Shown here one piece after another: positions 1 through 64,000 of a stretch of 64,000 nucleotides of DNA. The DNA is from an uncultured Bacteroidales bacterium. GTDB lineage: Bacteria; Bacteroidota; Bacteroidia; Bacteroidales; JAGOPY01. The stretch covers positions 249,527 to 313,526 of the forward strand of contig CAZAZE010000003.1 of assembly GCA_964489545.1 (NCBI GenBank), written 5' to 3'. Numbering within the stretch: position 1 is the stretch's first letter; every line of letters starts with the position of its first letter. The notes under the pieces are model-generated. The model had not been told where the DNA came from, made no database searches, and worked only from the letters and a program-made list of their open reading frames with translations. The position numbers and the translations under genes were made by a program.

Positions 1-866
1 AGGTCGGGCAGCATGGCGGCGAATTTTTCCAGGCGCTGGCTCCATTCCGGATCTTTCAGCAGGATGTATGATTCAAATGCGGCTTTGTATCCGTAGAGCG
101 CATCTTCATAATTCTCGATCGGACCGACCACGAAGTCGATGCTGGAGGTGCGCATGTCCATCCAGGCGAAGTCGCTGGGCTGGTAATCGCTGCTCAGGAG
201 GGCGTCGGCGCGCATTTCCAGGTATTTCTTCAACCCGGCGTCTTCGGCCAGTCCTGCGGCCTGTTTCATGAGTTCAGCAGCCCGTTTCAGCTGGGTCTCA
301 TAGGCCTGGTGGTACCAGACGCTGCGCAGGCTGCCGTCGTCGTTGCGCCGGATCAGCGTGTAGAGGCTTGACTTGTTCGGATCGGTGAAGGCTTCGAACT
401 CCTCCCGCGTCATGTCGACCGGGTAGAAGTTGGCGCCCAGGGGTTTCGGTCCGATACCGGCCAGGAAAGGGTTATTGCCGTCGAGGCGGTCCCAGGGGCC
501 ATAATTGATCTCGGCGAATTTCCGGGCGCTATCATCCTGTATCCGGGCCAGGAAGGGGGCTTTCGGGCCCATGGCCTGGTTCCAGAAGAGTTCGTCCATG
601 ATGTCGGCGACATCGAACAGGATCACGAGGATCTGTTTTTCTTTTTCAGAAAGATGAGCAATGTCGGAGGTCAGGGTGAAGGGCGCGTAGGTGGCCAGGC
701 GGCTGGCGACATGTCCGGCGTCGGCCGGGGCGAGGGTTTCCTGCCCGGCGGCCAGGCCCGGGTTTTCCTGTTCCATTTGTGCTTCTGTTTTGGGGGTTTG
801 CCGGCATGAAAAGGTAAATACCACTAAAATGCTCAGCAGGGCGAAAGATAATTTCTTGCAATACAT
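1..866 (-). CDS. Peptidase M49-like (dipeptidyl peptidase III-like) Zn-dependent hydrolase lipoprotein; partial, runs off the window start
   Basis: Manual translation from ATG at 866: MYCKKLSFALLSILVVFTFSC (lipobox) ... MDELFW ... INYGPWDRLDGN ... GANFYPVDMT ... VVGPIENYEDALYGYKAAFESYIL. Absent from the ORF track because the stop is outside the window. The catalytic motif is not in the window. Confidence 0.75.
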   Translation of the reverse strand, partial: MYCKKLSFALLSILVVFTFSCRQTPKTEAQMEQENPGLAAGQETLAPADAGHVASRLATYAPFTLTSDIAHLSEKEKQILVILFDVADIMDELFWNQAMGPKAPFLARIQDDSARKFAEINYGPWDRLDGNNPFLAGIGPKPLGANFYPVDMTREEFEAFTDPNKSSLYTLIRRNDDGSLRSVWYHQAYETQLKRAAELMKQAAGLAEDAGLKKYLEMRADALLSSDYQPSDFAWMDMRTSSIDFVVGPIENYEDALYGYKAAFESYILLKDPEWSQRLEKFAAMLPD

Positions 867-970
867 CACTTTGGTTTTTTAAAATCTTTGAACCGGCGAA
901 GTTACTCAAAATCTGTCTTTCCCGTTCATTTTTCCGGCTATTTCTGCCATCTGTCGTGTGATAACTGATC

Positions 971-2062
971 TTATTTCATCGATGCGCCCGGGCGCTTGAT
1001 CTTATCTTCCATCGACAGGCCCGACTTCACCTCGACGTTGATGCCGTCGGACAGCCCGGTCTTGATGTATCGCTTTTCAAACTGCTGGGGGGCGATTTCA
1101 ATTTCTACGAAAGCAGAATCCTTATCGAACTGCAGCAGGCTTTCGGGAATGGCCAGCACGCTGTCGGTGCGGTCGAGGACCACCTTGGCGTTGGCGCTGT
1201 AACCGGCCCGGATGAACTGATCTTCCTGAAGGTTCACGTTGGCTTTGATCTCGAACTGTATGGCGCCGTTTTCCTCAATGCCTTTGGGCGAGATGTGCTC
1301 CAGGCTGGCCGAGAAGGTGGCGTCGTCGATGGCGCCGACGGTCAGGATCAGGGGCATTCCTTCGCGGATCTTGCCCACTTCCGTTTCATCGATCTTTCCT
1401 TCGAAGATCATATCGCCCATATCGGCTACGGAGGCGATCGTGGTCCCGTCGTTGAAGGTATTGCTTTCGATGACGGAGAATCCGACCTCCACGGGCACAT
1501 CCAGCACCATGCCCTCGGCGGTGGAGCGGACCATGGTGTTGGTCGGCTGGTTGCTCTTCTTGGACTGTCCTTCCTTGATGAGTTCCAGGTTGCTTTCCGC
1601 GGCGTCCACCTCTTCCGCGGCATTTTTGAACGCCAGGTCAAAGGTCTCAAAAGCCGCCTGGGCGATCACGCCCTGCTTGAGAAGGTCTTTCTGCCGCTCG
1701 TATTGCCGTTTGGCGTCCTCGTAATTGATCTTCGCCCGGTTGAGACGGGATTGCGCGTTGTTCAGGCTGACCATATCGGGGATGATCTTGATCCTGGCGA
1801 TCAGGTCGCCTTTCTTTACCATATCGCCCGGTTCGACGAACAATTCCTCCACGATCCCCGAAACCTGGGGCTTGATCATGATCTCTTTGCGGGGAACCAC
1901 CGAACCGGTGGCCACCGTGCTTTTGATGATCTCTGTCTTAAAGGCCTGGGTGGTCTCGAACTGCACCGGCTTCGCCTGTGATTTCTGGTACAGGAAATAG
2001 ATGGTGTACACAAAAACCGACAACACAATGACTGCTCCGATGATCTTCAATATTTTCTTCAT
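971..2062 (-). CDS. Efflux periplasmic adaptor (MacA-like membrane fusion protein)
   Basis: N-terminal TM anchor, ATGSVVP...IKPQVSGIVEELFVEPGDMVKKGDLIA lipoyl-like half-motif, coiled-coil hairpin; last gene of the TolC/ABC operon. Confidence 0.9.
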   Translation of the reverse strand: MKKILKIIGAVIVLSVFVYTIYFLYQKSQAKPVQFETTQAFKTEIIKSTVATGSVVPRKEIMIKPQVSGIVEELFVEPGDMVKKGDLIARIKIIPDMVSLNNAQSRLNRAKINYEDAKRQYERQKDLLKQGVIAQAAFETFDLAFKNAAEEVDAAESNLELIKEGQSKKSNQPTNTMVRSTAEGMVLDVPVEVGFSVIESNTFNDGTTIASVADMGDMIFEGKIDETEVGKIREGMPLILTVGAIDDATFSASLEHISPKGIEENGAIQFEIKANVNLQEDQFIRAGYSANAKVVLDRTDSVLAIPESLLQFDKDSAFVEIEIAPQQFEKRYIKTGLSDGINVEVKSGLSMEDKIKRPGASMK

Positions 2063-2103
2063 TTTCTAATGGTTTGTATTTCGTTGTTTTATTCGTCCGG
2101 AAG

Positions 2104-2123
2104 GGACGTTGCATGCAACGTCC
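2104..2123. repeat. Perfect 20-bp palindrome, REP-like
   Basis: GGACGTTGCA|TGCAACGTCC in the intergenic gap 2063-2138. Confidence 0.7.
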
Positions 2124-2138
2124 TTACGGTTTATTTTT

Positions 2139-3410
2139 TTATTCATCCCGTAATGCATCGATCGGTTTGATGCTGACAGCGCGGCGGGCGGGGATCAGCC
2201 CGGCGAAGATGCCGGAAATGACCAGGATGCCCAGGGCCGACATAGCCATGTTAAAATTGACTTCCGGGTTCTGGAACATATCCGATTCGGTGCCGCTGGA
2301 TACGATCAGATAATCCACCAGCTCGATCAGACCGACGCCCAGCACCAGGCCGACGTAGCCGGCCAGGGTGGTCAGGAAGACCGATTCGACGATGATCTGG
2401 CTGATGATGGCCGAGGGCGGCGCGCCGATGGCCCGCTGGATGCCGATCTCCTTCGTCCGCTCCTTCACCACGATCAGCATGATGTTGCTCACGCCGACCA
2501 CGCCCGCGAACAGCGTTCCGCTGCCCACGATCCAGACCAGAATGTCGATGCCGTCAAACAATTTGTTGAATTTGTTGAATTCATTCTCCATGTTCCAGGA
2601 GCCGACCGCGCGGTCATCATCCGGATGGATGTGGTGCCGGGTCTTGATGAAGTCTTTCGTCTTCTGCTCCACTTCCGATGCGGGGATGCCTTTTTGGGCC
2701 GTGATGGAGTACCATCCCACGATATCGCCGTAATTATAGGTCCGCTGAAGCGTCGTGAACGGCATGAACACCGATTTTTCGTCCCGCTCGGCGTTGTGTC
2801 CGCTCTGCTTGGATTTTACTACGCCCACGACCTTGAAATAGACCCCCTGGATCTGCAAATACTCGCCAATGGGATTTTCACCGGCTTTGAACATTTCCTG
2901 GTACACCCGGTCGCCGATGACGATCACCTTGCGCAAATCCAGGATATCTGCCTGGTTAATGGTCCGGCCCATGACGACGTTCATCGGCATGATCCGGAAG
3001 AACTCCGGCGTATCGCCGTAAATATCAAAAGCGCCGATGCGTTCTCCGCGCACCACATTGTTGCCGCCGCCCGACCAGCGGTTGGCCTGGAGCCGGGGCG
3101 CGACCAGGTCGGCTTCCGGAATATTCTGCCGGATGGCCTCCGTATCGGAATTGCGGAAATTGTAGAACCGGCCCCGCTGGAAGCCCTTGTAAGGCATGGT
3201 GGTGCGCTGCGTCCACATGAAAAAGCTGTTGGTGGCCATGTCGCCGAAGTCTGAAGTGACGCTGTTGCGCAGGCCATTGCCCGATCCCATCATGACCACG
3301 AGCAGGAAGATGCCCCAGAATACACCGAATGCGGTGAAAAAGGTGCGCAACTTGTTCTTCTTCAGAACCGTAATGATCTCCTGCCATTTGTCGTAATCCA
3401 GGATCCGCAT
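2139..3410 (-). CDS. ABC transporter permease (MacB/FtsX family)
   Basis: LRTFFTAFGVFWGI, large periplasmic domain, GVSNIMLIVVKERTKEIGIQRAIGA, C-terminal PIDALR. Confidence 0.92.
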   Translation of the reverse strand: MRILDYDKWQEIITVLKKNKLRTFFTAFGVFWGIFLLVVMMGSGNGLRNSVTSDFGDMATNSFFMWTQRTTMPYKGFQRGRFYNFRNSDTEAIRQNIPEADLVAPRLQANRWSGGGNNVVRGERIGAFDIYGDTPEFFRIMPMNVVMGRTINQADILDLRKVIVIGDRVYQEMFKAGENPIGEYLQIQGVYFKVVGVVKSKQSGHNAERDEKSVFMPFTTLQRTYNYGDIVGWYSITAQKGIPASEVEQKTKDFIKTRHHIHPDDDRAVGSWNMENEFNKFNKLFDGIDILVWIVGSGTLFAGVVGVSNIMLIVVKERTKEIGIQRAIGAPPSAIISQIIVESVFLTTLAGYVGLVLGVGLIELVDYLIVSSGTESDMFQNPEVNFNMAMSALGILVISGIFAGLIPARRAVSIKPIDALRDE

Positions 3411-3439
3411 ATTGTTATCTTTGTTTTTCTTTCAAAAAA

Positions 3440-3540
3440 GGGCAGGGGGGTTTAAAAAAAGCATCCCTCAGTAACCCCCCGCCCGTGCAAGCATTAACCA
3501 TTTGCTGCTATGAGAAAATTACATCCTTCGCGGGATGTAA
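3440..3540. repeat. Two intergenic inverted repeats between the permease genes
   Basis: GGGCAGGGGGGTT (3440-3452) with AACCCCCCGCCC (3473-3484); TTACATCC-ttcgcg-GGATGTAA (3519-3540). Confidence 0.55.
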
Positions 3541-3545
3541 AGTTC

Positions 3546-4787
3546 TTATTCATACCTCAAAGCCTCGATCGGACGTATGGCGGCGGCCTTGCGTGCCGGC
3601 ACAAAGCCGGCCAGCATGCCCGACACCACCATGACGACTGTGGCGCCGATGGCCACGCGGACGTCGACCGAGGGGTTTTTAAAGAACGTATCCGCCGACT
3701 CGAACATGGGCGAGACCAGTTCCAGCAGGCCGACGCCCATCACCAGGCCGATGTAGCCGGCAAAGGCGGTGATCAGCACCGACTCCATCAGGATCAGGGT
3801 GATGACCGACCAGGGCGTGGCGCCCATGGCCTTGCGGATCCCGATCTCCTGGGTCCGCTCCTTCACCACGATCATCATGATGTTGCTCACGCCAACCACC
3901 CCGGCGATGATGGTCCCGATGCCGATGATCCAGATAAACAGCCGGATCGAAGCGAACAGCGACAGGAAGCGCTTGAACTCCTCGATGTTGTTGCGCACAT
4001 ATATTGCACGCTGGTCTTCGGGATCGAAACGATGGAGCTGTGCCAGCGTCTGGCGGATCTCTTCCGTCATGGCCTGGCTGGTCTCCACGTCAATCTCCTC
4101 GGTAACGATGCTCAGGTTAAAGATGCGGTCGCCAAAGTTGTACACCCGCTGCGCGGTGGAGATGGGTATGTAGACCCGCTGCATGTCGCGGTCGCCGCCC
4201 ACGTCGTTGAACACGCCAACCACCTTGAACGGAATCCCGCTAACCTGGATGAACTTGCCGATGGGGTTCTCGCCCTTGAATAAGCCGTCGCGCACCAGGG
4301 TACTGATGACCACCGTTTTCCGGTAATCGTTGATGTCTTCTTCGTTGATATACCGGCCTTCCACTATGTCGACTGTTTCATAATACCCGTATCCCGGGTG
4401 GCAGGCGATGATGTCCCAGTTGCCGAATTCCTTTTTGTACGAAATCGTGTTGTTCTGCCACACCATCAACCGGCTGCTGATCTTGTCGATGTTGGGAATG
4501 TCTTTTTTGACGATATCATAATCCTCGTTGGTGAACTGTATGGTGCGACCGGATTTCAGTCCTTTATACGCCACGCTGGTCTGGCCGGGATTGACCCAGA
4601 TGGTGTTGGTGGCGTCGCCTTCAAACTCTTTCCTGACGCCGTTCTCCAGTCCGTACCCGCTGCCGAGCAGGATCATGAGCATGAAGATCCCCCAGGCCAC
4701 GCTGAATCCGGTTAGGAAGGTGCGCAGCTTGTTCTTCTTCATCGTTTCGAAGATCTCCTGCCATTTATCTCCGTCAAAAATGCCCAT
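3546..4787 (-). CDS. ABC transporter permease (MacB/FtsX family)
   Basis: LRTFLTGFSVAWGI, GVSNIMMIVVKERTQEIGIRKAMGA, RPIEALR; paralog of 2139-3410. Confidence 0.92.
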   Translation of the reverse strand: MGIFDGDKWQEIFETMKKNKLRTFLTGFSVAWGIFMLMILLGSGYGLENGVRKEFEGDATNTIWVNPGQTSVAYKGLKSGRTIQFTNEDYDIVKKDIPNIDKISSRLMVWQNNTISYKKEFGNWDIIACHPGYGYYETVDIVEGRYINEEDINDYRKTVVISTLVRDGLFKGENPIGKFIQVSGIPFKVVGVFNDVGGDRDMQRVYIPISTAQRVYNFGDRIFNLSIVTEEIDVETSQAMTEEIRQTLAQLHRFDPEDQRAIYVRNNIEEFKRFLSLFASIRLFIWIIGIGTIIAGVVGVSNIMMIVVKERTQEIGIRKAMGATPWSVITLILMESVLITAFAGYIGLVMGVGLLELVSPMFESADTFFKNPSVDVRVAIGATVVMVVSGMLAGFVPARKAAAIRPIEALRYE

Positions 4788-4795
4788 TTTGCAAA

Positions 4796-5518
4796 TCAGT
4801 TGACGTTCGCGGTATATTGATTCTTATTCTTTCCGTTGATCTCGTTGCGCGCAATCAGCCCGTCCTTCAGGTGGATGATCCGGTCGGTGCTGTGGGCGAT
4901 ATCGTGTTCATGGGTCACGATCAGTATCGTGATGCCTGAATCATTGATTTCCCGCAGCAGATCCATGACTTCCATGGAGGTCGTCGAATCGAGCGCGCCG
5001 GTGGGCTCATCGGCCAGGATGATCCGGGGTTTCGACACCAGGGCGCGGGCGATGGCGATGCGTTGTTTCTGCCCGCCCGACAATTCGTTGGGGAGATGAT
5101 GCCACCATTCCGCCAATCCCATTTTCTCCAGCATTTCCATGGCGGTGCGGTTACGCTTCTTGCGGCTGATGCCCTTGTAATAAAGGGGAAGGGCCACGTT
5201 CTCCATGGCATTCTTGAAGGAGATCAGGTTGAACGACTGGAAGATGAACCCGATCATCTCGTTGCGCAGCCGGGCGGCTTTTTTTTCCGTCAGGTTGACG
5301 ATCGTCTGTCCGTCGAGCACGTATTCCCCGTCGTCGTGGTTGTCCAGGATGCCGATCACGTTCAGCAGCGTGGATTTTCCCGATCCCGAAGAGCCCATGA
5401 TCGAGACCAGCTCCCCTCTTCTGATATCCAGGTCAATGCCTTTGAGCACGTGCAGGGGGTTCTTGCCGTTCCCATAGGATTTGTGGATGTTCTTCAGCCG
5501 GATGATCGAATCTTCCAT
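4796..5518 (-). CDS. ABC transporter ATP-binding protein (LolD/MacB-type)
   Basis: Walker A GSSGSGKS, signature LSGGQKQR, Walker B ILADEPTG. Confidence 0.95.
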   Translation of the reverse strand: MEDSIIRLKNIHKSYGNGKNPLHVLKGIDLDIRRGELVSIMGSSGSGKSTLLNVIGILDNHDDGEYVLDGQTIVNLTEKKAARLRNEMIGFIFQSFNLISFKNAMENVALPLYYKGISRKKRNRTAMEMLEKMGLAEWWHHLPNELSGGQKQRIAIARALVSKPRIILADEPTGALDSTTSMEVMDLLREINDSGITILIVTHEHDIAHSTDRIIHLKDGLIARNEINGKNKNQYTANVN

Positions 5519-5526
5519 GATGTTGA

Positions 5527-6993
5527 TTATTCCAGGGTGATGGGTTTTCCCATATAAAAATCAAGGACGGTGGTGGTGTAAATAAACCGGTATTTGGCCT
5601 GCAGCAGGTCGGATTCCGCAGCGGTCAGGTTCTTCTTCACCTCGTTGTATTCCACGGCGGTGACCATTCCCACGTCCAGCTTTTGTTCCGAATATTTGAA
5701 GGCTTCCTTCTGAGCAAAGACCTTCTTTTGGGAAGCGGTAAAATTCTTCAGCGCGGCGACCGCATCGGCGTATGCCTGCTGAATATTTTTGTCAAGATCC
5801 AGCTTTGCCTGGCGCAGGTCGAGATCGGCCTGTTCGTGCATGATCTTGGCCTGGGATATGGCCGTGCGGACCTGCCAGCCGTTGAAGATCGGGATCTGGA
5901 GGCTCAGCTGGAGGCTCCGGTTCTGGTTATCGGTCCATTGTTCCCCCCAGGGTATGATCTCGCTGCGGGTGAACTGCTGGCTCACAAGCGTGACCGGTTC
6001 CAGGGTGTTGGCCGTAAAACCGGCATTTTCATAATACACAATTTCCGGGTCGAAGCCTTCGGTGGCGGCGCCGGAATAACCGGTGGCCCAGGTGCCTGAG
6101 AAGCTCAGGGTTGGACTGAGGTAGCCGCGGGCGATGGAAACGCCTTTGCGCGCGCTTTCAACGCGCAGTTCGGCGCTCTTAATCTCAGGACGCTGCAGCA
6201 GGGCCGTCTGGTACACGTCGCCGGGGGTTAGCACCACCTGGGGCGCCTCGATCGGCTTAAGCTCAGGAACGTCTATCCGGAAATCTTTGGAGTAGGGGAG
6301 GTCGATCAGTTGCTGGAGACTGAGGAAAGAAATGATCAGCCTGTTTTCCGCTTCGACAATCTGAAGCTCTTCCGTTGCCAGTTGGGCTTCAATGTTGAGC
6401 AGATCGCCGCGGGCCAGCGTCCCCGCCTCAACCATCTTCTCCATCCGGTTAACCTGCTGCTGAGTGATCTCATATTGTGCTTTCGCCACGGCCAGGAGTT
6501 CCTGGTTGAATAAAATGTCAAGATAATAGGCGGCCACGGTGAGGGAAATGTCGTCCATCATCTTGTCGAGATCGTACTGAATCGCCGCATAATTAAGCTT
6601 GGTCTGGTTCAGTTCGTTGATCTGGCGCAGTCCCTGGAACAGGTTGAGCTGTGTCCCCAGGTAGAAGTTGTTCGACTGCACCCGGGTGGTGGCGAACTGG
6701 TTGGTGTAGCGGTCGATCGTCTGCCCCCAGTTGTAGCCGTGGGTAGCGCCCCCGTTGAGGTCGGGAAGCATGATCAGATAGCTTTGCAGCAATTGGGCTT
6801 TCTGGTTTTCGACCATCAGGACCTGTTTCTGGACGTTGATGTTGTTGTCCAGGGCGTAGTTGATGCAGTCTTCCAGCGTCCAGGCTTTTTCCTGGGCGGA
6901 TGCAGCCAGGAGCCCGAGGGAAGCCACGACAGTGAACGCCAGCCTGACAATAAAATTCAGCCTGGTTTTTTGGTTAATGCTTTGTCTGTGCAT
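5527..6993 (-). CDS. TolC family outer membrane efflux protein
   Basis: Signal peptide, WTLEDCINYALDNNINV start, duplicated helical repeats, QIPIFNG, C-terminal LDFYMG; heads the exporter operon. Confidence 0.9.
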   Translation of the reverse strand: MHRQSINQKTRLNFIVRLAFTVVASLGLLAASAQEKAWTLEDCINYALDNNINVQKQVLMVENQKAQLLQSYLIMLPDLNGGATHGYNWGQTIDRYTNQFATTRVQSNNFYLGTQLNLFQGLRQINELNQTKLNYAAIQYDLDKMMDDISLTVAAYYLDILFNQELLAVAKAQYEITQQQVNRMEKMVEAGTLARGDLLNIEAQLATEELQIVEAENRLIISFLSLQQLIDLPYSKDFRIDVPELKPIEAPQVVLTPGDVYQTALLQRPEIKSAELRVESARKGVSIARGYLSPTLSFSGTWATGYSGAATEGFDPEIVYYENAGFTANTLEPVTLVSQQFTRSEIIPWGEQWTDNQNRSLQLSLQIPIFNGWQVRTAISQAKIMHEQADLDLRQAKLDLDKNIQQAYADAVAALKNFTASQKKVFAQKEAFKYSEQKLDVGMVTAVEYNEVKKNLTAAESDLLQAKYRFIYTTTVLDFYMGKPITLE

Positions 6994-7239
6994 GGTTAGT
7001 TAATTTTATTCCGTTAACTATTAACGGCAAATTAGAGCGAAAAATATGCCATAAATATATTTTATTGATGATCAGGTAGTTTAGGGGCCTGAGATGACAT
7101 CTCGTGATCCAAAACCCGTTCACAATCCGACACTTTTTGTCCGTTAACGAACAATCATTGCACAAAGATCGGAAGGAATAGATGGGGCCCCGGGCCAAAA
7201 TCCACGGGCGTGCACAGGGAATTGACGAATGGCAATATT

Positions 7240-7272
7240 GAGACTCCATCCCGGTTTTTGAGATGGAGTCTC
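7240..7272. terminator. Inverted repeat just downstream of 7281-9350, possible terminator
   Basis: GAGACTCCATC (7240-7250) / GATGGAGTCTC (7262-7272), an 11-bp perfect stem without a clear U-tract. Confidence 0.45.
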
Positions 7273-7280
7273 GTTTGGTA

Positions 7281-9350
7281 CTATTGGATACTTTTCAGGG
7301 CCTCTTCGGCGGCAGTTAGGGTGGGTGTGATGGAGACCGGGCTGCCGACGGCCTGCTGCATCCAGACCTGCGGCACCAGGATGCCCAGGGTGAACATGCG
7401 GTACACCTCGCCGGCGAGTTTTTTGCCTTCCATATACTCTTCGATCTGGAACTGGATCAGGTGGCCCACCGGGTAGGCGGAGAGGTACAGCGGGTTGTCG
7501 ATCATATGAGAGTAGATGGCCAGGATGGGGGAGTCGCTGACGCCGAACACGGGGGCGTAATAACTGTTCCACACCTCTTTGGCAATGCGTATGACTGCTT
7601 CTTTGAGCTGAGCCGCCGTAGCGTCCGGATTTTCGTACATCCATTTCCACACCCGCATGTCGACCAGCGAAACGCCCATGATCTCGTAATTGGACCACAG
7701 GTTTTCGAGCGCCGCCAGGTGTTTGCCCATGGGATCGTCATGCTTCATTCCAAGCAGCTCCAGGTCGCGGTGCTGGAACAGGAACGCCAGCGCCTCGGTG
7801 AACGCGGTGTTGGGCACGCCGTGGAGGATGTAGTAATCCATGTTGTAGAGTGAGATGGTCTGCTCCACGTTGTGACCGAATTCATGGATGGCAATGTTAT
7901 ATCCTTTGTAGTCCATCCCCTGTGCGCCGATGCGGGTGCGCAGGCGGGCGCGGTCGGTCCGCATCTCGGCTCCCCAGGCGTGGCCGGAGCCGCGGGCCGC
8001 GTCGACGGTGATCCGCGAGGCGATCAGCGCGGCGCTGTCCTTCGGAAAGCCCAGTTTCACCAGGATATTGGGTAGATCGGCCTCAAACGCGCGGCTGTCG
8101 GGGTATTTTGCCCTGGTGATCTGGTTCAGCGCTTCTTCATTGAGCGTTCCGCGTGATTTAAACCCGTTGTACCAGATATCAAAAGGCTCCAGCGGCCGGC
8201 CCAGCCGCTTGCTGACCAGTTCGCCGGCCAGCTTCACCTGCGGAGAAGACACCAGCTCCACAAATAGCCGCTCCACATCCTCCTGCGGGATCTCCATTTC
8301 CTGGTCGAACGCCCGGCTGATATAGGTCGGGTAGAACGGATTATACGGATCGGCTTTGAGCATCGCCCTGAAGTTGTTCAAAAGTACCTGGTAGCGGCCA
8401 ATATCTTCTGGTACGGCTTCCGCCGGGACGTCATCACGGAAGAGCTGGTTTGTATAGGGATTCCAGGTGAATTCCGGATTGTCGATGACCGCCTTCGGGA
8501 TCTCCTGGCTGATGATCCGCAGCATGACCTCGTAGATCATTTTCTGCTTCTCCAGGCCGTCGGGCTGCCCGAAATGCGATTTCAGTTCGTCGCGCAGGCC
8601 CCAGTGGGTGATCAGGCGGAGGTCATCGGGAAATAGTTGCCGGCCCTCATCGTCGCGCAGTTTGCCCAGGTAAATGTTGTAGAAAGAAATGTAGTTGTCG
8701 CCGTCGGTCAGAGCTTTGGCGATCTCCTGGTTGATGGCCGCCGGAGTGCGTGAGGTGAACAGCTCGCCCATCCGCGCATAAGCCCATTGTTTGCGGGTCC
8801 ATTCCCCGGAAAGCGCCGTTTTTTCTTCCAAAGTGTAAAAGGGGAAATTCAGCAGGACGATGAACGCCATCTTGTTGCTGAACATATCATCGGTAAAATG
8901 CGCGCCCGGACTGTAGGCGCCCATGATCTCATCGACCGGGTGCAGGGGGCCCTGGTCGACATGCAGGGGCATTTTCAGGTCCACGCTGATCTTGTTGTAG
9001 CATCCTCCAAGTGATTCCAGCGCAGACGACAGCCTTTGGAAAACCAGGTCAAGCTCCGCTTCATCGGAAATAAACCGTTCGAGGCAAAAGGCCTTGAAGT
9101 CTTCAGCGCTGCCGTCGTTTGCGTTCCAAAACGCGGCGGCTTGCGCCACCCCCTTTTCAATTCTGAATCCGGCCGCTTCACCGTGCTTTTCCTTTAGCAG
9201 GGCAACGACTTCCTTCTTCATAATATCGGAAATGGAGGACAATGCCTGAACTGCATGCTCGTCATCCGCCGCAGGTCCTGCGGCAGGCTGACACCCGGCC
9301 ATCACCAGGACAATGGCTGCCGGAAGGATCATTCTGATCTGGATATTCAT
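7281..9350 (-). CDS. Uncharacterised lipoprotein, putative gluzincin metallopeptidase
   Basis: Lipobox MAGC; IAIHEFGHNVEQ (HEXXH) followed by NTAFTEALA (candidate third-ligand Glu). Confidence 0.65.
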   Translation of the reverse strand: MNIQIRMILPAAIVLVMAGCQPAAGPAADDEHAVQALSSISDIMKKEVVALLKEKHGEAAGFRIEKGVAQAAAFWNANDGSAEDFKAFCLERFISDEAELDLVFQRLSSALESLGGCYNKISVDLKMPLHVDQGPLHPVDEIMGAYSPGAHFTDDMFSNKMAFIVLLNFPFYTLEEKTALSGEWTRKQWAYARMGELFTSRTPAAINQEIAKALTDGDNYISFYNIYLGKLRDDEGRQLFPDDLRLITHWGLRDELKSHFGQPDGLEKQKMIYEVMLRIISQEIPKAVIDNPEFTWNPYTNQLFRDDVPAEAVPEDIGRYQVLLNNFRAMLKADPYNPFYPTYISRAFDQEMEIPQEDVERLFVELVSSPQVKLAGELVSKRLGRPLEPFDIWYNGFKSRGTLNEEALNQITRAKYPDSRAFEADLPNILVKLGFPKDSAALIASRITVDAARGSGHAWGAEMRTDRARLRTRIGAQGMDYKGYNIAIHEFGHNVEQTISLYNMDYYILHGVPNTAFTEALAFLFQHRDLELLGMKHDDPMGKHLAALENLWSNYEIMGVSLVDMRVWKWMYENPDATAAQLKEAVIRIAKEVWNSYYAPVFGVSDSPILAIYSHMIDNPLYLSAYPVGHLIQFQIEEYMEGKKLAGEVYRMFTLGILVPQVWMQQAVGSPVSITPTLTAAEEALKSIQ

Positions 9351-9369
9351 CGTGTATAATTTTGGTTGG

Positions 9370-10227
9370 TTATTTCAATTCATAAGCCATGACGCGGTTG
9401 TCATAAAAAGTGGGGACCAGCAGCAGCTTCAATGACGGTATGTATTCGATGTCGGCCGCATTGATGTTCAGCGGCGAGGTATCGAGCAGTTTTTCAATTT
9501 TGCCGTCGCTCCCGGCCAGGTAAACGCTGCCCTGCCAGTCGGAAAAGAGGTATCGCCCGTCGCCGGTGCCTTCCAGCCCGTCAATTCCTCCCGTGTTTCC
9601 TATAAAATCAAGGATCTCCTTGTTTTTGACATTTATTTTGACGATCCGCTTACAGCCGGCCAGCAGATGCCCCTCCTCCACAAACAGCCCGTTGGGCGAC
9701 GTCAGGTCCTCATTGTCCAGCCAGAGCTCCGCCCGGCCGTCGTAGATGCGGTATATGCGGGTCGACATCATATCCGAAATGTACACCGCCCCTTTCCGGT
9801 CGATGTCGATATCATTCAGGAATTTCGCCTCATGGAAATCGAAAAAACCGGTGATCATCATGCTTTCAATGTCGATCACCGCCACCCGGTCGATATCTGT
9901 TACGAACAACTTGTTCTTATAAATGCCCATTCCCTTGGGGGCGTTGAGGCCCGTGACCCATTTCAGTTCCATGACCATTCCGTCAAGGCCTATTTTAGAA
10001 ATATAACCGTTGCCGTCCTTGTCGGTGGGTTTTCCGGCGATATTCGCAACATAAAGCACTTCATTCACGGGATCATAACAAACGGATTCCGGAACTTCGA
10101 ACACGGCCTGCGTTTCCCACTTCTTTTGCAGCTTATCGCTCTGGAAGCCTTGATTTTCCTGTGACCTGACGGAAATGATCATGAAGGTCAGAACAGCCAT
10201 GATCATGATTGTAAAAATAGATCTCAT
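9370..10227 (-). CDS. SMP-30/gluconolactonase-like beta-propeller protein
   Basis: PESVCYD, LNAPKGM, FLNDI, PNGL, IDGL and AADI blade motifs. Start moved to ATG 10227 (MRSIFTIMIM signal peptide), downstream of a TAACTTGG -7-like element. Confidence 0.75.
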   Translation of the reverse strand: MRSIFTIMIMAVLTFMIISVRSQENQGFQSDKLQKKWETQAVFEVPESVCYDPVNEVLYVANIAGKPTDKDGNGYISKIGLDGMVMELKWVTGLNAPKGMGIYKNKLFVTDIDRVAVIDIESMMITGFFDFHEAKFLNDIDIDRKGAVYISDMMSTRIYRIYDGRAELWLDNEDLTSPNGLFVEEGHLLAGCKRIVKINVKNKEILDFIGNTGGIDGLEGTGDGRYLFSDWQGSVYLAGSDGKIEKLLDTSPLNINAADIEYIPSLKLLLVPTFYDNRVMAYELK

Positions 10228-10284
10228 TGAAATTAATTTTCCGGCCAAGTTACGTATTTTCATGGGGAGAATCAAAAAGGAAAT

Positions 10285-10346
10285 AACCGCAGAGGTGCAG
10301 AGGCGCAGAGATTTTTTTCACTTTGCGTCTCCGCGCCTCCGCGGTT
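10285..10346. repeat. Inverted pair of short tandem-repeat arms with no ORF
   Basis: AACCGCAGAGGTGCAGAGGCGCAGAG (10285-10310) vs CTTTGCGTCTCCGCGCCTCCGCGGTT (10321-10346); 9-bp period; 21/26 complementary. Confidence 0.75.
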
Positions 10347-10351
10347 TATTA

Positions 10352-10371
10352 TTAACTAATTATTTAGTTAA
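10352..10371. promoter_or_regulatory. Putative BlaI-type operator, third copy
   Basis: TTAACTAA-ttat-TTAGTTAA, the same AACTAA-N4-TTAGTT core as the boxes upstream of the blaI-like gene. Confidence 0.5.
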
Positions 10372-10388
10372 TCTGAAGAAAAAAATAA

Positions 10389-11669
10389 TTATTTGCCTTC
10401 GGTTTTCACCTTGTCATCCAGCTTGAACTTGATGGGCAGGTTCATCTGCACTCTGACCGGCTTGCCTTCTTCGTTATACCCCGGTTTCCAGTCGGGCATT
10501 TCTCTGATCACCCGCAGGGCTTCCGCATCGAGGTCCTCCGCGACGCCTTTGAGCACAGACTGATTGGTTACATGTCCGTCTTTTTCGACCACGAAGGAGA
10601 CAAACACGGTTCCCTGTACGCCGGTCTTCTTGGAGGCTTCAGGATATTTTACATTGCTCACCATATAGGCAGCAAGACCTTCATGCCCGCCTTTGAATTC
10701 AGGGGCCTTGTGGACCTGGATGAACACTTCATCGCCGGCCGCGGGGGGCGGGGGCGGAGGTACCTGTTTTTCGGCCGCAGGCGGTTTTTCCTGCGCCACC
10801 GAAACGTTCACCGAAGCGGAAAAGACCATCACCAGGCACACCGCCGCCGGGATGGCCATGATGGCTTTCCACTTCCTGAATCGGTTCGATCTTTCTTTTG
10901 TCATCATGATAATTCTGTTTTTAAGTAATGAATGATTGAAATTATGGACCAGGTCGTTGACCTGAATTCCAAGGCTTTGGTTCAATAACTGCTCCTGGTA
11001 GCGGTACCGGTCATACCCGCTGTGCAGCACCCCTTCGTCGGCCAGGTATTCGTGAAGCGATTTCATCGAGCGGCGGTACATCCAGATGATGGGGTTGAAC
11101 CACTGGACAACGGTCAGCAGTTCGAGGAGGATCAGGTCGACGGTATGGGCCTGGCGCACATGGACCCGTTCATGTTCGATGATCTGCGGCAGGGCTTCCG
11201 ACCGGTGCAGGTCTCCGGGGATGAAGACGAGCCGGAAGAAGGAAAAAGGCTGATAACTCTTATCGGTGAACACCAGCCGGAGGCCCTGTTCGCGGCGGAT
11301 CCCAAACCGGCGCACCAAACCTATGACCTGGCCGAACTGGAAGAAGAACCGGGCGAGGAACAACGCCGCACCGGTGAGATAGATAATAACGAGGGTTTTA
11401 AAAATTCCGGGCCCGGATTCCATTGCACCGTCCCAGGTTTCCGGGGTGATGGTGATGGTTTCGAGCAGGTACGACATCGTCGTGTTGCCCCCGTCCACCG
11501 TGATGTTGAATCGAATCAGCGGGATGACAAGTGAGAACAGCATCGCCCCCAACAGGTAGAACCGGTTGACTGCAAAGAAGGTGTCCTTCTCCAGAAACAA
11601 CCGGTAGAGCAGATACAGCACCACTATGCTTACCGACGACTGCAACAGGTATGTCAGCACCGCGTCCAT
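10389..11669 (-). CDS. M56 (BlaR1-like) metallopeptidase fused to a TonB C-terminal domain
   Basis: N-terminal TM segments, IIEHERVH (HEXXH), QWFNPIIW, HEYLAD; proline-rich linker; TonB_C (YPE...GVQGTVFVSFVVEKDG, WKPG). Confidence 0.9.
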   Translation of the reverse strand: MDAVLTYLLQSSVSIVVLYLLYRLFLEKDTFFAVNRFYLLGAMLFSLVIPLIRFNITVDGGNTTMSYLLETITITPETWDGAMESGPGIFKTLVIIYLTGAALFLARFFFQFGQVIGLVRRFGIRREQGLRLVFTDKSYQPFSFFRLVFIPGDLHRSEALPQIIEHERVHVRQAHTVDLILLELLTVVQWFNPIIWMYRRSMKSLHEYLADEGVLHSGYDRYRYQEQLLNQSLGIQVNDLVHNFNHSLLKNRIIMMTKERSNRFRKWKAIMAIPAAVCLVMVFSASVNVSVAQEKPPAAEKQVPPPPPPAAGDEVFIQVHKAPEFKGGHEGLAAYMVSNVKYPEASKKTGVQGTVFVSFVVEKDGHVTNQSVLKGVAEDLDAEALRVIREMPDWKPGYNEEGKPVRVQMNLPIKFKLDDKVKTEGK

Positions 11670-11670
11670 G

Positions 11671-12045
11671 CTATTTCTCCTTTTTACGGATCTGATCCTG
11701 AATAAATTTACGGACATCTTCCATCTCTTCCAGGCTCAGGTTTTCCTCCTGCGCGAAGAAGGATAACATTTCCTTGTATGAGTTTCCGAAATAACTGCCG
11801 ACGAAACGCTTCATGAAGGAGCGGGTGTATTCTTTCTTGCCGATCAGCGGGTGATACCGGTGCGATTTGCCGAATGCCTCATACCCGACAAACCCCTTCC
11901 TCTCCAGGATGCGAATGATGGTGGAAACCGTGTTGTAGGCCGGTTTGGGCTCCGGCAACCGGTCGAGCACGTCATTCACGAATCCGCTCCCGATCGACCA
12001 GAGGATCTGCATGATCTGTTCTTCGGCACGGGTGAGTTCTTTCAT
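11671..12045 (-). CDS. BlaI/MecI/CopY family transcriptional repressor
   Basis: MKELTRAEEQIMQILW, AYNTVSTIIRILERKGFV; directly upstream of the M56 gene. Confidence 0.92.
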   Translation of the reverse strand: MKELTRAEEQIMQILWSIGSGFVNDVLDRLPEPKPAYNTVSTIIRILERKGFVGYEAFGKSHRYHPLIGKKEYTRSFMKRFVGSYFGNSYKEMLSFFAQEENLSLEEMEDVRKFIQDQIRKKEK

Positions 12046-12063
12046 GAGGGTCAATTTTCAATA

Positions 12064-12108
12064 CAAATATATAACTAATTTTTTAGTTTGTCAACTATTT
12101 TCTTAGTT
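12064..12108 (-). promoter_or_regulatory. blaI-like promoter (-7 TATATTTG) with two adjacent operator palindromes
   Basis: Minus-strand TATATTTG at 12064-12071; AACTAAttttTTAGTT (12073-12088) and AACTAtttTcTTAGTT (12093-12108), 20 bp apart. Confidence 0.65.
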
Positions 12109-12128
12109 TTTTGATGTATACCGAATAA

Positions 12129-12156
12129 TAAACCGACGGGTTAACCCGTCGGTTTA
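12129..12156. repeat. Perfect 28-bp palindrome, REP-like or terminator
   Basis: TAAACCGACGGGTT|AACCCGTCGGTTTA downstream of 12176-12775. Confidence 0.65.
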
Positions 12157-12175
12157 AAGAATTTATGCCACTGAT

Positions 12176-12775
12176 TCACTTCCCCTTACGGAAATCCTGG
12201 AACAGGCTGACGGGAGTGTAGCTTTTCTTCCGTGAATAGCGGAAGTAGCCTTCCTTGGCGGTTTTGACGTCTTCTATGGTCACAAAGGCATGGGGGTTAT
12301 GCTCCTGGATGATCCCCAGGACATCCTTGAGGTCTTTCCGTTTGGCGATGGTAAAGATCATCTTCAGCTTGCCCGTCATCCCTTCGATATCCACCACCGA
12401 GGCGCCGAAATTCTCCGCCCGGAGGTGGTTGATGAGGTTGGTGGTGTCGAATTTGGGCACCACGCGGATCAGCACGGTCCCGAGTGACATCTTCTCATCC
12501 AGGTAGATCCCGATGTAGTTTCCGGTGGCGAACCCCAGGCCATAGGCGAAGTAGCACATGAAATTGTCGAGGTGCTGCATGATCTGCCCGATGGCCAGCA
12601 GCCAGATGACCACTTCGAAAAAGCCCAGGATCGGTGCATAGTATTTGAAGCCCTTGGAAACGAAGATCAGCCGGAGGGTTCCGATACTGACGTCGAGGAT
12701 GCGGGCGAGAAAGATGAGTACCGGTAGAATGATCCAGGTAAAGACCCAGGAATCTGTCAGGAATAATGTTTCCAT
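12176..12775 (-). CDS. DUF2179/DUF5698 family membrane protein
   Basis: LIFLARILDVSIGTLR, GFFEVVIWL, GFATGNYIG; C-terminal small soluble domain. Confidence 0.85.
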   Translation of the reverse strand: METLFLTDSWVFTWIILPVLIFLARILDVSIGTLRLIFVSKGFKYYAPILGFFEVVIWLLAIGQIMQHLDNFMCYFAYGLGFATGNYIGIYLDEKMSLGTVLIRVVPKFDTTNLINHLRAENFGASVVDIEGMTGKLKMIFTIAKRKDLKDVLGIIQEHNPHAFVTIEDVKTAKEGYFRYSRKKSYTPVSLFQDFRKGK

Positions 12776-12828
12776 GAGTTATAGAATCTATTTTTATGAT
12801 AAAGCGGTAAAATTACAACATACCTTTT

Positions 12829-12922
12829 CTCCGCGGACCTCCGTGCCTTCTCTGTGTGTCTCCGTGTTATTCATTATTTTTTTACACGGAGATACACGGA
12901 GGTTTCACGGAGGACCACGGAG
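12829..12922. repeat. Inverted pair of CTCCGTG tandem-repeat arms with no ORF
   Basis: Left arm 12829-12867 (four CTCCGTG-like units), right arm 12884-12922 (four CACGGAG units); 31/39 complementary around a 16-nt AT-rich loop. Confidence 0.8.
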
Positions 12923-13040
12923 CGCGTATCGGTATTGCCAGGCTGACTTTTCAGCATTCCATAAACTTTTTTAACTTTGTTTAAAGTCTGACAGATAATT
13001 AATCCGGGCTTTTAAACGTTTAATTGAAAACCTCCTTCCC

Positions 13041-14549
13041 TTGCAAATTTACTACAAGAAAAAAAGATGGAAATGGTTGTTGTTCGGTGCGGCGGTGCTG
13101 ATCGTGACCGTGACGCTCTGGTACACCAATCTCCTGGTCAGGGAAATCGGTGAAGACGAGCGGATGAGCATCAACATCTGGGCCAACGCCATCCAGCGCA
13201 AAGCCAACCTGGTCAATTACACCAAGGAGTTTTTCGACCAGATCGAGGAGGAGGAGATGAAGCGTGCGAAACTGCTGGCCGAGGCTTACCGCAATTTCCG
13301 CTTTGAGGAGGAATCGCGCACGGTTGAATTCTACCGGCAGATGATGGAATACAACACCACCATCCCCATCATCCTGACCGATGAAGAGGGGAACATCCAG
13401 CTCTACAAAAACATCCCGGAAGGCGAAATGCAGGGCATTACGGTCATGACCGACAGCCTGAGCCGGGAGTTTTCCTCGTTCGACCCCATCCGCATCGTGC
13501 TGGTCGGCGAGGAGTACCAGCTCCTTTACTTCAAAGAGTCCACCATTTTCACCGAACTGCGCCAGGTGCTCGACGACCTGGTCCAATCGTTCTTCTCCGA
13601 GGTGGTCGGCAGCTCCGCCTCCGTCCCGGTGATCGTGACCGACAGCAGCGGGCTCCGCGTCATCGAATCGGGAAACCTCGACAAGAACCGGCTGCAGGAT
13701 CCGGAATACGTGGCCGGCCTGATCGCCGACATGGCTTATGAGAACGAGCCCATCCGCATCATGCTGCCCGATTACGGACCGAGCTATATCTACTATATGA
13801 ATTCGGCCCTGATGCGGCAGATCATGTATTATCCCTACGTGATGCTCGCCGTGATCAGCGTCTTCCTGTTCATCTCCTACCTGCTGTTCAGCACCGCCCG
13901 CAAATCGGAACAGAACCTGGTCTGGATCGGCATGTCGAAGGAAACGGCGCACCAGCTCGGTACGCCGCTTTCGTCGATCATGGCCTGGATTGAATTGCTC
14001 AAGATGAAGGGTGAAAACACCGGGGAACTGGCGGAAATCGAAAAGGACATCAAGCGGCTGGAGGACATCACCGACCGTTTTTCCAAGATCGGTTCGCCGG
14101 CGAAGCTGGAGGCGGACAACCTGGTGAGCGTGCTGGAGGAAAGCATCCGGTACCTGCAGCCCAGGGTTTCCAAACGGGTCAGTATCATCCTGCAGAAAAC
14201 CGGCGACCATCCGGTGATGGTTCCGCTGAACCGGCAGCTTTTCGAATGGGTTGTGGAGAACCTGTGCAAAAACGCAATTGACGCCATGAGCGGTTCCGGC
14301 AGCATTACCATTAGCATTGAGGAAACGAACCATCATGTCAGCATCGATTTTGAAGACACCGGAAAAGGCATCCCCAAATCCCAGTTCAAGACGATCTTCA
14401 ACCCCGGCTTTACCAGCAAGAAAAGAGGCTGGGGGCTGGGCCTGTCGTTATCCCGGCGCATCATCGTCAATTACCACAAGGGGAAGATATTCGTGAAGTC
14501 TTCCGTGATCGACAAGGGGACGGTGATCCGCATCGTCCTGAAAAAATAA
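13041..14549 (+). CDS. Orphan sensor histidine kinase
   Basis: Two TM segments, H-box ETAHQLGTPLS, N-box ENLCKNAIDA, DTGKGI, GWGLGL; TTG start; TAACTTTG -7 element upstream. Confidence 0.9.
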   Translation: MQIYYKKKRWKWLLFGAAVLIVTVTLWYTNLLVREIGEDERMSINIWANAIQRKANLVNYTKEFFDQIEEEEMKRAKLLAEAYRNFRFEEESRTVEFYRQMMEYNTTIPIILTDEEGNIQLYKNIPEGEMQGITVMTDSLSREFSSFDPIRIVLVGEEYQLLYFKESTIFTELRQVLDDLVQSFFSEVVGSSASVPVIVTDSSGLRVIESGNLDKNRLQDPEYVAGLIADMAYENEPIRIMLPDYGPSYIYYMNSALMRQIMYYPYVMLAVISVFLFISYLLFSTARKSEQNLVWIGMSKETAHQLGTPLSSIMAWIELLKMKGENTGELAEIEKDIKRLEDITDRFSKIGSPAKLEADNLVSVLEESIRYLQPRVSKRVSIILQKTGDHPVMVPLNRQLFEWVVENLCKNAIDAMSGSGSITISIEETNHHVSIDFEDTGKGIPKSQFKTIFNPGFTSKKRGWGLGLSLSRRIIVNYHKGKIFVKSSVIDKGTVIRIVLKK

Positions 14550-14553
14550 GGTC

Positions 14554-16128
14554 TTAAAAAGGAAATTCCTCCTTGTAGTCGATATTCTGTTCCAGCGCTT
14601 CTTCCGGGGGTTTTTCCGCGACCTGGTGGACCGGGTTGCCTTCCACGTAGATGGATTTGGGGTCTGTCGGGCAGGCATACTCGCAGGCGCCGCATCCGAT
14701 GCAGATATTTTCGTTGACTTCCGGGATGGTGAGTTTACCGGTATAGGGGACCATTTGCACCGCTTTGGTGGGGCAGTGCTCCGAGCAGGCGCCGCAATCG
14801 GTATTCCGGGTATAGACCACGCAGTTTTCCTTCACGAATTTCACCCTTCCCAGCTGCAGGAGTTTTTTCTCCTCCAGGGGCAGGGGCAGGAGCGCGCCGG
14901 TGGGGCAGACCCCGGTGCAGAGCGTGCATTCAAAGTTACAGAAGCTGGTGATGTAATCCATGCGGGGCTGCAGGAACCCTTTCAGCCCATACATCAGGTA
15001 TGCGGGCTGCAGGACGAGGGTAGGGCAGGCGGCGACGCAGAGATGGCAGGCGGTGCAAAGGCTGTTAAACCGTTCCTGGCTGACCGCTCCCGGCGGGGTG
15101 ACCGGGTGTTCGCGGAAGATGGGCACCGTGGCCGGGATGATCTCCTTTTTCCCGCCGTTCTGGGCAAACAGGCCTTTCGCAAATCCAAGAGTGCCGGCGG
15201 CCAGCAGCCCGGCGCTCTTCAGGAAGTCGCGCTTGGCAGGTTCAAACCGGAGATGAGTCTCGCTGTTCTTCTTCCAGGCCGGAACGAACCTGACCCCATT
15301 GTCGGGGCAGGGCGTCAGGCAGTTCATGCAGCCCACGCAACGGCTGAAATCAATGCTTTGCGATTTCGGATCAATGCACTCCGCCTTGCATACCGCCGAA
15401 CACTTGCCGCAGCTGTTGCAGATGGTTTTGTCCATGGAGATGCGAAAAAGGGAAACCCTGGAAAATAGGCCGAGCAGCGTCCCGACGGGACAAATCGTGT
15501 TGCAATAAAGCCGGCCGCGCTGTGCAGCCATGACGAGCAGCATCGCCGACCAGGCCAGAGCCAGGGCCAGGGCCGCGTAATTCACCGGCACCCACTTCAC
15601 GGGATAGAGCAGGAAGACGTTTGCCTGTGTGAGCCCGTAGGCGGCTGCGTTGTTCCCCGCGATGAAGACCGGGCGGGCAAGGCTATGGAAGATCTTTCCG
15701 AACAGGCTGTACGGATCGAAAATATTCACCAGCAGGATGGAACCGGTGGTCAGCGACAGGAGGATAAGGCCCGTAATGCCATACCTGAGCCAGTTCACCG
15801 GCCGTTTGAATCTCCATAATTTTTTTCGTGGGGAGAGTTTTCTGGAGATATAGATGAAGATATCCTGCAGGGTGCCCAGCGGGCAGAAGAACGAGCAGTA
15901 AACCCGTCCGAACAGAAGGGTCAGGATGATGATGAGGGCGAACCCGAGCGCCAGCGGGGCGAGCGTGGCCGCAAAGCGCACCAGGGAGGGGACGAACTGA
16001 AGGTCGAGGGTGATCTGCAGGAGGCTGGCCGCGACCTTCCCGGTAAAATCGAGGAACATCGCGCCGATGATGAAGAAAAACAGCAGGGAAACAACGACCC
16101 GCAGTTTTTTCAGCCAGCCGTTCCGCAT
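14554..16128 (-). CDS. Membrane 4Fe-4S protein (NapH/MauN-like) fused to a NapG/MauM-like polyferredoxin
   Basis: GRVYCSFFCPLG and GRLYCNTICPVG motifs, several CxxCxxCxxxCP clusters, internal KRDFLK Tat-like segment. Confidence 0.85.
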   Translation of the reverse strand: MRNGWLKKLRVVVSLLFFFIIGAMFLDFTGKVAASLLQITLDLQFVPSLVRFAATLAPLALGFALIIILTLLFGRVYCSFFCPLGTLQDIFIYISRKLSPRKKLWRFKRPVNWLRYGITGLILLSLTTGSILLVNIFDPYSLFGKIFHSLARPVFIAGNNAAAYGLTQANVFLLYPVKWVPVNYAALALALAWSAMLLVMAAQRGRLYCNTICPVGTLLGLFSRVSLFRISMDKTICNSCGKCSAVCKAECIDPKSQSIDFSRCVGCMNCLTPCPDNGVRFVPAWKKNSETHLRFEPAKRDFLKSAGLLAAGTLGFAKGLFAQNGGKKEIIPATVPIFREHPVTPPGAVSQERFNSLCTACHLCVAACPTLVLQPAYLMYGLKGFLQPRMDYITSFCNFECTLCTGVCPTGALLPLPLEEKKLLQLGRVKFVKENCVVYTRNTDCGACSEHCPTKAVQMVPYTGKLTIPEVNENICIGCGACEYACPTDPKSIYVEGNPVHQVAEKPPEEALEQNIDYKEEFPF

Positions 16129-16130
16129 TT

Positions 16131-17078
16131 TCAGAGGATGATCCGGTGAATATTCAGTTGATCCAGGTCCATCTTGCCGATGCCCATGGAATCGGCGATG
16201 CCGATATAGGGCACGTCGTCCGGTTTTACGCCGAACATTTTGGCAGAAGCCGTATCGGCGGCCACCATATCCGGCGAAATAATGAGCGACTTCATCAGGC
16301 TGACATCGCCTTCCGACACCCCGCGCGGGCCGTTCTTCATCATCACCCGGTAGGCGTCGACGATGTTCAGCGTAGGTTTCTTCTCAAAGAGGCCGTAATC
16401 GGCAATGCATTGCTGCAGGTCGTTCCGGTGCCAGTACATGCGGTCCCACACCACACCCATGAGGTTTTTCAGGGTGACGGTCAGTTTGGCCGAGCTGTGG
16501 TGCTTCAGCACCGGCATATTGATGAACACGTCGGACTGCAGGACGAGCTCGTGGACTTTGGCCGACTTCAGTTTTTTAGCGCCGGGTATCTCAACCGTCT
16601 GATAATAGCTTTCCGTATTGCCGGGAACGATCTTCCCGCCGGCATCCTTCACGGCTTTTTCGATGCCGCTGTTTGCGTAGCAGCGGTCCCATTTGTCGCA
16701 TGTATTGTCGAAAACGTACACATGCTTTGCCCCGGCCTGCATGCAGAGCTCGACCACGCGTTTCACCAGCAGGGGATTGGTGTTGCCGGCCCGTTCCGGG
16801 GTCACGTCCCATCCGATATTGGGCTTGAGGAGCACGGTTTGGCCTTTTTTCACGAAATTGCCGATGCCGCCCAGCGCTTCGATGCCTTTGTCGAACATGA
16901 TGTCCGGCTCTCCGCCCTTGACTGCGACCAGGTCATAAGGCAGGAGCGGATTTGAGTGGAAAGGTGGAAGGGTGGAAAAGTGATTTCCGAAAAGCCTATT
17001 TGTAAAGGGTATGGAGATGGATGCGCCGGCCAGTGCCGCTGCGCCCAGGCCTTTTGTAATAAAATCGCGTCGTTTCAT
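16131..17078 (-). CDS. DUF362 domain protein with Tat signal
   Basis: MKRRDFITK twin-arginine leader; VLLKPNIGWD, INMPVLKHH, TLKNLMG. Confidence 0.85.
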   Translation of the reverse strand: MKRRDFITKGLGAAALAGASISIPFTNRLFGNHFSTLPPFHSNPLLPYDLVAVKGGEPDIMFDKGIEALGGIGNFVKKGQTVLLKPNIGWDVTPERAGNTNPLLVKRVVELCMQAGAKHVYVFDNTCDKWDRCYANSGIEKAVKDAGGKIVPGNTESYYQTVEIPGAKKLKSAKVHELVLQSDVFINMPVLKHHSSAKLTVTLKNLMGVVWDRMYWHRNDLQQCIADYGLFEKKPTLNIVDAYRVMMKNGPRGVSEGDVSLMKSLIISPDMVAADTASAKMFGVKPDDVPYIGIADSMGIGKMDLDQLNIHRIIL

Positions 17079-17186
17079 GATCGGAAAGAATATTTTTTGA
17101 ATGAGCTAAATTACATCTTTTTAGTTTAACGAGCCTTATGTCGATTGGGCGAACCTCCCTTCGCCTACCTTTGCAAATAGAAAACC

Positions 17187-18329
17187 ATGGCCGGCATTTA
17201 CATCCATATTCCTTTCTGCAGGCAGAAATGCCATTACTGCAATTTCTTCTCCGTCGCCGGTTTGCGCGGGAAGGAGCAGTTTCTCCGGGCCCTGCTGCAG
17301 GAGGCGGAATTGCAGCGGGAATACCTGGAAGGGGAGGCGGTTTCGACGATCTATTTCGGGGGAGGGACTCCGTCCCTGCTGACGGCTGATGAGGCCGGGG
17401 CGATCCTGGATAAAATCCGGTCGCTGCACCCGGTGACGGAGGACGCGGAGATCACCCTGGAAGCCAATCCTGATGATGTAAGCCCTGAAAAGGCACGGGA
17501 ATGGGCCGGGCTGGGGATCAACCGGCTCAGCATCGGGGTGCAGTCGTTCTTCGATGAAGACCTGGAAAAGCTGAACCGCGTGCATACAGCCCGGCAGGCG
17601 CTTTCCGCCATCGGGTCGGCACGGGCGGCAGGCTTCGAAAATATCACCGCCGACCTCATCTATGGCATCCCGGGACTGACCCGGGAGAAATGGCGCGAAA
17701 ACCTCAGGATGTTCTTTACCCTCGACATTCCGCACCTGTCTGCATATGCCCTGACGGTCGAACAAAAAACGGCCCTCGACGTGCTGATCCGCAAAGGAAA
17801 ATACCCCCCGGTGGACGAGGAACTCGCGGTGGAGCACTTCCGCATCCTGGCGGAGGAGGCCGCGGCGCACGGATTCGTCCATTATGAAATTTCAAATTTC
17901 GCCCGGCCGGGCCATTATTCCCGCCACAACAGCCTCTACTGGCTGGGCGGGAACTACCTGGGGCTGGGGCCGTCGGCCCATTCGTTCAACGGCAGGACGA
18001 GGCAATGGAACGTGTCACACATCGGAAAATACACACAGCCCGGCGATTCCCGTTCTTTTGTCGAAGAAACGGAAATGCTGACGCCGGAACAGCGGTACAA
18101 TGAATACGTGATGACTTCGCTGCGAACCATCTGGGGTTGCGACACCGTGCATATCGAAAACCTTTTCGGGACGGCCCGGCGCGATGGGTTCCTTAAAGCC
18201 GCGCAAAAGTTCCTCATAAGGAAGCATCTCCGCAGGGATGGAACGCGGTTTTTTCTGACCGATGAAGGAAAGTTGTTTGCAGATGGCATCTCCTCCGACC
18301 TTTTTCTTGATGAGGTCAATCCGGTTTGA
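17187..18329 (+). CDS. hemW: Radical SAM heme chaperone HemW (HemN-like)
   Basis: GIYIHIPFCRQKCHYCNF, YFGGGTPS, EITLEANP, HYEISNFA, YLGLGPSAH. Confidence 0.92.
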   Translation: MAGIYIHIPFCRQKCHYCNFFSVAGLRGKEQFLRALLQEAELQREYLEGEAVSTIYFGGGTPSLLTADEAGAILDKIRSLHPVTEDAEITLEANPDDVSPEKAREWAGLGINRLSIGVQSFFDEDLEKLNRVHTARQALSAIGSARAAGFENITADLIYGIPGLTREKWRENLRMFFTLDIPHLSAYALTVEQKTALDVLIRKGKYPPVDEELAVEHFRILAEEAAAHGFVHYEISNFARPGHYSRHNSLYWLGGNYLGLGPSAHSFNGRTRQWNVSHIGKYTQPGDSRSFVEETEMLTPEQRYNEYVMTSLRTIWGCDTVHIENLFGTARRDGFLKAAQKFLIRKHLRRDGTRFFLTDEGKLFADGISSDLFLDEVNPV

Positions 18330-19371
18330 TTTCCATCTTCACCGGGTGGTGGTCGGCCGGGCCAAAACCCAGGTAGTCCGTTTCAATGGAAATGACCTGT
18401 ATATTCGGTGAGGTGACGAAAAAATCGATGATGGTCACGGGTGTCGTGCCTTTCCGGTAGGGCTGGTCAACGGCCCGGTTGGAAGGCGTTTTTGGGTCAT
18501 AGACCCACTGCCAGCCTTCCGGCATGAAACCGGGGTCGAAGGCTGGTTCGATAAGCATGGTGGCATCGCCGGTTGTGATGTTCGCCGGATCAAAGCCCAC
18601 CGGGTTCATGTTCCAGTCGCCGCCCGTCACGACGTAATTCCCCTTTTCGAACTCATCCAGCATGACCTGCCTGAGGTGTTCCAGCTGCGATTTTCGCTGC
18701 GACCCATCGTCAAAGGCCTCATTGTGGGTGTTGATGAGCACCAGGTCTTTTCCCGATGGCAACGGCACCCGGGAGAGCAAAAAACACCGGTCGAGCATGA
18801 AGAGCCGCACCGGCCAGGAATAGCCCCCGAAAAAGGCGTGGCGGGTGTTTTCCGTGGTGTTCATCCGGAGAAAGGTGGCCAGGCCGCTCTTCACCCGGCC
18901 CATGGGATTGAATAACGGCACCGGGACAAAAGGCACCTGGTAGTTCACGGCGCAGAAACCGGAATGGTCAGGCAATTCGATGGACAGCAGCGCCACCTGG
19001 TCGTCGTGGTAACTTCGCCTCGAGCGGAGATCCGCTTCCTGGAAGAAATAAACATCCGCATCGCTGTGATTCCGGATATAATCCAGCGCCGTTCCGGCAT
19101 ACCGCCGGTACTGCTCCTCACCGGGGCGTGTCATTTTTCCTCCGTCATAAAAGAAATCGACATCCTTGCCCAGTCCGAAATAGCCCAGGTTCCAGGTGAC
19201 GAGAGTCAGTGTGCTGTCGGGAATCCGTATCTGCCTCGCCATGGAAACCGTGACAGCCTTTTCTTTCTCAGCGGGCCGGTAATCGAGGGAGGTGGCCAGG
19301 ATCAGCAGGCCCAGGAGAGCGGCCAGCAGGGCGACCAGGATATAACTCAGAAATTTTAGCGCTTTTCTCAT
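18316..19371 (-). CDS. Endonuclease/exonuclease/phosphatase family protein
   Basis: TWNLGY, FFQEAD, INTHNEAFD, GGDWN, IDFF, ADHHPV; N-terminal TM anchor. Confidence 0.85.
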   Translation of the reverse strand: MRKALKFLSYILVALLAALLGLLILATSLDYRPAEKEKAVTVSMARQIRIPDSTLTLVTWNLGYFGLGKDVDFFYDGGKMTRPGEEQYRRYAGTALDYIRNHSDADVYFFQEADLRSRRSYHDDQVALLSIELPDHSGFCAVNYQVPFVPVPLFNPMGRVKSGLATFLRMNTTENTRHAFFGGYSWPVRLFMLDRCFLLSRVPLPSGKDLVLINTHNEAFDDGSQRKSQLEHLRQVMLDEFEKGNYVVTGGDWNMNPVGFDPANITTGDATMLIEPAFDPGFMPEGWQWVYDPKTPSNRAVDQPYRKGTTPVTIIDFFVTSPNIQVISIETDYLGFGPADHHPVKMEIKPD

Positions 19372-19451
19372 GGGGTGATCCGGGGCGTGAAGTGAATGGT
19401 AAAAATATCAATTTTTTTATACTTTTGTTCAGCTTTAAACTCATTGAAAAC

Positions 19452-20996
19452 ATGCCGATACTGGGACCCCTGGTTAAAAAAGCTTACGAGCTGGGCCGCA
19501 TCCCCGAGAAAGCCCTCTCCAGGCCGGATCCGTATACGGCACAGAAGCGGGTGCTGAAGAAACTGCTGCGCAAAGCCCAGTTCACCGCTTTTGGCGAATA
19601 CTACAATTTCTCCGATATACTGAAGCGTGATGACCTGGTCCGCGAATTCCAGCGGAGGGTGCCCACCTTTACGTACAACACCATGTTCCGGAAATGGTGG
19701 TACCGCAACCTGAGCGGGGAGCCCTTCGTAACCTGGCCCGGCCGGGTTAAATACTTTGCGCTGACATCGGGCACCTCGGAAGCTTCCAGCAAGCACATCC
19801 CTGTCACGGGCGAAATGATCCGGGCGATCCGCAAGGTCAGCATCCGGCAGCTGGTTTCTTCCGTCTCTTACAATCTGCCCGATAATTTTTACGAAAAAGG
19901 CATGCTGATGATCGGCGGGAGCACCCACCTGAATTACAACGGAACGTATTATGAGGGCGATTTGTCGGGCATTTCCGCCAGCACCATCCCGTTCTGGTTC
20001 CAGCATTTTTACAAGCCGGGCAAACGGATCTCCCGCGAACGCGACTGGGCCACCAAGCTCGACGAGATCGTCAAATCGGCCGTGAACTGGGACATCGGGG
20101 TGATCGTGGGCGTGCCGGCCTGGATCCAGATCATCCTGGAACGCATCATCGCCTTTTACAACGTTAAAACGATTCACGACATCTGGCCGAACCTGGCTAT
20201 TTATGTGCACAGCGGTGTTTCCTTCGAACCGTATGTCAAATCCTTCGAGAAACTCTTCTCGAAACCGATGATCTATCATGAGTCGTACCTGGCCTCTGAA
20301 GGATACATCGCGTATCAGAAAAACATCAGCCGAAAATCCCTCTCGCTGGTGACCGACAACTGCCTGTTCTTCGAATTTGTTCCGTTCGACGACCAGAATT
20401 TTGATGAAGACGGCAATATGGTCGACAATCCCGTTGCGCTGACCATCGACCAGGTGGAGGAGGGCAAGGAATACGCTTTGCTGCTGAGCACCTGCGCCGG
20501 AGCGTGGCGCTACCTGATCGGCGATACGGTAAAGTTTGTTTCCGCAGCCAATGCCGAGATCGTGATCACGGGCCGCACCAAGCATTTCCTGAGCATCTGC
20601 GGCGAGCATCTTTCGGTCGAGAACATGAGCCGGGCGGTCAAGATGCTCTGCGATGAACTGAACGTGGAGATCAGGGAGTTTACCGTCGCCGGCATCAAGC
20701 ACGACAGCCTGTTCGCGCATCAGTGGTACCTGGGCACCGACGACCCGCTCGATCCGGAGCTTGCCCGGCAGAAGATCGATGAATACCTCAAGATCCTCAA
20801 CGATGATTACCGCGTGGAGCGCATTGCCGCCATCAGGGATGTATTCCTGGAAGTGCTGCCATCCAAGGCATTCAGCACCTGGATGAAGGTGCATGATAAA
20901 GAGGGCGGCGCCAACAAGTTCCCGAGGGTGTTGAAGAAAGACCAGCCCGCAGCCTGGGAAAAGTTCCTCGTGGAGTATAATTTCAAGAAAACCTGA
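19452..20996 (+). CDS. GH3 auxin-responsive promoter family protein (acyl-adenylating enzyme)
   Basis: FALTSGTSEASSKHIP, YLASEG, GAWRYLIGDTVKF, ITGRTKH; start at ATG 19452 after a TACTTTTG element. Confidence 0.88.
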   Translation: MPILGPLVKKAYELGRIPEKALSRPDPYTAQKRVLKKLLRKAQFTAFGEYYNFSDILKRDDLVREFQRRVPTFTYNTMFRKWWYRNLSGEPFVTWPGRVKYFALTSGTSEASSKHIPVTGEMIRAIRKVSIRQLVSSVSYNLPDNFYEKGMLMIGGSTHLNYNGTYYEGDLSGISASTIPFWFQHFYKPGKRISRERDWATKLDEIVKSAVNWDIGVIVGVPAWIQIILERIIAFYNVKTIHDIWPNLAIYVHSGVSFEPYVKSFEKLFSKPMIYHESYLASEGYIAYQKNISRKSLSLVTDNCLFFEFVPFDDQNFDEDGNMVDNPVALTIDQVEEGKEYALLLSTCAGAWRYLIGDTVKFVSAANAEIVITGRTKHFLSICGEHLSVENMSRAVKMLCDELNVEIREFTVAGIKHDSLFAHQWYLGTDDPLDPELARQKIDEYLKILNDDYRVERIAAIRDVFLEVLPSKAFSTWMKVHDKEGGANKFPRVLKKDQPAAWEKFLVEYNFKKT

Positions 20997-21634
20997 TGCA
21001 CACCATTGTTGAAGGCGTAATCCTGGGGCTGACGCTGTCGGTCTTTTTCGGCTTCGGGCCCGCCCTGGTGGCTTTGATACAGACCAGCATCCACCGGGGG
21101 TTCTGGGCCGCCTTTTTCCTGGTGTTCGGGGTATTTCTGAGCGATGCGGTGCTCGTAGGACTGGGTTTCATCGGCGCCGTCCAGGTCTTTATCAGCAATA
21201 AGCTGGTCCTGGGCTTCATCGGCGGTGCAATCCTCGTGATTTTCGGGATCGTCACCTATCGCAGGAAGGTCCAGATCAATGTCGAAGGGGCCGGCCCGGT
21301 TGAAAAATCCAACCGAAAACCCGGGTTTTATACTTACATCGCCAAAGGCTTCCTGATCAATTTCACCAACCCGTTCATCTGGATCTTCTGGATGGGGGTC
21401 GTGGTCGGGTTCACCAGCAATTACCAGGGCGATCATTTCCTGCTGATCTCTTTCTTCACTGCAGCATTGGGTACCGTTTTCGTGATGGATGTGCTGAAAT
21501 CATTTTCCGCTTACCAGATCAAAAGGTACATCCAGTCTCACAATATCATATGGATCAACCGGTTCGCCGGGGTGGGGCTGGTTTTATTCGGGGTATACCT
21601 GGTGATCCGGAGCGCGTGGGATATACTGTTTTGA
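20996..21634 (+). CDS. LysE family translocator
   Basis: FGPALVALIQTSIHRGF, GFLINFTNP; about six TM segments. Confidence 0.85.
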   Translation: MHTIVEGVILGLTLSVFFGFGPALVALIQTSIHRGFWAAFFLVFGVFLSDAVLVGLGFIGAVQVFISNKLVLGFIGGAILVIFGIVTYRRKVQINVEGAGPVEKSNRKPGFYTYIAKGFLINFTNPFIWIFWMGVVVGFTSNYQGDHFLLISFFTAALGTVFVMDVLKSFSAYQIKRYIQSHNIIWINRFAGVGLVLFGVYLVIRSAWDILF

Positions 21635-21671
21635 CAACACCAATAAGACATAAACCAAAATCTTCAATTCC

Positions 21672-22205
21672 ATGAAAAAGAGCAACTGGTCCGTTTTCCT
21701 GTTCAACGGCGTGATCGCCATATTGTTCGGCCTGCTGATGCTGATCGAGTCGCAGGAAGGGATCATCCGGCTGATGCGGTATTTCGGCATCCTGATGATC
21801 ATTGTCGGCGCATTGATGGCCCTCATCGCTTACACCAACAATAAAAGGAGAAAGCCTTACCTTGCCCTGATGGCCTCCGCACTGGTCACGATAGGGGCCG
21901 GGGCCATCATCGCTTTCCTTCCTGAGAAATCCCTGAAAATATTCCTGGTCCTTGTTGGGGCGTGGGCCGTCCTGGCCGGGCTGTACCAGATCATCATAGC
22001 GGTGAGGATGAAAGGCAGGGTTTCACAGCACCAGCTGTTCACCGTCAACGGGGTGGTCACGCTCGTCTTCGGCATCCTGTTGCTGATCAATCCCATGGCG
22101 ACCGCGATCCTGGTCATGCGGATCATCGGTATCCTGGCGCTGGTATCGGGTGTTCTGCTCCTGTACCTGGGGGTGAAGATCAGGACCTCTTCGGGGCTGG
22201 AATAG
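21672..22205 (+). CDS. HdeD/DUF308 family membrane protein
   Basis: NGVIAILFGLL, GAWAVLAGLYQII, repeated two-TM units. Confidence 0.8.
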   Translation: MKKSNWSVFLFNGVIAILFGLLMLIESQEGIIRLMRYFGILMIIVGALMALIAYTNNKRRKPYLALMASALVTIGAGAIIAFLPEKSLKIFLVLVGAWAVLAGLYQIIIAVRMKGRVSQHQLFTVNGVVTLVFGILLLINPMATAILVMRIIGILALVSGVLLLYLGVKIRTSSGLE

Positions 22206-22214
22206 AAGGCCCGT

Positions 22215-23972
22215 TCAGGTTTTTGCGGGCTTGATGTCCTTGATGTTCAGCTGGAACGATTTTTTTCCGTTCCATTCGTTTTCTTCGATGTGGTAACAGA
22301 TGTTGAAGAGGTTGCCGTTGCGGATGTATTCGTAATGTTCCAGCCCCTGCTGGAATGCGATGGATGAGATGGGTTCGCTCCGCACGTCCAGCTGCACCAC
22401 CTCCAGCTTCAGGTGGTTATTTCCCACGATCTTGGCTTTCCCGGCGTCGATCAGGTTATCGGTCTGGAATACCGGGGACATATTGCCGGGACCAAAGGGC
22501 GCGAACTGTTTGAGGATATCGAAGAATTTCCTTTTGATGTCGAGCAGGTCGAGTTTGGCATCCACTTCGATCTCCGGAAGAGAAATGTCATCACTCAAAT
22601 GGGTAGTCACATACTCCTCAAATCGTATTTTGAACTGATCGAGGTTTTCGGGTCTCAGCGAAAGGCCGGCGGCATAGGTGTGCCCGCCGAAATGTTCCAG
22701 CAGGTCGCCGCAGGCGTCGACGGCGTCATAGATGTCGAATCCTTTGATGGAGCGGGCCGATCCGGTGATCATCCCTTCAGAATGGGTCAGAACGATGGTG
22801 GGGCGGTAATAGGTTTCGATCAGCCTGGAGGCGACGATACCGATCACGCCCTTGTGCCACTCCGGGTGAAAGAGCACCGTGCTTTTGCGGTGCTGCGTCT
22901 CCGGGTCGTTCCGCATCATGTCCAGGGCGTTCTGGGTGGCCTGGGCGTCGAGGGTCTTGCGCTCGGTATTGTGCGTGTTGATCTGGTTTCCCAGGGCAAA
23001 GGCGATGTCCGGATCTTCGGTGACGAGCAGTTCCACCGAGGTGCTGGCGCTTTCGATCCGACCGGCCGCGTTGATCCGGGGCCCGACGATGAACACCAGG
23101 TCGTTGATCGTGAGTTCCCGGGTGAACTGCACGTTGTTGCCCCCGTTCCCGTTGGGTTTGCTGTATTTGTTGCTGACGTTGAGGATGGCTTCCAGCCCGG
23201 CCCTGGGCCGGGTATTGATCCGCTTTAGCCCGTAATAAGCCAGTACACGGTTCTCTCCTGTAATGGGAACAATGTCGGAAGCAATGCTCACCACGACCAG
23301 GTCGAGGTATTCTTCAAGCTGCCCGAACGGGATGTTGTTCTTCCAGGCAAAGGCCTGGACCAGTTTGAAGCCGATGCCGCATCCCGCAAGTTCTTTGTAC
23401 GGATAAGGGCAATCGTCGCGTTTGGGATCCAGGATGGCGCAGGCGGCCGGAAGCTGATCGCCCGGCCGGTGGTGGTCGCAAATGATGAAATCGACATCCT
23501 TCTCCTTCGCGTACGCGACCTTTTCCACTGCCTTGATCCCGCAGTCGAGCGCGATGATCAGCGAATAACCGTTGCCGGCGGCGAAATCGATCCCCTTGAA
23601 AGATATCCCGTACCCCTCGCTGTAGCGGTCCGGAATGTAAAAAGCGACTTTGTCGTGTATCTTCTTGAGGAATGTATATACCAACGCCACGGCGGTGGTG
23701 CCGTCGACGTCGTAATCGCCGTAGACCAGGATCTTTTCGTCGCGCTTCAGGGCGAGTTCGATCCGTTCCACGGCCTCGTGCATGTCCTTCATCAAGAAAG
23801 GATCATGCAGATGCTCCAGCTGAGGCCGGAAATAAGCTTTGGCGCTGTCATAGCTTGTGACGCCCCGCTGCGCCAGCAGGTTTGCAAGCTTCTCGCTGAT
23901 ATTCAGGACCTTGCTGAGATGCCTCACCAGATCCCTGTCTCCCTGCGGTTTTAATACCCAACGTTTTTCCAT
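22215..23972 (-). CDS. recJ: Single-stranded DNA exonuclease RecJ
   Basis: VYGDYDVDG, ALDCG, ICDHH (DHH), GPRINAAGR, HKGVIGIVASR, GSARS, GGHTYAAG. Confidence 0.96.
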   Translation of the reverse strand: MEKRWVLKPQGDRDLVRHLSKVLNISEKLANLLAQRGVTSYDSAKAYFRPQLEHLHDPFLMKDMHEAVERIELALKRDEKILVYGDYDVDGTTAVALVYTFLKKIHDKVAFYIPDRYSEGYGISFKGIDFAAGNGYSLIIALDCGIKAVEKVAYAKEKDVDFIICDHHRPGDQLPAACAILDPKRDDCPYPYKELAGCGIGFKLVQAFAWKNNIPFGQLEEYLDLVVVSIASDIVPITGENRVLAYYGLKRINTRPRAGLEAILNVSNKYSKPNGNGGNNVQFTRELTINDLVFIVGPRINAAGRIESASTSVELLVTEDPDIAFALGNQINTHNTERKTLDAQATQNALDMMRNDPETQHRKSTVLFHPEWHKGVIGIVASRLIETYYRPTIVLTHSEGMITGSARSIKGFDIYDAVDACGDLLEHFGGHTYAAGLSLRPENLDQFKIRFEEYVTTHLSDDISLPEIEVDAKLDLLDIKRKFFDILKQFAPFGPGNMSPVFQTDNLIDAGKAKIVGNNHLKLEVVQLDVRSEPISSIAFQQGLEHYEYIRNGNLFNICYHIEENEWNGKKSFQLNIKDIKPAKT

Positions 23973-24010
23973 ATCATTAAGAAGGGATAAAAATAATCAT
24001 AATCTGCTTA

Positions 24011-24058
24011 TTAATCCGGAATTTACCCGAATTATACCCGTCCGCCCGGAAAAATATT
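24011..24058 (-). promoter_or_regulatory. Bipartite GGGTAT-N15-CGGATTAA motif upstream of recJ
   Basis: Minus strand reads AATATTTTTCCGGGCGGAC-GGGTAT-N15-CGGATTAA; one of five copies in the window. Confidence 0.55.
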
Positions 24059-24064
24059 TTCCGT

Positions 24065-25309
24065 TCAGAATGTCGACCGCATCGCTTCCACGGGATCAAG
24101 GCGGGAAGCGTTCCAGGAAGGTACCAGCCCGGAGATAAACCCGATGGCCGCCGAAACAAACACCCCCAGCAGGATATTGGACTGCGTCAGCGTCAGGCTC
24201 ATATCGAAGGCCTGGGAGATGCCGAAGGACAGGAGGAACACGATGATCAGGCCCAGTATCCCCCCGAAAAGGGAAAGGAATACGGCCTCGAACAGGAACT
24301 GCAGCAGGATAAAATAGTTCTTCGCGCCCAGGGCTTTTTGTATCCCGATGATCCGGGTCCGCTCCTTGACCGAAACGAACATGATGTTGGCGATGCCAAA
24401 ACCGCCGACGAGCAGAGAGAACCCGCCAATGATCCAGCCGACCACGGCGATCACCCCGAAGAGCTGGTCAAATCCTTTGCTGATGATATCTGTCTGGTTG
24501 ATGGCGAAATTATCTTCCGCCCTGGGCTTTAATTTCCTTACCGAGCGCATGATCCCGGTAAGTTCATCTTTCATTTCATCCAGGCTGACGTTTGGTTTTG
24601 CTTTGACGATGACGGCGCCCTGGAGGTTCCGTGCATCGGTGTGATTGCGCGCGAAATTCACCGGGACGATCACCTGGTTGTCGGAAGAATTGCCAAAGAT
24701 GCTGCTCCCCTCCTTCTTCAGTACCCCGATCACCTCGACATTCACGCCGAACACCCGGATCTTTTTACCTACGGGATCGGGGACATTCATCAGGTTGGCG
24801 GCGATTTCGCTGCCAACGACCGCCACCGGCTTGCCGCTGAGAAACTCCGCCGGGGAGATGAACCGCCCCTCACTGATATCAACGGTCATGGCTTTGTCGT
24901 ATTCGTCGGCCACGATGATCACATCGGCATTGTCCATGGAATTGGTGCGGTATTTCAGGGTCTCGTTGACCCCGGCCATGTATGTGGCGGTCTGCGCGGT
25001 CTGGCTGCGGCGGCGGATCTCCTTCATCTCATTGAGCGAAGCCTCGGGCCGGTTGATGTATTTCCACCAGGGATAATCGCCGCCCATGGCCCAGGGCCAT
25101 TTCTGCACGAACAGCACATCGCTGCCCAGCGAGTTAATGCGTTCGCGGATGCCCGATTCCATCGAATCGAAGATGGTGAAGACCGAGATGATCGAAAAAA
25201 TCCCTATCGTGATCCCCAGCAGCGAAAGAAGCGTCCGGACCTTGTTCACCACAATTTCATGCAGCGCAAACAGGTAACTCTCATGCAACAGTTTCAGAAA
25301 TATTTTCAT
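24065..25309 (-). CDS. ABC transporter permease (MacB/FtsX family)
   Basis: VRTLLSLLGITIGI, GIANIMFVSVKERTRIIGIQKALGA, LDPVEAMR. Confidence 0.9.
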   Translation of the reverse strand: MKIFLKLLHESYLFALHEIVVNKVRTLLSLLGITIGIFSIISVFTIFDSMESGIRERINSLGSDVLFVQKWPWAMGGDYPWWKYINRPEASLNEMKEIRRRSQTAQTATYMAGVNETLKYRTNSMDNADVIIVADEYDKAMTVDISEGRFISPAEFLSGKPVAVVGSEIAANLMNVPDPVGKKIRVFGVNVEVIGVLKKEGSSIFGNSSDNQVIVPVNFARNHTDARNLQGAVIVKAKPNVSLDEMKDELTGIMRSVRKLKPRAEDNFAINQTDIISKGFDQLFGVIAVVGWIIGGFSLLVGGFGIANIMFVSVKERTRIIGIQKALGAKNYFILLQFLFEAVFLSLFGGILGLIIVFLLSFGISQAFDMSLTLTQSNILLGVFVSAAIGFISGLVPSWNASRLDPVEAMRSTF

Positions 25310-25412
25310 GACCGGCGTGCGGTGGTTCAGGGTGTAAAATTATACAATTGAAACGAGAATAATGCCTTATATTTGGTGGTTTGAACATTAATAGCGATAA
25401 AATCGGGATGAT

Positions 25413-26930
25413 ATGAAGAAAAAGATCGGCAGCGCGCTGATTTCAGTATACTATAAAGACGGTCTGGAAGAGATCGCCCGGAAGCTTTCCACCCTGGGAG
25501 TCACGTTATATTCCACCGGCGGGACTCATGATTTTCTCACCGGCCTGGGATTGAACGCCATTACCGTCGAATCGGTGACGGATTATCCTTCCATATTCGG
25601 CGGCCGGGTCAAAACTTTGCATCCCAAGGTGTTCGGCGGTATTCTCCATCGCCGCGACCATGCAGGCGACCGCGAAGAGGCGCTGCGGTATCAGGTCCCC
25701 CCGATCGACCTGGTGATCGTAGACCTGTACCCGTTTGAAGAGACCGTTGCGAAAACCGACGACGAGGAGGAGATCATCGAAAAGATCGATATCGGCGGCA
25801 TCTCGCTGATCCGGGCGGCCGCCAAGAACTACCGCGACGTGCTCATCGTTTCTTCTTCCGGACAGTATGCGGATCTGCTCCGGCTGCTGGAGGAAAAAGG
25901 CGGTTTTACGGACCTTGAGGACCGGCGGGGGTTTGCCGGACTGGCATTCGGGATGTCATCTCATTACGACACGGCCATACAGGAGTACTTCCACGGCGCG
26001 GATCCGCCCGCTTTCAGGAAGAGCATCCGGGGGAAGCAGGTGCTGCGTTACGGCGAGAACCCGCATCAGAAAGGGTTTTACTACGGCGACCTGTCGCGGG
26101 TGTTCACCCAGTTGCATGGCAAGGAACTGTCGTACAACAACCTGGGCGACCTGGAGGCGGCCATTGGCCTGATCGGGGAGTTCGACGAGCCCACCTTCGC
26201 GATCCTGAAGCACAACAACGCCTGCGGCTGCGCCAGCCGGCCATCCCCTGCCGAAGCCTGGAAAGCCGCGCTGGCGGGTGATCCGGTCTCTGCCTTTGGC
26301 GGGGTGCTCATCACCAACACGGAAATTGACGACGAAACCGCGGCGGAAATCGACACGCTGTTTTTCGAAATCCTGCTGGCTCCGGGCTATAAAAAAAGTG
26401 CCCTGGAACGGCTTCAAAGCAAGAAAAATAGAATACTTTTGCAGGGTGGGGCATACGATTTCCCGGCGCGGCAATTCAGGTCGGCGCTGAACGGCGTGAT
26501 CGAACAGGACAAAGACCTGAAGAGCGAGAAGATGGAAGACCTGCGCCCGGTGACCGACAGGAAGCCGACCGGTGAAGAAATCAACGATCTTCTTTTTGCC
26601 AACAAACTGGTCAAGCACACCCGTTCCAACGCCATTGTCCTGGCGAAAGACCGGCAGCTGATCGGCAGCGGGGCGGGGCAGACATCCAGGGTTGACGCCC
26701 TGAAGCAGGCCATCGCCAAAGCCCGTGAATTCGGATTTGACCTCCGGGGGGCCGTCATGGCTTCCGACGCGTTCTTCCCCTTTGCCGACTCGGTGGAAAT
26801 CGCCCACGGGGCCGGGATCACCGCGGTCATCCAGCCCGGCGGTTCGGTCCGCGACCAGGATTCCATCGATTTCTGCAGCCGCCACGGCCTGGCCATGGTG
26901 TTCACGGGAATACGCCATTTTAAACATTAA
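25413..26930 (+). CDS. purH: Bifunctional AICAR transformylase/IMP cyclohydrolase
   Basis: SALISVYYK, STGGT, GRVKTLHP, IDIGGISLIRAAAKN, RYGENPHQ, ASDAFFPF, IRHFKH. Confidence 0.97.
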   Translation: MKKKIGSALISVYYKDGLEEIARKLSTLGVTLYSTGGTHDFLTGLGLNAITVESVTDYPSIFGGRVKTLHPKVFGGILHRRDHAGDREEALRYQVPPIDLVIVDLYPFEETVAKTDDEEEIIEKIDIGGISLIRAAAKNYRDVLIVSSSGQYADLLRLLEEKGGFTDLEDRRGFAGLAFGMSSHYDTAIQEYFHGADPPAFRKSIRGKQVLRYGENPHQKGFYYGDLSRVFTQLHGKELSYNNLGDLEAAIGLIGEFDEPTFAILKHNNACGCASRPSPAEAWKAALAGDPVSAFGGVLITNTEIDDETAAEIDTLFFEILLAPGYKKSALERLQSKKNRILLQGGAYDFPARQFRSALNGVIEQDKDLKSEKMEDLRPVTDRKPTGEEINDLLFANKLVKHTRSNAIVLAKDRQLIGSGAGQTSRVDALKQAIAKAREFGFDLRGAVMASDAFFPFADSVEIAHGAGITAVIQPGGSVRDQDSIDFCSRHGLAMVFTGIRHFKH

Positions 26931-26960
26931 CCCGCATTTGCGCAAAACATAAGATACACA

Positions 26961-27983
26961 ATGGGACTCTTTTCATTCCTCACCAAGGAAATCGCCATTG
27001 ACCTCGGAACGGCCAACACCATCATCATTTACAACGACAAGGTGGTGGTCGACGAACCGAGCATCGTCGCCATCGAAAGGAACACAGGAAAGGTTATCGC
27101 TGTAGGGAAGAAGGCGATGATGATGCACGGGAAGACGCACGAGAACATCAAAACGATCCGGCCTTTGCGCGACGGCGTCATCGCCGACTTCAAAGCCGCC
27201 GAGATCATGATCCGGGAGATGATCAAAATGATCGGCTTCAAGAACAACGTATTCCCGCCGGCGCTCAAAATGGTCATCTGCATCCCCAGCGGCATCACCG
27301 AGGTGGAGGAGCGCGCGGTCAAGGATTCGGCCGAGCAGGCCGGCGCCAAGGAGGTCCGCCTGATCCACGAGCCCATGGCGGCCGCCATCGGGATCGGCAT
27401 CGACGTGCTCGAGCCCACCGGTAACATGATCATCGACATCGGGGGCGGCACCAGCGAGATCGCCGTCATCGCCCTCGGGGGCATCGTCAACAACAAATCC
27501 ATCCGCATCGCCGGCGACGACTTCAACGCCGACATCGAGGAATACATGCGCAAGCAGCACAATATCAACATCGGGGAGCGCACCGCCGAACGCATCAAGA
27601 TCGAGGTGGGCGCCGCCATGACCGATATCGACAACCCGCCCGACGATTTCCCGGTGCACGGTCGCGACATGCTCACCGGCATCCCCAAGGAAATCACGGT
27701 CAACTACGCCGAGATCGCCCATTCCCTCGACAAGTCGATCTCCAAGATCGAAGCCGCAGTGCTGAACGCCCTGGAAATGACCCCGCCCGAACTGGCGGCC
27801 GACATTTACCGCACCGGCATTTACCTCGCCGGCGGGGGTTCCATGCTCCGCGGACTCGACAAACGCCTCCACCTGAAAACCAAACTCCCGGTACACGTGG
27901 CCGAAGATCCCCTGCGGGCCGTGGCACGGGGCACCGGCATCGCACTGAAGAATTTCGATAAATTCACCTTCCTGATCAAGTGA
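26961..27983 (+). CDS. mreB: Rod shape-determining protein MreB
   Basis: IAIDLGTANT, IRPLRDGVIADF, IIDIGGGTSE, LAGGGSMLRG. Confidence 0.97.
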   Translation: MGLFSFLTKEIAIDLGTANTIIIYNDKVVVDEPSIVAIERNTGKVIAVGKKAMMMHGKTHENIKTIRPLRDGVIADFKAAEIMIREMIKMIGFKNNVFPPALKMVICIPSGITEVEERAVKDSAEQAGAKEVRLIHEPMAAAIGIGIDVLEPTGNMIIDIGGGTSEIAVIALGGIVNNKSIRIAGDDFNADIEEYMRKQHNINIGERTAERIKIEVGAAMTDIDNPPDDFPVHGRDMLTGIPKEITVNYAEIAHSLDKSISKIEAAVLNALEMTPPELAADIYRTGIYLAGGGSMLRGLDKRLHLKTKLPVHVAEDPLRAVARGTGIALKNFDKFTFLIK

Positions 27984-27984
27984 G

Positions 27985-28806
27985 ATGAGAAACCTCCTGG
28001 CATTTTTGTCAAGATACCAGTTTTTCTTCCTTTTCCTGATCTTCCTGGTCATCTCTCTTGTTCTGGTCTATAACAACAACTACTACCAGCGCTCGAAAGT
28101 GGTGGGCACCACCAGCCAGTTCACGGGCCGGTTCAACCAGGTTTATAAGAATTTTTCCGGGTACATCGACCTGAGAAAAGAAAACACGGCCCTGGCAGCC
28201 GAAAACGCACGGCTGAGGTCGTTTCTGCGCATCGGCACCGGCGGCATCCCCGATTCGCTGATCCGCCTGGAGACGGACCTGACCATGCGGTACATCAGCG
28301 CCCGGATCATCAGTAACTCTGTTCAGCGGCGCAACAATTACTTCATGATCGACAAAGGCTGGCGGCACGGCGTCAAAAAAGATATGGGCGTGGTGACACC
28401 GAATGGGGTCGTCGGCGTCATCATCGATGTGTCAGAAAATTTCAGCTCCGGTATCTCCGTGCTGCATAAAGACGCCCGCGTGAGCGGCCGGATCAAGAAA
28501 AACGACCAGCTGGTCAACATCTCATGGGACGGCATAAACTACCGCCTGGGGAGCCTGGGCCATATCCCGGCCCATGTCAGCCTCATGCCCGGCGACACCA
28601 TCCTCACCAGCGGCAATTCGCAGCTTTACCCCGAAGGCATCATGATCGGAACGGTTGATTATGTTGAAGACGAGCTGGATAACCTGTTCAAAAAAGGCAA
28701 GATCCGGTTTTCCATCGACTACAACCAGCTGACGCATGTGTATGTTGTGGAAAATACCTTCCGGGAAGAAATGAAACAGTTAAATATGGGCACTCCGGAT
28801 GAATAA
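27985..28806 (+). CDS. mreC: Rod shape-determining protein MreC
   Basis: N-terminal TM, coiled coil ENARLR, IDKGWRHGVKKDMGVV, GDTILTSG...PEGIMIG. Confidence 0.93.
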   Translation: MRNLLAFLSRYQFFFLFLIFLVISLVLVYNNNYYQRSKVVGTTSQFTGRFNQVYKNFSGYIDLRKENTALAAENARLRSFLRIGTGGIPDSLIRLETDLTMRYISARIISNSVQRRNNYFMIDKGWRHGVKKDMGVVTPNGVVGVIIDVSENFSSGISVLHKDARVSGRIKKNDQLVNISWDGINYRLGSLGHIPAHVSLMPGDTILTSGNSQLYPEGIMIGTVDYVEDELDNLFKKGKIRFSIDYNQLTHVYVVENTFREEMKQLNMGTPDE

Positions 28807-29314
28807 ATCGCTGCTGGCCAATACCGTCCGCTTCATTGTCCTGGTCCTGGCGCAGATCTACATCTTCGACAAGATCCAGGTAACCGGCTTCATCAACCCG
28901 CAGGTCTACGTGTTGTTCATCCTTATGCTGCCGTTTGAGATCGCGGGGTTCTGGCTGCTGGCGCTGTCGTTCCTGCTGGGCATCACCGTCGACATTTTCC
29001 AGCAGACGCCGGGTATGCACGCCGCAGCATCGGTCTTCCTTGCCTTCAGCCGCCCGGGCGTCATCCGCCTGGTCGGTAAAAAAGAAGACCTGGAGCCGTA
29101 CCAGTATCCGAACGTACGCGAATCCGGATCTCTCTGGTTCCTGGCCTACACCATGATCCTGGTCCTGCTCCATCATCTGTTCCTCTTCTACCTGGAAGTC
29201 TTCCGCTTCAGCGAATTTTTCCAGACCCTGCTGAAAGTGGTGGTCAATACCGTCATCACCACCATGATCATCATGCTCCTGCAGTTTTTGTTCTTTTCCA
29301 GGAAAAGAGATTGA
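28799..29314 (+). CDS. mreD: Rod shape-determining protein MreD
   Basis: Hydrophobic multi-TM protein after mreC; YVLFILMLP, GITVDIF...PGMHAAA. Confidence 0.88.
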   Translation: MNKSLLANTVRFIVLVLAQIYIFDKIQVTGFINPQVYVLFILMLPFEIAGFWLLALSFLLGITVDIFQQTPGMHAAASVFLAFSRPGVIRLVGKKEDLEPYQYPNVRESGSLWFLAYTMILVLLHHLFLFYLEVFRFSEFFQTLLKVVVNTVITTMIIMLLQFLFFSRKRD

Positions 29315-29355
29315 GTTTTTGTTTTTAGTTTTGTCACCTTAAAAAATCAACTGAT

Positions 29356-30471
29356 ATGTTCAAGAACCTGGTTATTATTGCTTTCGCCGCCCTGATGATC
29401 GCATCCTGCACCACGCCGGTCAAAAATGAATTCACCATCACCGGATCCGTAGATTCCGTGTTCGACGGTTATGTGCTGCTGCAACGGAGGCTGGAAGCCC
29501 CTCTGGTCACCATCGACTCCGTGCCGATGCGTGCGGGAAAATTTGAATTCAAAGGCACCGTGGAATACCCCGAAGTTTTTTACATCAACATTCCCGGAAC
29601 CAAATCACTGGTGCCCTTCTTCGTGGAAGCCAGCGAAATCAGCATCAATATCAATACCCGCGAAATCGACAAGACCAGCATCACCGGCTCGTCCGTGCAG
29701 AAAGAATATGAAAACTACCTGGACATGGTCGACCAGTACAATGCCAAAGTGAAAGAAAACTACCAGATGTACGTAAAGGCCATGGAAACCGGCGATGAGG
29801 AAAAAGCGCGGTATTTTGACTCGCTCGCCACGGCCTATGACGAGCAGCGGACCCAGTTCTCCAGGGAATTCGCCAAAAAGAACAATAAATCCTTCGTTTC
29901 GCCTTACATTGTGTACCGCAACAGCTGGGCTTACGGCATGGAAGACCTGGAGAGCACCCTGAACAATTTCGATACGGTGCTGAACCGTTCGGTGTATACC
30001 GGTTTTCTGCAGGATTACCTGAAAACGATGAAGCGCACCGCGGTGGGCATGATCTATGTGACCTTCCAGATGCAGGATACCGCCGGCACCTACCTGGCGA
30101 TCGCCGACCTGATCGGCGAGAATTACCTGCTGCTCGATTTCTGGGCCAGCTGGTGCGCCCCCTGCCGGGAAGAGAACCCGAACCTGGTGGCCATGTATAA
30201 CAAATACCACGAAAAGGGCTTTGACATCTTCGGCGTTTCGCTCGACTCCAACCGCGACCGCTGGCTGAAAGCGATCAAGGACGACAACCTCACCTGGCAC
30301 CATGTTTCGGACCTCACCGGCTGGGACAACAAGGCGGCCCGCAGCTATGGCGTCCGTTCCATCCCGGCCAACGTGCTCATCAATCCGCAGGGCTATATCA
30401 TCGGAAAAAATTTACGGGGAGAAGAGCTTCAGAAGAAACTGGCCGAGATCTTCCCGGAAGCATCCCTTTAG
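29356..30471 (+). CDS. TlpA/AhpC-TSA thiol-disulfide oxidoreductase lipoprotein with a DUF4369-like N-terminal domain
   Basis: Lipobox IASC; LLDFWASWCAPCREENP; GVSLD; IPANVLI. Confidence 0.9.
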   Translation: MFKNLVIIAFAALMIASCTTPVKNEFTITGSVDSVFDGYVLLQRRLEAPLVTIDSVPMRAGKFEFKGTVEYPEVFYINIPGTKSLVPFFVEASEISININTREIDKTSITGSSVQKEYENYLDMVDQYNAKVKENYQMYVKAMETGDEEKARYFDSLATAYDEQRTQFSREFAKKNNKSFVSPYIVYRNSWAYGMEDLESTLNNFDTVLNRSVYTGFLQDYLKTMKRTAVGMIYVTFQMQDTAGTYLAIADLIGENYLLLDFWASWCAPCREENPNLVAMYNKYHEKGFDIFGVSLDSNRDRWLKAIKDDNLTWHHVSDLTGWDNKAARSYGVRSIPANVLINPQGYIIGKNLRGEELQKKLAEIFPEASL

Positions 30472-30477
30472 GAATCC

Positions 30478-31884
30478 TTATTCATTTTCCTCCTCTGGCG
30501 CGGGCCTGGTATTCTTCGGATGCTGCTCGCGCCAGATTTTATTGAACGTCCGGGCTTCCAGCCTGGGCAGTTCGCGCCTGGGGCCCCACGCGCCGGCGAA
30601 GAAATTTCGGAACAGGCTGTTTTTAAAGCCGCCGCTCATGTTCATCAGGTTTCTCCGAAGCAGGACGCGGCGCAGGTTGGTCATCACGAACTTTTCACTT
30701 CCGGTGCCCATACCTTTGTTGACGCTTGCATTCCGGTTGACCAGCAACAGTTCGTGCAGCGGGATCTTCACCGGGCAGACTTCCGTGCAACTGCCGCAAA
30801 GGGAAGAGGCGTAGCTCAGGTGCCTGTAATCCCTCATGTTTTCCATTAAGGGCGTGATGACCGAGCCGATCGGACCTGTATAGACGGAACCGTAGGTATA
30901 GCCTCCGATGTTTTTATAGACCGGACAGGCGTTGAGGCAGGCGCCGCAGCGGATGCACGACATGGCGCGGCGCGGGCGCACCTCTCGGATCACCTCCGTG
31001 CGCCGGTTGTCGAGCAGGATGACATACATCTCCTCCGGGCCGTCGGGTTCATTTTCCTTCCTTGGTCCGAACAGGATGGAATTGTAGACCGTCATTTTCT
31101 GCCCGGTGCCATGGGTGGCCAGCAAAGGCCAGAACAGCTGCAGATCGTTGATGGAAGGCAGCAGCTTTTCTATCCCGGCGATCACGATGTGCACCCGGGG
31201 GAAAGACACCGACATCATCCCGTTGCCTTCGTTCTCCGTCAGGCAGACCGCGCCGGCGTCGGCCAGCAGGAAATTGGCCCCGGTGATCCCGGCGTCGGCC
31301 TCATGGAATTTCTGCCGCAGGTGTTCCCGGGTATAAGACGTGATCTCCGATGGAGTAGAATGCTCCGGCAGCCCGAATTTTTCATGGAACAGCGCGGCCA
31401 CATCCTCCTTCGACTTATGCATGGCCGGTGTGAGAATGTGATACGGCTTTTCGCCGGCAAGCTGCACAATGAACTCGCCCAGGTCGGTCTCCACCGCCTC
31501 GATCTTCTTCTTCTCCAGGAAATCGTTCAGGTCCAGCTCTTCCGACATCATCGACTTGGATTTGACCACCGAAGTCGCCCGGATCCTTTTCAGAATGGCC
31601 ATAACCTCCTTCAGCGCATCTTTGTAAGTAGGCGCCCAGATCACCTTACCGCCGTTCTTCTCAAAATTGCTCTCAAATTCAATGAGATATTTATCCAGGT
31701 CGTTGATGATCTTGTGTTTGGCATTCGCCGCCCGTTTCCGGGCCAGCTCCAGGTCGGAGAACTGCAGCTTCCCTTTCGCCACCGCGCTGTCGTACCTGGA
31801 AATGTTGTTCCGGAGCTTTTGCCGGTGGCTTTCGTCGAACGATACCTTTTCGGCATCCTTCAGGAATTTTTTCTGCAGTTCCAT
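30478..31884 (-). CDS. lutB: LutB/LldF family lactate-utilisation Fe-S protein
   Basis: VKSKSM, ETDLGEFIVQL, PYHILTPAMH, CIRCGACLNACPVY, SSLCGSCTEVCPVKI. Confidence 0.88.
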   Translation of the reverse strand: MELQKKFLKDAEKVSFDESHRQKLRNNISRYDSAVAKGKLQFSDLELARKRAANAKHKIINDLDKYLIEFESNFEKNGGKVIWAPTYKDALKEVMAILKRIRATSVVKSKSMMSEELDLNDFLEKKKIEAVETDLGEFIVQLAGEKPYHILTPAMHKSKEDVAALFHEKFGLPEHSTPSEITSYTREHLRQKFHEADAGITGANFLLADAGAVCLTENEGNGMMSVSFPRVHIVIAGIEKLLPSINDLQLFWPLLATHGTGQKMTVYNSILFGPRKENEPDGPEEMYVILLDNRRTEVIREVRPRRAMSCIRCGACLNACPVYKNIGGYTYGSVYTGPIGSVITPLMENMRDYRHLSYASSLCGSCTEVCPVKIPLHELLLVNRNASVNKGMGTGSEKFVMTNLRRVLLRRNLMNMSGGFKNSLFRNFFAGAWGPRRELPRLEARTFNKIWREQHPKNTRPAPEEENE

Positions 31885-31886
31885 GA

Positions 31887-32342
31887 TCAGTGATTCAAAC
31901 AGTTGGCAATCTTTGAAACCCTTTGCGCATGCCTGCCGCCCTCAAACGGCGTGGACAGGAACATATCGACCATGGCCGCGGCCAGGCTGAATTCAATGAA
32001 CCGCCCCGGCAACGACAGGATATTGGCATCGTTGTGCTGGCGGGCGAGGCGGGTAATCTCCTCATTCCAGCAGAGCGCCGCACGCACGCCGGGATATTTG
32101 TTGGCCACCATCTGCGCACCGTTGCCACTGCCGCAAATGATAATCCCGACCGGATAAAGCCCGGAATCGACAGCATGCGCCAGGGGATGGATGAAATCGG
32201 GATAATCGACACTTTCGCCGCTGTGGGTGCCAAAATCCCTGACTTCGTATCCTGATTTCTTCAGATGTTCCATGATGAAAGATTTCATCTCATATCCCCC
32301 ATGGTCCGAAGCAATGGGAATAACCGTATTTTTTAATTCCAT
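31887..32342 (-). CDS. rpiB: Ribose-5-phosphate isomerase B
   Basis: IASDHGG, VDYPDF, ICGSGNG, ARQHNDAN, FEGGRH; TAACTTTG -7 element upstream. Confidence 0.95.
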   Translation of the reverse strand: MELKNTVIPIASDHGGYEMKSFIMEHLKKSGYEVRDFGTHSGESVDYPDFIHPLAHAVDSGLYPVGIIICGSGNGAQMVANKYPGVRAALCWNEEITRLARQHNDANILSLPGRFIEFSLAAAMVDMFLSTPFEGGRHAQRVSKIANCLNH

Positions 32343-32789
32343 AAGCAAATAAAAGAACAAAGTTAAGGGGATAATCTATCCCGGCTGATATTCATAAAAT
32401 TAACACTTACCAACAATTGTTAATTGCCGATTGTCAATTACACTGTATAACTGGCATCAAATTTGATTCATTGACCATCAGAAAACAAAACTGAATAATG
32501 CAAATCATTTTATTGGATTCTTTTCAGTAGATCGATGATCTTTATCAACACACGCGTATTAACTTTGAGCCCTAATTTTTTAACACCCGGCTTTAATAAC
32601 ATCCTGTTAATAATTCTTAATATTCATCGGATCAATGAATAAAAAATCAATATTTCCGGAAATGTGTTTATATTTTTGGATATTTAAATTTTGCAAGATT
32701 TCCGGAGGATATTTCTCCACCCTGTTAACAGGATAAATATTAAAGACAATTTTTTTTAAAAACTATATATATAATCATTGTTATTAAAG
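32343..32789. other. AT-rich spacer with clustered DnaA-box-like 9-mers; candidate oriC
   Basis: TTATCAACA (32542), TTACCAACA (32407), TTTTTAACA (32577), TTAATAACA (32593), TGTTAATAA (32605), TGTTATTAA (32779); GATC sites. Confidence 0.45.
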
Positions 32790-33725
32790 ATGGATTACAG
32801 AGCGGAATTTGAGCGCCTGAAGAAAGAGAAGAACGCCATATTGCTTGCGCATTATTACCAGACCGATGATATACAGGAAATTGCGGATTATGTGGGCGAC
32901 AGCCTTGGACTCGCGCAACAGGCAGAGAAAGCCAACGCATCGGTCATTGTCTTCGCAGGGGTTCACTTCATGGCGGAAACGGCGAAAATATTGAATCCCG
33001 GTACTAAAGTCCTCCTGCCTGACCCGGAGGCGGGTTGTTCCCTGGCCGATTCATGCCCCTACGATGATTTTAAGCGGTTCAGGGAAGACCACCCGGACCA
33101 TGTGGTCGTCTCCTACATTAATTGTACTGCCGCCGTTAAAACGCTTTCAGATGTGATCTGCACCTCGAGCAACGCCCGGCAGATCGTGGAATCTTTTCCG
33201 GAAGACCAGAAGATCATCTTTGCGCCCGACAAAAACCTGGGCGGTTATATCAACCGGATCACCGGCCGCAACATGCTTCTTTGGGAGGGGACCTGTGAGG
33301 TCCATGACATTTTGCAGACCGAAGCGGTGATCCGGCTTAAGATAGAAAACCCGGACGCAAAACTGATCGCCCATCCCGAGTGCAAGGCGCAGATCCTCGA
33401 GCTGGCCGATTTTGTCGGATCGACAACGGCTTTGCTGAATTTTACCGTGAAGGATGATGCCAAGAAATACATCGTCGCTACCGAAACAGGCATTCTGTAC
33501 CAGATGAGGAAATCGTCCCCGGACAAGGAATTCATCATTGTTCCGTCCGACGAGACCTGTTCCTGCAACGATTGTCCGTATATGAAACTCAATACGATGC
33601 AGAAGTTATATCTTTGTCTGAAGAATGAACGGCCTGAAATCGTACTTTCGGAAGAAATCATAAATAAGGCCAGGAAGCCCATAGAAAAGATGCTGGAAAT
33701 TTCAAGAAAAGCCCGGCTGATCTAA
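32790..33725 (+). CDS. nadA: Quinolinate synthase A
   Basis: ILLAHYYQ, GDSLGL, GVHFMAETAKILNP, GCSLADSC, YINC, AHPEC, CPYMK. Confidence 0.96.
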   Translation: MDYRAEFERLKKEKNAILLAHYYQTDDIQEIADYVGDSLGLAQQAEKANASVIVFAGVHFMAETAKILNPGTKVLLPDPEAGCSLADSCPYDDFKRFREDHPDHVVVSYINCTAAVKTLSDVICTSSNARQIVESFPEDQKIIFAPDKNLGGYINRITGRNMLLWEGTCEVHDILQTEAVIRLKIENPDAKLIAHPECKAQILELADFVGSTTALLNFTVKDDAKKYIVATETGILYQMRKSSPDKEFIIVPSDETCSCNDCPYMKLNTMQKLYLCLKNERPEIVLSEEIINKARKPIEKMLEISRKARLI

Positions 33726-33735
33726 GAGAATAAAT

Positions 33736-35286
33736 GTGAAACTGAAGATTGTCATACCGGTCGTTGCCTTTATTTTATGCGGTTTATCCTTTGCTTACGG
33801 GCAGGAAGAAAACCAGGTCGTGACCGACGGTTACCAGGTCTTTTATCATCCCAACGGGGTGATCTCCAGCGAAGGCACCATGCGGGCCGGAAAGCCTGAC
33901 GGGTATTGGAAGACATATAATGACCAGGGGATACTCATCTCTGAAGGAAACCGTAAAAACTATCAGCTCGACAGTCTCTGGCGGTTCTACGATGAGGAAG
34001 GAAGGATCACCATGGAGATCAGTTACCGGCAGGGTAAAAAGAACGGCATCCGGAAAACCTACCGGCAGGATGAGATCATAGAGGAAAATTTCTCAGAAGA
34101 CCTGAAGGACGGGATGACCCGTTATTATTATCCTTCGGGAAAAGTGAAAAAGGAGGTCATGTTCCGGCAGGGGCTTGAGGATGGTGTTTCCCGGGAATTC
34201 GACGAGGATGGGCGGATCGTCACCCTGATCACCTATAAAAGCGGGTTCATCACTGAACGGGAGCTGATCAACCGCTATGACAACGCCGGGCAGAAGCATG
34301 GTCCCTGGAAATATTTCTATGATAACGGTATGGTCAGAAGGGAAGGCAATTACAAACATGGCCTGGAGAACGGTTTTTTCAAGGAATATGACCGGGAAGG
34401 CAATTTACTGACCACATCCAAATACGCGGAAGGAACCATGCAGGAAGACGTGGCCGAGCTGGCGAAGCTGGATGTGCGGAAAGACTATTACCCGGACGGT
34501 AAGGTCCGTATCGCCGCCACGTATAACAAAGAGGGACAGCCCGAGGGCATCCGCCGCGAATACGCGCCTGACGGGACCATTGAACGTTCCTATATTTTCA
34601 GGAACGGAATCCTGATCGGGGAAGGGATCGTCACGGAAAAAGGAGAACGCGACGGTTTCTGGAAAGAGTATTACAACGATGGCCGGCTCAAAGCCGAAGG
34701 GAAGTACAACAAGGATGTCAGGGAAGGAAACTGGGTGTTCTACCACGAGAACGGGATGAAGGAGCAGGAAGGCATGTACCGGGAGGGTAAGCCGGAAGGG
34801 GACTGGACCTGGTATTATGCTTCGGGAGAGGTGCTCAGGACCGAATCGTATTACAACGGCCTGTCCGACGGGATCATGACGGAATATGATCAGGACGGCA
34901 AGGTGATCACCAAAGGGGAATACATCGAGGGAAAAGAGGAAGGGCCCTGGTATTACCGTGTGGGCGACAGCGAAGCGGAAGGATCCTACGCCGGCGGATT
35001 GCGCAACGGGATGTGGAAATATTTTGATCTTGCCGCAGGGTATGGAAAACAAAAAACTCTTCGTTTTGAAGGCCGGTTCATCGAAGATAATCCCCATGGG
35101 AAACATACATACTACTGGGACAACGGCAACAAAAAGGATGAAGGCGAATACAGCATGGGGCTCAAAACGGGAGAATGGATCCACTACAATTACGATGGGA
35201 CCCCGTTCATCACCGTGACCTATGAGAACGGCATTGAACAGCGTTACGACGGCATCCGCATCGCGGACGGTCAGTCCGTTCAATAA
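33736..35286 (+). CDS. MORN-variant (YwqK-like) repeat protein, exported
   Basis: Signal peptide; many G-x-W-x-x-Y/F-x-x-x-G repeats; GTG start. Confidence 0.8.
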   Translation: MKLKIVIPVVAFILCGLSFAYGQEENQVVTDGYQVFYHPNGVISSEGTMRAGKPDGYWKTYNDQGILISEGNRKNYQLDSLWRFYDEEGRITMEISYRQGKKNGIRKTYRQDEIIEENFSEDLKDGMTRYYYPSGKVKKEVMFRQGLEDGVSREFDEDGRIVTLITYKSGFITERELINRYDNAGQKHGPWKYFYDNGMVRREGNYKHGLENGFFKEYDREGNLLTTSKYAEGTMQEDVAELAKLDVRKDYYPDGKVRIAATYNKEGQPEGIRREYAPDGTIERSYIFRNGILIGEGIVTEKGERDGFWKEYYNDGRLKAEGKYNKDVREGNWVFYHENGMKEQEGMYREGKPEGDWTWYYASGEVLRTESYYNGLSDGIMTEYDQDGKVITKGEYIEGKEEGPWYYRVGDSEAEGSYAGGLRNGMWKYFDLAAGYGKQKTLRFEGRFIEDNPHGKHTYYWDNGNKKDEGEYSMGLKTGEWIHYNYDGTPFITVTYENGIEQRYDGIRIADGQSVQ

Positions 35287-35330
35287 AAAATAATTCTATA
35301 TTTGCATTTCAAACCATTAAAGAGAAAGCT

Positions 35331-35795
35331 ATGACCAGAAAAATCAACCTATTGGCATTGTTTGCCATCATGATGTTCTTATCCACCAACCTTTTTGCAC
35401 AGGAAATGACCTCGGCGAAAAAAGCGGTGGCCCCCCAGAAGGGCGCAGTGTTAACCCCCGAAAAATTCCAGGATGCAGCTGCAGATCTTGTTGGACAGGA
35501 AGTGGAAATTGAAGGCATGGTGGTGCATGTCTGCAAGCATGGCGGAAAAAAGATGTTCCTGATCGGTGAGAACCCCGATATCCGGATCAAGATCACCGCG
35601 AGCGACAAAGTGGGCGTGTTCGATCCGGAACTGGAAGGAAGCACGGTACATGTGAACGGAATCGTGGAACCCATGGATGAAGCCGAGGCCGTGGCCACGG
35701 AAGAAAAACATGAGGAAGACGCCGATCACAAGAACTATTACCACAAGCCGCAGTTCTCCATTTCCTGCCTGGCATTCAAAACGATGGAAGATTAA
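35331..35795 (+). CDS. Exported hypothetical protein, possible OB-fold
   Basis: Signal peptide; VEIEGMVVHVCKHGGKKMFL; acidic/His-rich C-terminal segment; TATATTTG -7 element upstream. Confidence 0.6.
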   Translation: MTRKINLLALFAIMMFLSTNLFAQEMTSAKKAVAPQKGAVLTPEKFQDAAADLVGQEVEIEGMVVHVCKHGGKKMFLIGENPDIRIKITASDKVGVFDPELEGSTVHVNGIVEPMDEAEAVATEEKHEEDADHKNYYHKPQFSISCLAFKTMED

Positions 35796-35823
35796 GCGCG
35801 ATAATATGCATTTAAATGTGAAC

Positions 35824-35858
35824 AAAGCGCAAGGAAGTAAGCTTTCCTGCGCTTTTTT
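35824..35858 (+). terminator. Rho-independent terminator
   Basis: AAAGCGCAAGGAAG-taag-CTTTCCTGCGCTTT followed by a T run. Confidence 0.65.
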
Positions 35859-35880
35859 CATATAAAAAACGATACCAAAG

Positions 35881-36444
35881 ATGAGACTTCAATGGCGAAA
35901 ATGGTTCCGGGTGGTTCACCGGGATTTTGGCTATCTTTTTTTCGGCCTGACACTGGTTTATTCCATATCAGGCATTGCGCTCAACCATCTTGACGACTGG
36001 AACTCCAACTATATCATCATCCGCAAGGAGATCACCGTGGAAGACCTTTCCAGGATCACCCGGGGCATGAGCAAAGCGGAGGCGCGGGCCCTGCTTGAGC
36101 CTTACGGCCAGGAAGATGCTTACAAGAATCACTATTTTCCGCAGGAGAACCAGATGAAGATCTTCCTGAAGGGAGGATCGGTGATCATCAACCTGGAGAC
36201 GGGGAATGGTTTGCTGGAGCGGGTGACGCGCAGGCCTTTCTTCCGGGAAATGAACTGGCTGCACTACAACCCCGTGATCAGCTGGACCTGGGTTTCCGAC
36301 GTGTTCGCCGGGGCGCTGATCGTACTGGCCATCACCGGGCTGTTCCTGGTGCGGGGCGCCAAAGGCATCACGGGCCGCGGCGCCTGGCTGACCATCCTCG
36401 GGATCGTGCTCCCGGTAGTTTTCCTGCTGATCTTCTTCTATTAA
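35881..36444 (+). CDS. PepSY-associated TM helix domain protein
   Basis: FRVVHRDFGYLFFGLTLVYSISGIALNH, MNWLHYNP, LAITGLFL. Confidence 0.85.
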   Translation: MRLQWRKWFRVVHRDFGYLFFGLTLVYSISGIALNHLDDWNSNYIIIRKEITVEDLSRITRGMSKAEARALLEPYGQEDAYKNHYFPQENQMKIFLKGGSVIINLETGNGLLERVTRRPFFREMNWLHYNPVISWTWVSDVFAGALIVLAITGLFLVRGAKGITGRGAWLTILGIVLPVVFLLIFFY

Positions 36445-36455
36445 ATCACACGACC

Positions 36456-36632
36456 ATGAACATTTACTGGTTTACAGCTATATTCATCCTGTGGTATACC
36501 CTCTCGCTGATTATCTCCGAGCGGATCGGGAAAAAAAGGACAATCGGGGAGGAATGGTCATTCTTCCTGAGTTTCATGCTCAGCCCGCTGGTCGGCCTGC
36601 TGGTCAGCCTGGCCACAAAACCCAGGATTTAA
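36456..36632 (+). CDS. Small (58 aa) two-TM membrane protein
   Basis: Manual translation: MNIYWFTAIFILWYTLSLIISERIGKKRTIGEEWSFFLSFMLSPLVGLLVSLATKPRI; 11 nt after the PepSY gene; below the ORF-track length cut-off. Confidence 0.65.
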   Translation: MNIYWFTAIFILWYTLSLIISERIGKKRTIGEEWSFFLSFMLSPLVGLLVSLATKPRI

Positions 36633-36640
36633 GCCTTATC

Positions 36641-38866
36641 TCATCGTCTTTTTGACCGGTAATCCGGTTTCCGGGATTTTTTCTCCTTGCCGGCCGGTAA
36701 TTCATTGATGATCTGGAAATCCATCTCTTTTCGGCTAAGATCAATTCTTTTCACTCTGATCTTTACCGGGTCGCCAAGCTTATACTGGTGGCCGTGGCGC
36801 TGACCGATGACCTGGTAGTTGTCTTCATCCAGGAAGTAATAATCGTCCGCCAGGTCGCGCAGCCTGACCATCCCTTCGCTTTTTGAGCCGGTAAGCTCCA
36901 CGTAGATGCCCCATTTGCTCACCCCGGAGATCAGCCCGCTGAATTCCTGTCCGATCTTATCGAGCAGGTACTCGGCCTGCTTGTATTTGACCGACTCCCG
37001 TTCCGCCTCGGCCGCCTTGCGTTCCATTTCGCTCGAGTGTTCGCATTTTTTCTCGAATTCCTCCTTGCCCACGTTGCCGCCCTTGTTCAGGTATCGGTCG
37101 AGCAGCCGGTGGACCATCAGGTCGGGATACCGGCGGATGGGCGAGGTGAAATGGGTGTAGAATTTGAAGCCCAGGCCGTAATGCCCGATGTTGTCGGTCG
37201 AATAGATGGCTTTGGCCATGGTCCGGATCGCGATGGTCTCGATCATGGTCTGCTCGCCCCGGCCTTCGATCTGCTGGAACAGCTTGTTGAACGACGAAGC
37301 CAGCCCCTTCCGGTTGTCGATGTTCAGCTTGTACCCCAGCTTGCCGAGGAACTGGGCGAAGGTGGTCAGCTTTTCCATGCTGGGCGAATCGTGGATGCGG
37401 TACACGAAAGTTTTGGCTTTTTCATTCGCTTTCACCTTCCCGATCAGCTCAGCCACTTTTTTATTGGCCAGCAGCATGAAGTCTTCGATCAGCCGGTTCG
37501 ATTCCTTCTGCTCCTTGATGAAAACACTCAGGGGCTTTCCTTTTTCATCCAGGACGAACTTGACCTCCTGGCTTTCAAAATTGATGGAGCCTTTCCGGAA
37601 GCGGTCCTCGCGCAGTTTGGTGGCTAGCTTGTTCAGGATCAGGATCTCTTCGGAGTATTCACCCTGGCCGGTCTCGATGATCTCCTGCACTTCTTCGTAA
37701 TTGAACCGCCGGTTGGAATTGATGAGGGTCCGCCCGATCCATTGCTGCTGTATTTCCGCGTTTTCATCCAGGGTGAACACCGCCGCGTAGCAGAGTTTGT
37801 CTTCGTGCGGCTTCAGCGAACAGAGGTCGTTCGACAGTTTTTCCGGGAGCATGGGGATGGTGCGGTCGACCAGGTAGACCGAAGTTGCGCGGTTGAACGC
37901 CTCCTTGTCGATCAGGCTGCCTTCCTTCACGTAGTAGGAAACGTCGGCGATGTGCACGCCAACCTCAAACAGCCCGTCGGGAAGTTTCCGGAGCGAAAGG
38001 GCGTCGTCGAAATCCTTGGCGTCGGCCGGGTCGATGGTCAGGGTGAAGACGTCCCGGAAGTCTTTCCGCCTCCGGATCTCTTCCGCGGTGATGCCCCTGT
38101 CGATCTTCTCCGCCTCTTTCTCGACTTTCTCTGCGAACTTCCAGGGGAAATCGAACTCAGCCAGGATGGATTTCATTTCCACCTCGTGCTCTCCCGGTGT
38201 TCCCAGGACTTCCGTGACCGTTCCGAACGGATTTTTCGAGTGCTCGGGCCATTCGGTGATGCGGACCACCACTTTCTGACCGCTCTTCGCCCCGTTCAGC
38301 TCCTCTTTCGGGATGAAAATGTCGACGGGCATGCTCTGGTTATCGGCGACGAGGAAGGCGAAATGCTTGCTGATGTCGATGATCCCGACGTATTGTTCCT
38401 TGCCCCGCTCCAGGATTTCGATGATCTGGCCTTCGACCTTACGATCATTTCTTTTCGGGAAGAGCAGCACTTTGACCCGGTCGCCGTTCAGGGCGCGGAA
38501 CGTATTGTTCGGGGCGATATAGATGTCTTCTCCGCCTTCGTCGTTGATCACATAGGCTTTCCCGGTGCCTTTCATATCGACTTTCCCGGTGATGTATTTC
38601 TTCAGCTGGGGCGCCTGCGCGGCGTATTCTTCGCTGATGCGGTATTTTCCCGGTTTCAGCTCGGTGATGGCCCCGTCTTCCAGCAATTCCACCAGGATGA
38701 TGTTGATGAGATCCTTGCTGGCCTTGTCTTTGATGCCCAGCCCGGCGGCCACCTGCTTGTAGTTATAGGCCCGGTAGGGCTGTTTGGTGAAGATACCGAG
38801 CACACTGCCGGCGAATGCGTTTTTTCCGCGGGGACGGGGTTTCTTTTGAGATTTTTTCTTTGACAT
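36641..38866 (-). CDS. rnr: Ribonuclease R
   Basis: TIDPADAKDFDDA, VGVHIADVS, HFTSPIRRYPD, C-terminal S1 domain and basic tail. Confidence 0.96.
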   Translation of the reverse strand: MSKKKSQKKPRPRGKNAFAGSVLGIFTKQPYRAYNYKQVAAGLGIKDKASKDLINIILVELLEDGAITELKPGKYRISEEYAAQAPQLKKYITGKVDMKGTGKAYVINDEGGEDIYIAPNNTFRALNGDRVKVLLFPKRNDRKVEGQIIEILERGKEQYVGIIDISKHFAFLVADNQSMPVDIFIPKEELNGAKSGQKVVVRITEWPEHSKNPFGTVTEVLGTPGEHEVEMKSILAEFDFPWKFAEKVEKEAEKIDRGITAEEIRRRKDFRDVFTLTIDPADAKDFDDALSLRKLPDGLFEVGVHIADVSYYVKEGSLIDKEAFNRATSVYLVDRTIPMLPEKLSNDLCSLKPHEDKLCYAAVFTLDENAEIQQQWIGRTLINSNRRFNYEEVQEIIETGQGEYSEEILILNKLATKLREDRFRKGSINFESQEVKFVLDEKGKPLSVFIKEQKESNRLIEDFMLLANKKVAELIGKVKANEKAKTFVYRIHDSPSMEKLTTFAQFLGKLGYKLNIDNRKGLASSFNKLFQQIEGRGEQTMIETIAIRTMAKAIYSTDNIGHYGLGFKFYTHFTSPIRRYPDLMVHRLLDRYLNKGGNVGKEEFEKKCEHSSEMERKAAEAERESVKYKQAEYLLDKIGQEFSGLISGVSKWGIYVELTGSKSEGMVRLRDLADDYYFLDEDNYQVIGQRHGHQYKLGDPVKIRVKRIDLSRKEMDFQIINELPAGKEKKSRKPDYRSKRR

Positions 38867-38879
38867 TACGTTGATCTTT

Positions 38880-40622
38880 TCAATTTATGGCTTGAAGCTC
38901 GTAGCTGGCGGCTTCAATCAGCTGCCGTGTATATTCCTGTTCGGGGTTTCCGAATATCTTTTCCGGGCTGCCGGTTTCGATGATCCTTCCGTCTTTCATG
39001 ATGACAATGCGGTCGGAGAGGAAGCGGATGACGGAAAGATCGTGCGAGATGAAGATATAGGTCAGGCCGAATTCATCTTTCAGATCCTTTAAAAGGTTCA
39101 GCACCTGGGCCTGGACCGAAACGTCGAGGGCCGAAACCGATTCATCGCAAACGACAAAGCGGGGCCTGACCGCCAAGGCCCGGGCGATGGAAAGGCGCTG
39201 GCGCTGTCCGCCCGAAAGTTCGTGCGGATAACGGTCGAAATGCGCCGGTTCGAGCCCGGTTTTCTCCAGCAGTTCCAGGGCCAGGGCTTTCCTCTCTGCG
39301 TGGTCTTTCCCGATGCGGTGGACCTTCATGGCCTCTGTCAGGGCGCTTCCGGCAGTCTTTCTCGGGTTCAGCGAAGCGAACGGATCCTGGAAGATGATCT
39401 GGATCTCCCGCCGGAACTTTCGCAAGCGGCCGGATCTGAGCTGGAGCAGGTCGATATCGTTGTAGCGTATTTGTCCCTGCCCGGGCATGACGAGCCTCAG
39501 GATTGCCCGGCCGAGGGTGGTTTTCCCGCAGCCCGATTCACCGACCAGGCCCAGGACCTCCCCGGGAAATACTTCAATGGTCACCCCGTCGAGCGCGGTC
39601 ACCCTGTGGTTTCGCTTACCGCCGCGCCGGGCCGGAAAAGATACGCCCAGGCCGGATACCTGAAGCAGGGGTTCGTTGCAGTAGATCCCGGCCATTCTTT
39701 CCCGGTACCGCGCTTCGTTACGCGGCGTAAATGCGACAGGATCCAGTGCGTCCGCGGAGGTGAAGTCGCGGATCGTGGGCAGCCTTTCGGGCGTGTATCC
39801 GGCGGGTGGACGGCAGGCCAGCAGCGCCCGGGTATATGCATGCTGTGGGTTCGTCAGCACTTCGGCGGCTGGCCCCGATTCCACCATTCTGCCATCGCGC
39901 ATGACGGCCAGGTCGTCGGCAATGCCGGAAATCAGGGCCAGGTCGTGGGTGATGAACATCATCGCCATGCCATATTTTACCTGAAGGTCTTTGAGCAGAC
40001 TGATGATACTTTTCTGCACCGTGACGTCGAGCGCGGTGGTGGGCTCGTCGGCGATCAGGATGTCCGGGCCCAGGGCCACGGCCATGGCGATCATCACGCG
40101 CTGCTTCTGTCCGCCGCTGATCTCGTGCGGATAAGCGTTGCAGATACCTTCCGGATCGCTCAGGCGCGTTTCTGAAAACAAGGAGATCGTTTTTTCCTTT
40201 GCCGCCCGCGACGACATATTCCCGTGGATCCTCAGCACTTCGGCGACCTGGTCTCCGCAGCGCATGACCGGGTTGAGGCAGCTCATGGGTTCCTGGAAGA
40301 TCATAGAGATCCTGTTGCCGCGGATCCGGCGCATGAGCCGGGGGCTGGCCTCCGGCAGCGATACCCGGCTCCCGTCGCCCGGATGAAATGTCATTTCACC
40401 GGCGGTGACGATCGCCGGAGGAGTGGTCAGCAGCTTCATCAGGGCCAGGGCGGTGACCGATTTGCCGGATCCCGATTCGCCTACAATACCCAGCGTGCGA
40501 CCCGGGAACAGGGAGAAGCTGATGTTGTCGACGGCCCTGAAGGCCTGCCCTTTGGTGCGGAAGGAAACGGAAAGGTCCCTGACGGTCAGTATTTCCGGTT
40601 GGGTTTTTGCCATGATGGTCAT
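38880..40622 (-). CDS. Fused dipeptide/oligopeptide-type ABC ATP-binding protein with two ATPase domains
   Basis: GESGSGKS / [16 protein letters not shown] / [17 protein letters not shown] / CDESVSALD. Confidence 0.92.
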
Positions 40623-40630
40623 CCAAAGGT

Positions 40631-40677
40631 AAGATTTTTACTCCGGACCGGGTATAATTCCGGAAAATGCGGATTAA
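40631..40677 (+). promoter_or_regulatory. Bipartite GGGTAT-N14-CGGATTAA motif upstream of comF
   Basis: GGGTAT at 40650-40655, CGGATTAA at 40670-40677. Confidence 0.55.
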
Positions 40678-40696
40678 CAGGAAAAAGAATGATGAC

Positions 40697-41410
40697 ATGA
40701 AAACCGTGATCAATTTCCTCAGGGAATCGGCGGAGGACGTGCTCTGCCTGTTCTTTCCCAACCTGTGCGCGGGATGCGGCCGGCCGCTGCTGCGCGGCGA
40801 ATCCGTGATCTGCGCCCTGTGCCAGTTTCATCTTCCCAAAACTTACTTCCACAACGATCCCGACAATCCCTTGTCCCGCGCGTTCTGGGGCAGGGTGATG
40901 CTGGAATCGGCCGCTTCGTACGTTTATTTCCAGAAAGGCGGCACCATACAGCACCTGCTCCACCAGCTCAAATACAAGAACAGGCCGGACATCGCCTTTC
41001 AACTGGGGAAATGGTACGGCTCGGAGCTGGCCCTTGCGGATGATTTCCGGGATTGCGACCTGGTTGTGCCCGTTCCGCTGCATCCGGCCAAACAAAAACG
41101 CCGTGGTTACAACCAAAGCCAGCTGTTTGCGGAAGGCCTTTCGGCCAGGATGAACGCCCGGATAGAGACCCGGAGCCTCTACCGTAAGATCGATTCGAAG
41201 ACCCAGACGCGAAAAGCCCGGTTTGACCGCTGGGAGAATGTGGAGCACATCTTTGCCGTGCGCGATCCAGGTCGTCTGGCGGGGAATCATGTTCTGCTGG
41301 TCGACGACGTGGTGACCACCGGCGCCACGCTGGAAGCCTGCGCACAGGCCCTGCTTCTGGTACCGGGCGTCAGGATCAGCGTGGCCACGATCGCGTACGC
41401 CGGGATTTAG
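40697..41410 (+). CDS. comF: ComF family amidophosphoribosyltransferase-like protein
   Basis: CAGC...CALC Zn finger, VPVPLHP...RGYNQS, VLLVDDVVTTGATL. Confidence 0.9.
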   Translation: MKTVINFLRESAEDVLCLFFPNLCAGCGRPLLRGESVICALCQFHLPKTYFHNDPDNPLSRAFWGRVMLESAASYVYFQKGGTIQHLLHQLKYKNRPDIAFQLGKWYGSELALADDFRDCDLVVPVPLHPAKQKRRGYNQSQLFAEGLSARMNARIETRSLYRKIDSKTQTRKARFDRWENVEHIFAVRDPGRLAGNHVLLVDDVVTTGATLEACAQALLLVPGVRISVATIAYAGI

Positions 41411-41412
41411 GC

Positions 41413-44022
41413 TCAGCGCCGGCGCGCGAGGACGCAGGCGTGCCTGAAGCGGTGCGTTTTACCATCCATTCCCAGCGCTTCGGCCAGGATCACATAGATA
41501 CCGTCAGGGGCGGGGGTGCGGTCGTCGAGCAGACCGTCCCAGGTGTAGATCCCCTCTGTGCCCGGGAACTCCGCGTTCACCAGGTTCCGGGCCAGCCGGC
41601 CTCCGGAGGTGAACACCAGGATGCTCATCAACTTTCCCGGCGCATCGAATGAATACTGAATCCCCAGGTGGTCGTCCATCCCGTCGCCGTCGGGGGAGAA
41701 CAGTTCCGGGCTGACGGAGAATACTCCCCCGGTCGCCAATGCCTCCAGGCGCTGGGAATTCCGGTAGCCCGGCGTGCCAAATCCAGCCGTTTCCGCAGCG
41801 GAATACCAGTTTCCCCGGTCGAATCCCGATACCCCTGGGACAATGCGCTCCAGGGCGACCCCTTCCACCGAATTCAGCAGAGGATGGTGCATGTCTTCAT
41901 GGTACTTCATCCCGTCGATGATGCTTCCGCTGCCATCCAGGAGGAGCGCGCAACCCTCCTCGTTACTATATGCGGGCATTTGTGCTACCCTTTGGAGATG
42001 GAGCGGGTATGGGCAGAAATATTGCTGACTTACCCGGCCGGGGTCTTCACTGAGCAACAGATAACCGTCGGGTAGCAGAAAATGGCCATCCATCAGGAGG
42101 GGATATTTTGTCGTATCCGGTGGATTGGGTTCGGTTTCCTGCACTGAAGCCAGTGTAAGCCCGCTGAGACTGACGGTTTTTCCCAGGGGGTTATGGAGTT
42201 CAATATAGTCCGGGCCGTCGCCGAGGGGGTTGAACAGGATCTCATTGATGACCAGTGCGGCGCTGTCGCAGGGTTCCGGCCAGGCGAAGGATGCCCGGAG
42301 CTCCCGGCCGGATTTTTGGGCGATGCAATTGCACAGATCCCCGGAAACTACGACTTCCATGACCATTCCGGAAGGGATTGGCATATCCGTGACCAGGCCC
42401 ACGGTCCGGCTTTCCGGCGCCCCGGGAAGGGCCTGCGCCACCTGCATCAGCGGGGGATCAAATCGGTAGTGGCTGATGCCGGAAGCGGAAATGCTGTCGG
42501 GCACCTGCGAAAAGATCAGCTCCAGCAGATTGGAGTCTGCGACCCGAATGCCGGCAATCTCCATCTCTTCCTGACCCGTGACCGGAAACAGGTTGCCCCG
42601 TCCGGGAGTCCCTCCGGCGGGATGGGCCGATGCGCGCCAGTTGCGGTAGTCTTTACAGGGGCTGGTTGTATCCTGCATTTCCAGGGCCCACCCTCCTTCG
42701 GATTTTGCCGGATCACAATACCAGGAAGGATCATAGGCAAGCGCGCAAATCGTTTGCCCTTTGGGATCCATTAATCGCAGGGTAGTACCGTTGTTGGGCA
42801 GGCTGAAAGAAGGAATACCGGTTACGTTCCCGTGGTTGACCAGGGCTGCCGCGCCTTCGACGCTGCTGAGCAGGGCGTAGCTTCCCGGTGGCATGATGAC
42901 GGGGGGCAGAACCTGGACCGATGATCCGGACTGGAACCGCCAGCCCGCCAGGTTGAGCTCAAACCCGCTCCTGTTGAGCAATTCAACATATTCCGCCTCC
43001 GGAAGGCTGACGATGGGTGAAGGATCGGCCATGATCTCTGTGAAAATCACTTCCCAGGGCCTGCATTCGTAATAGAAAACCGATAGCAGGGCTTCTTCCA
43101 TGATGTTGCCGGCATCGTCCCGGATATTTCTTACCATGAGGGTATAGGATGCCCCGTTTTCCATCTGATATTCAAAAAACAAATGCACCTGTTCCGGTTC
43201 GAGGAGGCGAAAGGCCTCAAACGGATGGCTCATCCCCGGAGTCAGCTCATAATTGAGCACTTCGGAAGCGCTGCTTTCCGCTACCGCCTCCGAGAAGATG
43301 AGCCGGATTTCATCCCGCCCCACGACCTCCGCGGCGACCAGTTCCGGCGGCAGTGTATCGACGATCATCGGGCCGGCATAGAGGTCATCAAAATAGAATT
43401 TGGAAGCGTTAGAGCTGGTATACTGGCAAAAGAGACCGAAAAACGCTCCATCCACTACCGTGGTTTCGGTCAGGGTCCCGACCGTGTCCGCCGGGTTTCC
43501 TCCGGCCGCGTCCGCCAGGAAGGTCCACAGCCCTTCCGCATCCCGCGTGATCCGTATCCGCAGGCTGTTGGTGGAATTCCCGGTGAACAGCGCATCCAGG
43601 GTGAGCAGCCGGATCATCTCCAGGGAATCCTGCCGGAAGAACGACACGCTGTCGTCGGCCCCTCCCGCCTGGATAAAAAAACCCTCCAGCGGCGATTTCA
43701 GGTCGCTCTGGTCGGAACACAGGTAGATCCTGGCGAAATTTCCGGCAGAGGTGTTCATGCTCATTTTGATCCAGAATTGCCATTCCATGGCGCTGAAACT
43801 GCCGCTTTCTGCAACCAGCGACGACTGCCCGGCCTCGGGCGCATCAAGCTGCAGTGCAGGGCGCATGTTCTCCGGCACGGCGGAGGATACGCTGATCTTG
43901 AAATGGCCGGTATCGCCCATCCAGGCAGGATTTTGCGTGAAATCTCCGTCGTCGAACTGTTCAAACACCTGGGCGCGCAGGCAACAAGGGAGCACGATAA
44001 TCAGAAATAACAATGTTCTCAT
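41413..44022 (-). CDS. Lamin-tail-domain surface protein with a CHU_C/gliding-motility-type C-terminal domain
   Basis: Signal peptide; VIFTEIMADP...EYVELLN and VINEILFNP...DYIELHN (two LTD-like domains), Ig-like segments, GTPG; C-terminal FSPDGDGMDD...YTWDG. Confidence 0.78.
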   Translation of the reverse strand: MRTLLFLIIVLPCCLRAQVFEQFDDGDFTQNPAWMGDTGHFKISVSSAVPENMRPALQLDAPEAGQSSLVAESGSFSAMEWQFWIKMSMNTSAGNFARIYLCSDQSDLKSPLEGFFIQAGGADDSVSFFRQDSLEMIRLLTLDALFTGNSTNSLRIRITRDAEGLWTFLADAAGGNPADTVGTLTETTVVDGAFFGLFCQYTSSNASKFYFDDLYAGPMIVDTLPPELVAAEVVGRDEIRLIFSEAVAESSASEVLNYELTPGMSHPFEAFRLLEPEQVHLFFEYQMENGASYTLMVRNIRDDAGNIMEEALLSVFYYECRPWEVIFTEIMADPSPIVSLPEAEYVELLNRSGFELNLAGWRFQSGSSVQVLPPVIMPPGSYALLSSVEGAAALVNHGNVTGIPSFSLPNNGTTLRLMDPKGQTICALAYDPSWYCDPAKSEGGWALEMQDTTSPCKDYRNWRASAHPAGGTPGRGNLFPVTGQEEMEIAGIRVADSNLLELIFSQVPDSISASGISHYRFDPPLMQVAQALPGAPESRTVGLVTDMPIPSGMVMEVVVSGDLCNCIAQKSGRELRASFAWPEPCDSAALVINEILFNPLGDGPDYIELHNPLGKTVSLSGLTLASVQETEPNPPDTTKYPLLMDGHFLLPDGYLLLSEDPGRVSQQYFCPYPLHLQRVAQMPAYSNEEGCALLLDGSGSIIDGMKYHEDMHHPLLNSVEGVALERIVPGVSGFDRGNWYSAAETAGFGTPGYRNSQRLEALATGGVFSVSPELFSPDGDGMDDHLGIQYSFDAPGKLMSILVFTSGGRLARNLVNAEFPGTEGIYTWDGLLDDRTPAPDGIYVILAEALGMDGKTHRFRHACVLARRR

Positions 44023-44036
44023 GGCTTTTTTCCCTG

Positions 44037-44083
44037 TTTATCCGCTTTTTTTGAGAATATACCCGGTCACGGTGAAAATATTT
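44037..44083 (-). promoter_or_regulatory. Bipartite GGGTAT-N14-CGGATAAA motif upstream of the lamin-tail gene
   Basis: Plus strand shows TTTATCCG at 44037-44044 and ATACCC at 44059-44064. Confidence 0.55.
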
Positions 44084-44124
44084 TCCGGCCAAATGACTAA
44101 TTTTGCGCTTTTAAAGATGATGCG

Positions 44125-45120
44125 ATGAAGATCTGTGTCCTTGGTGCAACAGGCCTGGTAGGCCGGGAGATGATCGCTGTGCTCGAAGAGCAGGGGTTTG
44201 GCGGTCATGAACTGATCCCCGTCGCGTCGGGCCGTTCCGAGGGCAATCCGGTTACTTTTGCCGGGAAAGACTTCATTATTACCGATGCCGCCACGGCGGT
44301 GGCCCTGAAACCACAGATCGCGCTATTCAGCGCCGGGGCATCCGTTTCGCGTGAATGGGCCCCGAAGTTTGCCGCCGCGGGTACTTATGTGATCGATAAC
44401 TCGTCGGCCTGGAGGAAGGAAAAAGAGATCCCGCTGGTGGTCCCGGAGATCAATGCCGGTGTGATCCGGCCGACCGACCGCATCATCGCCAACCCCAACT
44501 GCTCCACGATCCAGCTCGTAATGGTGCTGGCGCCCCTGCACAAAGCGTACCGGATCCGGCGCGTGGTCGTTTCGACCTACCAGTCGGTTACCGGCAGCGG
44601 GGCCAAAGGGATGAACCAGCTGATGAGCGAAAGGCAGGGGAAGAACGAAGCCGCTTTTTATCCCCATACGATCGACCTCAACCTGATCCCGGAAGCCGGC
44701 GAGTTTGCCGGCGACGGCTATACGACCGAAGAAGAAAAGCTGGCCTTCGAGACCCGGAAGATCATGGGCGACGAACAGATCAGGCTGACGGCCACCTGCG
44801 TCCGCGTCCCGGTGCTGGGCGGGCATTCAGAGTCGGTGAACATCGAGTTCGAACGGCCGTACGACCTGGATGAGGCGCGGAACCTGCTGAAGGGGACCGA
44901 AGGCATCGCCGTTGTCGATGATCCTTCACGGCATGCGTACCCCATGCCCAAAGATGCGCGGGGCCGGGATGAGGTGTTTGTGGGCAGGATCCGGAGGGAT
45001 TTTACAATAGATAACGGCCTGAACCTGTGGGTGGTATCCGACAACGTCCGGAAGGGTGCGGCGACCAATGCGGTGCAGATCGCCCGGTATTTAATCCAAA
45101 AAGGCCTGGCCGGCGCGTAA
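44125..45120 (+). CDS. asd: Aspartate-semialdehyde dehydrogenase
   Basis: VLGATGLVG, VIDNSSAWR, IANPNCST, VSTYQSVTGSG, VRVPVLGGHS, DNVRKGAATNAVQ. Confidence 0.96.
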   Translation: MKICVLGATGLVGREMIAVLEEQGFGGHELIPVASGRSEGNPVTFAGKDFIITDAATAVALKPQIALFSAGASVSREWAPKFAAAGTYVIDNSSAWRKEKEIPLVVPEINAGVIRPTDRIIANPNCSTIQLVMVLAPLHKAYRIRRVVVSTYQSVTGSGAKGMNQLMSERQGKNEAAFYPHTIDLNLIPEAGEFAGDGYTTEEEKLAFETRKIMGDEQIRLTATCVRVPVLGGHSESVNIEFERPYDLDEARNLLKGTEGIAVVDDPSRHAYPMPKDARGRDEVFVGRIRRDFTIDNGLNLWVVSDNVRKGAATNAVQIARYLIQKGLAGA

Positions 45121-45133
45121 AGATGCTGCTGTC

Positions 45134-46060
45134 GTGAACATTTATCATCATATCGACCTCTTCCAGCCCGTCCGCAACCCTGTGGTGAGCGTGGGCACCT
45201 TCGACGGAGTGCACCGGGGGCACCAGGAGATCTTCCGGATCATGACCGAAGAAGCCAGAAATTGTGATGGAGAAACCGTTGTGGTAACTTTTTACCCGCA
45301 TCCCCGGCTGGTCATTCACCCCGACAGCCGCAACCTCAGGTTCATCAACACCCAGGAGCGCAAGTACGAGATCATCCAGCGCAGCGGGATCGACCACCTC
45401 ATTGTGATGCCGTTCACCCGGGAATTCGCCAACCTATCGGGGGCGGAATTCGTGAAACGCTTCCTGGTCGACCGGATCAGAACGCATAAACTGATCGTGG
45501 GCTACGACCATCATTTCGGTAAAGACCGCCTGGGCAGTTCCATCGAGCTGCGCGGGCTGGGAAAGATGCACGGATTCGACGTCAGGGAGGTGCCCGCATT
45601 GTCCGTCGACGGGATATCGGTCAGCTCCACCAAGGTCAGGGATGCGTTGAACCGGGGCGATATCCGCCTGGCCAACATGCTGCTCGGCTATGATTACTCG
45701 ATCTCTGGGAAAGTGGTTTACGGAAACCGCATCGGCCGCACACTGGGATTTCCCACGGCCAACATCGAGCTGGAAGACGAATACAAGCTGATCTCTGCGG
45801 TCGGCGTCTACGCGTGCAAAGTGGATCACCACGGGGTGATCTACAAAGGGATGGGCAACATCGGCTATCGCCCCACCATCGACAGGGGCAACCTGACCAT
45901 CGAGGTGAACATTTTTGATTTTGACCAGGAGATCTACGGCGACCGCATCATCATCTATTTCCTGGAGCGGATCCGCGACGAAGTGAAATTCGACAACCTG
46001 GCGGCCCTGCGCGAACAACTGATCATCGACCGGGGAAGGGTGCAGGAGATACTACGTTAG
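45134..46060 (+). CDS. ribF: Bifunctional riboflavin kinase/FAD synthetase
   Basis: GTFDGVHRGH, VGYDHHFG, SSTKVR, GRTLGFPTAN, NIGYRPT. Confidence 0.96.
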   Translation: MNIYHHIDLFQPVRNPVVSVGTFDGVHRGHQEIFRIMTEEARNCDGETVVVTFYPHPRLVIHPDSRNLRFINTQERKYEIIQRSGIDHLIVMPFTREFANLSGAEFVKRFLVDRIRTHKLIVGYDHHFGKDRLGSSIELRGLGKMHGFDVREVPALSVDGISVSSTKVRDALNRGDIRLANMLLGYDYSISGKVVYGNRIGRTLGFPTANIELEDEYKLISAVGVYACKVDHHGVIYKGMGNIGYRPTIDRGNLTIEVNIFDFDQEIYGDRIIIYFLERIRDEVKFDNLAALREQLIIDRGRVQEILR

Positions 46061-46113
46061 TTCCAGGGTTTCAGGGTTCCAGGTTCCAGAGTTCCAGGTT
46101 CCAGAGTTCCATA
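46060..46113. repeat. Tandem array of 7 units (GTTCCAGG-like, 7-8 bp), downstream arm of cassette 1
   Basis: gttccagg gtttcagg gttccag gttccaga gttccag gttccaga gttccata. Confidence 0.92.
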
Positions 46114-46120
46114 GTTATTC

Positions 46121-46510
46121 TTATTTGTATTTTCTGCCCTTTAATTCGGTCTCTTTCAAGTATTTGATTAGTTTATTTAAAGACCTGATAATTTCTAAAG
46201 ACTGTTCATTTAACTCCTGGAAACGATTGGTTTCCAAATACAACAGACGTGCTGCAATAATCAGCTGGCAGCGCAATTCTCCACAGGATCCTTTGGCAAT
46301 ATGAAGAAAATTAAGGAATTCTTTATTACCATCTCTTTCAAAACCTTCAGCGATATTAGATGCAATTGAAATAGCTGACTTTCTGACCTGATTGGTTAGT
46401 ACATAATCTTTAGAAAATGGGCCACGGCTAGTCTCATGGTAAATTTGTGTCGTTAAATCAATGGATTTCTGCCACACCTCCATTTCTTCGAATCGTTTAA
46501 ACGTGCTCAT
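46121..46510 (-). CDS. Four helix bundle protein (TIGR02436/PF05635 IVS-protein family)
   Basis: FEEMEVWQKS, LTNQVRKSAISIASNIAEGFER, FLHIAKGSCGELRCQL; visibly AT-rich. Confidence 0.92.
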   Translation of the reverse strand: MSTFKRFEEMEVWQKSIDLTTQIYHETSRGPFSKDYVLTNQVRKSAISIASNIAEGFERDGNKEFLNFLHIAKGSCGELRCQLIIAARLLYLETNRFQELNEQSLEIIRSLNKLIKYLKETELKGRKYK

Positions 46511-46601
46511 AGTGATAAATTATTTTTATCAGTTAATTGCATTTTGACTCAAAAAATACCCGGTTGTTAATAAAAATACCCAGCTTGCTCAGAAAGAAAA
46601 C

Positions 46602-46680
46602 TCTGGAACTATGGAACTGTGGAACTGTGGAACCCTGAAACCCTGGAACCCTGGAACCTGGAACCCTGGAACCCTGGAAC
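46602..46680. repeat. Tandem array of 10 units (CCTGGAAC-like), upstream arm of cassette 1
   Basis: tctggaac tatggaac tgtggaac tgtggaac cctgaaac cctggaac cctggaac ctggaac cctggaac cctggaac; reverse complement of the 46060 array units. Confidence 0.92.
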
Positions 46681-46682
46681 TC

Positions 46683-47150
46683 TTACCTCTTCCTGACAAT
46701 CAGTCCGACCTGCATGATCCCGGCGAGATCGGCCTGCGACATGGCGCTGGAAACTTCGATGCGGCAGATGCCGGGTTCCGTGAAACGAAAGCCCTCCCAG
46801 GCCAGGAAATTCAAATCCCAGAGTGCGCCCATTCCGTTGCCCAGGTTTTTGCCTTCGGCGTCCTTCACCGGGATCCGGAAGCTGTTGTTCCGCGTTTCGC
46901 CCGAAGGAGTTTCCATGTTGAAATAAATGTCCAGGTTCCGGTAAGGGATATCGGTATGGTGGCGTATGGCCACAAGGATGTCGTATTCCGTGTCGATATC
47001 CTGGATTTCCACGTCAAACACTTTGACATCGAAGCGGTTCCACACCAGCCCCCGGGTATCGAGGTGTTCTTCGTAGATCTTTCCCGGGCTGCAGGCGCCC
47101 AGGATCAGCAGGAAAGGTATGATCAGGGATATCGTTCTCATCGTCTTCAT
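46683..47150 (-). CDS. gldH: Gliding motility lipoprotein GldH
   Basis: Lipobox LGAC; IAIRH-like LVAIRHHTDIPYRNL, GNGMGALWD, YRI-like CRIEVSSAM, GIMQVGLIV. Confidence 0.78.
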   Translation of the reverse strand: MKTMRTISLIIPFLLILGACSPGKIYEEHLDTRGLVWNRFDVKVFDVEIQDIDTEYDILVAIRHHTDIPYRNLDIYFNMETPSGETRNNSFRIPVKDAEGKNLGNGMGALWDLNFLAWEGFRFTEPGICRIEVSSAMSQADLAGIMQVGLIVRKR

Positions 47151-47254
47151 CAACAAAAATAATTCAAATCGGTTTAAAAACATGTTCAAGGATTATCCTG
47201 TCACCGGTCATTCTTCCGTTAATCATCCTTATTTTCGCCCTGAAATTGATTTCA

Positions 47255-47878
47255 ATGCCGGCGAAAAAGTATTACGTGGTTTGGAGCGGGCTCAGGCCGG
47301 GGGTGTATGAGACCTGGAAGGAGTGCGAGGCACAGATCCGGGGCGTGGACGGCGCCGTGTACAAATCATTTCCCGACCGGGAAAGCGCCGTTAAGGCCCT
47401 GAATTCGGACTGGAGGGAATATATCGGGAAGAAGAAGGAGGAGCCGGCGAAGAAGGTGCAGCGCGACCGGCAGAGCATACGGGAAAGTATCAGCGTCGAC
47501 GCCGCCTGCAGCGGGAACCCGGGCGTTCTGGAATACCGGGGCGTGGAAACCGCTACCGGCCGGCAGCTGTTCCACCAGGGCCCTTTTCCACTGGGAACTG
47601 TGAACATCGGCGAATTTCTGGCCATCGTGCACGCGCTGGCCTACCTTCAGAAATACGGCAGCAACCTGCCGGTCTATTCCGATTCACGCACTGCCATCAA
47701 ATGGACCCGGGATAAAGCCATCAAGACCAATCTACCGAGAAACAGCAAAACGGAAGCTCTTTTTGACCTGGTCGACCGGGCGATCAACTGGCTGAAAATC
47801 CATGATTATCCCAATCAAATCTTAAAATGGGAAACGGACCGGTGGGGAGAAATCCCGGCGGATTTCGGGAGGAAGTGA
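47255..47878 (+). CDS. rnhA: Ribonuclease HI with an N-terminal hybrid-binding (viroplasmin-like) domain
   Basis: KKYYVVWSG...PGVYETW, SVDAACSGNPG, NIGEFLAIVHAL, YSDS, KWETDRWGEIPADFGRK. Confidence 0.93.
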   Translation: MPAKKYYVVWSGLRPGVYETWKECEAQIRGVDGAVYKSFPDRESAVKALNSDWREYIGKKKEEPAKKVQRDRQSIRESISVDAACSGNPGVLEYRGVETATGRQLFHQGPFPLGTVNIGEFLAIVHALAYLQKYGSNLPVYSDSRTAIKWTRDKAIKTNLPRNSKTEALFDLVDRAINWLKIHDYPNQILKWETDRWGEIPADFGRK

Positions 47879-47879
47879 A

Positions 47880-49235
47880 CTACCCTGTCGCCAGCCTGAC
47901 AGAGATATCAATTTTTATCATGAAATGCAGGCCGATGCCGAGGACGATCCTCAGGAACAGCAGCAGGGCCAGCATCATGGCCAGGTAGCCTATATTGATC
48001 TTCCTGACTTTTTTCACCTTCAGCAGGTTCAGCCTGGGTTTTACCCTGGGGTTGAAGAAGGGGGGAATGACGAGGAACATCATGCTGAAGAACATCAGGG
48101 TTTCGTAAGGATATTCAAATCCCCGGGGCAAGCGGAGCAGCAGCATGATCACGGTTCCGAGGAACCAGGGGATGAGCATCTGCAGTAAGAAAAACGCGGT
48201 CCGGTTTTCCGGCTTGATCCGGTTGAGGGAGTCGGAGGTTTCCAGGATCTTTTCCGCGGAATAATAGCCAATCAGGCCCAGGACAAATAATGAGATGATG
48301 GAGAACATGAATTTGAAGGCCGTATTCATGTACATCCATGCCGCCACATAGCCGAAGCCTTCAGAGGTGATGATGCCGCTGGGCAGCGCGCCGAAGAAAT
48401 GATTGAACAGGTGGAACGAGGTCCAGAGCACGAACAGCTTTTGCAATCCGATCAGCCGGCGGTGCTTGAATACCACCCTGAGGAGAAAAAGACCCAGGAA
48501 AAGGCAGAAAAACGGAGGGATGCCCGTTACGAGCAGGATATTGAACCGGTTCCAGAGCGTAGAATGATCGTTGAATTTCAGGTCATAGTAGTATAAGGTC
48601 GAATCCAGTCCGTAAACGGATGCGACCAGCATACTGGTGAGCCAGTAGAACAGGTAGACGAGGACATAAGTGGCCACGAAGATCAGCAGCGAGTTCACCA
48701 TAATGGTGAGGCTTCGGTAGAATTCGCTGCGCTGGGAGAACAGCGGTATTCTTTTGGCCCGGGCCTCTTCGCTTTCGGCGGAAATGGTGAAAAGTTTCTG
48801 CCCCAGGGAGCGGCCGGATTCCATTTTCCGGTATTCCTTCTGGTGTTTCCGGCGCATCTTGTTCTTGAAGCGTTCCTCCCGGCGGATTTCCCGGCGCTGG
48901 GCTCTTAGTTTGAAGTAATACCGGATGGACTCCGCAATGGATTTTTTTCGCCGGGGGTATGTTTCCTGCCCGCCATCAATGGGAAACTCAACCGGTTTTG
49001 TTTTTTCAGGCGAAGATGGAGTCTGCTTACTGATGGGGATTCCTTCCTGTGGATCAGGCTTGGTCTCGATGGAATGCTCCCTGTGTTCCTGGGGTTTTTC
49101 GTCCGGAAAGTGGATTCCGGGGAACGACGACCGGTGGGTTTTGTATTTATTGCGGCCCAGCAGCCGGTCCCAGAAACTCCTGCGGTGTTTGCGGCGCTTC
49201 GATGAACTGCGGTGGTGTTGGTCGGATCCGGCCAT
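47880..49235 (-). CDS. Hypothetical multi-pass membrane protein with a long basic/charged N-terminal region
   Basis: About 160 aa Arg/Lys/Glu-rich N-terminus, then about 7 hydrophobic segments; no family recognised. Confidence 0.6.
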   Translation of the reverse strand: MAGSDQHHRSSSKRRKHRRSFWDRLLGRNKYKTHRSSFPGIHFPDEKPQEHREHSIETKPDPQEGIPISKQTPSSPEKTKPVEFPIDGGQETYPRRKKSIAESIRYYFKLRAQRREIRREERFKNKMRRKHQKEYRKMESGRSLGQKLFTISAESEEARAKRIPLFSQRSEFYRSLTIMVNSLLIFVATYVLVYLFYWLTSMLVASVYGLDSTLYYYDLKFNDHSTLWNRFNILLVTGIPPFFCLFLGLFLLRVVFKHRRLIGLQKLFVLWTSFHLFNHFFGALPSGIITSEGFGYVAAWMYMNTAFKFMFSIISLFVLGLIGYYSAEKILETSDSLNRIKPENRTAFFLLQMLIPWFLGTVIMLLLRLPRGFEYPYETLMFFSMMFLVIPPFFNPRVKPRLNLLKVKKVRKINIGYLAMMLALLLFLRIVLGIGLHFMIKIDISVRLATG

Positions 49236-49310
49236 ATGATTGTTCTTCGCTATGGTTGATTTAAATTGTTTTACTTTAGCCGCAAACTTCTATCATTATA
49301 CTGGCGAAAA

Positions 49311-49901
49311 ATGAAAAAGTTTATCGAAGAGATCGGTAAAAGTATAAAAAAATACAAGCTGCATGTTCTCAAGGACGTCCTCATCTTTGTGATCATCACG
49401 CTGACCATTCATTATTCTTACAGATACTGGGCCAGGAAACAATACTGGCCCGTGACCTCTGTAATGAACGCATCACATGAATTCATGTCCCAAAAAGTGT
49501 ATGACCAGAGTACATGGCTGATCGATAATTTGCTGGGTATTCCCATAACAGTGGACGAGACGGGGCGTGTGATCTATTTTGAAAACAACGGATTTATCGG
49601 TATCAACCACAGTTGTTCAGGGCTAAAGCCCATCCTGCAGTTTGTCTTGCTGATGCTGCTTTTCCCCGGGCCCTGGAGGCATAAGGCCTGGTTCATCCCA
49701 ATGGGTGTAATGCTGGTTCATTTAACCAATCTATTCAGGATCTCGGGCCTGGCTGTCGTGACGATCACCGTGCCGCAATACTGGGATTTCGCACACGACA
49801 ATATCTTCCGGCCGTTTTTTTACGTGGTGATCTTTTTACTGTGGGTATGGTGGGTGGAGCGATTCAGGAGCAAAGCTCCACGCCACCTTAACGAAGGGTG
49901 A
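49311..49901 (+). CDS. Exosortase/archaeosortase family protein
   Basis: INHSCSGLK (catalytic Cys), TNLFRI (Arg), AHD (His); multi-TM. Confidence 0.82.
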   Translation: MKKFIEEIGKSIKKYKLHVLKDVLIFVIITLTIHYSYRYWARKQYWPVTSVMNASHEFMSQKVYDQSTWLIDNLLGIPITVDETGRVIYFENNGFIGINHSCSGLKPILQFVLLMLLFPGPWRHKAWFIPMGVMLVHLTNLFRISGLAVVTITVPQYWDFAHDNIFRPFFYVVIFLLWVWWVERFRSKAPRHLNEG

Positions 49902-50814
49902 AGGTAGTATGCCCGATGATCGTGTTCTCACAGAAAATATCAACATGATATAAGCCCGCCATCATCTCCTGGTTCGTATATTCTTTCTTCCAATAAAGGC
50001 AAAGATCCATGGACTGGTTTTCATAATTGATCGTCTCCATGATGGAGTATTGCAGCAATTCGCCCTGGTATTCGAAGGCATAATCGTCGAGCCGGCCTTT
50101 GACCAGGATTTCCTGGTCAGGACGGGCGATGCGGATGTACACGTCTTTTCTGCCCGGCGCTGCGATCTCATTCTCACCGATGGTGAAGCATATTTTGACC
50201 TGGTCGGTCCGCTGCACTTTGTCTGTTTCCACTTCCTTATCCCCGCCGCTGCGTGAGCGGATGCCCGTGGCTTTCATGTTGACCGCTCTCAGCTGGGCGG
50301 CAATCTCCACCTTGCCCGATAGAACCTCCCGGTCTTTCTCGATTTCCTCTTTTTCTTTTTTCAGATCTTTCAGATCCTTCCGGATGGCCACGTTTTCCTC
50401 AGTAAGTGCGGCGTTGACCCGGTAGAGGGAATCCATCTGCCGGACGTACCCCTGGGCGATCACCTGGAGCTGGCCCAGTTTCTTCTTCACTTTGTAATAC
50501 TCCCATTCCGTATCGAGCAGCCGGCGGATCTCTTTGGCATTGGCCTGAATCAGGCTGTCCTTGACCATCAGCGTATCCGACAGCCTGCCGTATTCGGTTT
50601 TCACCTTTTCATGCTCCACCAGGAGCGAATCCAGTTCCAGCTGCAATTCGGTCCGTTGTTGTTCTTTCTCGGCCAGGAGGCCTTTCAGGTTGCTCCGGGT
50701 TTGCATCAGGATGATGATGAGCGCGATCACCACGATGGCCAGAACCGCCGCGATGGCGGTCAGGGTGGTGTTTGAGCGGCCGCGTGCCTTGTTATCCGAT
50801 GAGGTTTGTTCCAT
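49888..50814 (-). CDS. Membrane-anchored coiled-coil protein, hypothetical
   Basis: One N-terminal TM, long heptad-rich coiled coil, C-terminal beta domain (VKICFTI, YHVDIF). Confidence 0.65.
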   Translation of the reverse strand: MEQTSSDNKARGRSNTTLTAIAAVLAIVVIALIIILMQTRSNLKGLLAEKEQQRTELQLELDSLLVEHEKVKTEYGRLSDTLMVKDSLIQANAKEIRRLLDTEWEYYKVKKKLGQLQVIAQGYVRQMDSLYRVNAALTEENVAIRKDLKDLKKEKEEIEKDREVLSGKVEIAAQLRAVNMKATGIRSRSGGDKEVETDKVQRTDQVKICFTIGENEIAAPGRKDVYIRIARPDQEILVKGRLDDYAFEYQGELLQYSIMETINYENQSMDLCLYWKKEYTNQEMMAGLYHVDIFCENTIIGHTTFTLR

Positions 50815-50910
50815 AAACCGGTGATTTACTGCAAAAATAGTAAAAAATGCAACCGGATTCCAGTGAATCGGTTGCAAGGGACGAATTGAATAATCGAAAT
50901 GGAGCGGTTC

Positions 50911-52083
50911 TTATTTCAGATGATCTGGTACTATTTCCCGCAACCTCTCCATAGCCATCTCCAGCGTTTGCCGCGGACAGCCGATGTTCACGCGCTGAAA
51001 GCCTTCACCTCCCGGGCCGAAAACCGTGCCATCCACAAAACCCAGTCCGGCTTTATGGATGAGCAGGCGCTTCAGCTCATCTGCCGGCAGATTCCATTCC
51101 CGGAAGTCGAGCCAGAGCATATAGGTGGCTTCCGCCGGACTGACCCTGATCCCAGGGATGTTACGGGAAATGTAATCCATCACGAACCGGACGTTCCCCT
51201 TCAGGTACTCCATCAGTTCTTCAAGCCATGGGTCGCCGTAGCGATACGCCGCCTCCGCAGCAGTGATCCCGAAGATATTTGCGCTCAGGTGCACCCTTTC
51301 TTCTGCAGTTTTGAACCGTTCGCGGAGTTTTTCATCGGAGATGATGATGGACGAGGAATACAGACCGGCCAGGTTGAAGGTCTTGCTCGGGGCGATGCAG
51401 GTAATGGTGTTCCCGGCGATCTCTTCCGACAGCGTGGCGAGCGGGATATGCCGGTGCGGATCCAGCACCAGGTCGCAGTGAATTTCATCGCTCACGATCA
51501 GCACGCCATGCTCTAAGCCCTTCGCTCCGAGCCACTCCAGTTCTTCACGGCTCCAGCAGCGGCTGACGGGATTATGCGGGTTGCAGAGGATCATCATTTT
51601 CGCCCCGTCGCGCATCTTCCGCTCCAGGTCTTCAAAGTCGATGGAATACACCCCGTCGCGCTCCGCCAGCTGGTTCAGGACCAGCTCACGCCCGTTCTTT
51701 TCGACGCAGGTGAAAAACGGGAAATACACCGGCGGCTGGATGATGATCCGGTCGCCGGGCTCGGTGAAGGCCTGCACGATCACGTTCAATCCCGTCACCA
51801 CCCCGGGACTGAACAGGATCCAGTCTTTTTCAATGGCCCAGCCGTGGCGGCGTTTTTGCCAGCCGATGACCGATTCGTAATAGCTTTCCGGGATGATGGA
51901 GTACCCGAACACGGGATGCTCTGCGCGCTGGCGGATGGCTTCTGCAACAAAGGGCGGCACCGCAAAATCCATGTCCGCCACCCACATCGGGATCACATCC
52001 TCCCGGCCGAAATAAGTTTTGCGCAGGTCGAACTTGACGCAATTCGTCCCGGCCCGTTTTATGGGTTGATCAAAGTTGAACAT
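50911..52083 (-). CDS. patB: PatB/MalY family PLP-dependent C-S lyase/aminotransferase
   Basis: True start MFNFDQP at 52083; IPMWVADMDF, LCNPHNP, SDEIHCD, APSKTFNLAG, ATYMLWLD, RVNIGCP. Confidence 0.88.
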   Translation of the reverse strand: MFNFDQPIKRAGTNCVKFDLRKTYFGREDVIPMWVADMDFAVPPFVAEAIRQRAEHPVFGYSIIPESYYESVIGWQKRRHGWAIEKDWILFSPGVVTGLNVIVQAFTEPGDRIIIQPPVYFPFFTCVEKNGRELVLNQLAERDGVYSIDFEDLERKMRDGAKMMILCNPHNPVSRCWSREELEWLGAKGLEHGVLIVSDEIHCDLVLDPHRHIPLATLSEEIAGNTITCIAPSKTFNLAGLYSSSIIISDEKLRERFKTAEERVHLSANIFGITAAEAAYRYGDPWLEELMEYLKGNVRFVMDYISRNIPGIRVSPAEATYMLWLDFREWNLPADELKRLLIHKAGLGFVDGTVFGPGGEGFQRVNIGCPRQTLEMAMERLREIVPDHLK

Positions 52084-52093
52084 ACTGAAAAGA

Positions 52094-52213
52094 GACTGTA
52101 GGACGGTAGGACGGTAGGACTGTAAGACTGTAGGACGGTAAGACTGTAGGACGGTAAGACTGTAGGACTGTAGGACGGTAAGACTGTAGGACTGTAAGAC
52201 TGCTGGACTGCAG
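52094..52213. repeat. Tandem array of 15 x 8 bp (GACKGTAR), upstream arm of cassette 2
   Basis: Units gactgtag, gacggtag, gactgtaa and gacggtaa; the last two are degenerate (gactgctg, gactgcag). Confidence 0.95.
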
Positions 52214-52288
52214 CACTTCAAGGAAAGATATTAACAGACCGGGTATTTTTTGGAATTTACCGGATAAACCGGTATAAAATGTCTTTTT

Positions 52289-52660
52289 ATGAAGTTCACT
52301 AATCATGAAGAATTAGAAGTCTATAAACTGGCTTTTGAATCAGCCATGCGAATTTTTCATCATTCAATAAAATTTCCAAAGGAGGAAAAGTATTCGCTCA
52401 CCGATCAAATGAGGAGGTCTTCCCGATCCGTTTGTGCGAATGTTGCAGAAGCTTTTTACAGAAGAAAATACCCTAAAAACTTTTCCTCCCATTTGTCTGA
52501 TGCAATTGCTGAGGCTGCTGAAACGCGCGTATGGTTAAACTTTTCTTATTCCTGTCACTATTTATCTGAGGACGAAACAAACAATCTTCTTGAAACCTAC
52601 ACCAAAATAATTGGGAAACTGATAGTTATGTATAATCAATCAGACAAATGGCAGATATAA
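52289..52660 (+). CDS. Four helix bundle protein (TIGR02436/PF05635 family)
   Basis: HEELEVYKLA, FPKEEKYSLTDQMRRSSRSVCANVAEA, AETRVWL; visibly AT-rich. Confidence 0.92.
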   Translation: MKFTNHEELEVYKLAFESAMRIFHHSIKFPKEEKYSLTDQMRRSSRSVCANVAEAFYRRKYPKNFSSHLSDAIAEAAETRVWLNFSYSCHYLSEDETNNLLETYTKIIGKLIVMYNQSDKWQI

Positions 52661-52663
52661 ATC

Positions 52664-52719
52664 CTACCGTCCTACAGTCTTACCGTCCTACAGTCCTACT
52701 GTCCTACAGTCCTACTGTC
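52664..52719. repeat. Tandem array of 7 x 8 bp (YTACHGTC), downstream arm of cassette 2
   Basis: ctaccgtc ctacagtc ttaccgtc ctacagtc ctactgtc ctacagtc ctactgtc; five units are exact reverse complements of units in the 52094 array and two differ by one base. Confidence 0.95.
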
Positions 52720-54466
52720 AATGCGCCGGCCCGATCACCTTCAGCTTGTCGCCGGTCTGTTCGACGATGCCGCGCAGGAACCACTCCGGGTAGCCGGGCT
52801 GTTCCACCTTGGGCGCGTGGTACTTGTAGCCTTCGGGGACTTCCGTCGCCGTCTTGATGTTCCCGTCCATGAAACGGGTGAACAGGTGCCCGTAGAACTT
52901 CTTCCAGTCCATGACGGCCGTGTTCCCTGCCGAAACGGAATACTGGGTGAGGTATTCGACGGCTTTCTGCGGGTCGGTCTTGTAGAACTCCTGTGCGGCC
53001 GCATCGATCTGTTTCACGGTCTCGATGAAGTTGGCCTCGTCGGTCTGCTGTTTGACGTGGATTTCCGGGTGGATGTAGGAATAGCGGGTATAGGCCAGGT
53101 TGGAGATCTGGTTAAAGACCCAAAACGCGGCGTCGTCGACGAACTCCATCATGGAGCCATAGCCCGTGGCCATTTTATCCGGCGCCTGGGTCATGGAGCA
53201 GTACATGGGCATAAGGAGGCTGCTGGAAGCGTCGTCGACGGCGAACCAGAAGATGCCGCCGATCGGGTCGGGCAGCCAGGAGCGTGACTGGGCCAGGAAC
53301 CAGAAGCCGGTCTGCTGGGTGGCGGTGGCGCGTTCGTTGCAATAGGTCACGCCGTCGACCTTCCAGGTGAGCGGGCGCCAGCGGTAGGGCTTGCCGAACG
53401 GGCCGGCCCCTTCGTCTTTCGACATATCCAGCGGCGTTTCTTCCAGGTGGTCGCGCATGAAGTTCATCACTTCATGCAGGTCAAGGAGGTGGTCGGGCCT
53501 GATCCAGAGCGGCATGCGGTTGGTGGCGTAGCCGTTGGCGTTCGGGCTGCCGTCGGCGAAGGTCGCCTCGTGTTTGATATGGCCGCTGGCGTAATCAAAG
53601 TATTGTTCCATCTCCTTGTTGATGGACTTGAAGAACGACCATACCCGGATCTCGCAGAAGCGGGCTGCGCTGAAATCCACCGGGGCATATGTGTCGGAGA
53701 AGCTGAACTCGGCGTCTTTGCCGTTGAAATAGCCTTTTTCACGGGCGAAGGTAATGACGTCGTCGGCATAGAAACACTCCACTTCCGGGGCCATCAGCTT
53801 GCTGCGCTGGCTGAACTTAACGGCTTTCTTCTTGTCGCCCACCGGGAAGGTCGTGATGCGCGCCTGGTTGGCGTGGGCGGAAACGTAACCGTCGGGCACT
53901 TTCAGGGCCACCCATACGGCGCCTTTCTGGCCTTCGCCTTTTCCGATCATTTCAAAGATCCATACCTCGTTCTTGTCGGCGATGGAGAACGATTCGCCCG
54001 AGCTGGCGTATCCGTAGTCATTCATGAGCTCAGTGATCACGACCATCGCTTCGCGGGCCGTTTTGGCGCGCTGCAGGGCGATGTACATCAGGCTGCCGTA
54101 GTCCATGATGGCGCCCGGCTGGCTGCCCAGCTCCTGGCGCCCGCCATAGGTCGTTTCCCCGATGGCCACCTGGTGCTCGTTCATATTGCCGATCACGTTG
54201 TAGGTCTCGGCGGCCTGCGGGATCTGGCCAAGGAATTTGCCCGTGTCCCACTCATAGACGTCCAGCATGCTGCCGGCGGGCCATTTCTGGGCGGGCCAGT
54301 GGTACAGCTCGCCGTATAAAGTGTGCGAATCTGCGGCGTAGGTGATCATCACCGAACCGTCTTTCGAAGCGCCTTTGGTCACAAGAAAATTGGTGCAGGC
54401 AAAAGTTTGCATTCCTGCCCAGGAAGTCAAAAGAAAGGCTAAAGCCAGGGCTAGTCTTTTTTTCAT
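52718..54466 (-). CDS. Peptidase family C69 dipeptidase
   Basis: Signal peptide then CTNFLV (N-terminal nucleophile Cys), GNMNEHQVAIGETT, GESFSIAD, HANQARI. Confidence 0.9.
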   Translation of the reverse strand: MKKRLALALAFLLTSWAGMQTFACTNFLVTKGASKDGSVMITYAADSHTLYGELYHWPAQKWPAGSMLDVYEWDTGKFLGQIPQAAETYNVIGNMNEHQVAIGETTYGGRQELGSQPGAIMDYGSLMYIALQRAKTAREAMVVITELMNDYGYASSGESFSIADKNEVWIFEMIGKGEGQKGAVWVALKVPDGYVSAHANQARITTFPVGDKKKAVKFSQRSKLMAPEVECFYADDVITFAREKGYFNGKDAEFSFSDTYAPVDFSAARFCEIRVWSFFKSINKEMEQYFDYASGHIKHEATFADGSPNANGYATNRMPLWIRPDHLLDLHEVMNFMRDHLEETPLDMSKDEGAGPFGKPYRWRPLTWKVDGVTYCNERATATQQTGFWFLAQSRSWLPDPIGGIFWFAVDDASSSLLMPMYCSMTQAPDKMATGYGSMMEFVDDAAFWVFNQISNLAYTRYSYIHPEIHVKQQTDEANFIETVKQIDAAAQEFYKTDPQKAVEYLTQYSVSAGNTAVMDWKKFYGHLFTRFMDGNIKTATEVPEGYKYHAPKVEQPGYPEWFLRGIVEQTGDKLKVIGPAH

Positions 54467-54520
54467 TTTTATCTGATTTTAATAGTTGATTTGATGTAAT
54501 GAGGTTTGCAAAAATAAAAT

Positions 54521-54560
54521 AATCCGTGATAAATCTGTGAAAATCTGAGTAATCTGTGGC
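54521..54560. repeat. Four 10-bp tandem units (AATCYGWG core), single arm
   Basis: aatccgtgat aaatctgtga aaatctgagt aatctgtggc. Confidence 0.65.
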
Positions 54561-54589
54561 AATAACCCAGTTAAAACCCTAAGTCAGGA

Positions 54590-56200
54590 TTAGAAATCGT
54601 AATAAATATTCCTCAGCCCGGTTTTCAGGCCGAAATACAGGTAATGCATTTGTTTGTCCCACTGGGCATTATTTTCATTGCGGATGGTGACCCCGGCTTC
54701 GAGGCGCATATTGGTCCTGCGGTTCAGCAGGTAGGCCACGTTGAGGTCGCCGATGAACAGCTTGGTTTTGAGGCCCTGCCCGATTTCGTTCCCGTATTCG
54801 CTGATGCGCTGATCATAAGGGATGAAGATGTCTTTTCCGTAATCCAGTCCGGCGGTATCGATCCCGTACATCGCGAAGTTCAGTTTGAAGCTGATCATCC
54901 AGTTGTTCCGGGTATAGGACGACATCAGGATAAATTCCCGGAAATTGGCTCCTAAGGGGTGGGCCAGCGGTTGATTGTAGTGCCCGTAGGCTTCGGTGGT
55001 GTTCGCGTAAGAGTAAGTGTACGGCCGTGCCTGGTTGAACTCAAAACGGGCGTTCAAAGCCGGTACATCGAAGAGGTTCCATCCGGCGACGCCCAGCTGG
55101 TAGCCGAATTTGTTGCCCCACCATCCGGTATTCGCCGTGACCTCATCCAGTTTGAATTCATCCAGGAATACCTGGCCGTAAACATTGAGGAATCTGTTGA
55201 TCCGCAGGTTGAACGTAGCCCCCATTACGCTGTTGTCAGGCGATCCGAAGGATGACTCTATCGGCCGCATCAGGAAAATGACGGGATTCAGGTACTGGAA
55301 TTCGAAGCCGCGATAACCGGCCGAGTCGGCATTTTCCCATACGATCGCATCGAAAAGGCCGATGGTCAGCCTTTTCCACAGCATAATCTGCAGGTAGTGC
55401 ATGGTCGACCACTTGCGGTCGTTGCCAAAACCGACCGTTGAAGTCACGCTGCGGTCGATGAACTGATTGTACAATACCGTGTATTTGACTTTTTTGAAAT
55501 TGGCGGTTAAAGCGACGTAGGGATAATTGAAAGAGGCATCCGACAGGATCATCGAGCGGTAGCCGTCGCCGATGAAGTTTTTGCCATATCCCAGGGTCAT
55601 ATTGATGTATTTCACCGGAGTATAGGTCAGATAACCGCTGCTGTACAAATAATCATATCCTTCTTCCTTAAAGGGTTTTGTGCCGCCCTGTCCGGGGACC
55701 ACCCCGGTCTGCCGGACCATGGAGTCGGGCCAGGAGGCGAACACCGCCTGGTTCTCGTACAGTTCCGCGTTAAAAAAGACCTTGTTCAGCAGCGCTCCCG
55801 TTACCGTAAAGCCCCGCGTGTTGGTCCACGCGAACTTTGGTTCCTTCAGATCATATCCTCCCGAAAAATTAAACACGGGATCCGCGGTGATCCAGAAATC
55901 CTTTGTCCGGTAACGGATCAGGCTTTCATTGAATATTTTCCGGTACACCCAGGTGTTTTTACGTCCTTCCTTCCGGAACACCGTGGGGTAGATCACGCTG
56001 TCGATGTGGTAAGCGCTGTCCAGTTCCTGCATCAAAACGGGTTTCATGGACGACAGAAACGAAGCATTTTCCTGCTGGTACTTTTGGGTGAGCAGGTTGT
56101 AGAAATGGTTGTCCAGGGGGATGAACTGGGCAACACTAATGAATGGGAGGATTGCCAGCGCAATGATTCCCAGGCGAATATTAGGGAATTTAATTTTCAA
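54590..56200 (-). CDS. Outer-membrane protein resembling RemB/Wzi-type barrels
   Basis: Signal peptide; LGYGKNFIGDGYRSMILSD, YLNPVIF, YGQVFLDEF, YGHYNQPLAHPLGANFRE; C-terminal aromatic residue. Confidence 0.7.
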   Translation of the reverse strand: MKIKFPNIRLGIIALAILPFISVAQFIPLDNHFYNLLTQKYQQENASFLSSMKPVLMQELDSAYHIDSVIYPTVFRKEGRKNTWVYRKIFNESLIRYRTKDFWITADPVFNFSGGYDLKEPKFAWTNTRGFTVTGALLNKVFFNAELYENQAVFASWPDSMVRQTGVVPGQGGTKPFKEEGYDYLYSSGYLTYTPVKYINMTLGYGKNFIGDGYRSMILSDASFNYPYVALTANFKKVKYTVLYNQFIDRSVTSTVGFGNDRKWSTMHYLQIMLWKRLTIGLFDAIVWENADSAGYRGFEFQYLNPVIFLMRPIESSFGSPDNSVMGATFNLRINRFLNVYGQVFLDEFKLDEVTANTGWWGNKFGYQLGVAGWNLFDVPALNARFEFNQARPYTYSYANTTEAYGHYNQPLAHPLGANFREFILMSSYTRNNWMISFKLNFAMYGIDTAGLDYGKDIFIPYDQRISEYGNEIGQGLKTKLFIGDLNVAYLLNRRTNMRLEAGVTIRNENNAQWDKQMHYLYFGLKTGLRNIYYDF

Positions 56201-56302
56201 CCGAGATTGATGAATTAATTAAATACAAGTATAATACCTTTGATGGACCTTTCACAAAGAATACTGGAAAATATCTCTATTTTCGTGGCAAAATAAATTT
56301 GA

Positions 56303-56890
56303 ATGCTTAAGTCTTACAACCAACGTATACGGAAAATTTATTATGGCCCTTATGGTTTTGTGTTTGATATTGTTCTTTTTGCGGTTATTACATACACATT
56401 TCATGTATTATGGTGGGATTTCGCCAGTTTTATTAAATCATTCGCTATAGTCTATAACACAGCGGACTGGCTGGCCAGACAGGTATATCTTTCGAGCCTT
56501 TGGATAAATCGGAATATCCTTGGGATTTCAATTTCAACAGAAGAGCCTAATTTGATGCGATTCAGTAATGGGGGCTTTGTTGCGGTGGTCGAAAGTTGTT
56601 CAGGTTTGAAGCAGTTCTACCAGATTCTTGTGCTTTTTCTGCTCTTCCCGGGCCCATGGAAGCATAAGTTATGGTTCATTCCGATGAGTATTTTGATTAT
56701 GCATTTTGTGAACATAATGCGCATTGTCATACTTTCGGTAATGGCCATTTGGAAACCCGAATACTGGGACTTTGTGCACGCCTGGATCCTCCGACCCGGT
56801 TTCTACGTCGTGATTTTCCTGCTTTGGGTATGGTGGGTCGAAAAATTCACACGACGAAGATCTGCTTCTACGCAGCCTGCAGGATCATGA
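56303..56890 (+). CDS. Exosortase/archaeosortase family protein (paralog of 49311)
   Basis: VESCSGLK, VNIMRI, FVHAW; shared FPGPWKHKLWFIP motif. Confidence 0.82.
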   Translation: MLKSYNQRIRKIYYGPYGFVFDIVLFAVITYTFHVLWWDFASFIKSFAIVYNTADWLARQVYLSSLWINRNILGISISTEEPNLMRFSNGGFVAVVESCSGLKQFYQILVLFLLFPGPWKHKLWFIPMSILIMHFVNIMRIVILSVMAIWKPEYWDFVHAWILRPGFYVVIFLLWVWWVEKFTRRRSASTQPAGS

Positions 56891-56925
56891 CAGCAGAAAT
56901 TTGCAGAAAGCCAGCCCGGTAAAGA

Positions 56926-58014
56926 TCAGGAGCTTTGCCTCTTGTTCTTCTGATAAATCAGGTAAGTCGGGATGGAAGTGAGGATGACGGCCAGCAGGAA
57001 GACCACCCCAAACAGCATGTGCATACCAATGACATTTTGCAATAACAGAGCCAATGCGATAAAGAAGGCATTTCCTCCGATGAGGGTTGCCGCAGCTTTT
57101 CGATGGCTCATGCCCAGTTCGATAAGCTGGTGATGCAGGTGCGACTTATCAGGACTGAACGGGGAGCCTCCTTTGATGATCCGCATGACAAAGACCCGGA
57201 ACGTGTCGAACAGGGGAATGATCAGGATTGCCAGCGATACGGAGGGGGTCGATTTAATGGCATAGGGGCTGGCCAGCCCGGGATTGATTTCATTGAACCG
57301 GATGATCAGCACCGAAATGAAGAAGCCCAGGGTGAGGGAGCCCACATCGCCCATGAATATCTTTTTCTTTTTTGAAAAAACGTTGAACCGGAGAAATGCG
57401 GCCAGCGATCCGACCAGCGCAGCGGAGAAAACGGCCAGGTCGATCTGCCCAACCAGGAAAAACCAGATGCAGAAAAACCCCACCACCAGGATGCCGATTC
57501 CGGCCGCCAGTCCGTCAATCCCGTCAATCAGGTTGAATGCGTTAATGATCAGAATGATCACGAAAATGCTGAAGAACACCCGGGCCGTATACCCCAGTTC
57601 AAAAATCCCAAAAAACCCATGGAGGTTGGTAAAGATCACATCGCCAAGAACAATGACAATAGAAGCGGCCGCGATTTGCCCGAGCAGTTTTTGTTGGGGG
57701 GAAATGGACAATATGTCGTCTTTCAGGCCGGTGAAAAAGATCAGGATGGAGCCGGCAATGACATATTGCATGTAACTGATCTGGACAATGTTGATAAAGA
57801 TCATGCCGGAAATGATGAATCCGGCATAAATAGCCATGCCGCCCAGCCTGGGTGTTTCCACATGGTGTGAAGTACGGCCGTTGGGCACATCAAATAATTT
57901 TTTTTCTCTGGCTGCTTCTATTACGTAAGGGATGAATATGAACGTGGAAATGAAAGCCAGGCCCAGGCTCAATAATACTTTCAGGATCGTATGATCAAGT
58001 AATAATGATGCCAT
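56926..58014 (-). CDS. MraY/WecA-like glycosyltransferase family 4 (undecaprenyl-phosphate GlcNAc-1-P transferase)
   Basis: TPRLGGMAI, GLKDD, NAFNLIDGIDGL, IFMGDVGS, DKSHLHH. Confidence 0.9.
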   Translation of the reverse strand: MASLLLDHTILKVLLSLGLAFISTFIFIPYVIEAAREKKLFDVPNGRTSHHVETPRLGGMAIYAGFIISGMIFINIVQISYMQYVIAGSILIFFTGLKDDILSISPQQKLLGQIAAASIVIVLGDVIFTNLHGFFGIFELGYTARVFFSIFVIILIINAFNLIDGIDGLAAGIGILVVGFFCIWFFLVGQIDLAVFSAALVGSLAAFLRFNVFSKKKKIFMGDVGSLTLGFFISVLIIRFNEINPGLASPYAIKSTPSVSLAILIIPLFDTFRVFVMRIIKGGSPFSPDKSHLHHQLIELGMSHRKAAATLIGGNAFFIALALLLQNVIGMHMLFGVVFLLAVILTSIPTYLIYQKNKRQSS

Positions 58015-58101
58015 CGTACAAATTGGTTAAAGACAGGGCATTTGCTTTTTGATTCGCAAAGGTATACGGAAAAACACAAATCATGTTACCTGATCGCCGG
58101 A

Positions 58102-58977
58102 TTATTCTGAATTTAAGTTATAAACTCCTGCAGACAAATTGATGACAGATATCTTATTCTTGTGACTCATGGTATCTGAAATGCTTGTCATTTCATACCA
58201 TTTGAGTAATCGCTCCAGCTTATCCATGGAAGAGCGTGTCCCGGGCAAAAAGCGCAATCGTTCTGCAGCGGTGAATTCTCTGACCTCATGCACTTGTTCA
58301 TCCAGGTCCCGCGGATGGAAATACAGCATATGGTATCCGGGTTGTGCAAGCTTCCCTTTGACAAAAGTGAAAGGCAGGAGCCGGAAATAACCGCTTCCGG
58401 CATATGGAAAACGGCGGAAAAAAAGACAGAACGTGCTGACGGGGAAATAGACCAGGGATGATCCTGCGGGACCGAATGAAAAAGGTTGGTTTGGTAACCG
58501 GATCCCCTGATACCGAACCCCGGACATGATGGAACTATCGTATTGAATGCCGGCTCCGATCAATGATTCTACCGCATGGCCTGAAACCGGAAAGAGGGTG
58601 AAAGCCGGCGCCCGGTAACTGACCACTTTCCGGCCGGTAATCTCCTCAAGAATTGCGATGTTGCGGTGCAGGTCCTCGCGGAAATCAGCCAGCGTCTGCC
58701 GGTGCACCTGTTCATGCCAGTGGGAATGCGCAGCCACTTCATGCCCCGCTGAACTGATCTCCCGGATCAGCTCAGGATATTTGGAGGCCACCCAGCCGAG
58801 GCAAAAAAAAGTAGCCCGGGCATTGTGGCGTTCCAGCAGTTCCAGGATTGCATAGGTGATTCCCGGCAGGCGCACCGGAAGAGTATCCCAGTTATTTCTT
58901 TGCAGAAGGGGGTTCCGGCCGAAGATATGAAACCATTCTTCAAAGTCAAAGCTCAATATACGCAGGTCTGTTCCCAT
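58102..58977 (-). CDS. Polysaccharide deacetylase with a DUF3473-like C-terminus
   Basis: LSFDFEEWF, ATFFCLGW, GHEVAAHS, YRAPAF, GSGYFRLLP, YFHPRD. Confidence 0.85.
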   Translation of the reverse strand: MGTDLRILSFDFEEWFHIFGRNPLLQRNNWDTLPVRLPGITYAILELLERHNARATFFCLGWVASKYPELIREISSAGHEVAAHSHWHEQVHRQTLADFREDLHRNIAILEEITGRKVVSYRAPAFTLFPVSGHAVESLIGAGIQYDSSIMSGVRYQGIRLPNQPFSFGPAGSSLVYFPVSTFCLFFRRFPYAGSGYFRLLPFTFVKGKLAQPGYHMLYFHPRDLDEQVHEVREFTAAERLRFLPGTRSSMDKLERLLKWYEMTSISDTMSHKNKISVINLSAGVYNLNSE

Positions 58978-58986
58978 ATCCTTTGT

Positions 58987-60360
58987 TTAATAGACCCATT
59001 TGGCCAGGTAGCCGCCCAGGCGCCGGCGAAGAAACCAGGGAAGGAATTTCCACAGCTTGTGCAGCCATTTGTGCCTGCGCAGGTTGATTTTTTGCGCCGG
59101 GAAATGTGACCATAAGAGCGGAACCTCAGTGGTGCCCCATTGCATCTTAAACCGATGGACGCCGCCGCCGGTCGTGCTTCTGCCGAAGCTGTATGTGTGG
59201 CAGCGGAGGCTGATCGCATGGCTGATCATGGCATGGTGCATCACATAGGAAGCATACAACCCCTGGACAGAATGCAGCGTGGCAAACCAGCCGTTTTCAT
59301 AAAAACCCTGGTGCACAAGATTAAAGGCGCCTCCGACCACCCGGCCGTTGTGGCGCAGAATGAAAATATGGCAAGTCCCCGGGGCGCTTTTTTGAAGCAG
59401 GGCCTCAAAAAAACGCCTGGGCAGGGCGACTGATCCCAGGTGATCCAGGTGCCGGGCATATACCTGCCAGAATTCATGGATCAGGCCAATGCCGCCTTTC
59501 TCAACGATAAAACCGTTATGCTGGCCTCTTCTGATCTTTCGCCTGAGATTAGAGGAAAAATTTTGCATCTGCGCTTCCATACTGCCCGAAAGCCTCAACC
59601 AGGATGCTATCTTTGAATTTTCCTGCAGCGGATCCCGCCACGCCAGCCTGATCTCCATCTGGGCAATGTTCCGGGGCAGTGCAAACCCGGCCAGGATGGA
59701 TTTCCAGTTGTCGGCTGAAATATCTTTTCCTGTATTGTTCTGTACATTTCCATAAGAGAAATGAGGCAAAGAGACCAGACTTTTGCCTGTGCACACCATA
59801 TCCAGGGTAATCCCTTCCATGGGCTGTAACTGTAAGGCTTTCCAGCCAAAACTACCGGCAATGATCTGGTTGAGCCCGGGCAGGTTCCCGATCGTCATCG
59901 CCGGGACGAAAGAGGTGCCGGGCTCATGTTCCTTGAGATCTGAATTGTCTTTGCCGGTCGTGTTGGTGCGGGCGGCCATTGCCATCAGGCTGCAGTTACA
60001 GTTCTTATAGGCCCTGCGGGTATGCAGCAGGATTCCGGCGATCGCACCGGCGCTGCCCGAAATCAGGTCGAAATAGGTCAGGTACCGGTTGAGTTTGGGT
60101 AACAGGCCCTGTATATAGCCCATCCAGGCCAGGTGCGCCAGCGCCATGACGAATATCCACGGCGCCAGGTTGCGCCACCTCAAGGGACAGCCACCCAGGA
60201 CCGAAAGCGCAAGCCAGGTGAACAATCCATAACCGATAAAATGGATCAGGAGATCGAATCCGCTGACATGGTCCCATGGAAGAAGCCGTGCCGGCAGGAA
60301 ATAATATGCGGTCAGAAGCAGCAAATAGAGCAGGCTCAGGCGCAAATAATTCTTTTTCAT
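58987..60360 (-). CDS. VanZ-like membrane domain fused to a FemAB-like GNAT domain
   Basis: N-terminal four TM with DLLIH...YIQ...FD; C-terminal LVSLPHFSYG, LRRKIRRG, FWQVYARH, YSFGRST, RFKMQWG. Confidence 0.7.
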   Translation of the reverse strand: MKKNYLRLSLLYLLLLTAYYFLPARLLPWDHVSGFDLLIHFIGYGLFTWLALSVLGGCPLRWRNLAPWIFVMALAHLAWMGYIQGLLPKLNRYLTYFDLISGSAGAIAGILLHTRRAYKNCNCSLMAMAARTNTTGKDNSDLKEHEPGTSFVPAMTIGNLPGLNQIIAGSFGWKALQLQPMEGITLDMVCTGKSLVSLPHFSYGNVQNNTGKDISADNWKSILAGFALPRNIAQMEIRLAWRDPLQENSKIASWLRLSGSMEAQMQNFSSNLRRKIRRGQHNGFIVEKGGIGLIHEFWQVYARHLDHLGSVALPRRFFEALLQKSAPGTCHIFILRHNGRVVGGAFNLVHQGFYENGWFATLHSVQGLYASYVMHHAMISHAISLRCHTYSFGRSTTGGGVHRFKMQWGTTEVPLLWSHFPAQKINLRRHKWLHKLWKFLPWFLRRRLGGYLAKWVY

Positions 60361-60722
60361 GTCTTTATGATCCCTCTGCTAATGAGCAGTTTCCAGAGGA
60401 TCCAGCCAGGCAGGAATCCAATGACGTTGGCCAGCACGTCCAGCAGGTCGAACGACCGGCCCGCCGGACCATATTGCTGGATTATTTCCAGTATGATGCC
60501 CCACAAAGTCACCAGGAGCAGCGGGATGAACTGCCGGGGCCCGGTCAGCCTGTCGTGCCAGGCCCAGAGCATCAGGAAGGTGAACCCCGCGTACATCCCG
60601 GCGTGGATCAGTTTATCAGCATGAAGAAAAAGCGGCAAGTCCGGTAAAGCATCCGAAGGCCAGAGACTCAGCGCAGTGATCAGGATGAGATAGAGAAAAA
60701 AGATCGCTTTTTTGATCATCAC
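60357..60722 (-). CDS. VanZ family protein
   Basis: DKLIHAGMY, LEIIQ, GRSFDLLDVLANVIG. Confidence 0.88.
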   Translation of the reverse strand: MMIKKAIFFLYLILITALSLWPSDALPDLPLFLHADKLIHAGMYAGFTFLMLWAWHDRLTGPRQFIPLLLVTLWGIILEIIQQYGPAGRSFDLLDVLANVIGFLPGWILWKLLISRGIIKT

Positions 60723-61927
60723 ATCTTCTGGTCAAGGTTCTTTCCGGTTTCCACGTGCTGAAAAGTAGGGATGAATTCGCTCATCACACGGACGATATCT
60801 GCTTTGTTGAGATTTGGGGCGCTAAGAACGTTAGTCAGCTTGCCGATCATGGCATGTATCTCTGCGAGCGACCGGCGGGGGGCGTTTTTGATGACCCCCA
60901 GGGAATGATAGGTTTCCAGGTCAATCCGTTCGTCTCCGGTGTAAAACTCCTCATAAGCTTTCTCCCCCGATGTATCGGACCGGAAGTAATAAACCGGCCA
61001 GTACTTTGTATCCTGCGGCATGCGGGCGGCATATTCCTTCGCTCCCTCCTCGGTATCAAAGGGGATCACTTCCATTCCCAGCGATCTTACAAATTCTTCG
61101 GTAATATCGTAAAAGGAGGTGAGTTGGTCTTCCTGCAGCTTCGGGAAGAAAATTTCTCCGGTCGAGCCCAGCATACAAGCCAGCATACAGATCTGCCCGG
61201 ATTCATCGGGCGAGACAAAGTAGCGTTTTACATCGGTAGGGACGGAGAACGGCTGGCGCCTCATCAGCCGGTTCATGAACCCGTCGAGCAGACTGCCGTT
61301 TGAGAAAGCGACATTGGCAAAACGTGCCGTCGTTACCGGGAAATAATTGGCATAGGCCATGATCATCTCTTCCATGATCTTCTTGCTGGCCCCCATGATG
61401 TTCACCGGATTTGCCGCTTTGTCGGTCGATACGCAGAAAAAATGTTGCGGTGGGTGCTGCTTGAGGAACGCCAGGAATTTCTCCGCGCGGATCACGTTGT
61501 TTTCCAGCAGCGCGGTGATGCTGTAATGGTCCTTTTCACTGCGGACATGCTTGTGCGCCGCGAAATTGGCCACGATATCAAACGTGCCTTCCTTTTCAAA
61601 AAGCCGGTAAAAAACGTTGTCGTTGAAATTGATCGGGTAGGTCTTGTACTCATCGGGCACATAACCGCCATGAGCACTTCGAAGATCGCGCGTCAGTTCG
61701 GTCAGGCCGTTTTCACTGATATCGGCAACATAAAGCCGGGAGGGATGGTATTTCAGCACCGACCGGATGTAAGAAGAACCGATCGTGCCTGCGCCCCCGA
61801 TGACCAGGACGGATTTGCCGGAAATAGCCTGTAAAAGTGCATCATGGTGCCTTTGCAGGTCCTGGCTGAAGAAGCTTTCGCCCCGGTTGGTGATGTGCTC
61901 CTGGATAAATGTATTAATATCGATCAT
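60719..61927 (-). CDS. Polysaccharide biosynthesis protein (CapD-like UDP-sugar 4,6-dehydratase)
   Basis: VIGGAGTIGS, FAAHKHV, VSTDKAANPVNIMGASK, RFANV. Confidence 0.88.
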   Translation of the reverse strand: MIDINTFIQEHITNRGESFFSQDLQRHHDALLQAISGKSVLVIGGAGTIGSSYIRSVLKYHPSRLYVADISENGLTELTRDLRSAHGGYVPDEYKTYPINFNDNVFYRLFEKEGTFDIVANFAAHKHVRSEKDHYSITALLENNVIRAEKFLAFLKQHPPQHFFCVSTDKAANPVNIMGASKKIMEEMIMAYANYFPVTTARFANVAFSNGSLLDGFMNRLMRRQPFSVPTDVKRYFVSPDESGQICMLACMLGSTGEIFFPKLQEDQLTSFYDITEEFVRSLGMEVIPFDTEEGAKEYAARMPQDTKYWPVYYFRSDTSGEKAYEEFYTGDERIDLETYHSLGVIKNAPRRSLAEIHAMIGKLTNVLSAPNLNKADIVRVMSEFIPTFQHVETGKNLDQKM

Positions 61928-61946
61928 ATATAATGGAATTAAATTG

Positions 61947-62630
61947 CTATTCCGGCTGCCCCGGCAAATGGGGCTTTTCCGGCAGGTCTTTAAAGATTCT
62001 GAAAACTAAATTACTATTAGGTGCAATAATTGCCCAGGCCGTAAGGAAGATCAGCATAAAATCAGTATAAAAAGAGATATGATTTTGGTACCATAGTTCC
62101 AGTTCTCCTTTATAGGGCGCAATATGTTTTCTATGGTATTCCTCCAATGGCATTTTTTTATCAGATATAAGTTTTTCCTCATCTCTGAATACAACTGAGC
62201 CGATTCCGGTAAGCCCCGGCTTAACATTGTTAATCACCTGCTTGACATGCTCCGGATAGTAGGCAAAGGTTTTGTCTACAAGTGGCCTGGGGCCCACAAT
62301 ACTCATATCACCGATGAGGATATTAATCAATTGAGGCAGCTCATTTATTTTGGTATGCCTTAAAAAGCCGCCCATCGGTAATATTCGAGGGTCTTTTTTG
62401 GTTGTGTGCAAACCTGTACCCATATTTGGACTTTCCTTGAGCATGGTCGCGAATTTCCAGATATAAAAGTATTTGTTTTTATAGCCAATGCGCTTCTGGA
62501 AGTAAAAGACATAATGCTCCCCCGTCAATAATAATCCAATACATACCGGGATTAATAACGGGGAAATGACGATCAATGCAATAAAAGCCAGGATGAGATC
62601 GATGATGCGCTTAAAAAAATACCGGTACAT
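61947..62630 (-). CDS. Bacterial sugar transferase (phosphoglycosyl transferase)
   Basis: KRIIDLI, WKFATM, GGFLRHTKINELPQLIN, SIVGPRP, KPGLTG. Confidence 0.92.
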   Translation of the reverse strand: MYRYFFKRIIDLILAFIALIVISPLLIPVCIGLLLTGEHYVFYFQKRIGYKNKYFYIWKFATMLKESPNMGTGLHTTKKDPRILPMGGFLRHTKINELPQLINILIGDMSIVGPRPLVDKTFAYYPEHVKQVINNVKPGLTGIGSVVFRDEEKLISDKKMPLEEYHRKHIAPYKGELELWYQNHISFYTDFMLIFLTAWAIIAPNSNLVFRIFKDLPEKPHLPGQPE

Positions 62631-62655
62631 ATGATTAGAGTTCGAAGGTTTATTT

Positions 62656-63654
62656 TTATTTCCGAAATGATTCGAGTGTTTTTTTCATCCCGGCAATGGC
62701 TGTGACCGGGAATCTATCTATGTTTAGAGCATGTTTAATCTTTTGATTTGAGACAACGTACGACTCAGTTAATTTTCGCAATCGTTCGCTGTTTAATGGC
62801 AGATGAAAGAAATCACCGGCCCGGGCAATAACTTTAATTGAATTTACGGGAAGATGCCAGATCCTTGCTTTTTTATCTTGTGATAAAGCCATTAATCCAA
62901 TCAGCTCATTGGTAGATAAAGCTTCATCATCAGCAACCTGGTAAATGCCAGGTTCAAGATCTTCATTTATTAACTGTTGAACTACAAATAAAATATTATC
63001 GATGGAGCAGAAGGATCTTTTATTCTCAAAAGCCCCTAATGGCCAGGGAAGACCTTTTTCCTGCATTTTATATAGGAGATTTAAATTTCCTTTGTTCCCG
63101 GGACCATGGATCATGCAAGGCCTCAATATATATACCTTCTTTTCGTTGGGGCCTGTGCCTTTTGCACGATCGTTTAATCTGTCTGTGGTTCTGTCGCGTT
63201 CTTCTTTCCACTGTTGCCATTCTTTCAGTATGTATTTTTCCGCCTCTAATTTGGATTTGCCATAGGGCGTCAGCGGATTTGGTGTGATTTCTTCAATAAG
63301 CTGATCCCCCCTTACCGAATCAGCCACCGCTTTAACCGAGCTAAAAAAGATGAACTTTGAGGCGGATGACCGAAGAAAATGCTGGAATATTTGTTTTGTC
63401 AGATTCACATTGACTTCAATATATTCTTGCCCGGATGATGTGTTTTTGGTGTCATGGGCTTTCCCGGCCAAATGTATGATTGTGTCTGTGGCAGGTACTT
63501 TATTAAGATCGTCCCAATTATAAAACATCTTATGAGGAATAAAGTCTTTGTGATAAAGATCCAGTCCAAAAATTTGAAAATCATCATTTAAATACTTATA
63601 TAGATTAATACCTACAAAGCCATTTATACCAGTAATTAAGATAAATTTACTCAT
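62656..63654 (-). CDS. NAD-dependent epimerase/dehydratase
   Basis: ILITGINGFVG, IHLAGKAH, FSSVKA, YGKSK, LRPCMIHG. Confidence 0.9.
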   Translation of the reverse strand: MSKFILITGINGFVGINLYKYLNDDFQIFGLDLYHKDFIPHKMFYNWDDLNKVPATDTIIHLAGKAHDTKNTSSGQEYIEVNVNLTKQIFQHFLRSSASKFIFFSSVKAVADSVRGDQLIEEITPNPLTPYGKSKLEAEKYILKEWQQWKEERDRTTDRLNDRAKGTGPNEKKVYILRPCMIHGPGNKGNLNLLYKMQEKGLPWPLGAFENKRSFCSIDNILFVVQQLINEDLEPGIYQVADDEALSTNELIGLMALSQDKKARIWHLPVNSIKVIARAGDFFHLPLNSERLRKLTESYVVSNQKIKHALNIDRFPVTAIAGMKKTLESFRK

Positions 63655-64000
63655 AAAGCGCGAAAGTTTTTTCAATTACCATTTTGAGGGAAAATTCTCT
63701 TTCGGCTTTAATACGTGAAGCTTTACCCATTTCTTTCATCAATAAAGGATCATCTATTAATTCAGCCATCTTATCAGCTAATCTATTTGGATTACCAACA
63801 GGGACAAGAAAACCATTGATGCCATCATCAACACATTCCCTACACCCGACTGTATCAGTAGTTATAATGGGTAATCCAACCGCCGCAGCTTCTATTAAGG
63901 ATTTTGGCAGACCTTCTCTATAGGAAGGGAAAACCATGACATCCGCATCTTGCAATAATTCAAGGATGTCATCTCTTGGTCCAAGCCATTGAATATTTGT
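63647..64000 (-). CDS. Glycosyltransferase family 4, C-terminal part (partial)
   Basis: FPSYREGLPKSLIEAAAVGLPIITTDTVGCRECV; the start lies beyond the window. Confidence 0.88.
   Translation of the reverse strand, partial: TNIQWLGPRDDILELLQDADVMVFPSYREGLPKSLIEAAAVGLPIITTDTVGCRECVDDGINGFLVPVGNPNRLADKMAELIDDPLLMKEMGKASRIKAEREFSLKMVIEKTFALYE

Follow-up and report, generated by a model that had tools for sequence, protein, structure and literature searches.

ECF (group 4) sigma factors and their anti-sigma factors form modules with autoregulated, bipartite promoters, such as SigW, SigX and SigM of Bacillus subtilis and RpoE of Escherichia coli. In the B. subtilis ECF promoters a T-tract after the -35 box is a known feature, and AAC (-35) and CGT (-10) cores are common, though not universal, among ECF groups. 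Competence in the Firmicutes also relies on alternative sigma factors: ComX/SigX with its cin-box, and SigH in staphylococci and lactobacilli. The housekeeping promoter of the Bacteroidota, by comparison, has a -33 TTTG and a -7 TAnnTTTG element about 19-20 nt apart. Here we describe a recurrent bipartite motif in a Bacteroidales genome which, as judged from sequence, is probably the cognate and autoregulated promoter of an ECF-type sigma factor for competence and DNA processing. Such a promoter would give a first point of access to how natural competence is regulated in this group of Bacteroidota.

The motif was noticed in a 64-kb window, the whole stretch of DNA analysed. The source lineage is uncultured and comes from sludge and digester samples. 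GGGTAT-N14/15-CGGATWAA matches the window exactly four times, at the positions and on the strands listed in the earlier note (Table 1), and none of 100 dinucleotide-preserving shuffles gave any match. The degenerate fifth copy proposed there is also real. Its box 1 is perfect (CCGGGTATTTTTT, scoring 20.9) and its box 2 weak (GCAATTAA, scoring 0.8), and with the position weight matrix (PWM) it falls well below the range of 42-49 of the four clear copies. All five copies are intergenic and face a start codon 14-38 nt downstream, as had been observed, with 20 and 22 nt separating the motif from the two four-helix-bundle genes. The comF product has TIGR00201 comF and GntX as its top NCBIfam matches, both under the equivalog cut-off. 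The lamin-tail-domain protein is a candidate DNA-binding surface component.

Table 1. Motif copies and neighbouring genes in the 64-kb window.
Feature	Position	Strand	Evidence	Remark
recJ	22215..23972	-	Pfam: DHH, DHHA1, RecJ_OB domains	Start codon 38 nt past motif
Motif copy, 15-nt spacer	24011..24039	-	Exact match, PWM 42.9	Putative recJ promoter
A/T tract upstream of recJ motif copy	~24049-24060	-	Read from sequence	
Motif copy, 14-nt spacer	40650..40677	+	Exact match, PWM 48.9	Putative comF promoter
ComF-family phosphoribosyltransferase-like protein	40697..41410	+	Pfam PF00156	Start 19 nt past motif
Lamin-tail protein, exported, 869 aa	41413..44022	-	Pfam LTD 69 bits, cut-off 34.3	Start 14 nt past motif
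Motif copy, 14-nt spacer	44037..44064	-	Exact match, PWM 42.3	Putative promoter of lamin-tail-domain surface protein
Four-helix-bundle protein, TIGR02436, Avd-like	46121..46510	-	NCBIfam 123.6 bits	
Degenerate motif copy, inside cassette 1	46533..46561	-	PWM 21.7	Upstream of four-helix-bundle gene
Motif copy, 14-nt spacer, inside cassette 2	52241..52268	+	Exact match, PWM 43.7	Upstream of four-helix-bundle gene
Four-helix-bundle protein, TIGR02436	52289..52660	+	NCBIfam 90.7 bits	

Across the genome an extended form of the motif occurs about 60 times, and the conserved sequence is larger than the two boxes first described. It comprises an A6T5 tract, (A)CCGGGTATWTTTT, a 14-15 bp spacer, CCGGATWAA-YAGG and an A-rich stretch. 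The core reads (A)CCGGGTAT(A/T)TTT(T), a variable 3-4 nt, a W5 tract and CCGGAT(T/A)AA(C/T)AGG, followed by A-rich sequence. Of 58 genomic sites, 43 have a 14-nt spacer and 15 a 15-nt one, and A5 and T5 replace each other freely as the W5 tract. The WATTTTY element reported upstream of the window copies proved to be general, with an A-run at -19 to -14 and a T-run at -14 to -10 relative to the C of CGGGTAT across the 58 sites.

The exact pattern has 48 matches in the genome and none in a reversed-sequence control. A PWM threshold of 25 gives 60 matches against 0, and the extended motif occurs 0-1 times in the control. At a PWM score of at least 20 we found 64 sites: 55 outside the ORF model, which was deliberately greedy and spans 92.7% of the genome, and nine inside over-extended or spurious ORFs. 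Essentially all sites are intergenic and oriented toward the downstream ORF; genuine coding sequences hold no matches, rather than as many as promoters do. Logan contigs from two metatranscriptomes, data without 5'-end resolution, continue across the motif and break off at repeats.

Box 1 (TATATTTT) is partly like the -7 box of Bacteroidota sigma-A, so another geometry is conceivable, in which box 1 is the -7 element and box 2 is either transcribed or an operator. The motif could then be a housekeeping promoter with a weak -7 box, initiating in the A/T tract, while the CCGG boxes bind a repressor, possibly the motif-bearing LexA-like protein (XRE-HTH/S24), in an SOS-like DNA-damage regulon. 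Like the housekeeping promoter, the motif is A/T-rich and has TAnnTTT within box 1, which reads TA(t/a)(a/t)TTT. Several start codons in the genome are only 1-9 nt past box 2, so the ECF geometry would need leaderless or near-leaderless mRNAs, and a transcription start upstream of box 2 explains these distances more easily. The motif targets include a LexA-like gene with HTH_3 and Peptidase_S24 domains and overlap with published Bacteroidetes SOS regulons, which include ssb, recQ and radC (PMC8565304). However, TAnnTTTG is found in register in none of the 58 sites, in agreement with the mismatch to this promoter noted earlier. Its invariant G is missing from all 58, the upstream T-run lies 10-14 nt from box 1 and not at the -33 distance, and a strongly conserved extra box lies downstream. 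[quoted passage not shown] These boxes are short and without fixed orientation, whereas the motif is asymmetric. Nor does a repressor predict motif variants that track sigma clades, including paralogues in one genome, as described below. Overall, we consider a housekeeping promoter with an operator unlikely.

The ECF reading is supported by a sigma gene that itself carries the motif. This gene, located outside the window (contig C6, 9799-10359), encodes an ECF-type sigma factor of 187 aa, and a motif copy ends 9 nt before its ATG. Its best family match is the generic ECF model TIGR02937 (sigma70-ECF), with 67.2 bits over a cut-off of 42.9 at residues 24-156. Pfam detects Sigma70_r2, with region 4 not called by Pfam alone. 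Its size and the TIGR02937 match fit an ECF sigma factor with sigma-2 and sigma-4 regions only; against SigH models it scores 22-23 bits, far under their cut-offs. An ATGA overlap joins the sigma gene to one for a 225-aa membrane protein with a single transmembrane segment, and comEC follows (TIGR00360, 73.6 bits; cut-off 36.5), placed under the motif through this operon. The membrane partner, a putative anti-sigma factor that matched no anti-sigma or other family in profile searches, is kept in all four genera of the family; comEC is next to the sigma gene only within the genus. The same genome encodes a sigma paralogue with a different upstream box (GTATTACCTTTT), its own partner (with a faint zf-HC2 match, E = 0.28) and about four different target sites, none of them at competence genes.

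Upstream sequences were compared with sigma phylogeny in a tree of 131 sigma homologues, and the motif changes with the sigma clade. It is C(G/A)GGTATWTTTT in the f1 clade, GTATTACCTTTT in a clade of 51 members to which the genome's own paralogue belongs, and GGGTTACCTTTT in other clades, with the T-tract and ATWAA kept in all. In genus g4 CAGGTAT replaces CGGGTAT both at the sigma gene and at comF/dprA, showing that the boxes co-vary. The self-motif on the sigma gene, the comEC operon and this clade co-variation support the alternative, ECF-like sigma promoter suggested in the earlier note.

Similar to described ECF modules, a small sigma factor matching TIGR02937 has the motif in front of its own gene, with translational coupling to the gene of a single-pass membrane protein downstream. 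The bipartite motif has a fixed spacer and a T-tract after the upstream box, and it co-evolves with the sigma clade, paralogues having distinct boxes. Unlike those modules, the boxes here (CCGGGTAT / CGGATTAA) have neither of the usual cores, AAC and CGT, and the 14-15 bp between them, as the boxes are defined here, is short for an ECF promoter; both points speak against the ECF reading. The partner's lack of a match to any anti-sigma family likewise counts against that reading, and the roughly 60 promoters serve DNA uptake, DNA processing and cassette genes in place of envelope stress. Neither the ECF classification paper (PMC7826278) nor a search of the literature turned up an ECF group linked to competence.

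A dimeric regulator had been raised earlier as the other option. A response regulator, for example, might bind direct repeats about 21-22 bp apart (CCGGGTAT / CCGGATTA) and recruit RNA polymerase as a tandem activator. LytTR regulators such as ComE bind two direct repeats, both boxes here start with CCGG and then A/T-rich sequence, and the box centres are about two helical turns apart. Yet conservation keeps the two boxes distinct in sequence rather than alike as repeats, and other clades have GTTACC at box 1 but retain ATWAA at box 2. With start codons 1-20 nt past box 2, neither space nor a signal exists there for a separate core promoter. The sigma gene alone, and no other regulator gene, shows the autoregulatory and clade-tracking pattern. 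A dimeric-regulator site is less economical than an ECF promoter, and we regard it as quite improbable.

From recJ and comF the earlier note had proposed a DNA-processing/competence or stress regulon that the cassettes may be plugged into. Across the genome, genes for DNA uptake and processing are strongly enriched downstream of the motif, which supports a DNA-processing/competence set. The motif precedes comEA, comF, comM, dprA, radC, ssb, recJ, topA, nth and a RecQ-like helicase gene, and further targets encode a secreted nuclease, the lamin-tail protein and the LexA-like repressor. Pfam or NCBIfam confirmed comEA, comF, comM, radC, ssb, recJ, the RecQ-like helicase and nth, as well as an EEP nuclease, the LTD protein, a DUF2851 protein and the XRE-S24 protein; topA and dprA were assigned from translated sequences, not by family search. 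The dprA site is a weaker one. No motif was found upstream of recA, and no pilus operon is in the motif-bearing set. The result for recA, and the restriction of comEC adjacency to the genus, weigh against the ECF reading.

As in the ComX and SigH regulons, one sigma factor and one shared box are associated with comEA/comEC, comF, dprA, ssb and radC, together with accessory genes of unclear function. This set differs from those regulons in having neither the pilus operon nor recA. Its sigma factor is of the ECF type and from the Bacteroidota, the box is unrelated to the cin-box, a membrane partner takes the place of a peptide-pheromone circuit, and multi-copy cassette genes lie downstream of more than half of the promoters. 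No natural transformation is known from this lineage, which is uncultured.

These multi-copy genes are small and flanked by repeat arrays. The motif precedes 14 of 21 four-helix-bundle genes in the genome, all nine GxxExxY genes, all four ORF6N genes and five of six IS200/RAYT-like genes, and YhcG genes carry it as well. It lies inside the cassettes, and the proposal that they are plugged into the regulon is supported. This abundance before cassette genes with repeat arrays, and the presence of some copies in tandemly duplicated units (contigs C31 and C18), would also suit a sequence with no role in transcription initiation that spreads as cassettes proliferate, either as the conserved terminus of mobile cassettes or repeats or as a leader motif in RNA. 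However, a promoter is favoured by how strictly the copies are oriented and spaced relative to start codons, and the motif is at orthologous positions before the single-copy core genes comF, dprA, sigma, ssb, comM, topA and nth across species and genera. The A5/T5 interchange speaks against an RNA structure, and no Rfam family matched the motif. We therefore give a cassette end or RNA leader hardly any weight.

Conservation within the genus is extensive. Each of ten genus genomes has 24-48 exact motif matches, compared to 0-1 in other genera, and all ten species keep the motif and gene set. Conservation at orthologous promoters, which the earlier note had put forward as a check, is found at comF and at dprA in ten of ten species each, and the motif precedes the sigma gene in all eight genus orthologues. 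A diverged form is present in all four genera of the family. Genomes of the family each have 10-29 matches to a relaxed pattern, against 0-1 in other genomes and 0-2 in the controls. Its matches in g2-g4 lie before the sigma gene, comM, ssb, nth and comF, and also before four-helix, ORF6N and RAYT genes; dprA has the motif in g3 and g4. The topA match to the relaxed pattern is in G008, a genome of the same genus as the source.

If the motif is an ECF promoter, a signal would free the sigma factor from its membrane partner. For the holoenzyme, the -35-like box and its T-tract would be CCGGGTAT(A)TTTT, and the -10-like box would be CGGAT(T/A)AA, 14-15 bp downstream, with the A6T5 tract 10-20 bp further upstream possibly assisting as an UP-like element. 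Transcription may start a few nt past TTAA, within the YAGG or A-rich stretch, which would leave very short A-rich leaders. The sigma factor would boost its own synthesis and co-induce genes for uptake (comEC, comEA, comF, the lamin-tail surface protein and the secreted nuclease) and processing (dprA, comM, ssb, radC, recJ, the RecQ-like helicase, topA, nth and the LexA-like repressor), a response that might yield natural transformation. Nearly all copies of the four-helix-bundle, GxxExxY, ORF6N, IS200/RAYT-like and YhcG families would be co-induced from the promoter inside their own cassettes.

Tentatively, then, a Bacteroidales family may possess a dedicated ECF-type competence sigma factor, gated by a membrane partner and functionally analogous to streptococcal ComX. 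Its regulon would include, in four genera, almost all copies of five families: Avd-like four-helix-bundle proteins, GxxExxY PD-(D/E)XK proteins, ORF6N proteins, IS200/RAYT-like Y1 enzymes and YhcG nucleases. We see this wider picture as possible, if short of an even chance. If it is true, the DNA that these widespread orphan genes handle during transformation would be incoming or single-stranded, and their part could be that of accessory or defence factors of the host, or that of selfish cassettes spreading via the competent state.

In the window, the four copies of the bipartite motif GGGTAT-N14/15-CGGATWAA reported in an earlier note were confirmed in coordinates and strand, and none of 100 dinucleotide-preserving shuffles contained a match. 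Reading five loci bore out that every copy is intergenic, that each faces a start codon at a distance of 14-38 nt, and that an A/T element lies upstream of the motif. In the copy at 46533-46561, described as degenerate, box 1 (the CGGGTAT part) is intact and box 2 (the CGGATWAA part) is degenerate. The source assembly (3.94 Mb, 51 contigs, 52.6% GC), in which the window occupies C3:249527-313526, has 49 motif copies when the regular expression is loosened slightly. Scoring both boxes by PWM, with 13-16 nt allowed between them, gave 72 raw matches genome-wide at a score of at least 20 and 60 at a score of at least 25; the reversed, non-complemented genome gave one and none, respectively. De-duplication left 64 sites scoring at least 20: 55 are outside every ORF of a greedy model that covers 92.7% of the genome, and the remaining nine fall inside over-extended or spurious ORFs. 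For some strong copies (PWM 43-53), the next 130 nt or so contain no convincing ORF; these copies could be promoters of small RNAs or of small ORFs that lack annotation. An Rfam scan of ten motif sites without an obvious ORF returned no family at the gathering score.

We built a profile of the motif from 58 strong genomic sites. The upstream box, (A)C-CGGGTAT-(A)-TTT(T), is essentially invariant and follows an A-run at -19 to -14 and a T-run at -14 to -10. Between the boxes, 3-4 variable nucleotides precede five bases that are all A or all T (A5 or T5). The downstream box reads C-CGGAT(T/A)AA-(C/T)AGG and leads into A-rich sequence. Spacer length is 14 nt at 43 sites and 15 nt at the other 15. 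As the earlier note had held, the motif is unlike the -7 box of Bacteroidota, TAnnTTTG being in register at 0 of the 58 sites; neither a sigma-54-like pattern nor known LexA boxes were found at the motif sites. A pure repeat element or an RNA leader is contradicted by retention of the motif before single-copy orthologues and by the interchange of A5 and T5, which argues for recognition as DNA and not as RNA.

One motif copy stands before a gene for a sigma factor of the TIGR02937 ECF superfamily (67 bits, cut-off 42.9) that also matches Pfam Sigma70_r2. Its stop codon overlaps the start (ATGA) of a gene whose 225-aa product has a single transmembrane helix and matches no family in Pfam or NCBIfam; from position and topology, this partner is a putative anti-sigma factor. 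The third gene of the operon encodes a 705-aa ComEC (ComEC_N-term, 73.6 bits against 36.5). Neither 24 other families nor three other genera of the same family (g2-g4) show synteny of the sigma gene with comEC. As it is confined to the genus, this synteny is left out of our argument at family level. Two cysteines in the region-4 part of the sigma, C133 and C168, are invariant in an alignment of 21 homologues from different families and could be a redox- or metal-sensitive feature.

Features associated with the motif in the window and on other contigs (C numbers) of the assembly
Feature	Location	Strand	Basis or remark
Motif copy of the sigma operon	C6:9761-9789		Ends 9 nt 5' of the ATG of the 187-aa sigma factor
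Paralogous ECF sigma gene	C4:121971-122531	-	
Repeat arrays at cassette genes	Window 46060-46120, 46580-46685, 52094-52191, 52662-52720; C18:52238-54570; C5:184805		
Tandem runs of three motif-headed units	C31:35913-39501; C18:52238-54570		Spacing 0.8-1.9 kb
Strong motif copies without a convincing ORF	C1:318498; C20:37247; C4:161724; C8:16695; C19:49624		
ComEA-like protein, three HHH_3 repeats	Downstream of motif		Pfam/NCBIfam
ComF	Downstream of motif		Pfam/NCBIfam
ComM (Mg-chelatase-like)	Downstream of motif		Pfam/NCBIfam
RadC	Downstream of motif		Pfam/NCBIfam
SSB	Downstream of motif		Pfam/NCBIfam
RecJ	Downstream of motif		Pfam/NCBIfam
673-aa DEAD/RecQ-like helicase with C-terminal ComF-like phosphoribosyltransferase domain	C5, start 42 nt past motif 5085-5113	-	Pfam/NCBIfam
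Endonuclease III	Downstream of motif		Pfam/NCBIfam
Secreted Exo_endo_phos_3 nuclease	Downstream of motif		Pfam/NCBIfam
Lamin-tail protein of the window	Downstream of motif		Pfam/NCBIfam
DUF2851 protein	Downstream of motif		Pfam/NCBIfam
HTH_3 + Peptidase_S24 (LexA-like) protein	Downstream of motif		Pfam/NCBIfam
Topoisomerase I	Downstream of motif		Translated sequence only
DprA	Downstream of motif		Translated sequence only; weaker second box AGGTATTAAT

The single-copy genes downstream of the motif are listed in the table; recA has no motif site in this genome. About 34 of 63 promoters precede cassette-type families, small multi-copy genes that on clustering of the downstream proteins comprise 15 four-helix-bundle, eight GxxExxY, three ORF6N, five IS200/RAYT-like and two YhcG/DUF1016 proteins. 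A YraN-like protein was also recognized by eye. Counted by family, the motif precedes 14 of 21 four-helix, 9 of 9 GxxExxY, 4 of 4 ORF6N and 5 of 6 IS200-like copies in the genome. At both four-helix genes of the window it sits between the upstream repeat array and the ORF, so that the cassettes carry the putative promoter along. Arrays of short words (GTTCCACA..., GGACTGTAA..., CACAAAAGCAC..., GCAGATTTCGC...) flank motif-driven cassette genes or occupy their leaders. The tandem runs on C31 and C18 resemble cassette arrays; their content is two identical YhcG/DUF1016 genes with an ORF6N gene, and two GxxExxY genes around a small ribbon-helix-helix-like ORF.

The exact pattern occurs in 24-48 copies in each of ten genomes of the genus, in 0-1 copies in 31 genomes of other genera and not at all in the reversed control. 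The comF and dprA promoters both keep the motif in 10 of 10 species, dprA with its unusual second box shared, and the sigma gene promoter keeps it in all eight orthologues recovered. The comF motif lies about 140-190 nt upstream in two species, and in three further species hairpin insertions separate it from the ATG. Upstream of comF in genomes G007, G004 and G003 (loci L062, L066 and L068) the inserted hairpins are perfect palindromes, for example TACCGACGGGTTAACCCGTCGGTA; the palindrome CGACGGGTTAACCCGTCG of these hairpins has two copies in the source genome (C5:118082 and 120157).

In the other three genera of the family, the sigma has an orthologue (50% and 42% identity) whose gene likewise overlaps that of the same partner, and comEC is not downstream. 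Their sigma promoters have diverged to CCGGGTAT...CCGATTAA in g2, ACAGGTAT...TGGATAAA in g3 and ACAGGTATTTTTT...CCGATAAA in g4, where a CAGGTAT variant is common to the sigma gene, comF and dprA promoters. A relaxed pattern, GGTATWTTT-N9-12-GATWAA, has 10-29 sites in genomes of the family; five other families have 0-1 and the controls 0-2. Where loci of g2-g4 were sampled, the relaxed pattern stands before comM, ssb, nth, comF, sigma, four-helix, ORF6N, RAYT and IS200-like genes, so that competence/DNA-processing genes and cassette families are both family-level features of the regulon. A topA match is in G008, a genome of the same genus as the source. The proposal in the earlier note of a DNA-processing or competence regulon with the cassettes plugged in is thus supported by comparative evidence.

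Homologues of the sigma, found with a profile from a five-sequence alignment in a scan of genome contigs, are widespread in environmental Bacteroidales and also occur in some Cytophagales, Saprospiraceae and Flavobacteriaceae. In a maximum-likelihood tree of 131 homologues, to which the 75 nt preceding each gene were added as annotation, the upstream motif tracks the sigma clades. C(G/A)GGTATWTTTT...GATWAA is the motif of the family clade (support 100/92), GTATTACCTTTT-N10-(C/T)GGATWAA that of a clade of 51 members (100/97), and GGGTTACCTTTT...CAGGATCAA or CAGAATTAA that of several others. All clades keep the T-tract and ATWAA. The genome's own paralogue (42% identity) falls in the 51-member clade; its promoter is GTATTACCTTTT-N10-TGATAAA, and its partner is a TPR-containing membrane protein of its own with a single transmembrane segment. 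About four sites match the paralogue motif; the genes behind them, for a T9SS-type surface protein/CHAT-TPR pair and for a transporter, are not competence genes. One of the sites is divergent and precedes the gene of a T9SS-type surface protein, after which comes a 1142-aa TPR/CHAT-like protein. These sites look like a separate small regulon. An order-wide GTATTACC/GGTTACC motif was rejected as a property of the sigma's orthologues, as it belongs to sister clades including the paralogue; regulons of those clades are small (1-8 matches per genome, near control), and the ones inspected are not competence genes.

Two paralogous sigmas, each behind its own version of a common architecture, are the classic signature of autoregulated ECF promoters, and repressor or activator models do not predict this. 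The motif is probably, on comparative evidence, the promoter of the ECF sigma, one of the two readings offered in the earlier note, and a sigma, its partner and a regulon can now be named. The main alternative is a sigma-A promoter with an operator for a LexA-like protein, giving an SOS-like regulon. SOS regulons of Bacteroidetes do include ssb, recQ and radC (PMC8565304). However, the published boxes are short palindromes absent from our sites, the G of the -7 box is missing, and the tracking of motif with sigma clade would be left unexplained. If the motif were instead a tandem-repeat activator site, there would be no room for the core promoter.

For the ECF promoter, the -35 region would be formed by box 1 with the T-tract and the -10 region by box 2, with A6T5 as an UP-like element; transcription is predicted to start a few nucleotides past TTAA, within the conserved YAGG/A-rich segment. 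This assignment is suggested by an A/T tract too near box 1 to serve as a -33 element, by ATWAA being invariant in every sigma clade, by the dprA variant GGTATTAAT and by analogy with Bacillus ECF promoters, in which a T-tract follows the -35 box. Against it, the 14-15 bp spacing is short and the usual AAC/CGT cores are absent; these common but non-universal cores are the only structural feature of ECF promoters, among those tested, that the motif lacks. Several start codons lie 1-9 nt past box 2 (sigma 9 nt, comEA 5 nt), so this geometry needs leaderless or near-leaderless mRNAs. In two digester metatranscriptomes with the organism, assembled contigs for three regions span the motif at flat depth and break at repeat arrays, the cassette arrays being fixed break points; depth over the sigma-partner-comEC operon is similar to that of its neighbours.

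In its proposed mode of action, the module resembles an ECF sigma/anti-sigma switch under positive autoregulation. Its gene content is like that of the ComX/SigH competence regulons of Firmicutes; it is homologous to neither ComX nor the cin-box. PM2 of B. thetaiotaomicron, described as near-palindromic -10/-30 boxes linked to oxidative stress (PMC7366714), was considered and set aside, no link to the motif being established. That the sigma programme is true natural competence we hold with less confidence than the promoter assignment, at slightly better than even. Natural transformation has been demonstrated in a few Bacteroidota, among them Porphyromonas. It has also been demonstrated in Riemerella, where ComEC, DprA, ComF, RecA and four unknown proteins are essential and no regulator is listed (PMC8459023). 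Our literature search found no regulator of natural transformation for Bacteroidota and no paper that connects comEC or competence in this phylum with an ECF sigma; the main text of the ECF re-classification mentions neither competence nor ComEC (PMC7826278).

The sigma-defined regulon names candidates for the missing uptake parts: the lamin-tail surface protein, the secreted EEP nuclease, DUF2851, the RecQ-PRTase fusion and unannotated lipoproteins. The paralogues offer a clean natural example of diverged promoter specificity, GTTACC versus GGTAT. Four-helix-bundle, GxxExxY, ORF6N and RAYT-like genes, very common and uncharacterised, gain a first shared expression context, and their wholesale inclusion is an unusual, potentially important extension. 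Over-expressing the sigma or removing its partner is a suggested route to competence, by which hard-to-manipulate Bacteroidales could become genetically tractable.

Follow-up and report, generated by a model that had tools for sequence, protein, structure and literature searches.

The window, i.e. the entire 64-kb stretch of DNA analysed here, carries two elements, A and B, in each of which a small gene for a four-helix-bundle protein is enclosed by two tandem arrays of a short repeat. Element A lies between ribF and gldH, and element B between a dipeptidase gene and patB. All arrays were delimited with TRF, the two arms of each element pair with each other in RNA folds and in an inverted-repeat scan, and the genes were identified by profile matches:

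46599..46680, minus strand: element A 5' (upstream) arm, about 10.4 copies of the 8-mer GGTTCCAG (sense strand)
46550..46573, minus strand: element A leader motif TTATTAACAACCGGGTATTTTTTG, promoter-like (a putative function), in the 88-nt leader 46511-46598
46121..46510, minus strand: element A gene, 129 aa, four-helix-bundle (PF05635 / TIGR02436)
46059..46116, minus strand: element A 3' (downstream) arm, about 7.5 copies, period 8, of AGTTCCAG, the reverse complement of the 5' arm
52094..52210, plus strand: element B 5' arm, about 14.6 copies of GACTGTAG, with variants GACGGTAG and GACTGTAA
52230..52252, plus strand: element B leader motif ATTAACAGACCGGGTATTTTTTG, in the 78-nt leader 52211-52288
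52289..52660, plus strand: element B gene, 123 aa, four-helix-bundle (PF05635 / TIGR02436)
52662..52719, plus strand: element B 3' arm, about 7.2 copies of TCCTACAG, the reverse complement of the 5' arm

TRF returned exactly the four arrays that an earlier note on this DNA had described, bearing out its layout of array, gene and inverted array in two copies. Both proteins match PF05635 (A, 2e-35; B, 1.7e-29) and TIGR02436 (123.6 and 90.7 bits, cutoff 24), with only 31% identity to each other. Structural relatives of protein A in the PDB include 2GSC (Xcc0516, 4e-17) and 2RLD. The Avd-specific models score below their cutoffs (NF033474, 26.9 versus 80; PF22296, 24.9 versus 40).

Both elements occupy very small spacers between host genes. 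The ribF stop codon TAG (46058-46060) shares bases with the first repeat unit of element A, and the gldH stop lies about 2 nt past the last unit of its 5' arm; the dipeptidase stop codon (52718-52720) is overlapped by the end of the 3' arm of element B, and the ATG of patB, on the opposite strand, is 10 nt from the start of its 5' arm. The arrays thus adjoin host gene boundaries to within about 10 bp, as had been noted. Within the elements, the gene's stop codon is followed by the downstream array after 4 nt in A and 1 nt in B. The neighbours of element A are convergent genes, and element B is antisense to both of its neighbours.

A search of the window with two-unit patterns, allowing up to three mismatches, gave 11 matches for the A unit against 0.71 expected and 20 for the B unit against 0.06 expected, far too many for the arrays to be due to chance. 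All matches except one fell inside the element's own arrays, and neither unit is dispersed across the 64 kb. Likewise, an inverted-repeat scan of the whole window (arms of at least 20 nt, loops of up to 900 nt) returned only elements A and B, whose arms measure 40 and 58 nt. With their arms paired, the predicted RNA folds reach -213.8 kcal/mol (z = -7.9) for A and -224.2 kcal/mol (z = -10.2) for B. The view of the two copies as independent, self-contained units of a gene and its inverted arrays is supported.

This architecture belongs to the PF05635 protein family as a whole. Arrays of 7-9-bp units lie upstream of 57 of 86 PF05635 genes (66%, versus about 14.5% of 200 control genes from the same loci), downstream of 60 (70%, versus 12%) and on both sides of 47 (55%, versus 4.5%), so that the inverted arrays are indeed far commoner around the family than around control genes. 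An inverted-flank alignment score of at least 30 was obtained for 61% of elements and 2.5% of controls (p = 3e-25), and array density is 1.31/kb close to PF05635 genes as against 0.10/kb elsewhere. The upstream and downstream periods are equal in 46 of the 47 two-armed elements, and in 32 of the 47 the two units are reverse-complementary within one edit (null 3.8%). The package of gene and repeats is found in family members of many bacterial phyla, including complete isolate replicons of Nostoc and Riemerella, and also on plasmids; no phage copies were found, and rRNA is absent from the window and from each of 80 PF05635 family loci. Two properties proposed from the window alone did not extend to the family: the upstream arm is longer than the downstream one in 23 elements and shorter in 22, and the leader of 75-90 nt is a local feature, the gap between array and ATG having a median of 28 nt.

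The repeat unit follows the protein. It is common to about 63% of protein pairs that are at least 60% identical and to 2% of pairs below 50% identity (Mantel p ~0.0005), which confirms the expected co-variation of unit and protein clade, and the sharing extends to contigs labelled as different phyla (e.g. AGTGCTG in L027, L034 and L035). The closest homologues of protein A are encoded between sufS and sufE, with GTTCC(A/G)G arms as in element A. Inheritance and transfer thus concern the whole cassette, gene and both repeat arms together. The arms are dynamic, as contigs L162 and L164 encode an identical protein but differ in array copy number. With a dN/dS of 0.04-0.12 in unsaturated pairs, the protein is functional and under strong purifying selection.

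The elements are insertions, as seen from empty orthologous junctions and from their GC content of 34-41% (~37%; gene A 35-38%) against 53-64% in the flanks (host ~57%). Empty sites had been proposed as something to look for, and they were found: the ribF-gldH junction is empty in eight relatives and holds an ORF-less GTTCCA hairpin, a single arm or other arrays in further ones, and at the dipeptidase-patB junction L173 has an empty site and L171 and L175 have arrays with no ORF. Lone arrays and tandem-repeat hairpins that lack an ORF are frequent in these genomes, and the window itself has three such features:

10288..10345: intergenic ORF-less hairpin at a gene 3' end, CGCAGAGG three times, a 14-nt loop, then the complement (RNA fold -38.5 kcal/mol, z = -7.5)
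12829..12924: intergenic ORF-less hairpin, four ~10-mers CTCCGTGnnn, a 16-nt loop, then the complement (RNA fold -56.8 kcal/mol, z = -10.1)
54521..54558: lone tandem array (TRF), about four copies of CACAGATTnn, just upstream of the dipeptidase gene

At the junction matching this lone array, relative L171 has a complete PF05635 cassette. Such ORF-less forms, their presence at orthologous junctions and the arrays in 12-14% of control-gene flanks at the same loci could be taken to mean that the arrays are independent, pre-existing repeats (terminator-like hairpins or of the STRR type) in which PF05635 genes merely insert or persist. We regard this as very improbable, because the unit follows the protein clade rather than the host even across contigs labelled as different phyla, cassettes that encode related proteins at the suf and ribF sites have the GTTCC unit in common although these host sites are unrelated, and the periods of the two arms agree almost without exception.

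Cassettes settle in very short intergenic spacers, mostly in sense orientation within co-directional strings of genes. The orientation is that of the upstream host gene in 61 of 67 elements (91%, versus 76% of controls, p = 0.008) and that of both neighbours in 54 of 67 (versus 59%, p = 0.003), from which we infer that most copies depend on host read-through transcription; the short median gap between array and ATG likewise leaves little room for a promoter. In the window elements and Bacteroidota relatives a promoter-like leader is conserved inside the 5' arm, so that the elements' own mRNA may lack this arm. Its motif in element A is near-identical to that of element B, with TTATTAACAnnCGGGTAT present in the related suf-operon elements L162, L166 and L167, and it matches the Bacteroidetes -7 box, TAnnTTTG, imperfectly.

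ORF-containing intervening sequences (IVSs) of 23S rRNA were reportedly described from Leptospira by Ralph and McClelland in 1993. That work is cited for such IVSs in a later article (PMC3936711). Like the present elements, rRNA IVSs combine the PF05635 protein family with an ORF in the loop of a terminal-inverted-repeat stem, lack a transposase, and coexist with short ORF-less hairpins; in Coxiella burnetii there are also two to three tandem heptamers, GACAGAT, upstream of the ORF, with strain-variable copy number (Warrier et al. 2016, PMC4990558). Unlike them, the present elements lie between protein-coding genes, mostly within operons, have both arms as explicit arrays of 4-20 units, and show a repeat unit that co-varies with protein clade; moreover, the Coxiella S23p ORF is seen as decaying by its authors (PMC4990558), whereas the present proteins show purifying selection.

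It is plausible that the arms pair as an IVS-like RNA stem with the ORF in the loop, as the earlier note had suggested. The predicted folds, the operon co-orientation and the Coxiella IVS, in which RNase III was experimentally found to cleave within the terminal stem, at the first tandem heptamer preceding the S23p ORF (PMC4990558), speak for it, but mismatches in the stems include no excess of sense-strand G:U (76 G:U versus 84 A:C, p = 0.58) and so give no direct sign that sense-RNA pairing is under selection. The absence of this bias is predicted if the element is mobile at the DNA level, with inverted arrays serving as transposon-like ends, each a row of several tandem binding sites, or as ssDNA or cruciform hairpins that a PF05635 multimer recognises and a host or trans-acting enzyme cuts and joins. 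Such a route would also accord with the tracking of protein clade by the unit, the presence/absence polymorphism at orthologous sites, the spread over many phyla and plasmids, and the occurrence of the element's own unit in 12 of 46 distant arrays of the same locus (null 2.8%, p = 3e-9), suggestive of seeding in trans. We nevertheless consider it unlikely: the protein is a 120-aa helical bundle with no nuclease, recombinase or HUH domain, no target-site duplication is definable at the elements, units of 7-9 bp are short as DNA-binding sites, neither unit is dispersed in the window, and an orientation bias toward host transcription is unexpected of a purely DNA-level process.

Our preferred reading, to which we give about an even chance, is that of a self-contained, horizontally spreading selfish cassette of the IVS type, sited between protein-coding genes instead of in 23S rRNA. 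The read-through transcript would contain both arms, whose pairing would give a duplex of 30-60 bp that loops out the ORF. Long RNA duplexes are standard substrates of RNase III, and this enzyme would probably cut the arm duplex, as it does in the homologous IVSs of rRNA; the cut would release the cassette from the host transcript and limit harm to the host. Being made of slippage-prone 7-9-nt units, the arms grow, shrink and drift quickly, while the two sides nonetheless remain complementary and retain their polarity, the G-rich arm first and the C-rich arm second. Avd, a homologue with the same pentameric four-helix-bundle fold, binds stem-loops of DGR RNAs, where a long-range duplex flanks the template (avd-TR-Spacer; bioRxiv 10.1101/2023.10.23.563531), and by analogy the pentameric PF05635 protein most likely recognises the hairpin of its own repeat; binding would promote persistence or spread of the cassette, and decay would leave ORF-less hairpins and lone arrays. 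Unlike in DGRs, the present genes have neither a reverse transcriptase nor a template/variable repeat pair beside them. Against this reading stand the lack of a sense-strand G:U excess, the promoter-like leader, the antisense position of element B, the absence of a definable target-site duplication and of any known catalytic or mobility function for PF05635, and the arrays of one unit at several operon junctions of L076, which simple cassette decay does not explain.

A pentamer might alternatively act as a domesticated regulator, reading some five tandem units in RNA leaders in the manner of TRAP, with the arrays as operators for autoregulation of its own gene and for a regulon at other junctions. 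The strong purifying selection would fit, and so would the relative 2GSC, deposited as five chains and described as a homopentamer (PMC4990558), and the typical array of 4.6 units on both sides, although the apparent modal copy number is biased by TRF detection limits. In L076, arrays of the same unit recur at further junctions of an operon, immediately ahead of the ribosome-binding sites of its other genes, and in Beggiatoaceae a role in translational regulation has been proposed for heptamer arrays that directly precede start codons (PMC4679880). However, arrays and genes are rapidly gained and lost at orthologous sites, their base composition is foreign, the inverted downstream arm would have no role, and element A sits between convergent genes, with no leader there; a regulator thus seems improbable to us.

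The claim that the element is undescribed holds in part. We found no paper on the architecture of gene plus inverted arrays outside rRNA genes, but rRNA IVSs that bear an ORF and terminal inverted repeats are a known kind, so that the element is not entirely undescribed. Two further systems invite comparison. In REPtrons, inverted REP sequences enclose a RAYT (TnpA-REP) gene, and REPIN hairpins occur dispersed. They resemble the present elements in having one small gene between inverted repeats and ORF-less hairpin derivatives elsewhere in the genome, and same-unit arrays are enriched close to some PF05635 elements; but the PF05635 protein is not a Y1/HUH transposase, its arms are tandem arrays of short units rather than a defined palindrome of 20-40 nt, and cassettes of one genome differ in unit, neither being dispersed in the window. 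Cyanobacterial STRRs are intergenic heptamer arrays, and TAACTGA repeats are found in Beggiatoaceae, cyanobacteria and Bacteroidetes (PMC4679880). Both share with the present arrays intergenic 7-nt units that often end at start codons, vary in copy number and break assemblies, but they were described without a PF05635 link or an inverted partner array, whereas here inverted pairs surround PF05635 genes.

Element A, on the minus strand between ribF and gldH, and element B, on the plus strand between patB and a dipeptidase gene, are built on the same plan. Tandem Repeats Finder returned the same coordinates as the earlier note for their four arrays, and the inverted layout of these arrays was confirmed.

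Arrays and ORFs of elements A and B
46059-46116 and 46599-46680, the two arrays of element A, 8-bp period (Tandem Repeats Finder)
46121-46510, minus strand, ORF of element A, 129 aa, the single ORF between its two arrays
52094-52210 and 52662-52719, the two arrays of element B, 8-bp period (Tandem Repeats Finder)
52289-52660, plus strand, ORF of element B, 123 aa, the single ORF between its two arrays

Read on the strand of the gene, the upstream array is (GGTTCCAG)n in A and (GACTGTAG)n in B, and in both elements the downstream array is its reverse complement. The ORFs and leaders have a GC content of 34-41%, as against 53-64% in the host background. Their placement at host gene boundaries, as claimed earlier, is borne out: the ribF stop codon forms part of the first repeat unit of element A, the last repeat units abut the stop codons of gldH (A) and of the dipeptidase gene (B), and the start codon of patB lies 10 nt from the array of element B. 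For arms of 20 nt or more and loops of up to 900 nt, A and B are the only inverted repeats in the whole window (arms of 40 and 58 nt), and each repeat unit is confined to its own element rather than dispersed in the window. The predicted RNA folds of both elements pair the arms with the ORF in the loop (z = -7.9 and -10.2). A CRISPR array, with repeats of 25-40 nt and unique spacers, does not fit units that are 8 nt long and contiguous. Likewise, an integron gene cassette carries a single attC at its 3' end only and stands in an array beside an intI gene, whereas here arms lie on both sides of the ORF and the immediate neighbours are ribF, gldH, patB and the C69 dipeptidase gene, with no integrase.

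The two proteins match PF05635 (121.7 bits for A and 102.6 for B, cutoff 33.8) and TIGR02436 (123.6 and 90.7 bits, cutoff 24) over their full length. Their mutual identity is only 31% and each is accompanied by its own repeat units, in agreement with the earlier view that these are two separate copies of a gene with inverted arms. Their solved relatives in the PDB are Xcc0516 of Xanthomonas campestris (2GSC) and 2RLD, from Bacteroides thetaiotaomicron. The family comprises 37,200 clusters at 50% identity (E up to 1e-3), and purifying selection on its proteins is strong (dN/dS of 0.04-0.12 wherever synonymous sites are unsaturated). As for phage carriage, tblastn against 50,697 phage records gave no match, and none was obtained between the two proteins and the PADLOC anti-phage defence models at E up to 0.01.

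A profile made from the two window proteins and ten homologues yielded 80 loci in one-genome-per-species contigs, with record labels spanning more than 15 phyla. We computed array statistics, for periods of 6-10 nt, over 86 PF05635 ORFs, namely 84 from these loci and the two from the window. An upstream array is present in 57 of the 86, a downstream array in 60 and both in 47, while the identical procedure applied to 200 control genes from the same loci gave 14.5%, 12% and 4.5%, respectively. The period is 7 in about three quarters of cases and otherwise 8 or 9, and it is equal upstream and downstream in 46 of the 47 two-armed elements. In 32 of these 47 the two units are reverse complements of each other when one edit is allowed (cross-element pairing null 3.8%), with only five showing the direct, non-inverted orientation. 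When the upstream flank was aligned locally with the reverse complement of the downstream flank, 61% of elements scored 30 or more, as against 2.5% of 277 control ORFs (p = 3e-25). Near PF05635 genes, out to 200 nt, the density of arrays exceeds that elsewhere 13-fold. Thus, inverted arrays are a property of the PF05635 family. The longer upstream array of the earlier note does not extend to the family, with the upstream array being longer in 23 elements and shorter in 22: upstream and downstream alike, an arm typically has 4.6 units (about 33 nt), and neither side is systematically longer. In most elements the downstream arm starts at the stop codon or within about 10 nt of it, while a median of 28 nt separates the upstream arm from the ATG.

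The same layout occurs in finished isolate replicons, such as a Nostoc plasmid with (GGGGAAA)n arms and a Riemerella plasmid with (AGGTTCAA)n arms. Culturable carriers include Xanthomonas campestris, Riemerella anatipestifer and Nostoc PCC 7120, with Bacteroides thetaiotaomicron and Flavobacterium johnsoniae as further candidates. The 70 units collected from the family are non-random, with GTT in 35 (10 expected), AGT in 31 (12 expected) and GTTC in 16 (2.3 expected). The ancestral unit may thus have been close to A(A)GTTC, although relatives of protein A are over-represented phylogenetically in this sample. One locus, L074 (3579-4351), carries two tandem PF05635 genes that are 96% identical, with a middle array common to both and oriented as an upstream arm.

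The gene and its arms travel together, and the repeat unit moves with the protein. This co-variation of unit and protein clade had been put forward as a point to check: a unit is common, within one edit, to about 63% of protein pairs that are at least 60% identical but to 2% of pairs below 50% (Mantel p ~0.0005). The pairs that share a unit include some whose contigs bear the labels of different phyla. All of the closest homologues of protein A, at 64-67% identity, are found in the sufS-sufE spacer. Their GTTCC(A/G)G arms reach from the sufS stop codon to the sufE start codon, and the arm copy number differs between contigs encoding an identical protein. Between two of these loci, L162 and L167, synonymous divergence is 35% in the PF05635 ORFs and 75%, close to saturation, in the adjacent sufE genes; the cassette at this site may postdate the host split, or codon bias may be compressing the synonymous value.

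Comparison with relatives shows that the elements are insertions that decay. Among relatives with RibF proteins 74-81% identical to that of the window, the gene order ribF> <gldH rnhA> is kept, including in those that lack the element. The ribF-gldH junction is empty in eight of them, with a gap of 0-40 nt, two have an ORF-less hairpin built from the GTTCCA unit of the element itself, two have one arm only, and others have different 7-mer arrays. At the dipeptidase-patB junction one relative (L173) is empty and two others (L171 and L175) have ORF-less arrays, so that the empty sites anticipated in the earlier note are found for both elements. The states are scattered over a poorly resolved RibF tree, which gives no polarity of gain versus loss at ribF-gldH. 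Upstream of its dipeptidase gene (400-1050), L171 has a different, complete PF05635 cassette with about ten units of CTGTTAAA on each side; at this junction the window has a lone 10-mer array, about four copies of CACAGATTnn (54521-54558). At the ribF-gldH junction of L085 and L086 (2615-2845), eight copies of TTCCAGG are followed back to back by about 21 of TTCACYG, with no ORF between them.

Neither element qualifies as an insertion sequence or MITE. Neither A nor B encodes a transposase domain, the adjacent genes include no transposase, integrase or reverse transcriptase, as stated earlier, and filled and empty sites show no direct repeat at the boundary, in a comparison limited by a host divergence of about 25%. 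The accompanying claim that there is no target-site duplication holds to the extent that no direct repeat is visible between filled and empty sites; a duplication is not definable, given ~20-25% divergence between these genomes and boundaries obscured by the arrays. Nor are they REPtrons, in which a RAYT is flanked by REP sequences, as the two proteins give only PF05635 and no Y1/HUH transposase.

Arrays also occur away from the cassettes. In the family loci, 12 of 46 distant arrays have the unit of the local cassette (null 2.8%, p = 3e-9). Two further hairpins in the window are built from tandem repeats.

ORF-less tandem-repeat hairpins in the window
10288-10345, arms of three CGCAGAGG units, 14-16-nt loop, intergenic, just past a gene 3' end
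12829-12924, arms of four CTCCGTGnnn units, 14-16-nt loop, intergenic, just past a gene 3' end

In appearance they are either cassette counterparts that lack an ORF or terminators built from repeats. One case of distant arrays with the unit of the local cassette is a Burkholderiales operon (L076; 2817-2877, 3956-3992, 4363-4482 and 5666-5733), in which (TCACGAR)n arrays are found at three successive intergenic junctions, all in one orientation and just upstream of ribosome-binding sites, with a PF05635 gene at only one of the junctions.

The closest known parallel is the intervening sequence (IVS) of 23S rRNA, which has the same gene and the same stem-loop design and, in Coxiella, tandem heptamers too; in the predicted folds of A and B, terminal inverted repeats likewise pair around an ORF-bearing loop. 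The location differs, as the 64-kb window has no match to any Rfam family, including those of rRNA, and the neighbours are ribF, gldH, patB and the C69 dipeptidase gene, and the element region gives no Rfam family even at E up to 1. Among the 80 family loci none has an rRNA, and no Rfam family adjoins any PF05635 gene. In two Flavobacteriia loci a Flavo-1 RNA (RF01705) lies 1.5-3 kb from the PF05635 gene (L031, 6982-7047; L033, 5839-5936), probably by coincidence. Searches of openly accessible full texts found no description of inverted tandem arrays around PF05635 beyond the Coxiella IVS, and to that extent the architecture remains undescribed outside rRNA, as had been supposed.

A diversity-generating retroelement (DGR), with its accessory protein Avd, is a second relative to be weighed. 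The Avd models score below cutoff (NF033474, 26.9 bits against 80, for B only; PF22296, 24.9 against 40) and no reverse transcriptase is adjacent, and hence A and B are not DGR modules. Moreover, housekeeping genes are the immediate neighbours on both sides, and the synteny, including the nearby RNase H gene, is kept in element-free relatives.

Of 67 elements, 61 point the same way as the upstream host gene (76% in controls) and 54 the same way as both neighbours (59% in controls). The arrays fill the host spacers, whose median gaps are 75 and 52 nt. Judging from this co-orientation and spacer filling, most copies appear to rely on host read-through transcription, and a read-through transcript would necessarily contain the two arms. 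Paired over 30-60 bp, they would offer RNase III a canonical substrate. In the Coxiella rRNA IVS, in which the copy number of the tandem heptamers is strain-variable, RNase III has been shown to cut the terminal stem at the first heptamer before the S23p ORF (PMC4990558); by analogy, A and B could be excised from a precursor RNA by the same enzyme. Avd, a homologue of the PF05635 protein, binds RNA stem-loops, and DGR RNAs form a duplex from sequences on either side of the template. Given these precedents, we favor an IVS-type cassette, whose RNA would be severed from the host RNA at the repeat stem and whose protein would bind the cognate repeat hairpin.

The polarity of the arms fits an RNA-level constraint. 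Across the 86 elements of L001-L080 and the window, G exceeds C in 45 of 55 5' arms and C exceeds G in 45 of 57 3' arms, and because the repeat is inverted this G-rich-first order is the same for transcripts of either strand. Speculatively, it might keep a C-rich, G-poor, Rho-attracting stretch unexposed while the 400-nt loop is being transcribed. Linear DNA with telomere-like terminal repeats was rejected as a reading on the same grounds: in the elements the G-rich strand enters 5' to 3' from either end, contrary to the polarity of telomeres. The mismatches in 56 stems, used to gauge selection on sense-strand RNA pairing, are flat (76 G:U against 84 A:C, a comparison of low power as arrays turn over fast). 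This speaks neither for nor against RNA function, and with no G:U excess complementarity could instead be kept at the DNA level.

Two further features weigh against the favored model. Both neighbours of element B are transcribed from the opposite strand, and the leader TTATTAACAnnCGGGTAT, which is promoter-like and internal to the 5' arm, is common to the window elements and Bacteroidota relatives. At about 45-55 nt upstream of the ATG it has the motif (T)TATTAACAnnCGGGTAT and then a T-rich run (46550-46573, 52230-52252 and the sufS-sufE loci L162, L166 and L167). This motif is near-identical in A and B despite the 31% protein identity, and has the look of a promoter or regulatory site specific to the host lineage. 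The Bacteroidetes promoter consensus is TAnnTTTG; the leader matches it imperfectly and has no clear -33 TTTG, and was rejected as a canonical promoter of this type.

More broadly, though we regard it as fairly unlikely, PF05635 cassettes might constitute an unrecognized, very widespread class of autonomous elements, in which the protein pentamer would read its own short tandem repeat sequence-specifically and the hairpin would be the substrate of both RNA processing and spread. If so, they would be a common source of rRNA IVSs and of short-period intergenic arrays and repeat hairpins, such as STRR-like heptamers and octamers, which are scattered through many bacterial genomes. The origin, mobility and function of the rRNA IVS and its conserved ORF have been open since the early 1990s, according to the authors of the 2016 Coxiella study (PMC4990558). 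The question is made testable by the finding that none of 80 loci sampled among close relatives is in rRNA, that over half of the copies have inverted arms and that the unit moves with the protein; protein-repeat binding, RNase III cutting of the arms and pan-genome counts of movement can now be asked about directly.

There are also consequences for annotation. Two CRISPR surveys go no further than noting that PF05635 genes occur within cas loci, and cassette arrays may explain the 'CRISPR-associated' appearance of PF05635 in screens (PMC3936711, PMC10910872). Many carrier contigs are only about 1 kb long, and one contig (L081) ends 48 nt past the dipeptidase stop codon, where the window has a repeat arm; hence, the arrays may break metagenome assemblies. 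Finally, the arrays create spurious N-terminal extensions of gene calls, as in the longest patB ORF (50911-52221), which runs through the repeat array and acquires a repetitive N-terminus (VLQSYSLT...).

Follow-up and report, generated by a model that had tools for sequence, protein, structure and literature searches.

A leader motif shared by two repeat-flanked four-helix-bundle gene cassettes has a core that also precedes ordinary host genes

Two small gene cassettes in a 64,000-nt stretch of DNA from an uncultured Bacteroidales bacterium (hereafter the window) raise the question of why genes with divergent products, set between different repeats, should begin with almost the same leader. 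Cassette 1 lies between ribF and gldH and holds a gene for a 129-aa protein (46121..46510, minus strand); cassette 2 lies between an aminotransferase gene and a C69 dipeptidase gene and holds a gene for a 123-aa protein (52289..52660, plus strand). Both products are four-helix-bundle proteins of PF05635/TIGR02436, matching Pfam PF05635 over the full domain at 121.7 and 102.6 bits (cut-off 33.8) and TIGR02436 at 123.6 and 90.7 bits (cut-off 24). Standalone PF05635 genes occur in great numbers, with >4,000 homologues for each query protein, and an exact look-up of the cassette-1 protein matched no record. A first-pass annotation had described near-identical 23/24-nt leaders that differ by one inserted G and stand about 36–39 nt ahead of each ATG, despite differing repeats and divergent proteins, and each of these points held when checked on both strands. 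The cassette-1 motif runs from 46572 to 46550 on the minus strand and reads TATTAACAACCGGGTATTTTTTG, with 39 nt to the ATG (46549–46511); the cassette-2 motif (52229–52252, plus strand) reads TATTAACAGACCGGGTATTTTTTG, with a gap of 36 nt (52253–52288). Identity between the two proteins is 31%; the repeat units are AGTTCCAG/AACCCTGG in cassette 1 and GACTGTAG/TCCTACAG in cassette 2.

Tandem repeats of 8 nt form inverted arrays on both sides of each gene. The upstream array of cassette 1 (46599..46680, minus strand) has ~10 copies of a unit that reads CCAGGGTT on the gene strand, and its inverted downstream counterpart (46059..46116, minus strand) forms 40-nt arms with it that are 95% complementary. 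Cassette 2 has ~14.6 copies of GACTGTAG/GACGGTAG upstream (52094..52210, plus strand) and an inverted downstream array (52662..52719, plus strand) that overlaps the dipeptidase stop codon; its 58-nt arms are 90–92% complementary. Overall, the inverted arms span 40–61 nt and are 84–95% complementary, and the arrays are predicted to pair as terminal stems of tens of bp, the longer ~70 bp, with RNA-fold z-scores of -8 and -10. An apparent empty site for cassette 1, a contig joint from 46100 to 46604 in one DNA run, was rejected because its anchor is just 25 nt and lies inside a repeat.

This arrangement of an ORF within inverted long-stem flanks and adjoining tandem short repeats, found in both cassettes, is one of the features by which 23S rRNA intervening sequences (IVSs) are recognised. 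Such IVSs are inserted at helix 25 or 45 of the 23S rRNA. Those of Coxiella burnetii and Leptospira carry an S23p ORF (PF05635) in a stem-loop, with tandem 7–8-nt repeats directly before the ORF (PMC4990558), and the cassettes likewise place an ORF of this family in the loop of a long stem beside short tandem repeats. They differ in lying between protein-coding genes, in having much longer arrays (7–15 units per side) and in having an 80–90-nt leader that includes a promoter-like module, a feature absent from rRNA-borne elements and not required by them. The window contains no rRNA, and an Rfam search across it, rRNA families included, gave no match at the gathering threshold. Other comparisons are looser. 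The proteins belong to a fold family related to Avd, the accessory protein of diversity-generating retroelements, and weakly match bAvd and NF033474; however, they score 18.9 and 26.9 bits against the NF033474 equivalog cut-off of 80 bits, and no reverse transcriptase domain was found in the 17 neighbouring genes scanned, from 38.9 to 58 kb. Like REP/BIME and MITE-like hairpins, the cassettes are inverted repeats in intergenic DNA at many sites, but their arms are subfamily-specific tandem arrays of short units around a conserved gene. A gene-less array pair was also seen in the related locus L011 (2173–2280). This widespread repeat-flanked architecture is more striking than the shared motif itself.

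The motif can be divided into parts. In cassette 1 (minus strand), block A, TATTAACA (46572–46565), is followed by the spacer ACC, block B, GGGTAT (46561–46556), and the tail TTTTTG (46555–46550); in cassette 2 (plus strand), the same block A (52229–52236) is followed by GACC, GGGTAT (52241–52246) and TTTTTG (52247–52252). Pairwise alignment of both entire cassettes showed the motif to be an island of identity within otherwise unalignable leader DNA. Downstream of it lies a further block, C, which is CTGATAAA in cassette 1 (46532–46525, minus strand) and CCGGATAAAC in cassette 2 (52260..52269, plus strand), 16 nt 3' of GGGTAT. The pattern TATTAACA(G)ACCGGGTATTTTTTG has exactly two matches in the window and none in 100 dinucleotide shuffles. 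The shared motif is a genuine common cis element that did not arise by chance.

The leader recurs outside the window, in other metagenomes and MAGs: 14 distinct cassettes related to those described here, with members of both protein subfamilies, have kept it, and their proteins are 57–95% identical to the window copies. These cassettes are probably from Bacteroidales, as three homologues are so labelled; none was found in virus contigs or phage records. Three blocks recur: (G/T)TAT(T/C)AACA, then after 3–5 nt (G/A)GGTAT(A/T), then after 16–26 nt a GATAAA-like sequence. The T-A-T within block B, GGGTAT(A/T)(A/T)(A/T), is invariant, and the spacer, tail and remaining leader sequence vary while blocks A and B are kept. 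In all 14 cassettes GGTAT lies 37–47 nt from the ATG, whereas its distance to the repeat array ranges from ~4 to 37 nt; hence, the motif belongs to the gene start and not to the arrays. Block C stands 9 nt farther from block B in cassette-1-type copies than in cassette-2-type copies and in the host copies described below.

These comparisons bear on a reading in which the motif has no role in expression and either serves recombination or mobility, or is simply a patch that gene conversion recently copied from one cassette to the other. The cassettes do look foreign, with a GC content of 36% against 53% for the window, and their chromosomal sites differ from those of relatives, found between sufS and sufE or close to glmS and sodB. 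The spacer and tail of cassette 2 also resemble those of cassette 1 more than those of its own 61–80%-identical relatives. Against this, the motif lies on just one side, its distance from the arrays varies, its core is shared with non-mobile host genes, and no integrase or transposase gene was found near the cassettes. The identity also breaks off abruptly after 23 nt. Because 14 loci from many samples keep the motif, a recent patch is ruled out. We consider this reading as a whole highly unlikely.

The first-pass annotation had taken the motif to link the cassettes as one system with a common cis element. A shared element at the same distance from the ATG, kept in the 14 related cassettes, supports the second half of this claim; the notion of a dedicated system fared less well. 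In the window, the core ACCGGGTAT(A/T)(A/T)T, followed after 16–17 nt by CGGAT(A/T)AAC, also precedes three unrelated host genes, so the motif is not the mark of one dedicated system. These genes encode a comF-like phosphoribosyltransferase (module at 40627..40686, plus strand: GACCGGGTATAAT, 13 nt, GCGGATTAAC), an 869-aa LTD-domain protein (44029..44087, minus strand: GGAAAATATTTTCA...GACCGGGTATATT...GCGGATAAAC) and RecJ (24002..24063, minus strand: GGAAAATATTTTTCC...GGACGGGTATAAT...CCGGATTAAT). In metatranscriptome contigs, recJ is co-transcribed with its upstream gene. ACCGGGTAT occurs four times in the window against 0.32 expected, and GGGTAT-N14-19-GAT[AT]AA four times against 0.03 expected; every match to either is sense-oriented and directly 5' of a start codon, of the cassette, comF-like, LTD or recJ genes. 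The host copies, three in number and all from this one 64-kb window, lie in ordinary intergenic promoter regions, two of them divergent. A profile for nhmmer made from just the three host sites recovered the cassette-2 leader (E=0.004) and the relatives L112 (E=0.08) and L113 (E=0.14). Specificity to the cassettes is confined to the upstream TATTAACA block and the T-run tail.

A search for the motif, which the first-pass annotation had proposed to see whether matches concentrate upstream of four-helix-bundle genes, gave a divided answer. The full 23-mer occurs at cassettes only. The 19-nt core, by contrast, has 31 matches among 185,579 genomes, with L011 the sole true cassette; about half fall in one shared coding stretch and the remainder are scattered. 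Two types of that stretch were read as S9-peptidase-like genes in reverse orientation, encoding ...KKYPVV..., with the ORF inspected in L004 only. As the matches are mostly non-cassette, the 19-nt core alone is too short to serve as a database test.

A core in front of ordinary genes, together with an orientation of cassette 2 away from both of its neighbours, bears on expression: because of that orientation, the sense strand of cassette 2 requires a promoter of its own. Bacteroidota sigma-A promoters, as Bayley reportedly described them in 2000, combine TTTG at -33 with TAnnTTTG at -7. The same elements at the same positions are given for Flavobacterium sigma-A promoters (PMC9723704). In the window, 14 perfect canonical -7 boxes stand ahead of 13 other genes, starting 9–68 nt before the start codons, 11 of them within 21–50 nt. 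The cassettes are similar in having an A/T-rich box that starts with TA, 37–48 nt before the ATG (-45 and -48 in the window cassettes), where the canonical boxes of this genome sit, and the window copies end in TTTTTTG. They depart from the canonical form in several ways: TATTTTTTG is TA-N4-TTG rather than TA-N3-TTG, relatives and host copies have TATAAT, TATATT or TATAAA and lack the TTG, and an invariant GGG precedes the box of the module. Read from the sequence, neither cassette has a TTG 19–21 nt upstream of the box, where the -33 TTTG would lie. Because the TA-to-TTG distance is one base too long and a -33 TTTG is lacking, we ruled out a canonical Bacteroidota sigma-A promoter. A sigma-70 scan (TTGACA-17-TATAAT, spacing 16–18 nt) gave only a weak match in cassette 1 (TTAACA-18-CAAAAT, 9/12); neither cassette 2 nor the relatives keep its downstream hexamer, and there is no conserved -35 element, so this type was rejected too. 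An ECF-type reading, GGAAA-N17-19-GTAT, suits the host copies but was rejected as a common explanation because the cassette spacing is 3 nt shorter.

We lean, at somewhat better than even confidence, towards reading the motif as part of a promoter and 5' leader of a host class distinct from the canonical TAnnTTTG box, rather than as a signal private to the cassettes. A promoter-plus-leader module, of which the 23/24-mer would form the upstream two-thirds, would drive expression of the four-helix-bundle gene from within the cassette, inside an IVS-like hairpin element. Block B would act as a box of the -10/-7 type, and block C would fall at about +5 to +15 in a 5' UTR of ~30 nt; alternatively, block C may itself be the -10 element, at a fixed 16–17 nt from block B. 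We infer both that RNA polymerase starts at the module and which box serves as its -10. The core matches such a class, which the host also uses for ordinary genes. This would explain why the two cassettes, whose proteins are 31% identical and whose repeats differ, bear the same letters, both leaders having been held to, or pulled toward, the host consensus GACCGGGTAT.

Block A, which is A/T-rich with the near-palindromic consensus GTTATTAACA, would be a cassette-specific upstream or operator element. It lies just 3–5 nt upstream of GGTAT (6–7 nt from TAT), which fits no standard promoter geometry. A stronger form of the operator idea, in which a dimeric regulator sits on block A (consensus GTTATTAAC, a 9-bp palindrome), overlaps the core promoter and co-regulates the cassettes, would be compatible with a promoter, as a cassette-specific layer upon it. 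Block A is absent from the host genes, which carry a different palindrome, GGAAAATATTTTCC, at that position; the perfect palindrome GTTATTAAC is present in 5 of the 14 cassettes, and conservation lies at the level of sequence and not of RNA structure. Yet the palindrome halves are unequally kept (AAC is nearly invariant, GT is found in about 9–10 of 13 copies), no candidate regulator gene adjoins either cassette, and the two-fold symmetry of the site makes it improbable that a pentameric four-helix-bundle protein reads it. On balance, we regard such an operator as unlikely. A further palindrome, TGATAAA...TTTATCA in cassette-1-type leaders, was read as a Fur box and discarded, since the spacing of its half-sites varies (2, 2, 5 and 14 nt).

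The cassettes are transcribed: RNA contigs cover both in two digester metatranscriptomes. Coverage of the LTD gene, which is unexpressed, is zero in the same data sets; hence, the cassette signal is RNA and not DNA carry-over. These contigs are unstranded and broken by the repeat arrays. They span the motif itself, so some transcripts run through it; in cassette 1 this coverage is read-through from gldH, and in cassette 2 it is possibly antisense read-through from the dipeptidase gene.

Transcripts across the motif are also what would be seen if it were an RNA-level element of the 5' UTR, acting in processing, stability, translation control or protein binding, within an upstream-started transcript that is trimmed at the array stem like a 23S rRNA IVS. 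The long terminal stems predicted for the arrays would suit such a scheme, as would the Coxiella IVS, in which the RNase III cut falls at the first heptamer repeat ahead of the homologous ORF (PMC4990558), and the sense orientation of the cassette-1-type relatives within the suf operon. In addition, block C of cassette 1 and TTTATCA (46519–46513) make a 7-bp hairpin adjoining the ATG (span 46513..46532), read by eye and present in the computed fold. This hairpin recurs in cassette-1-type copies but is not kept in L011, L128 or cassette-2-type copies. RNAalifold found no conserved pairs in the alignments of either leader subfamily, and an idea that blocks A and C pair was dropped when consensus folding gave none. 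Rfam searches around the cassettes gave no match at E<=1, and those around the host sites at E<=5 gave three chance-level matches only (E 0.58–1.5). Given the absence of conserved pairs and Rfam matches, the leader is conserved as primary sequence, as expected for protein recognition on DNA. The same core also stands in the intergenic promoter regions of host genes, and we therefore judge an RNA-level role improbable.

A bolder form of the promoter reading would treat the module GACCGGGTAT(A/T)(A/T)T-N12-13-CGGAT(A/T)AAC as an unrecognised promoter class of this probable Bacteroidales lineage, served by an alternative sigma factor or a dedicated regulator, that ties the cassettes to a regulon for DNA uptake and processing (comF-like, recJ and LTD-domain genes). 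We hold this to be a long shot. Were it true, expression of the nucleic-acid-binding, Avd-like proteins would be turned on alongside DNA handling, and the subfamily-specific arrays might be recognition sites of the cassette proteins.

Standalone PF05635 genes thus typically lie in short-tandem-repeat hairpin cassettes that resemble 23S rRNA IVSs yet stand outside rRNA, and in one lineage, probably Bacteroidales, the cassettes are equipped with a conserved leader whose core is common to host genes. Provided that the module is a promoter, these elements, selfish in appearance, would be expressed on host terms, and the module would open a way to a second promoter class, distinct from TAnnTTTG, among uncultured digester bacteria. 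Should the link to comF and recJ prove genome-wide, it would be the first functional lead for the PF05635 family outside diversity-generating retroelements.

Both copies of the leader motif are present as the first-pass annotation wrote them: cassette 1 carries TATTAACAACCGGGTATTTTTTG on the minus strand (46572 to 46550) and cassette 2 carries TATTAACAGACCGGGTATTTTTTG on the plus strand (52229-52252). A pattern with one optional base had exactly two matches in the 64 kb and none in 100 dinucleotide-preserving shuffles. The motif ends 39 nt before the cassette-1 ATG (46510, minus) and 36 nt before the cassette-2 ATG (52289, plus), in agreement with the spacing first proposed. The cassettes also differ in repeats and proteins, as had been claimed. 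Their genes (cassette 1, 46121-46510, minus, 129 aa; cassette 2, 52289-52660, plus, 123 aa) encode full-length PF05635/TIGR02436 four-helix-bundle proteins that are 31% identical. Each gene is enclosed by mutually inverted arrays of 8-nt tandem units, of the GTTCCAGG type in cassette 1 (46599-46680 and 46059-46116) and GACTGTAG/GACGGTAG in cassette 2 (52094-52210 and 52662-52719). In an end-to-end alignment of the cassettes, the motif stands out as a lone island of identity, and the adjoining leader is unalignable on both sides. The 23-mer consists of two conserved segments, blocks A and B, followed by a T-run tail. Cassette 1 has a second GGGTATTTT at 46573-46581, 20 nt upstream of the first copy and directly before block A.

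We compared 14 distinct cassettes: closer homologues traced to contigs, locus L011 from the genome scan, and the two window copies. Cassette-1-type relatives (L011, L117, L118, L119, L128 and L131) are 57-72% identical to the cassette-1 protein, and cassette-2-type relatives (L112, L113, L114, L115, L123 and L126) are 61-95% identical to the cassette-2 protein. Taxon labels, available only for L011 and homologues P0005, P0032 and P0155, are Bacteroidales, where both leader-bearing subfamilies probably belong. All 14 cassettes keep the subfamily-specific repeat unit, and their 80-100-nt leaders have three blocks in common: block A, (G/T)TAT(T/C)AACA, which is degenerate in L118 and L119; block B, (G/A)GGTAT(A/T), 3-5 nt past block A; and block C, GATAAA-like, 16-17 nt past block B in the cassette-2 type and 25-26 nt in the cassette-1 type. 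GGTAT lies 37-47 nt before the ATG in all 14, while the distance from array to block A varies from about 4 to 37 nt; hence, the motif's position follows the gene start rather than the arrays. We conclude that the motif is real, conserved and functional-looking. Spacer and tail are variable, with tails including TTTTTTG, ATAATTG, ATTCATTG, AAATCATTG and AATGGGATTG. The exact version CCGGGTATTTTTTG is common to cassette 1, cassette 2 and L011; its counterpart in L112 is CTGGGTATTTTTTG, and L128 has one T more. At CCGGGTATTTTTTG, cassette 2 is closer to cassette 1 than to its own 61-80%-identical relatives. The motif might also be a recombination site, or a gene-conversion patch without expression function; we regard this as very improbable.

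Cassette-1-type relatives (L011, L117-L122, L128-L132) all lie between sufS and sufE, sense to the suf operon, and cassette-2-type relatives (L113, L115, L123-L127) are found close to glmS, sodB or an S41 peptidase gene. Both window cassettes occupy different sites, ribF/gldH for cassette 1 and aminotransferase/C69 dipeptidase for cassette 2, which suggests movement or shuffling of cassettes over time.

The core of the motif, its GGGTAT-centred part, appears from its distribution to be a host-type signal that is not private to the cassettes. ACCGGGTAT has 4 matches in the window (0.32 expected), GGGTAT-N14-19-GAT[AT]AA has 4 (0.03 expected) and TAWWWT-N8-22-YKGATWAA has 5 (0.34 expected). Non-cassette matches lie directly 5' of three genes, each in sense orientation: a comF-like phosphoribosyltransferase gene (module at 40627-40686), the gene for an 869-aa LTD-domain protein (44029-44087) and recJ (24002-24063). 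These host sites are alike over ~60 nt, reading GGAAAATATTTTCC-like palindrome, GACCGGGTATAAT, 12-13 nt, CGGAT(A/T)AAC, AGG, A-run and ATG, and they resemble the cassette-2 leader along its entire length. In a 540-kb search space, a profile from the three host sites alone detected the cassette-2 leader (E=0.004), L112 (E=0.08) and L113 (E=0.14). Since the host sites share the core, what is specific to the cassettes is block A together with the T-run. The spacer-plus-box found in identical form in both window cassettes, (G)ACCGGGTAT, represents this genome's consensus of the module. Thus, the idea that the motif marks one dedicated system holds only in part: the cassettes are related and their leaders homologous, but the core is also found ahead of unrelated genes. 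Upstream of the GGGTAT box in the LTD/asd divergent region (44071-44084) and at recJ (24045-24059) lies GGAAAATATTTTCC or a close variant of this palindrome, and a split version occurs at about 56255-56275, in the intergenic stretch 56200-56303. The palindrome may be bound by a regulator. The window also encodes two paralogous membrane proteins of the exosortase family (EpsH-like), 6.4 kb apart, at 49311-49901 and 56303-56890.

This genome clearly relies on canonical Bacteroidota promoters, whose consensus is TAnnTTTG (PMC9723704): in the window, 13 genes have a total of 14 perfect boxes ahead of their start codons, at distances of 9-68 nt, and 11 of these boxes fall at 21-50 nt. The module departs from this pattern: it lacks a -33 TTTG, and in the window copies the TTG is shifted by one base. 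What stays invariant is GGGTAT with A/T after it, reading TATAAT, TATATT or TATTTT. If it is a promoter, the module is of a different class; its position matches where a promoter is expected. The T-run past GGGTA has 6 T in cassettes 1 and 2 (46550-46555, 52247-52252), L011 and L112, and L128 has 7; 5 T would give a perfect canonical box. Slippage in this run could tune promoter strength; we saw no length variation in the four runs examined.

On balance, we lean towards a promoter-plus-leader module, of which the motif would form the upstream part. The simplest choice would be block B as the -10. Alternatively, block B would be a -35-like element and block C the -10, which would suit the strict distance of 16-17 nt between block B and an A/T hexamer (GATWAA in the cassette-2 type and host copies, AATTAA or TCTAAT in the cassette-1 type). 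Block A is near-palindromic and might be an operator, a role that we consider unlikely though compatible with the promoter reading. Cassette 2 faces away from both neighbours, so its sense expression needs an internal promoter. RNA contigs from two digester metatranscriptomes, unstranded and interrupted by the arrays, cover both cassettes including the motif; because the LTD gene and its intergenic region have zero coverage in those runs, the cassette signal is RNA. The motif could also act at the RNA level within a processed read-through transcript. We find this doubtful: RNAalifold detected no conserved base pairs in either leader subfamily, Rfam gave no match for the leaders or elsewhere in the window, and leader conservation is in primary sequence, not RNA structure. 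The aminotransferase gene (50911-52083) has no canonical -7 box within 150 nt upstream, a stretch made up of the cassette-2 array and leader; it may be expressed by read-through from the dipeptidase gene (52718-54466) across the cassette-2 antisense strand.

The predicted RNA fold of each cassette is a long terminal stem (~70 bp in cassette 1, ~50 bp in cassette 2) whose loop contains the gene; z-scores are -8 and -10. The closest described counterpart comes from Coxiella and Leptospira: their 23S rRNA intervening sequence, in which a homologous S23p ORF lies in a stem-loop excised by RNase III, 3-4 tandem GACAGAT heptamers directly precede the ORF, and cleavage occurs at the first heptamer (PMC4990558). 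The window cassettes share this anatomy but sit between protein-coding genes, and the 64-kb window contains no rRNA. GC content is 36% in the cassette ORFs, 53% in the window and 57-59% in the flanking ribF and C69 dipeptidase genes. We ruled out an Avd role in a diversity-generating retroelement, since none of the 17 surrounding genes scanned (38.9-58 kb) has a domain of a reverse transcriptase, integrase or transposase and both proteins score far under the Avd equivalog cut-off. In four public runs, word depth over the arrays exceeded that of flanking single-copy DNA roughly 5- to 90-fold, with the factor differing between arrays and runs (in run X2, about 950-1180 against 13-29), and many different sequences extend out of the arrays. 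Hence, the same repeat units border many other loci in these communities.

To look beyond these subfamilies, we used 80 metagenome loci (L032-L111) with relatives 34-57% identical to the cassette-1 protein. Tandem arrays of period 6-9 were found within 150 nt upstream at 47 of 75 loci and within 200 nt downstream at 56 of 71, compared with 6/53 and 6/52 in control windows farther out. The arrays consist of 7-8-nt units and are usually inverted; the unit differs at nearly every locus. A Nostoc plasmid homologue (NZ_CP117771.1, 156391-156798) has a matching layout with inverted, purine-rich GAGAAGT-type flanks. Neither motif nor core occurs at any of the 80 loci. What is widespread is the array layout, not the motif. 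L011 also contains a gene-less inverted heptamer array pair between a membrane-protein gene and dxs (2173-2280; AGTTCAA x4 / ACTTTGA x4, 47-nt loop), possibly an ORF-less cassette derivative, and a solo array, AAGTTCA x8, at 4052-4110.

PF05635 genes in general are bordered by short tandem arrays. Our literature searches, which brought up only the Coxiella study and diversity-generating retroelement reviews, gave no description of this association. The repeat-flanked cassette picture merits more attention than the 23-mer itself: intervening-sequence-like, repeat-flanked four-helix-bundle cassettes are spread through Bacteroidota and cyanobacteria, and the pair in this window is equipped with a putative host promoter module that is also present at comF, recJ and the LTD gene.
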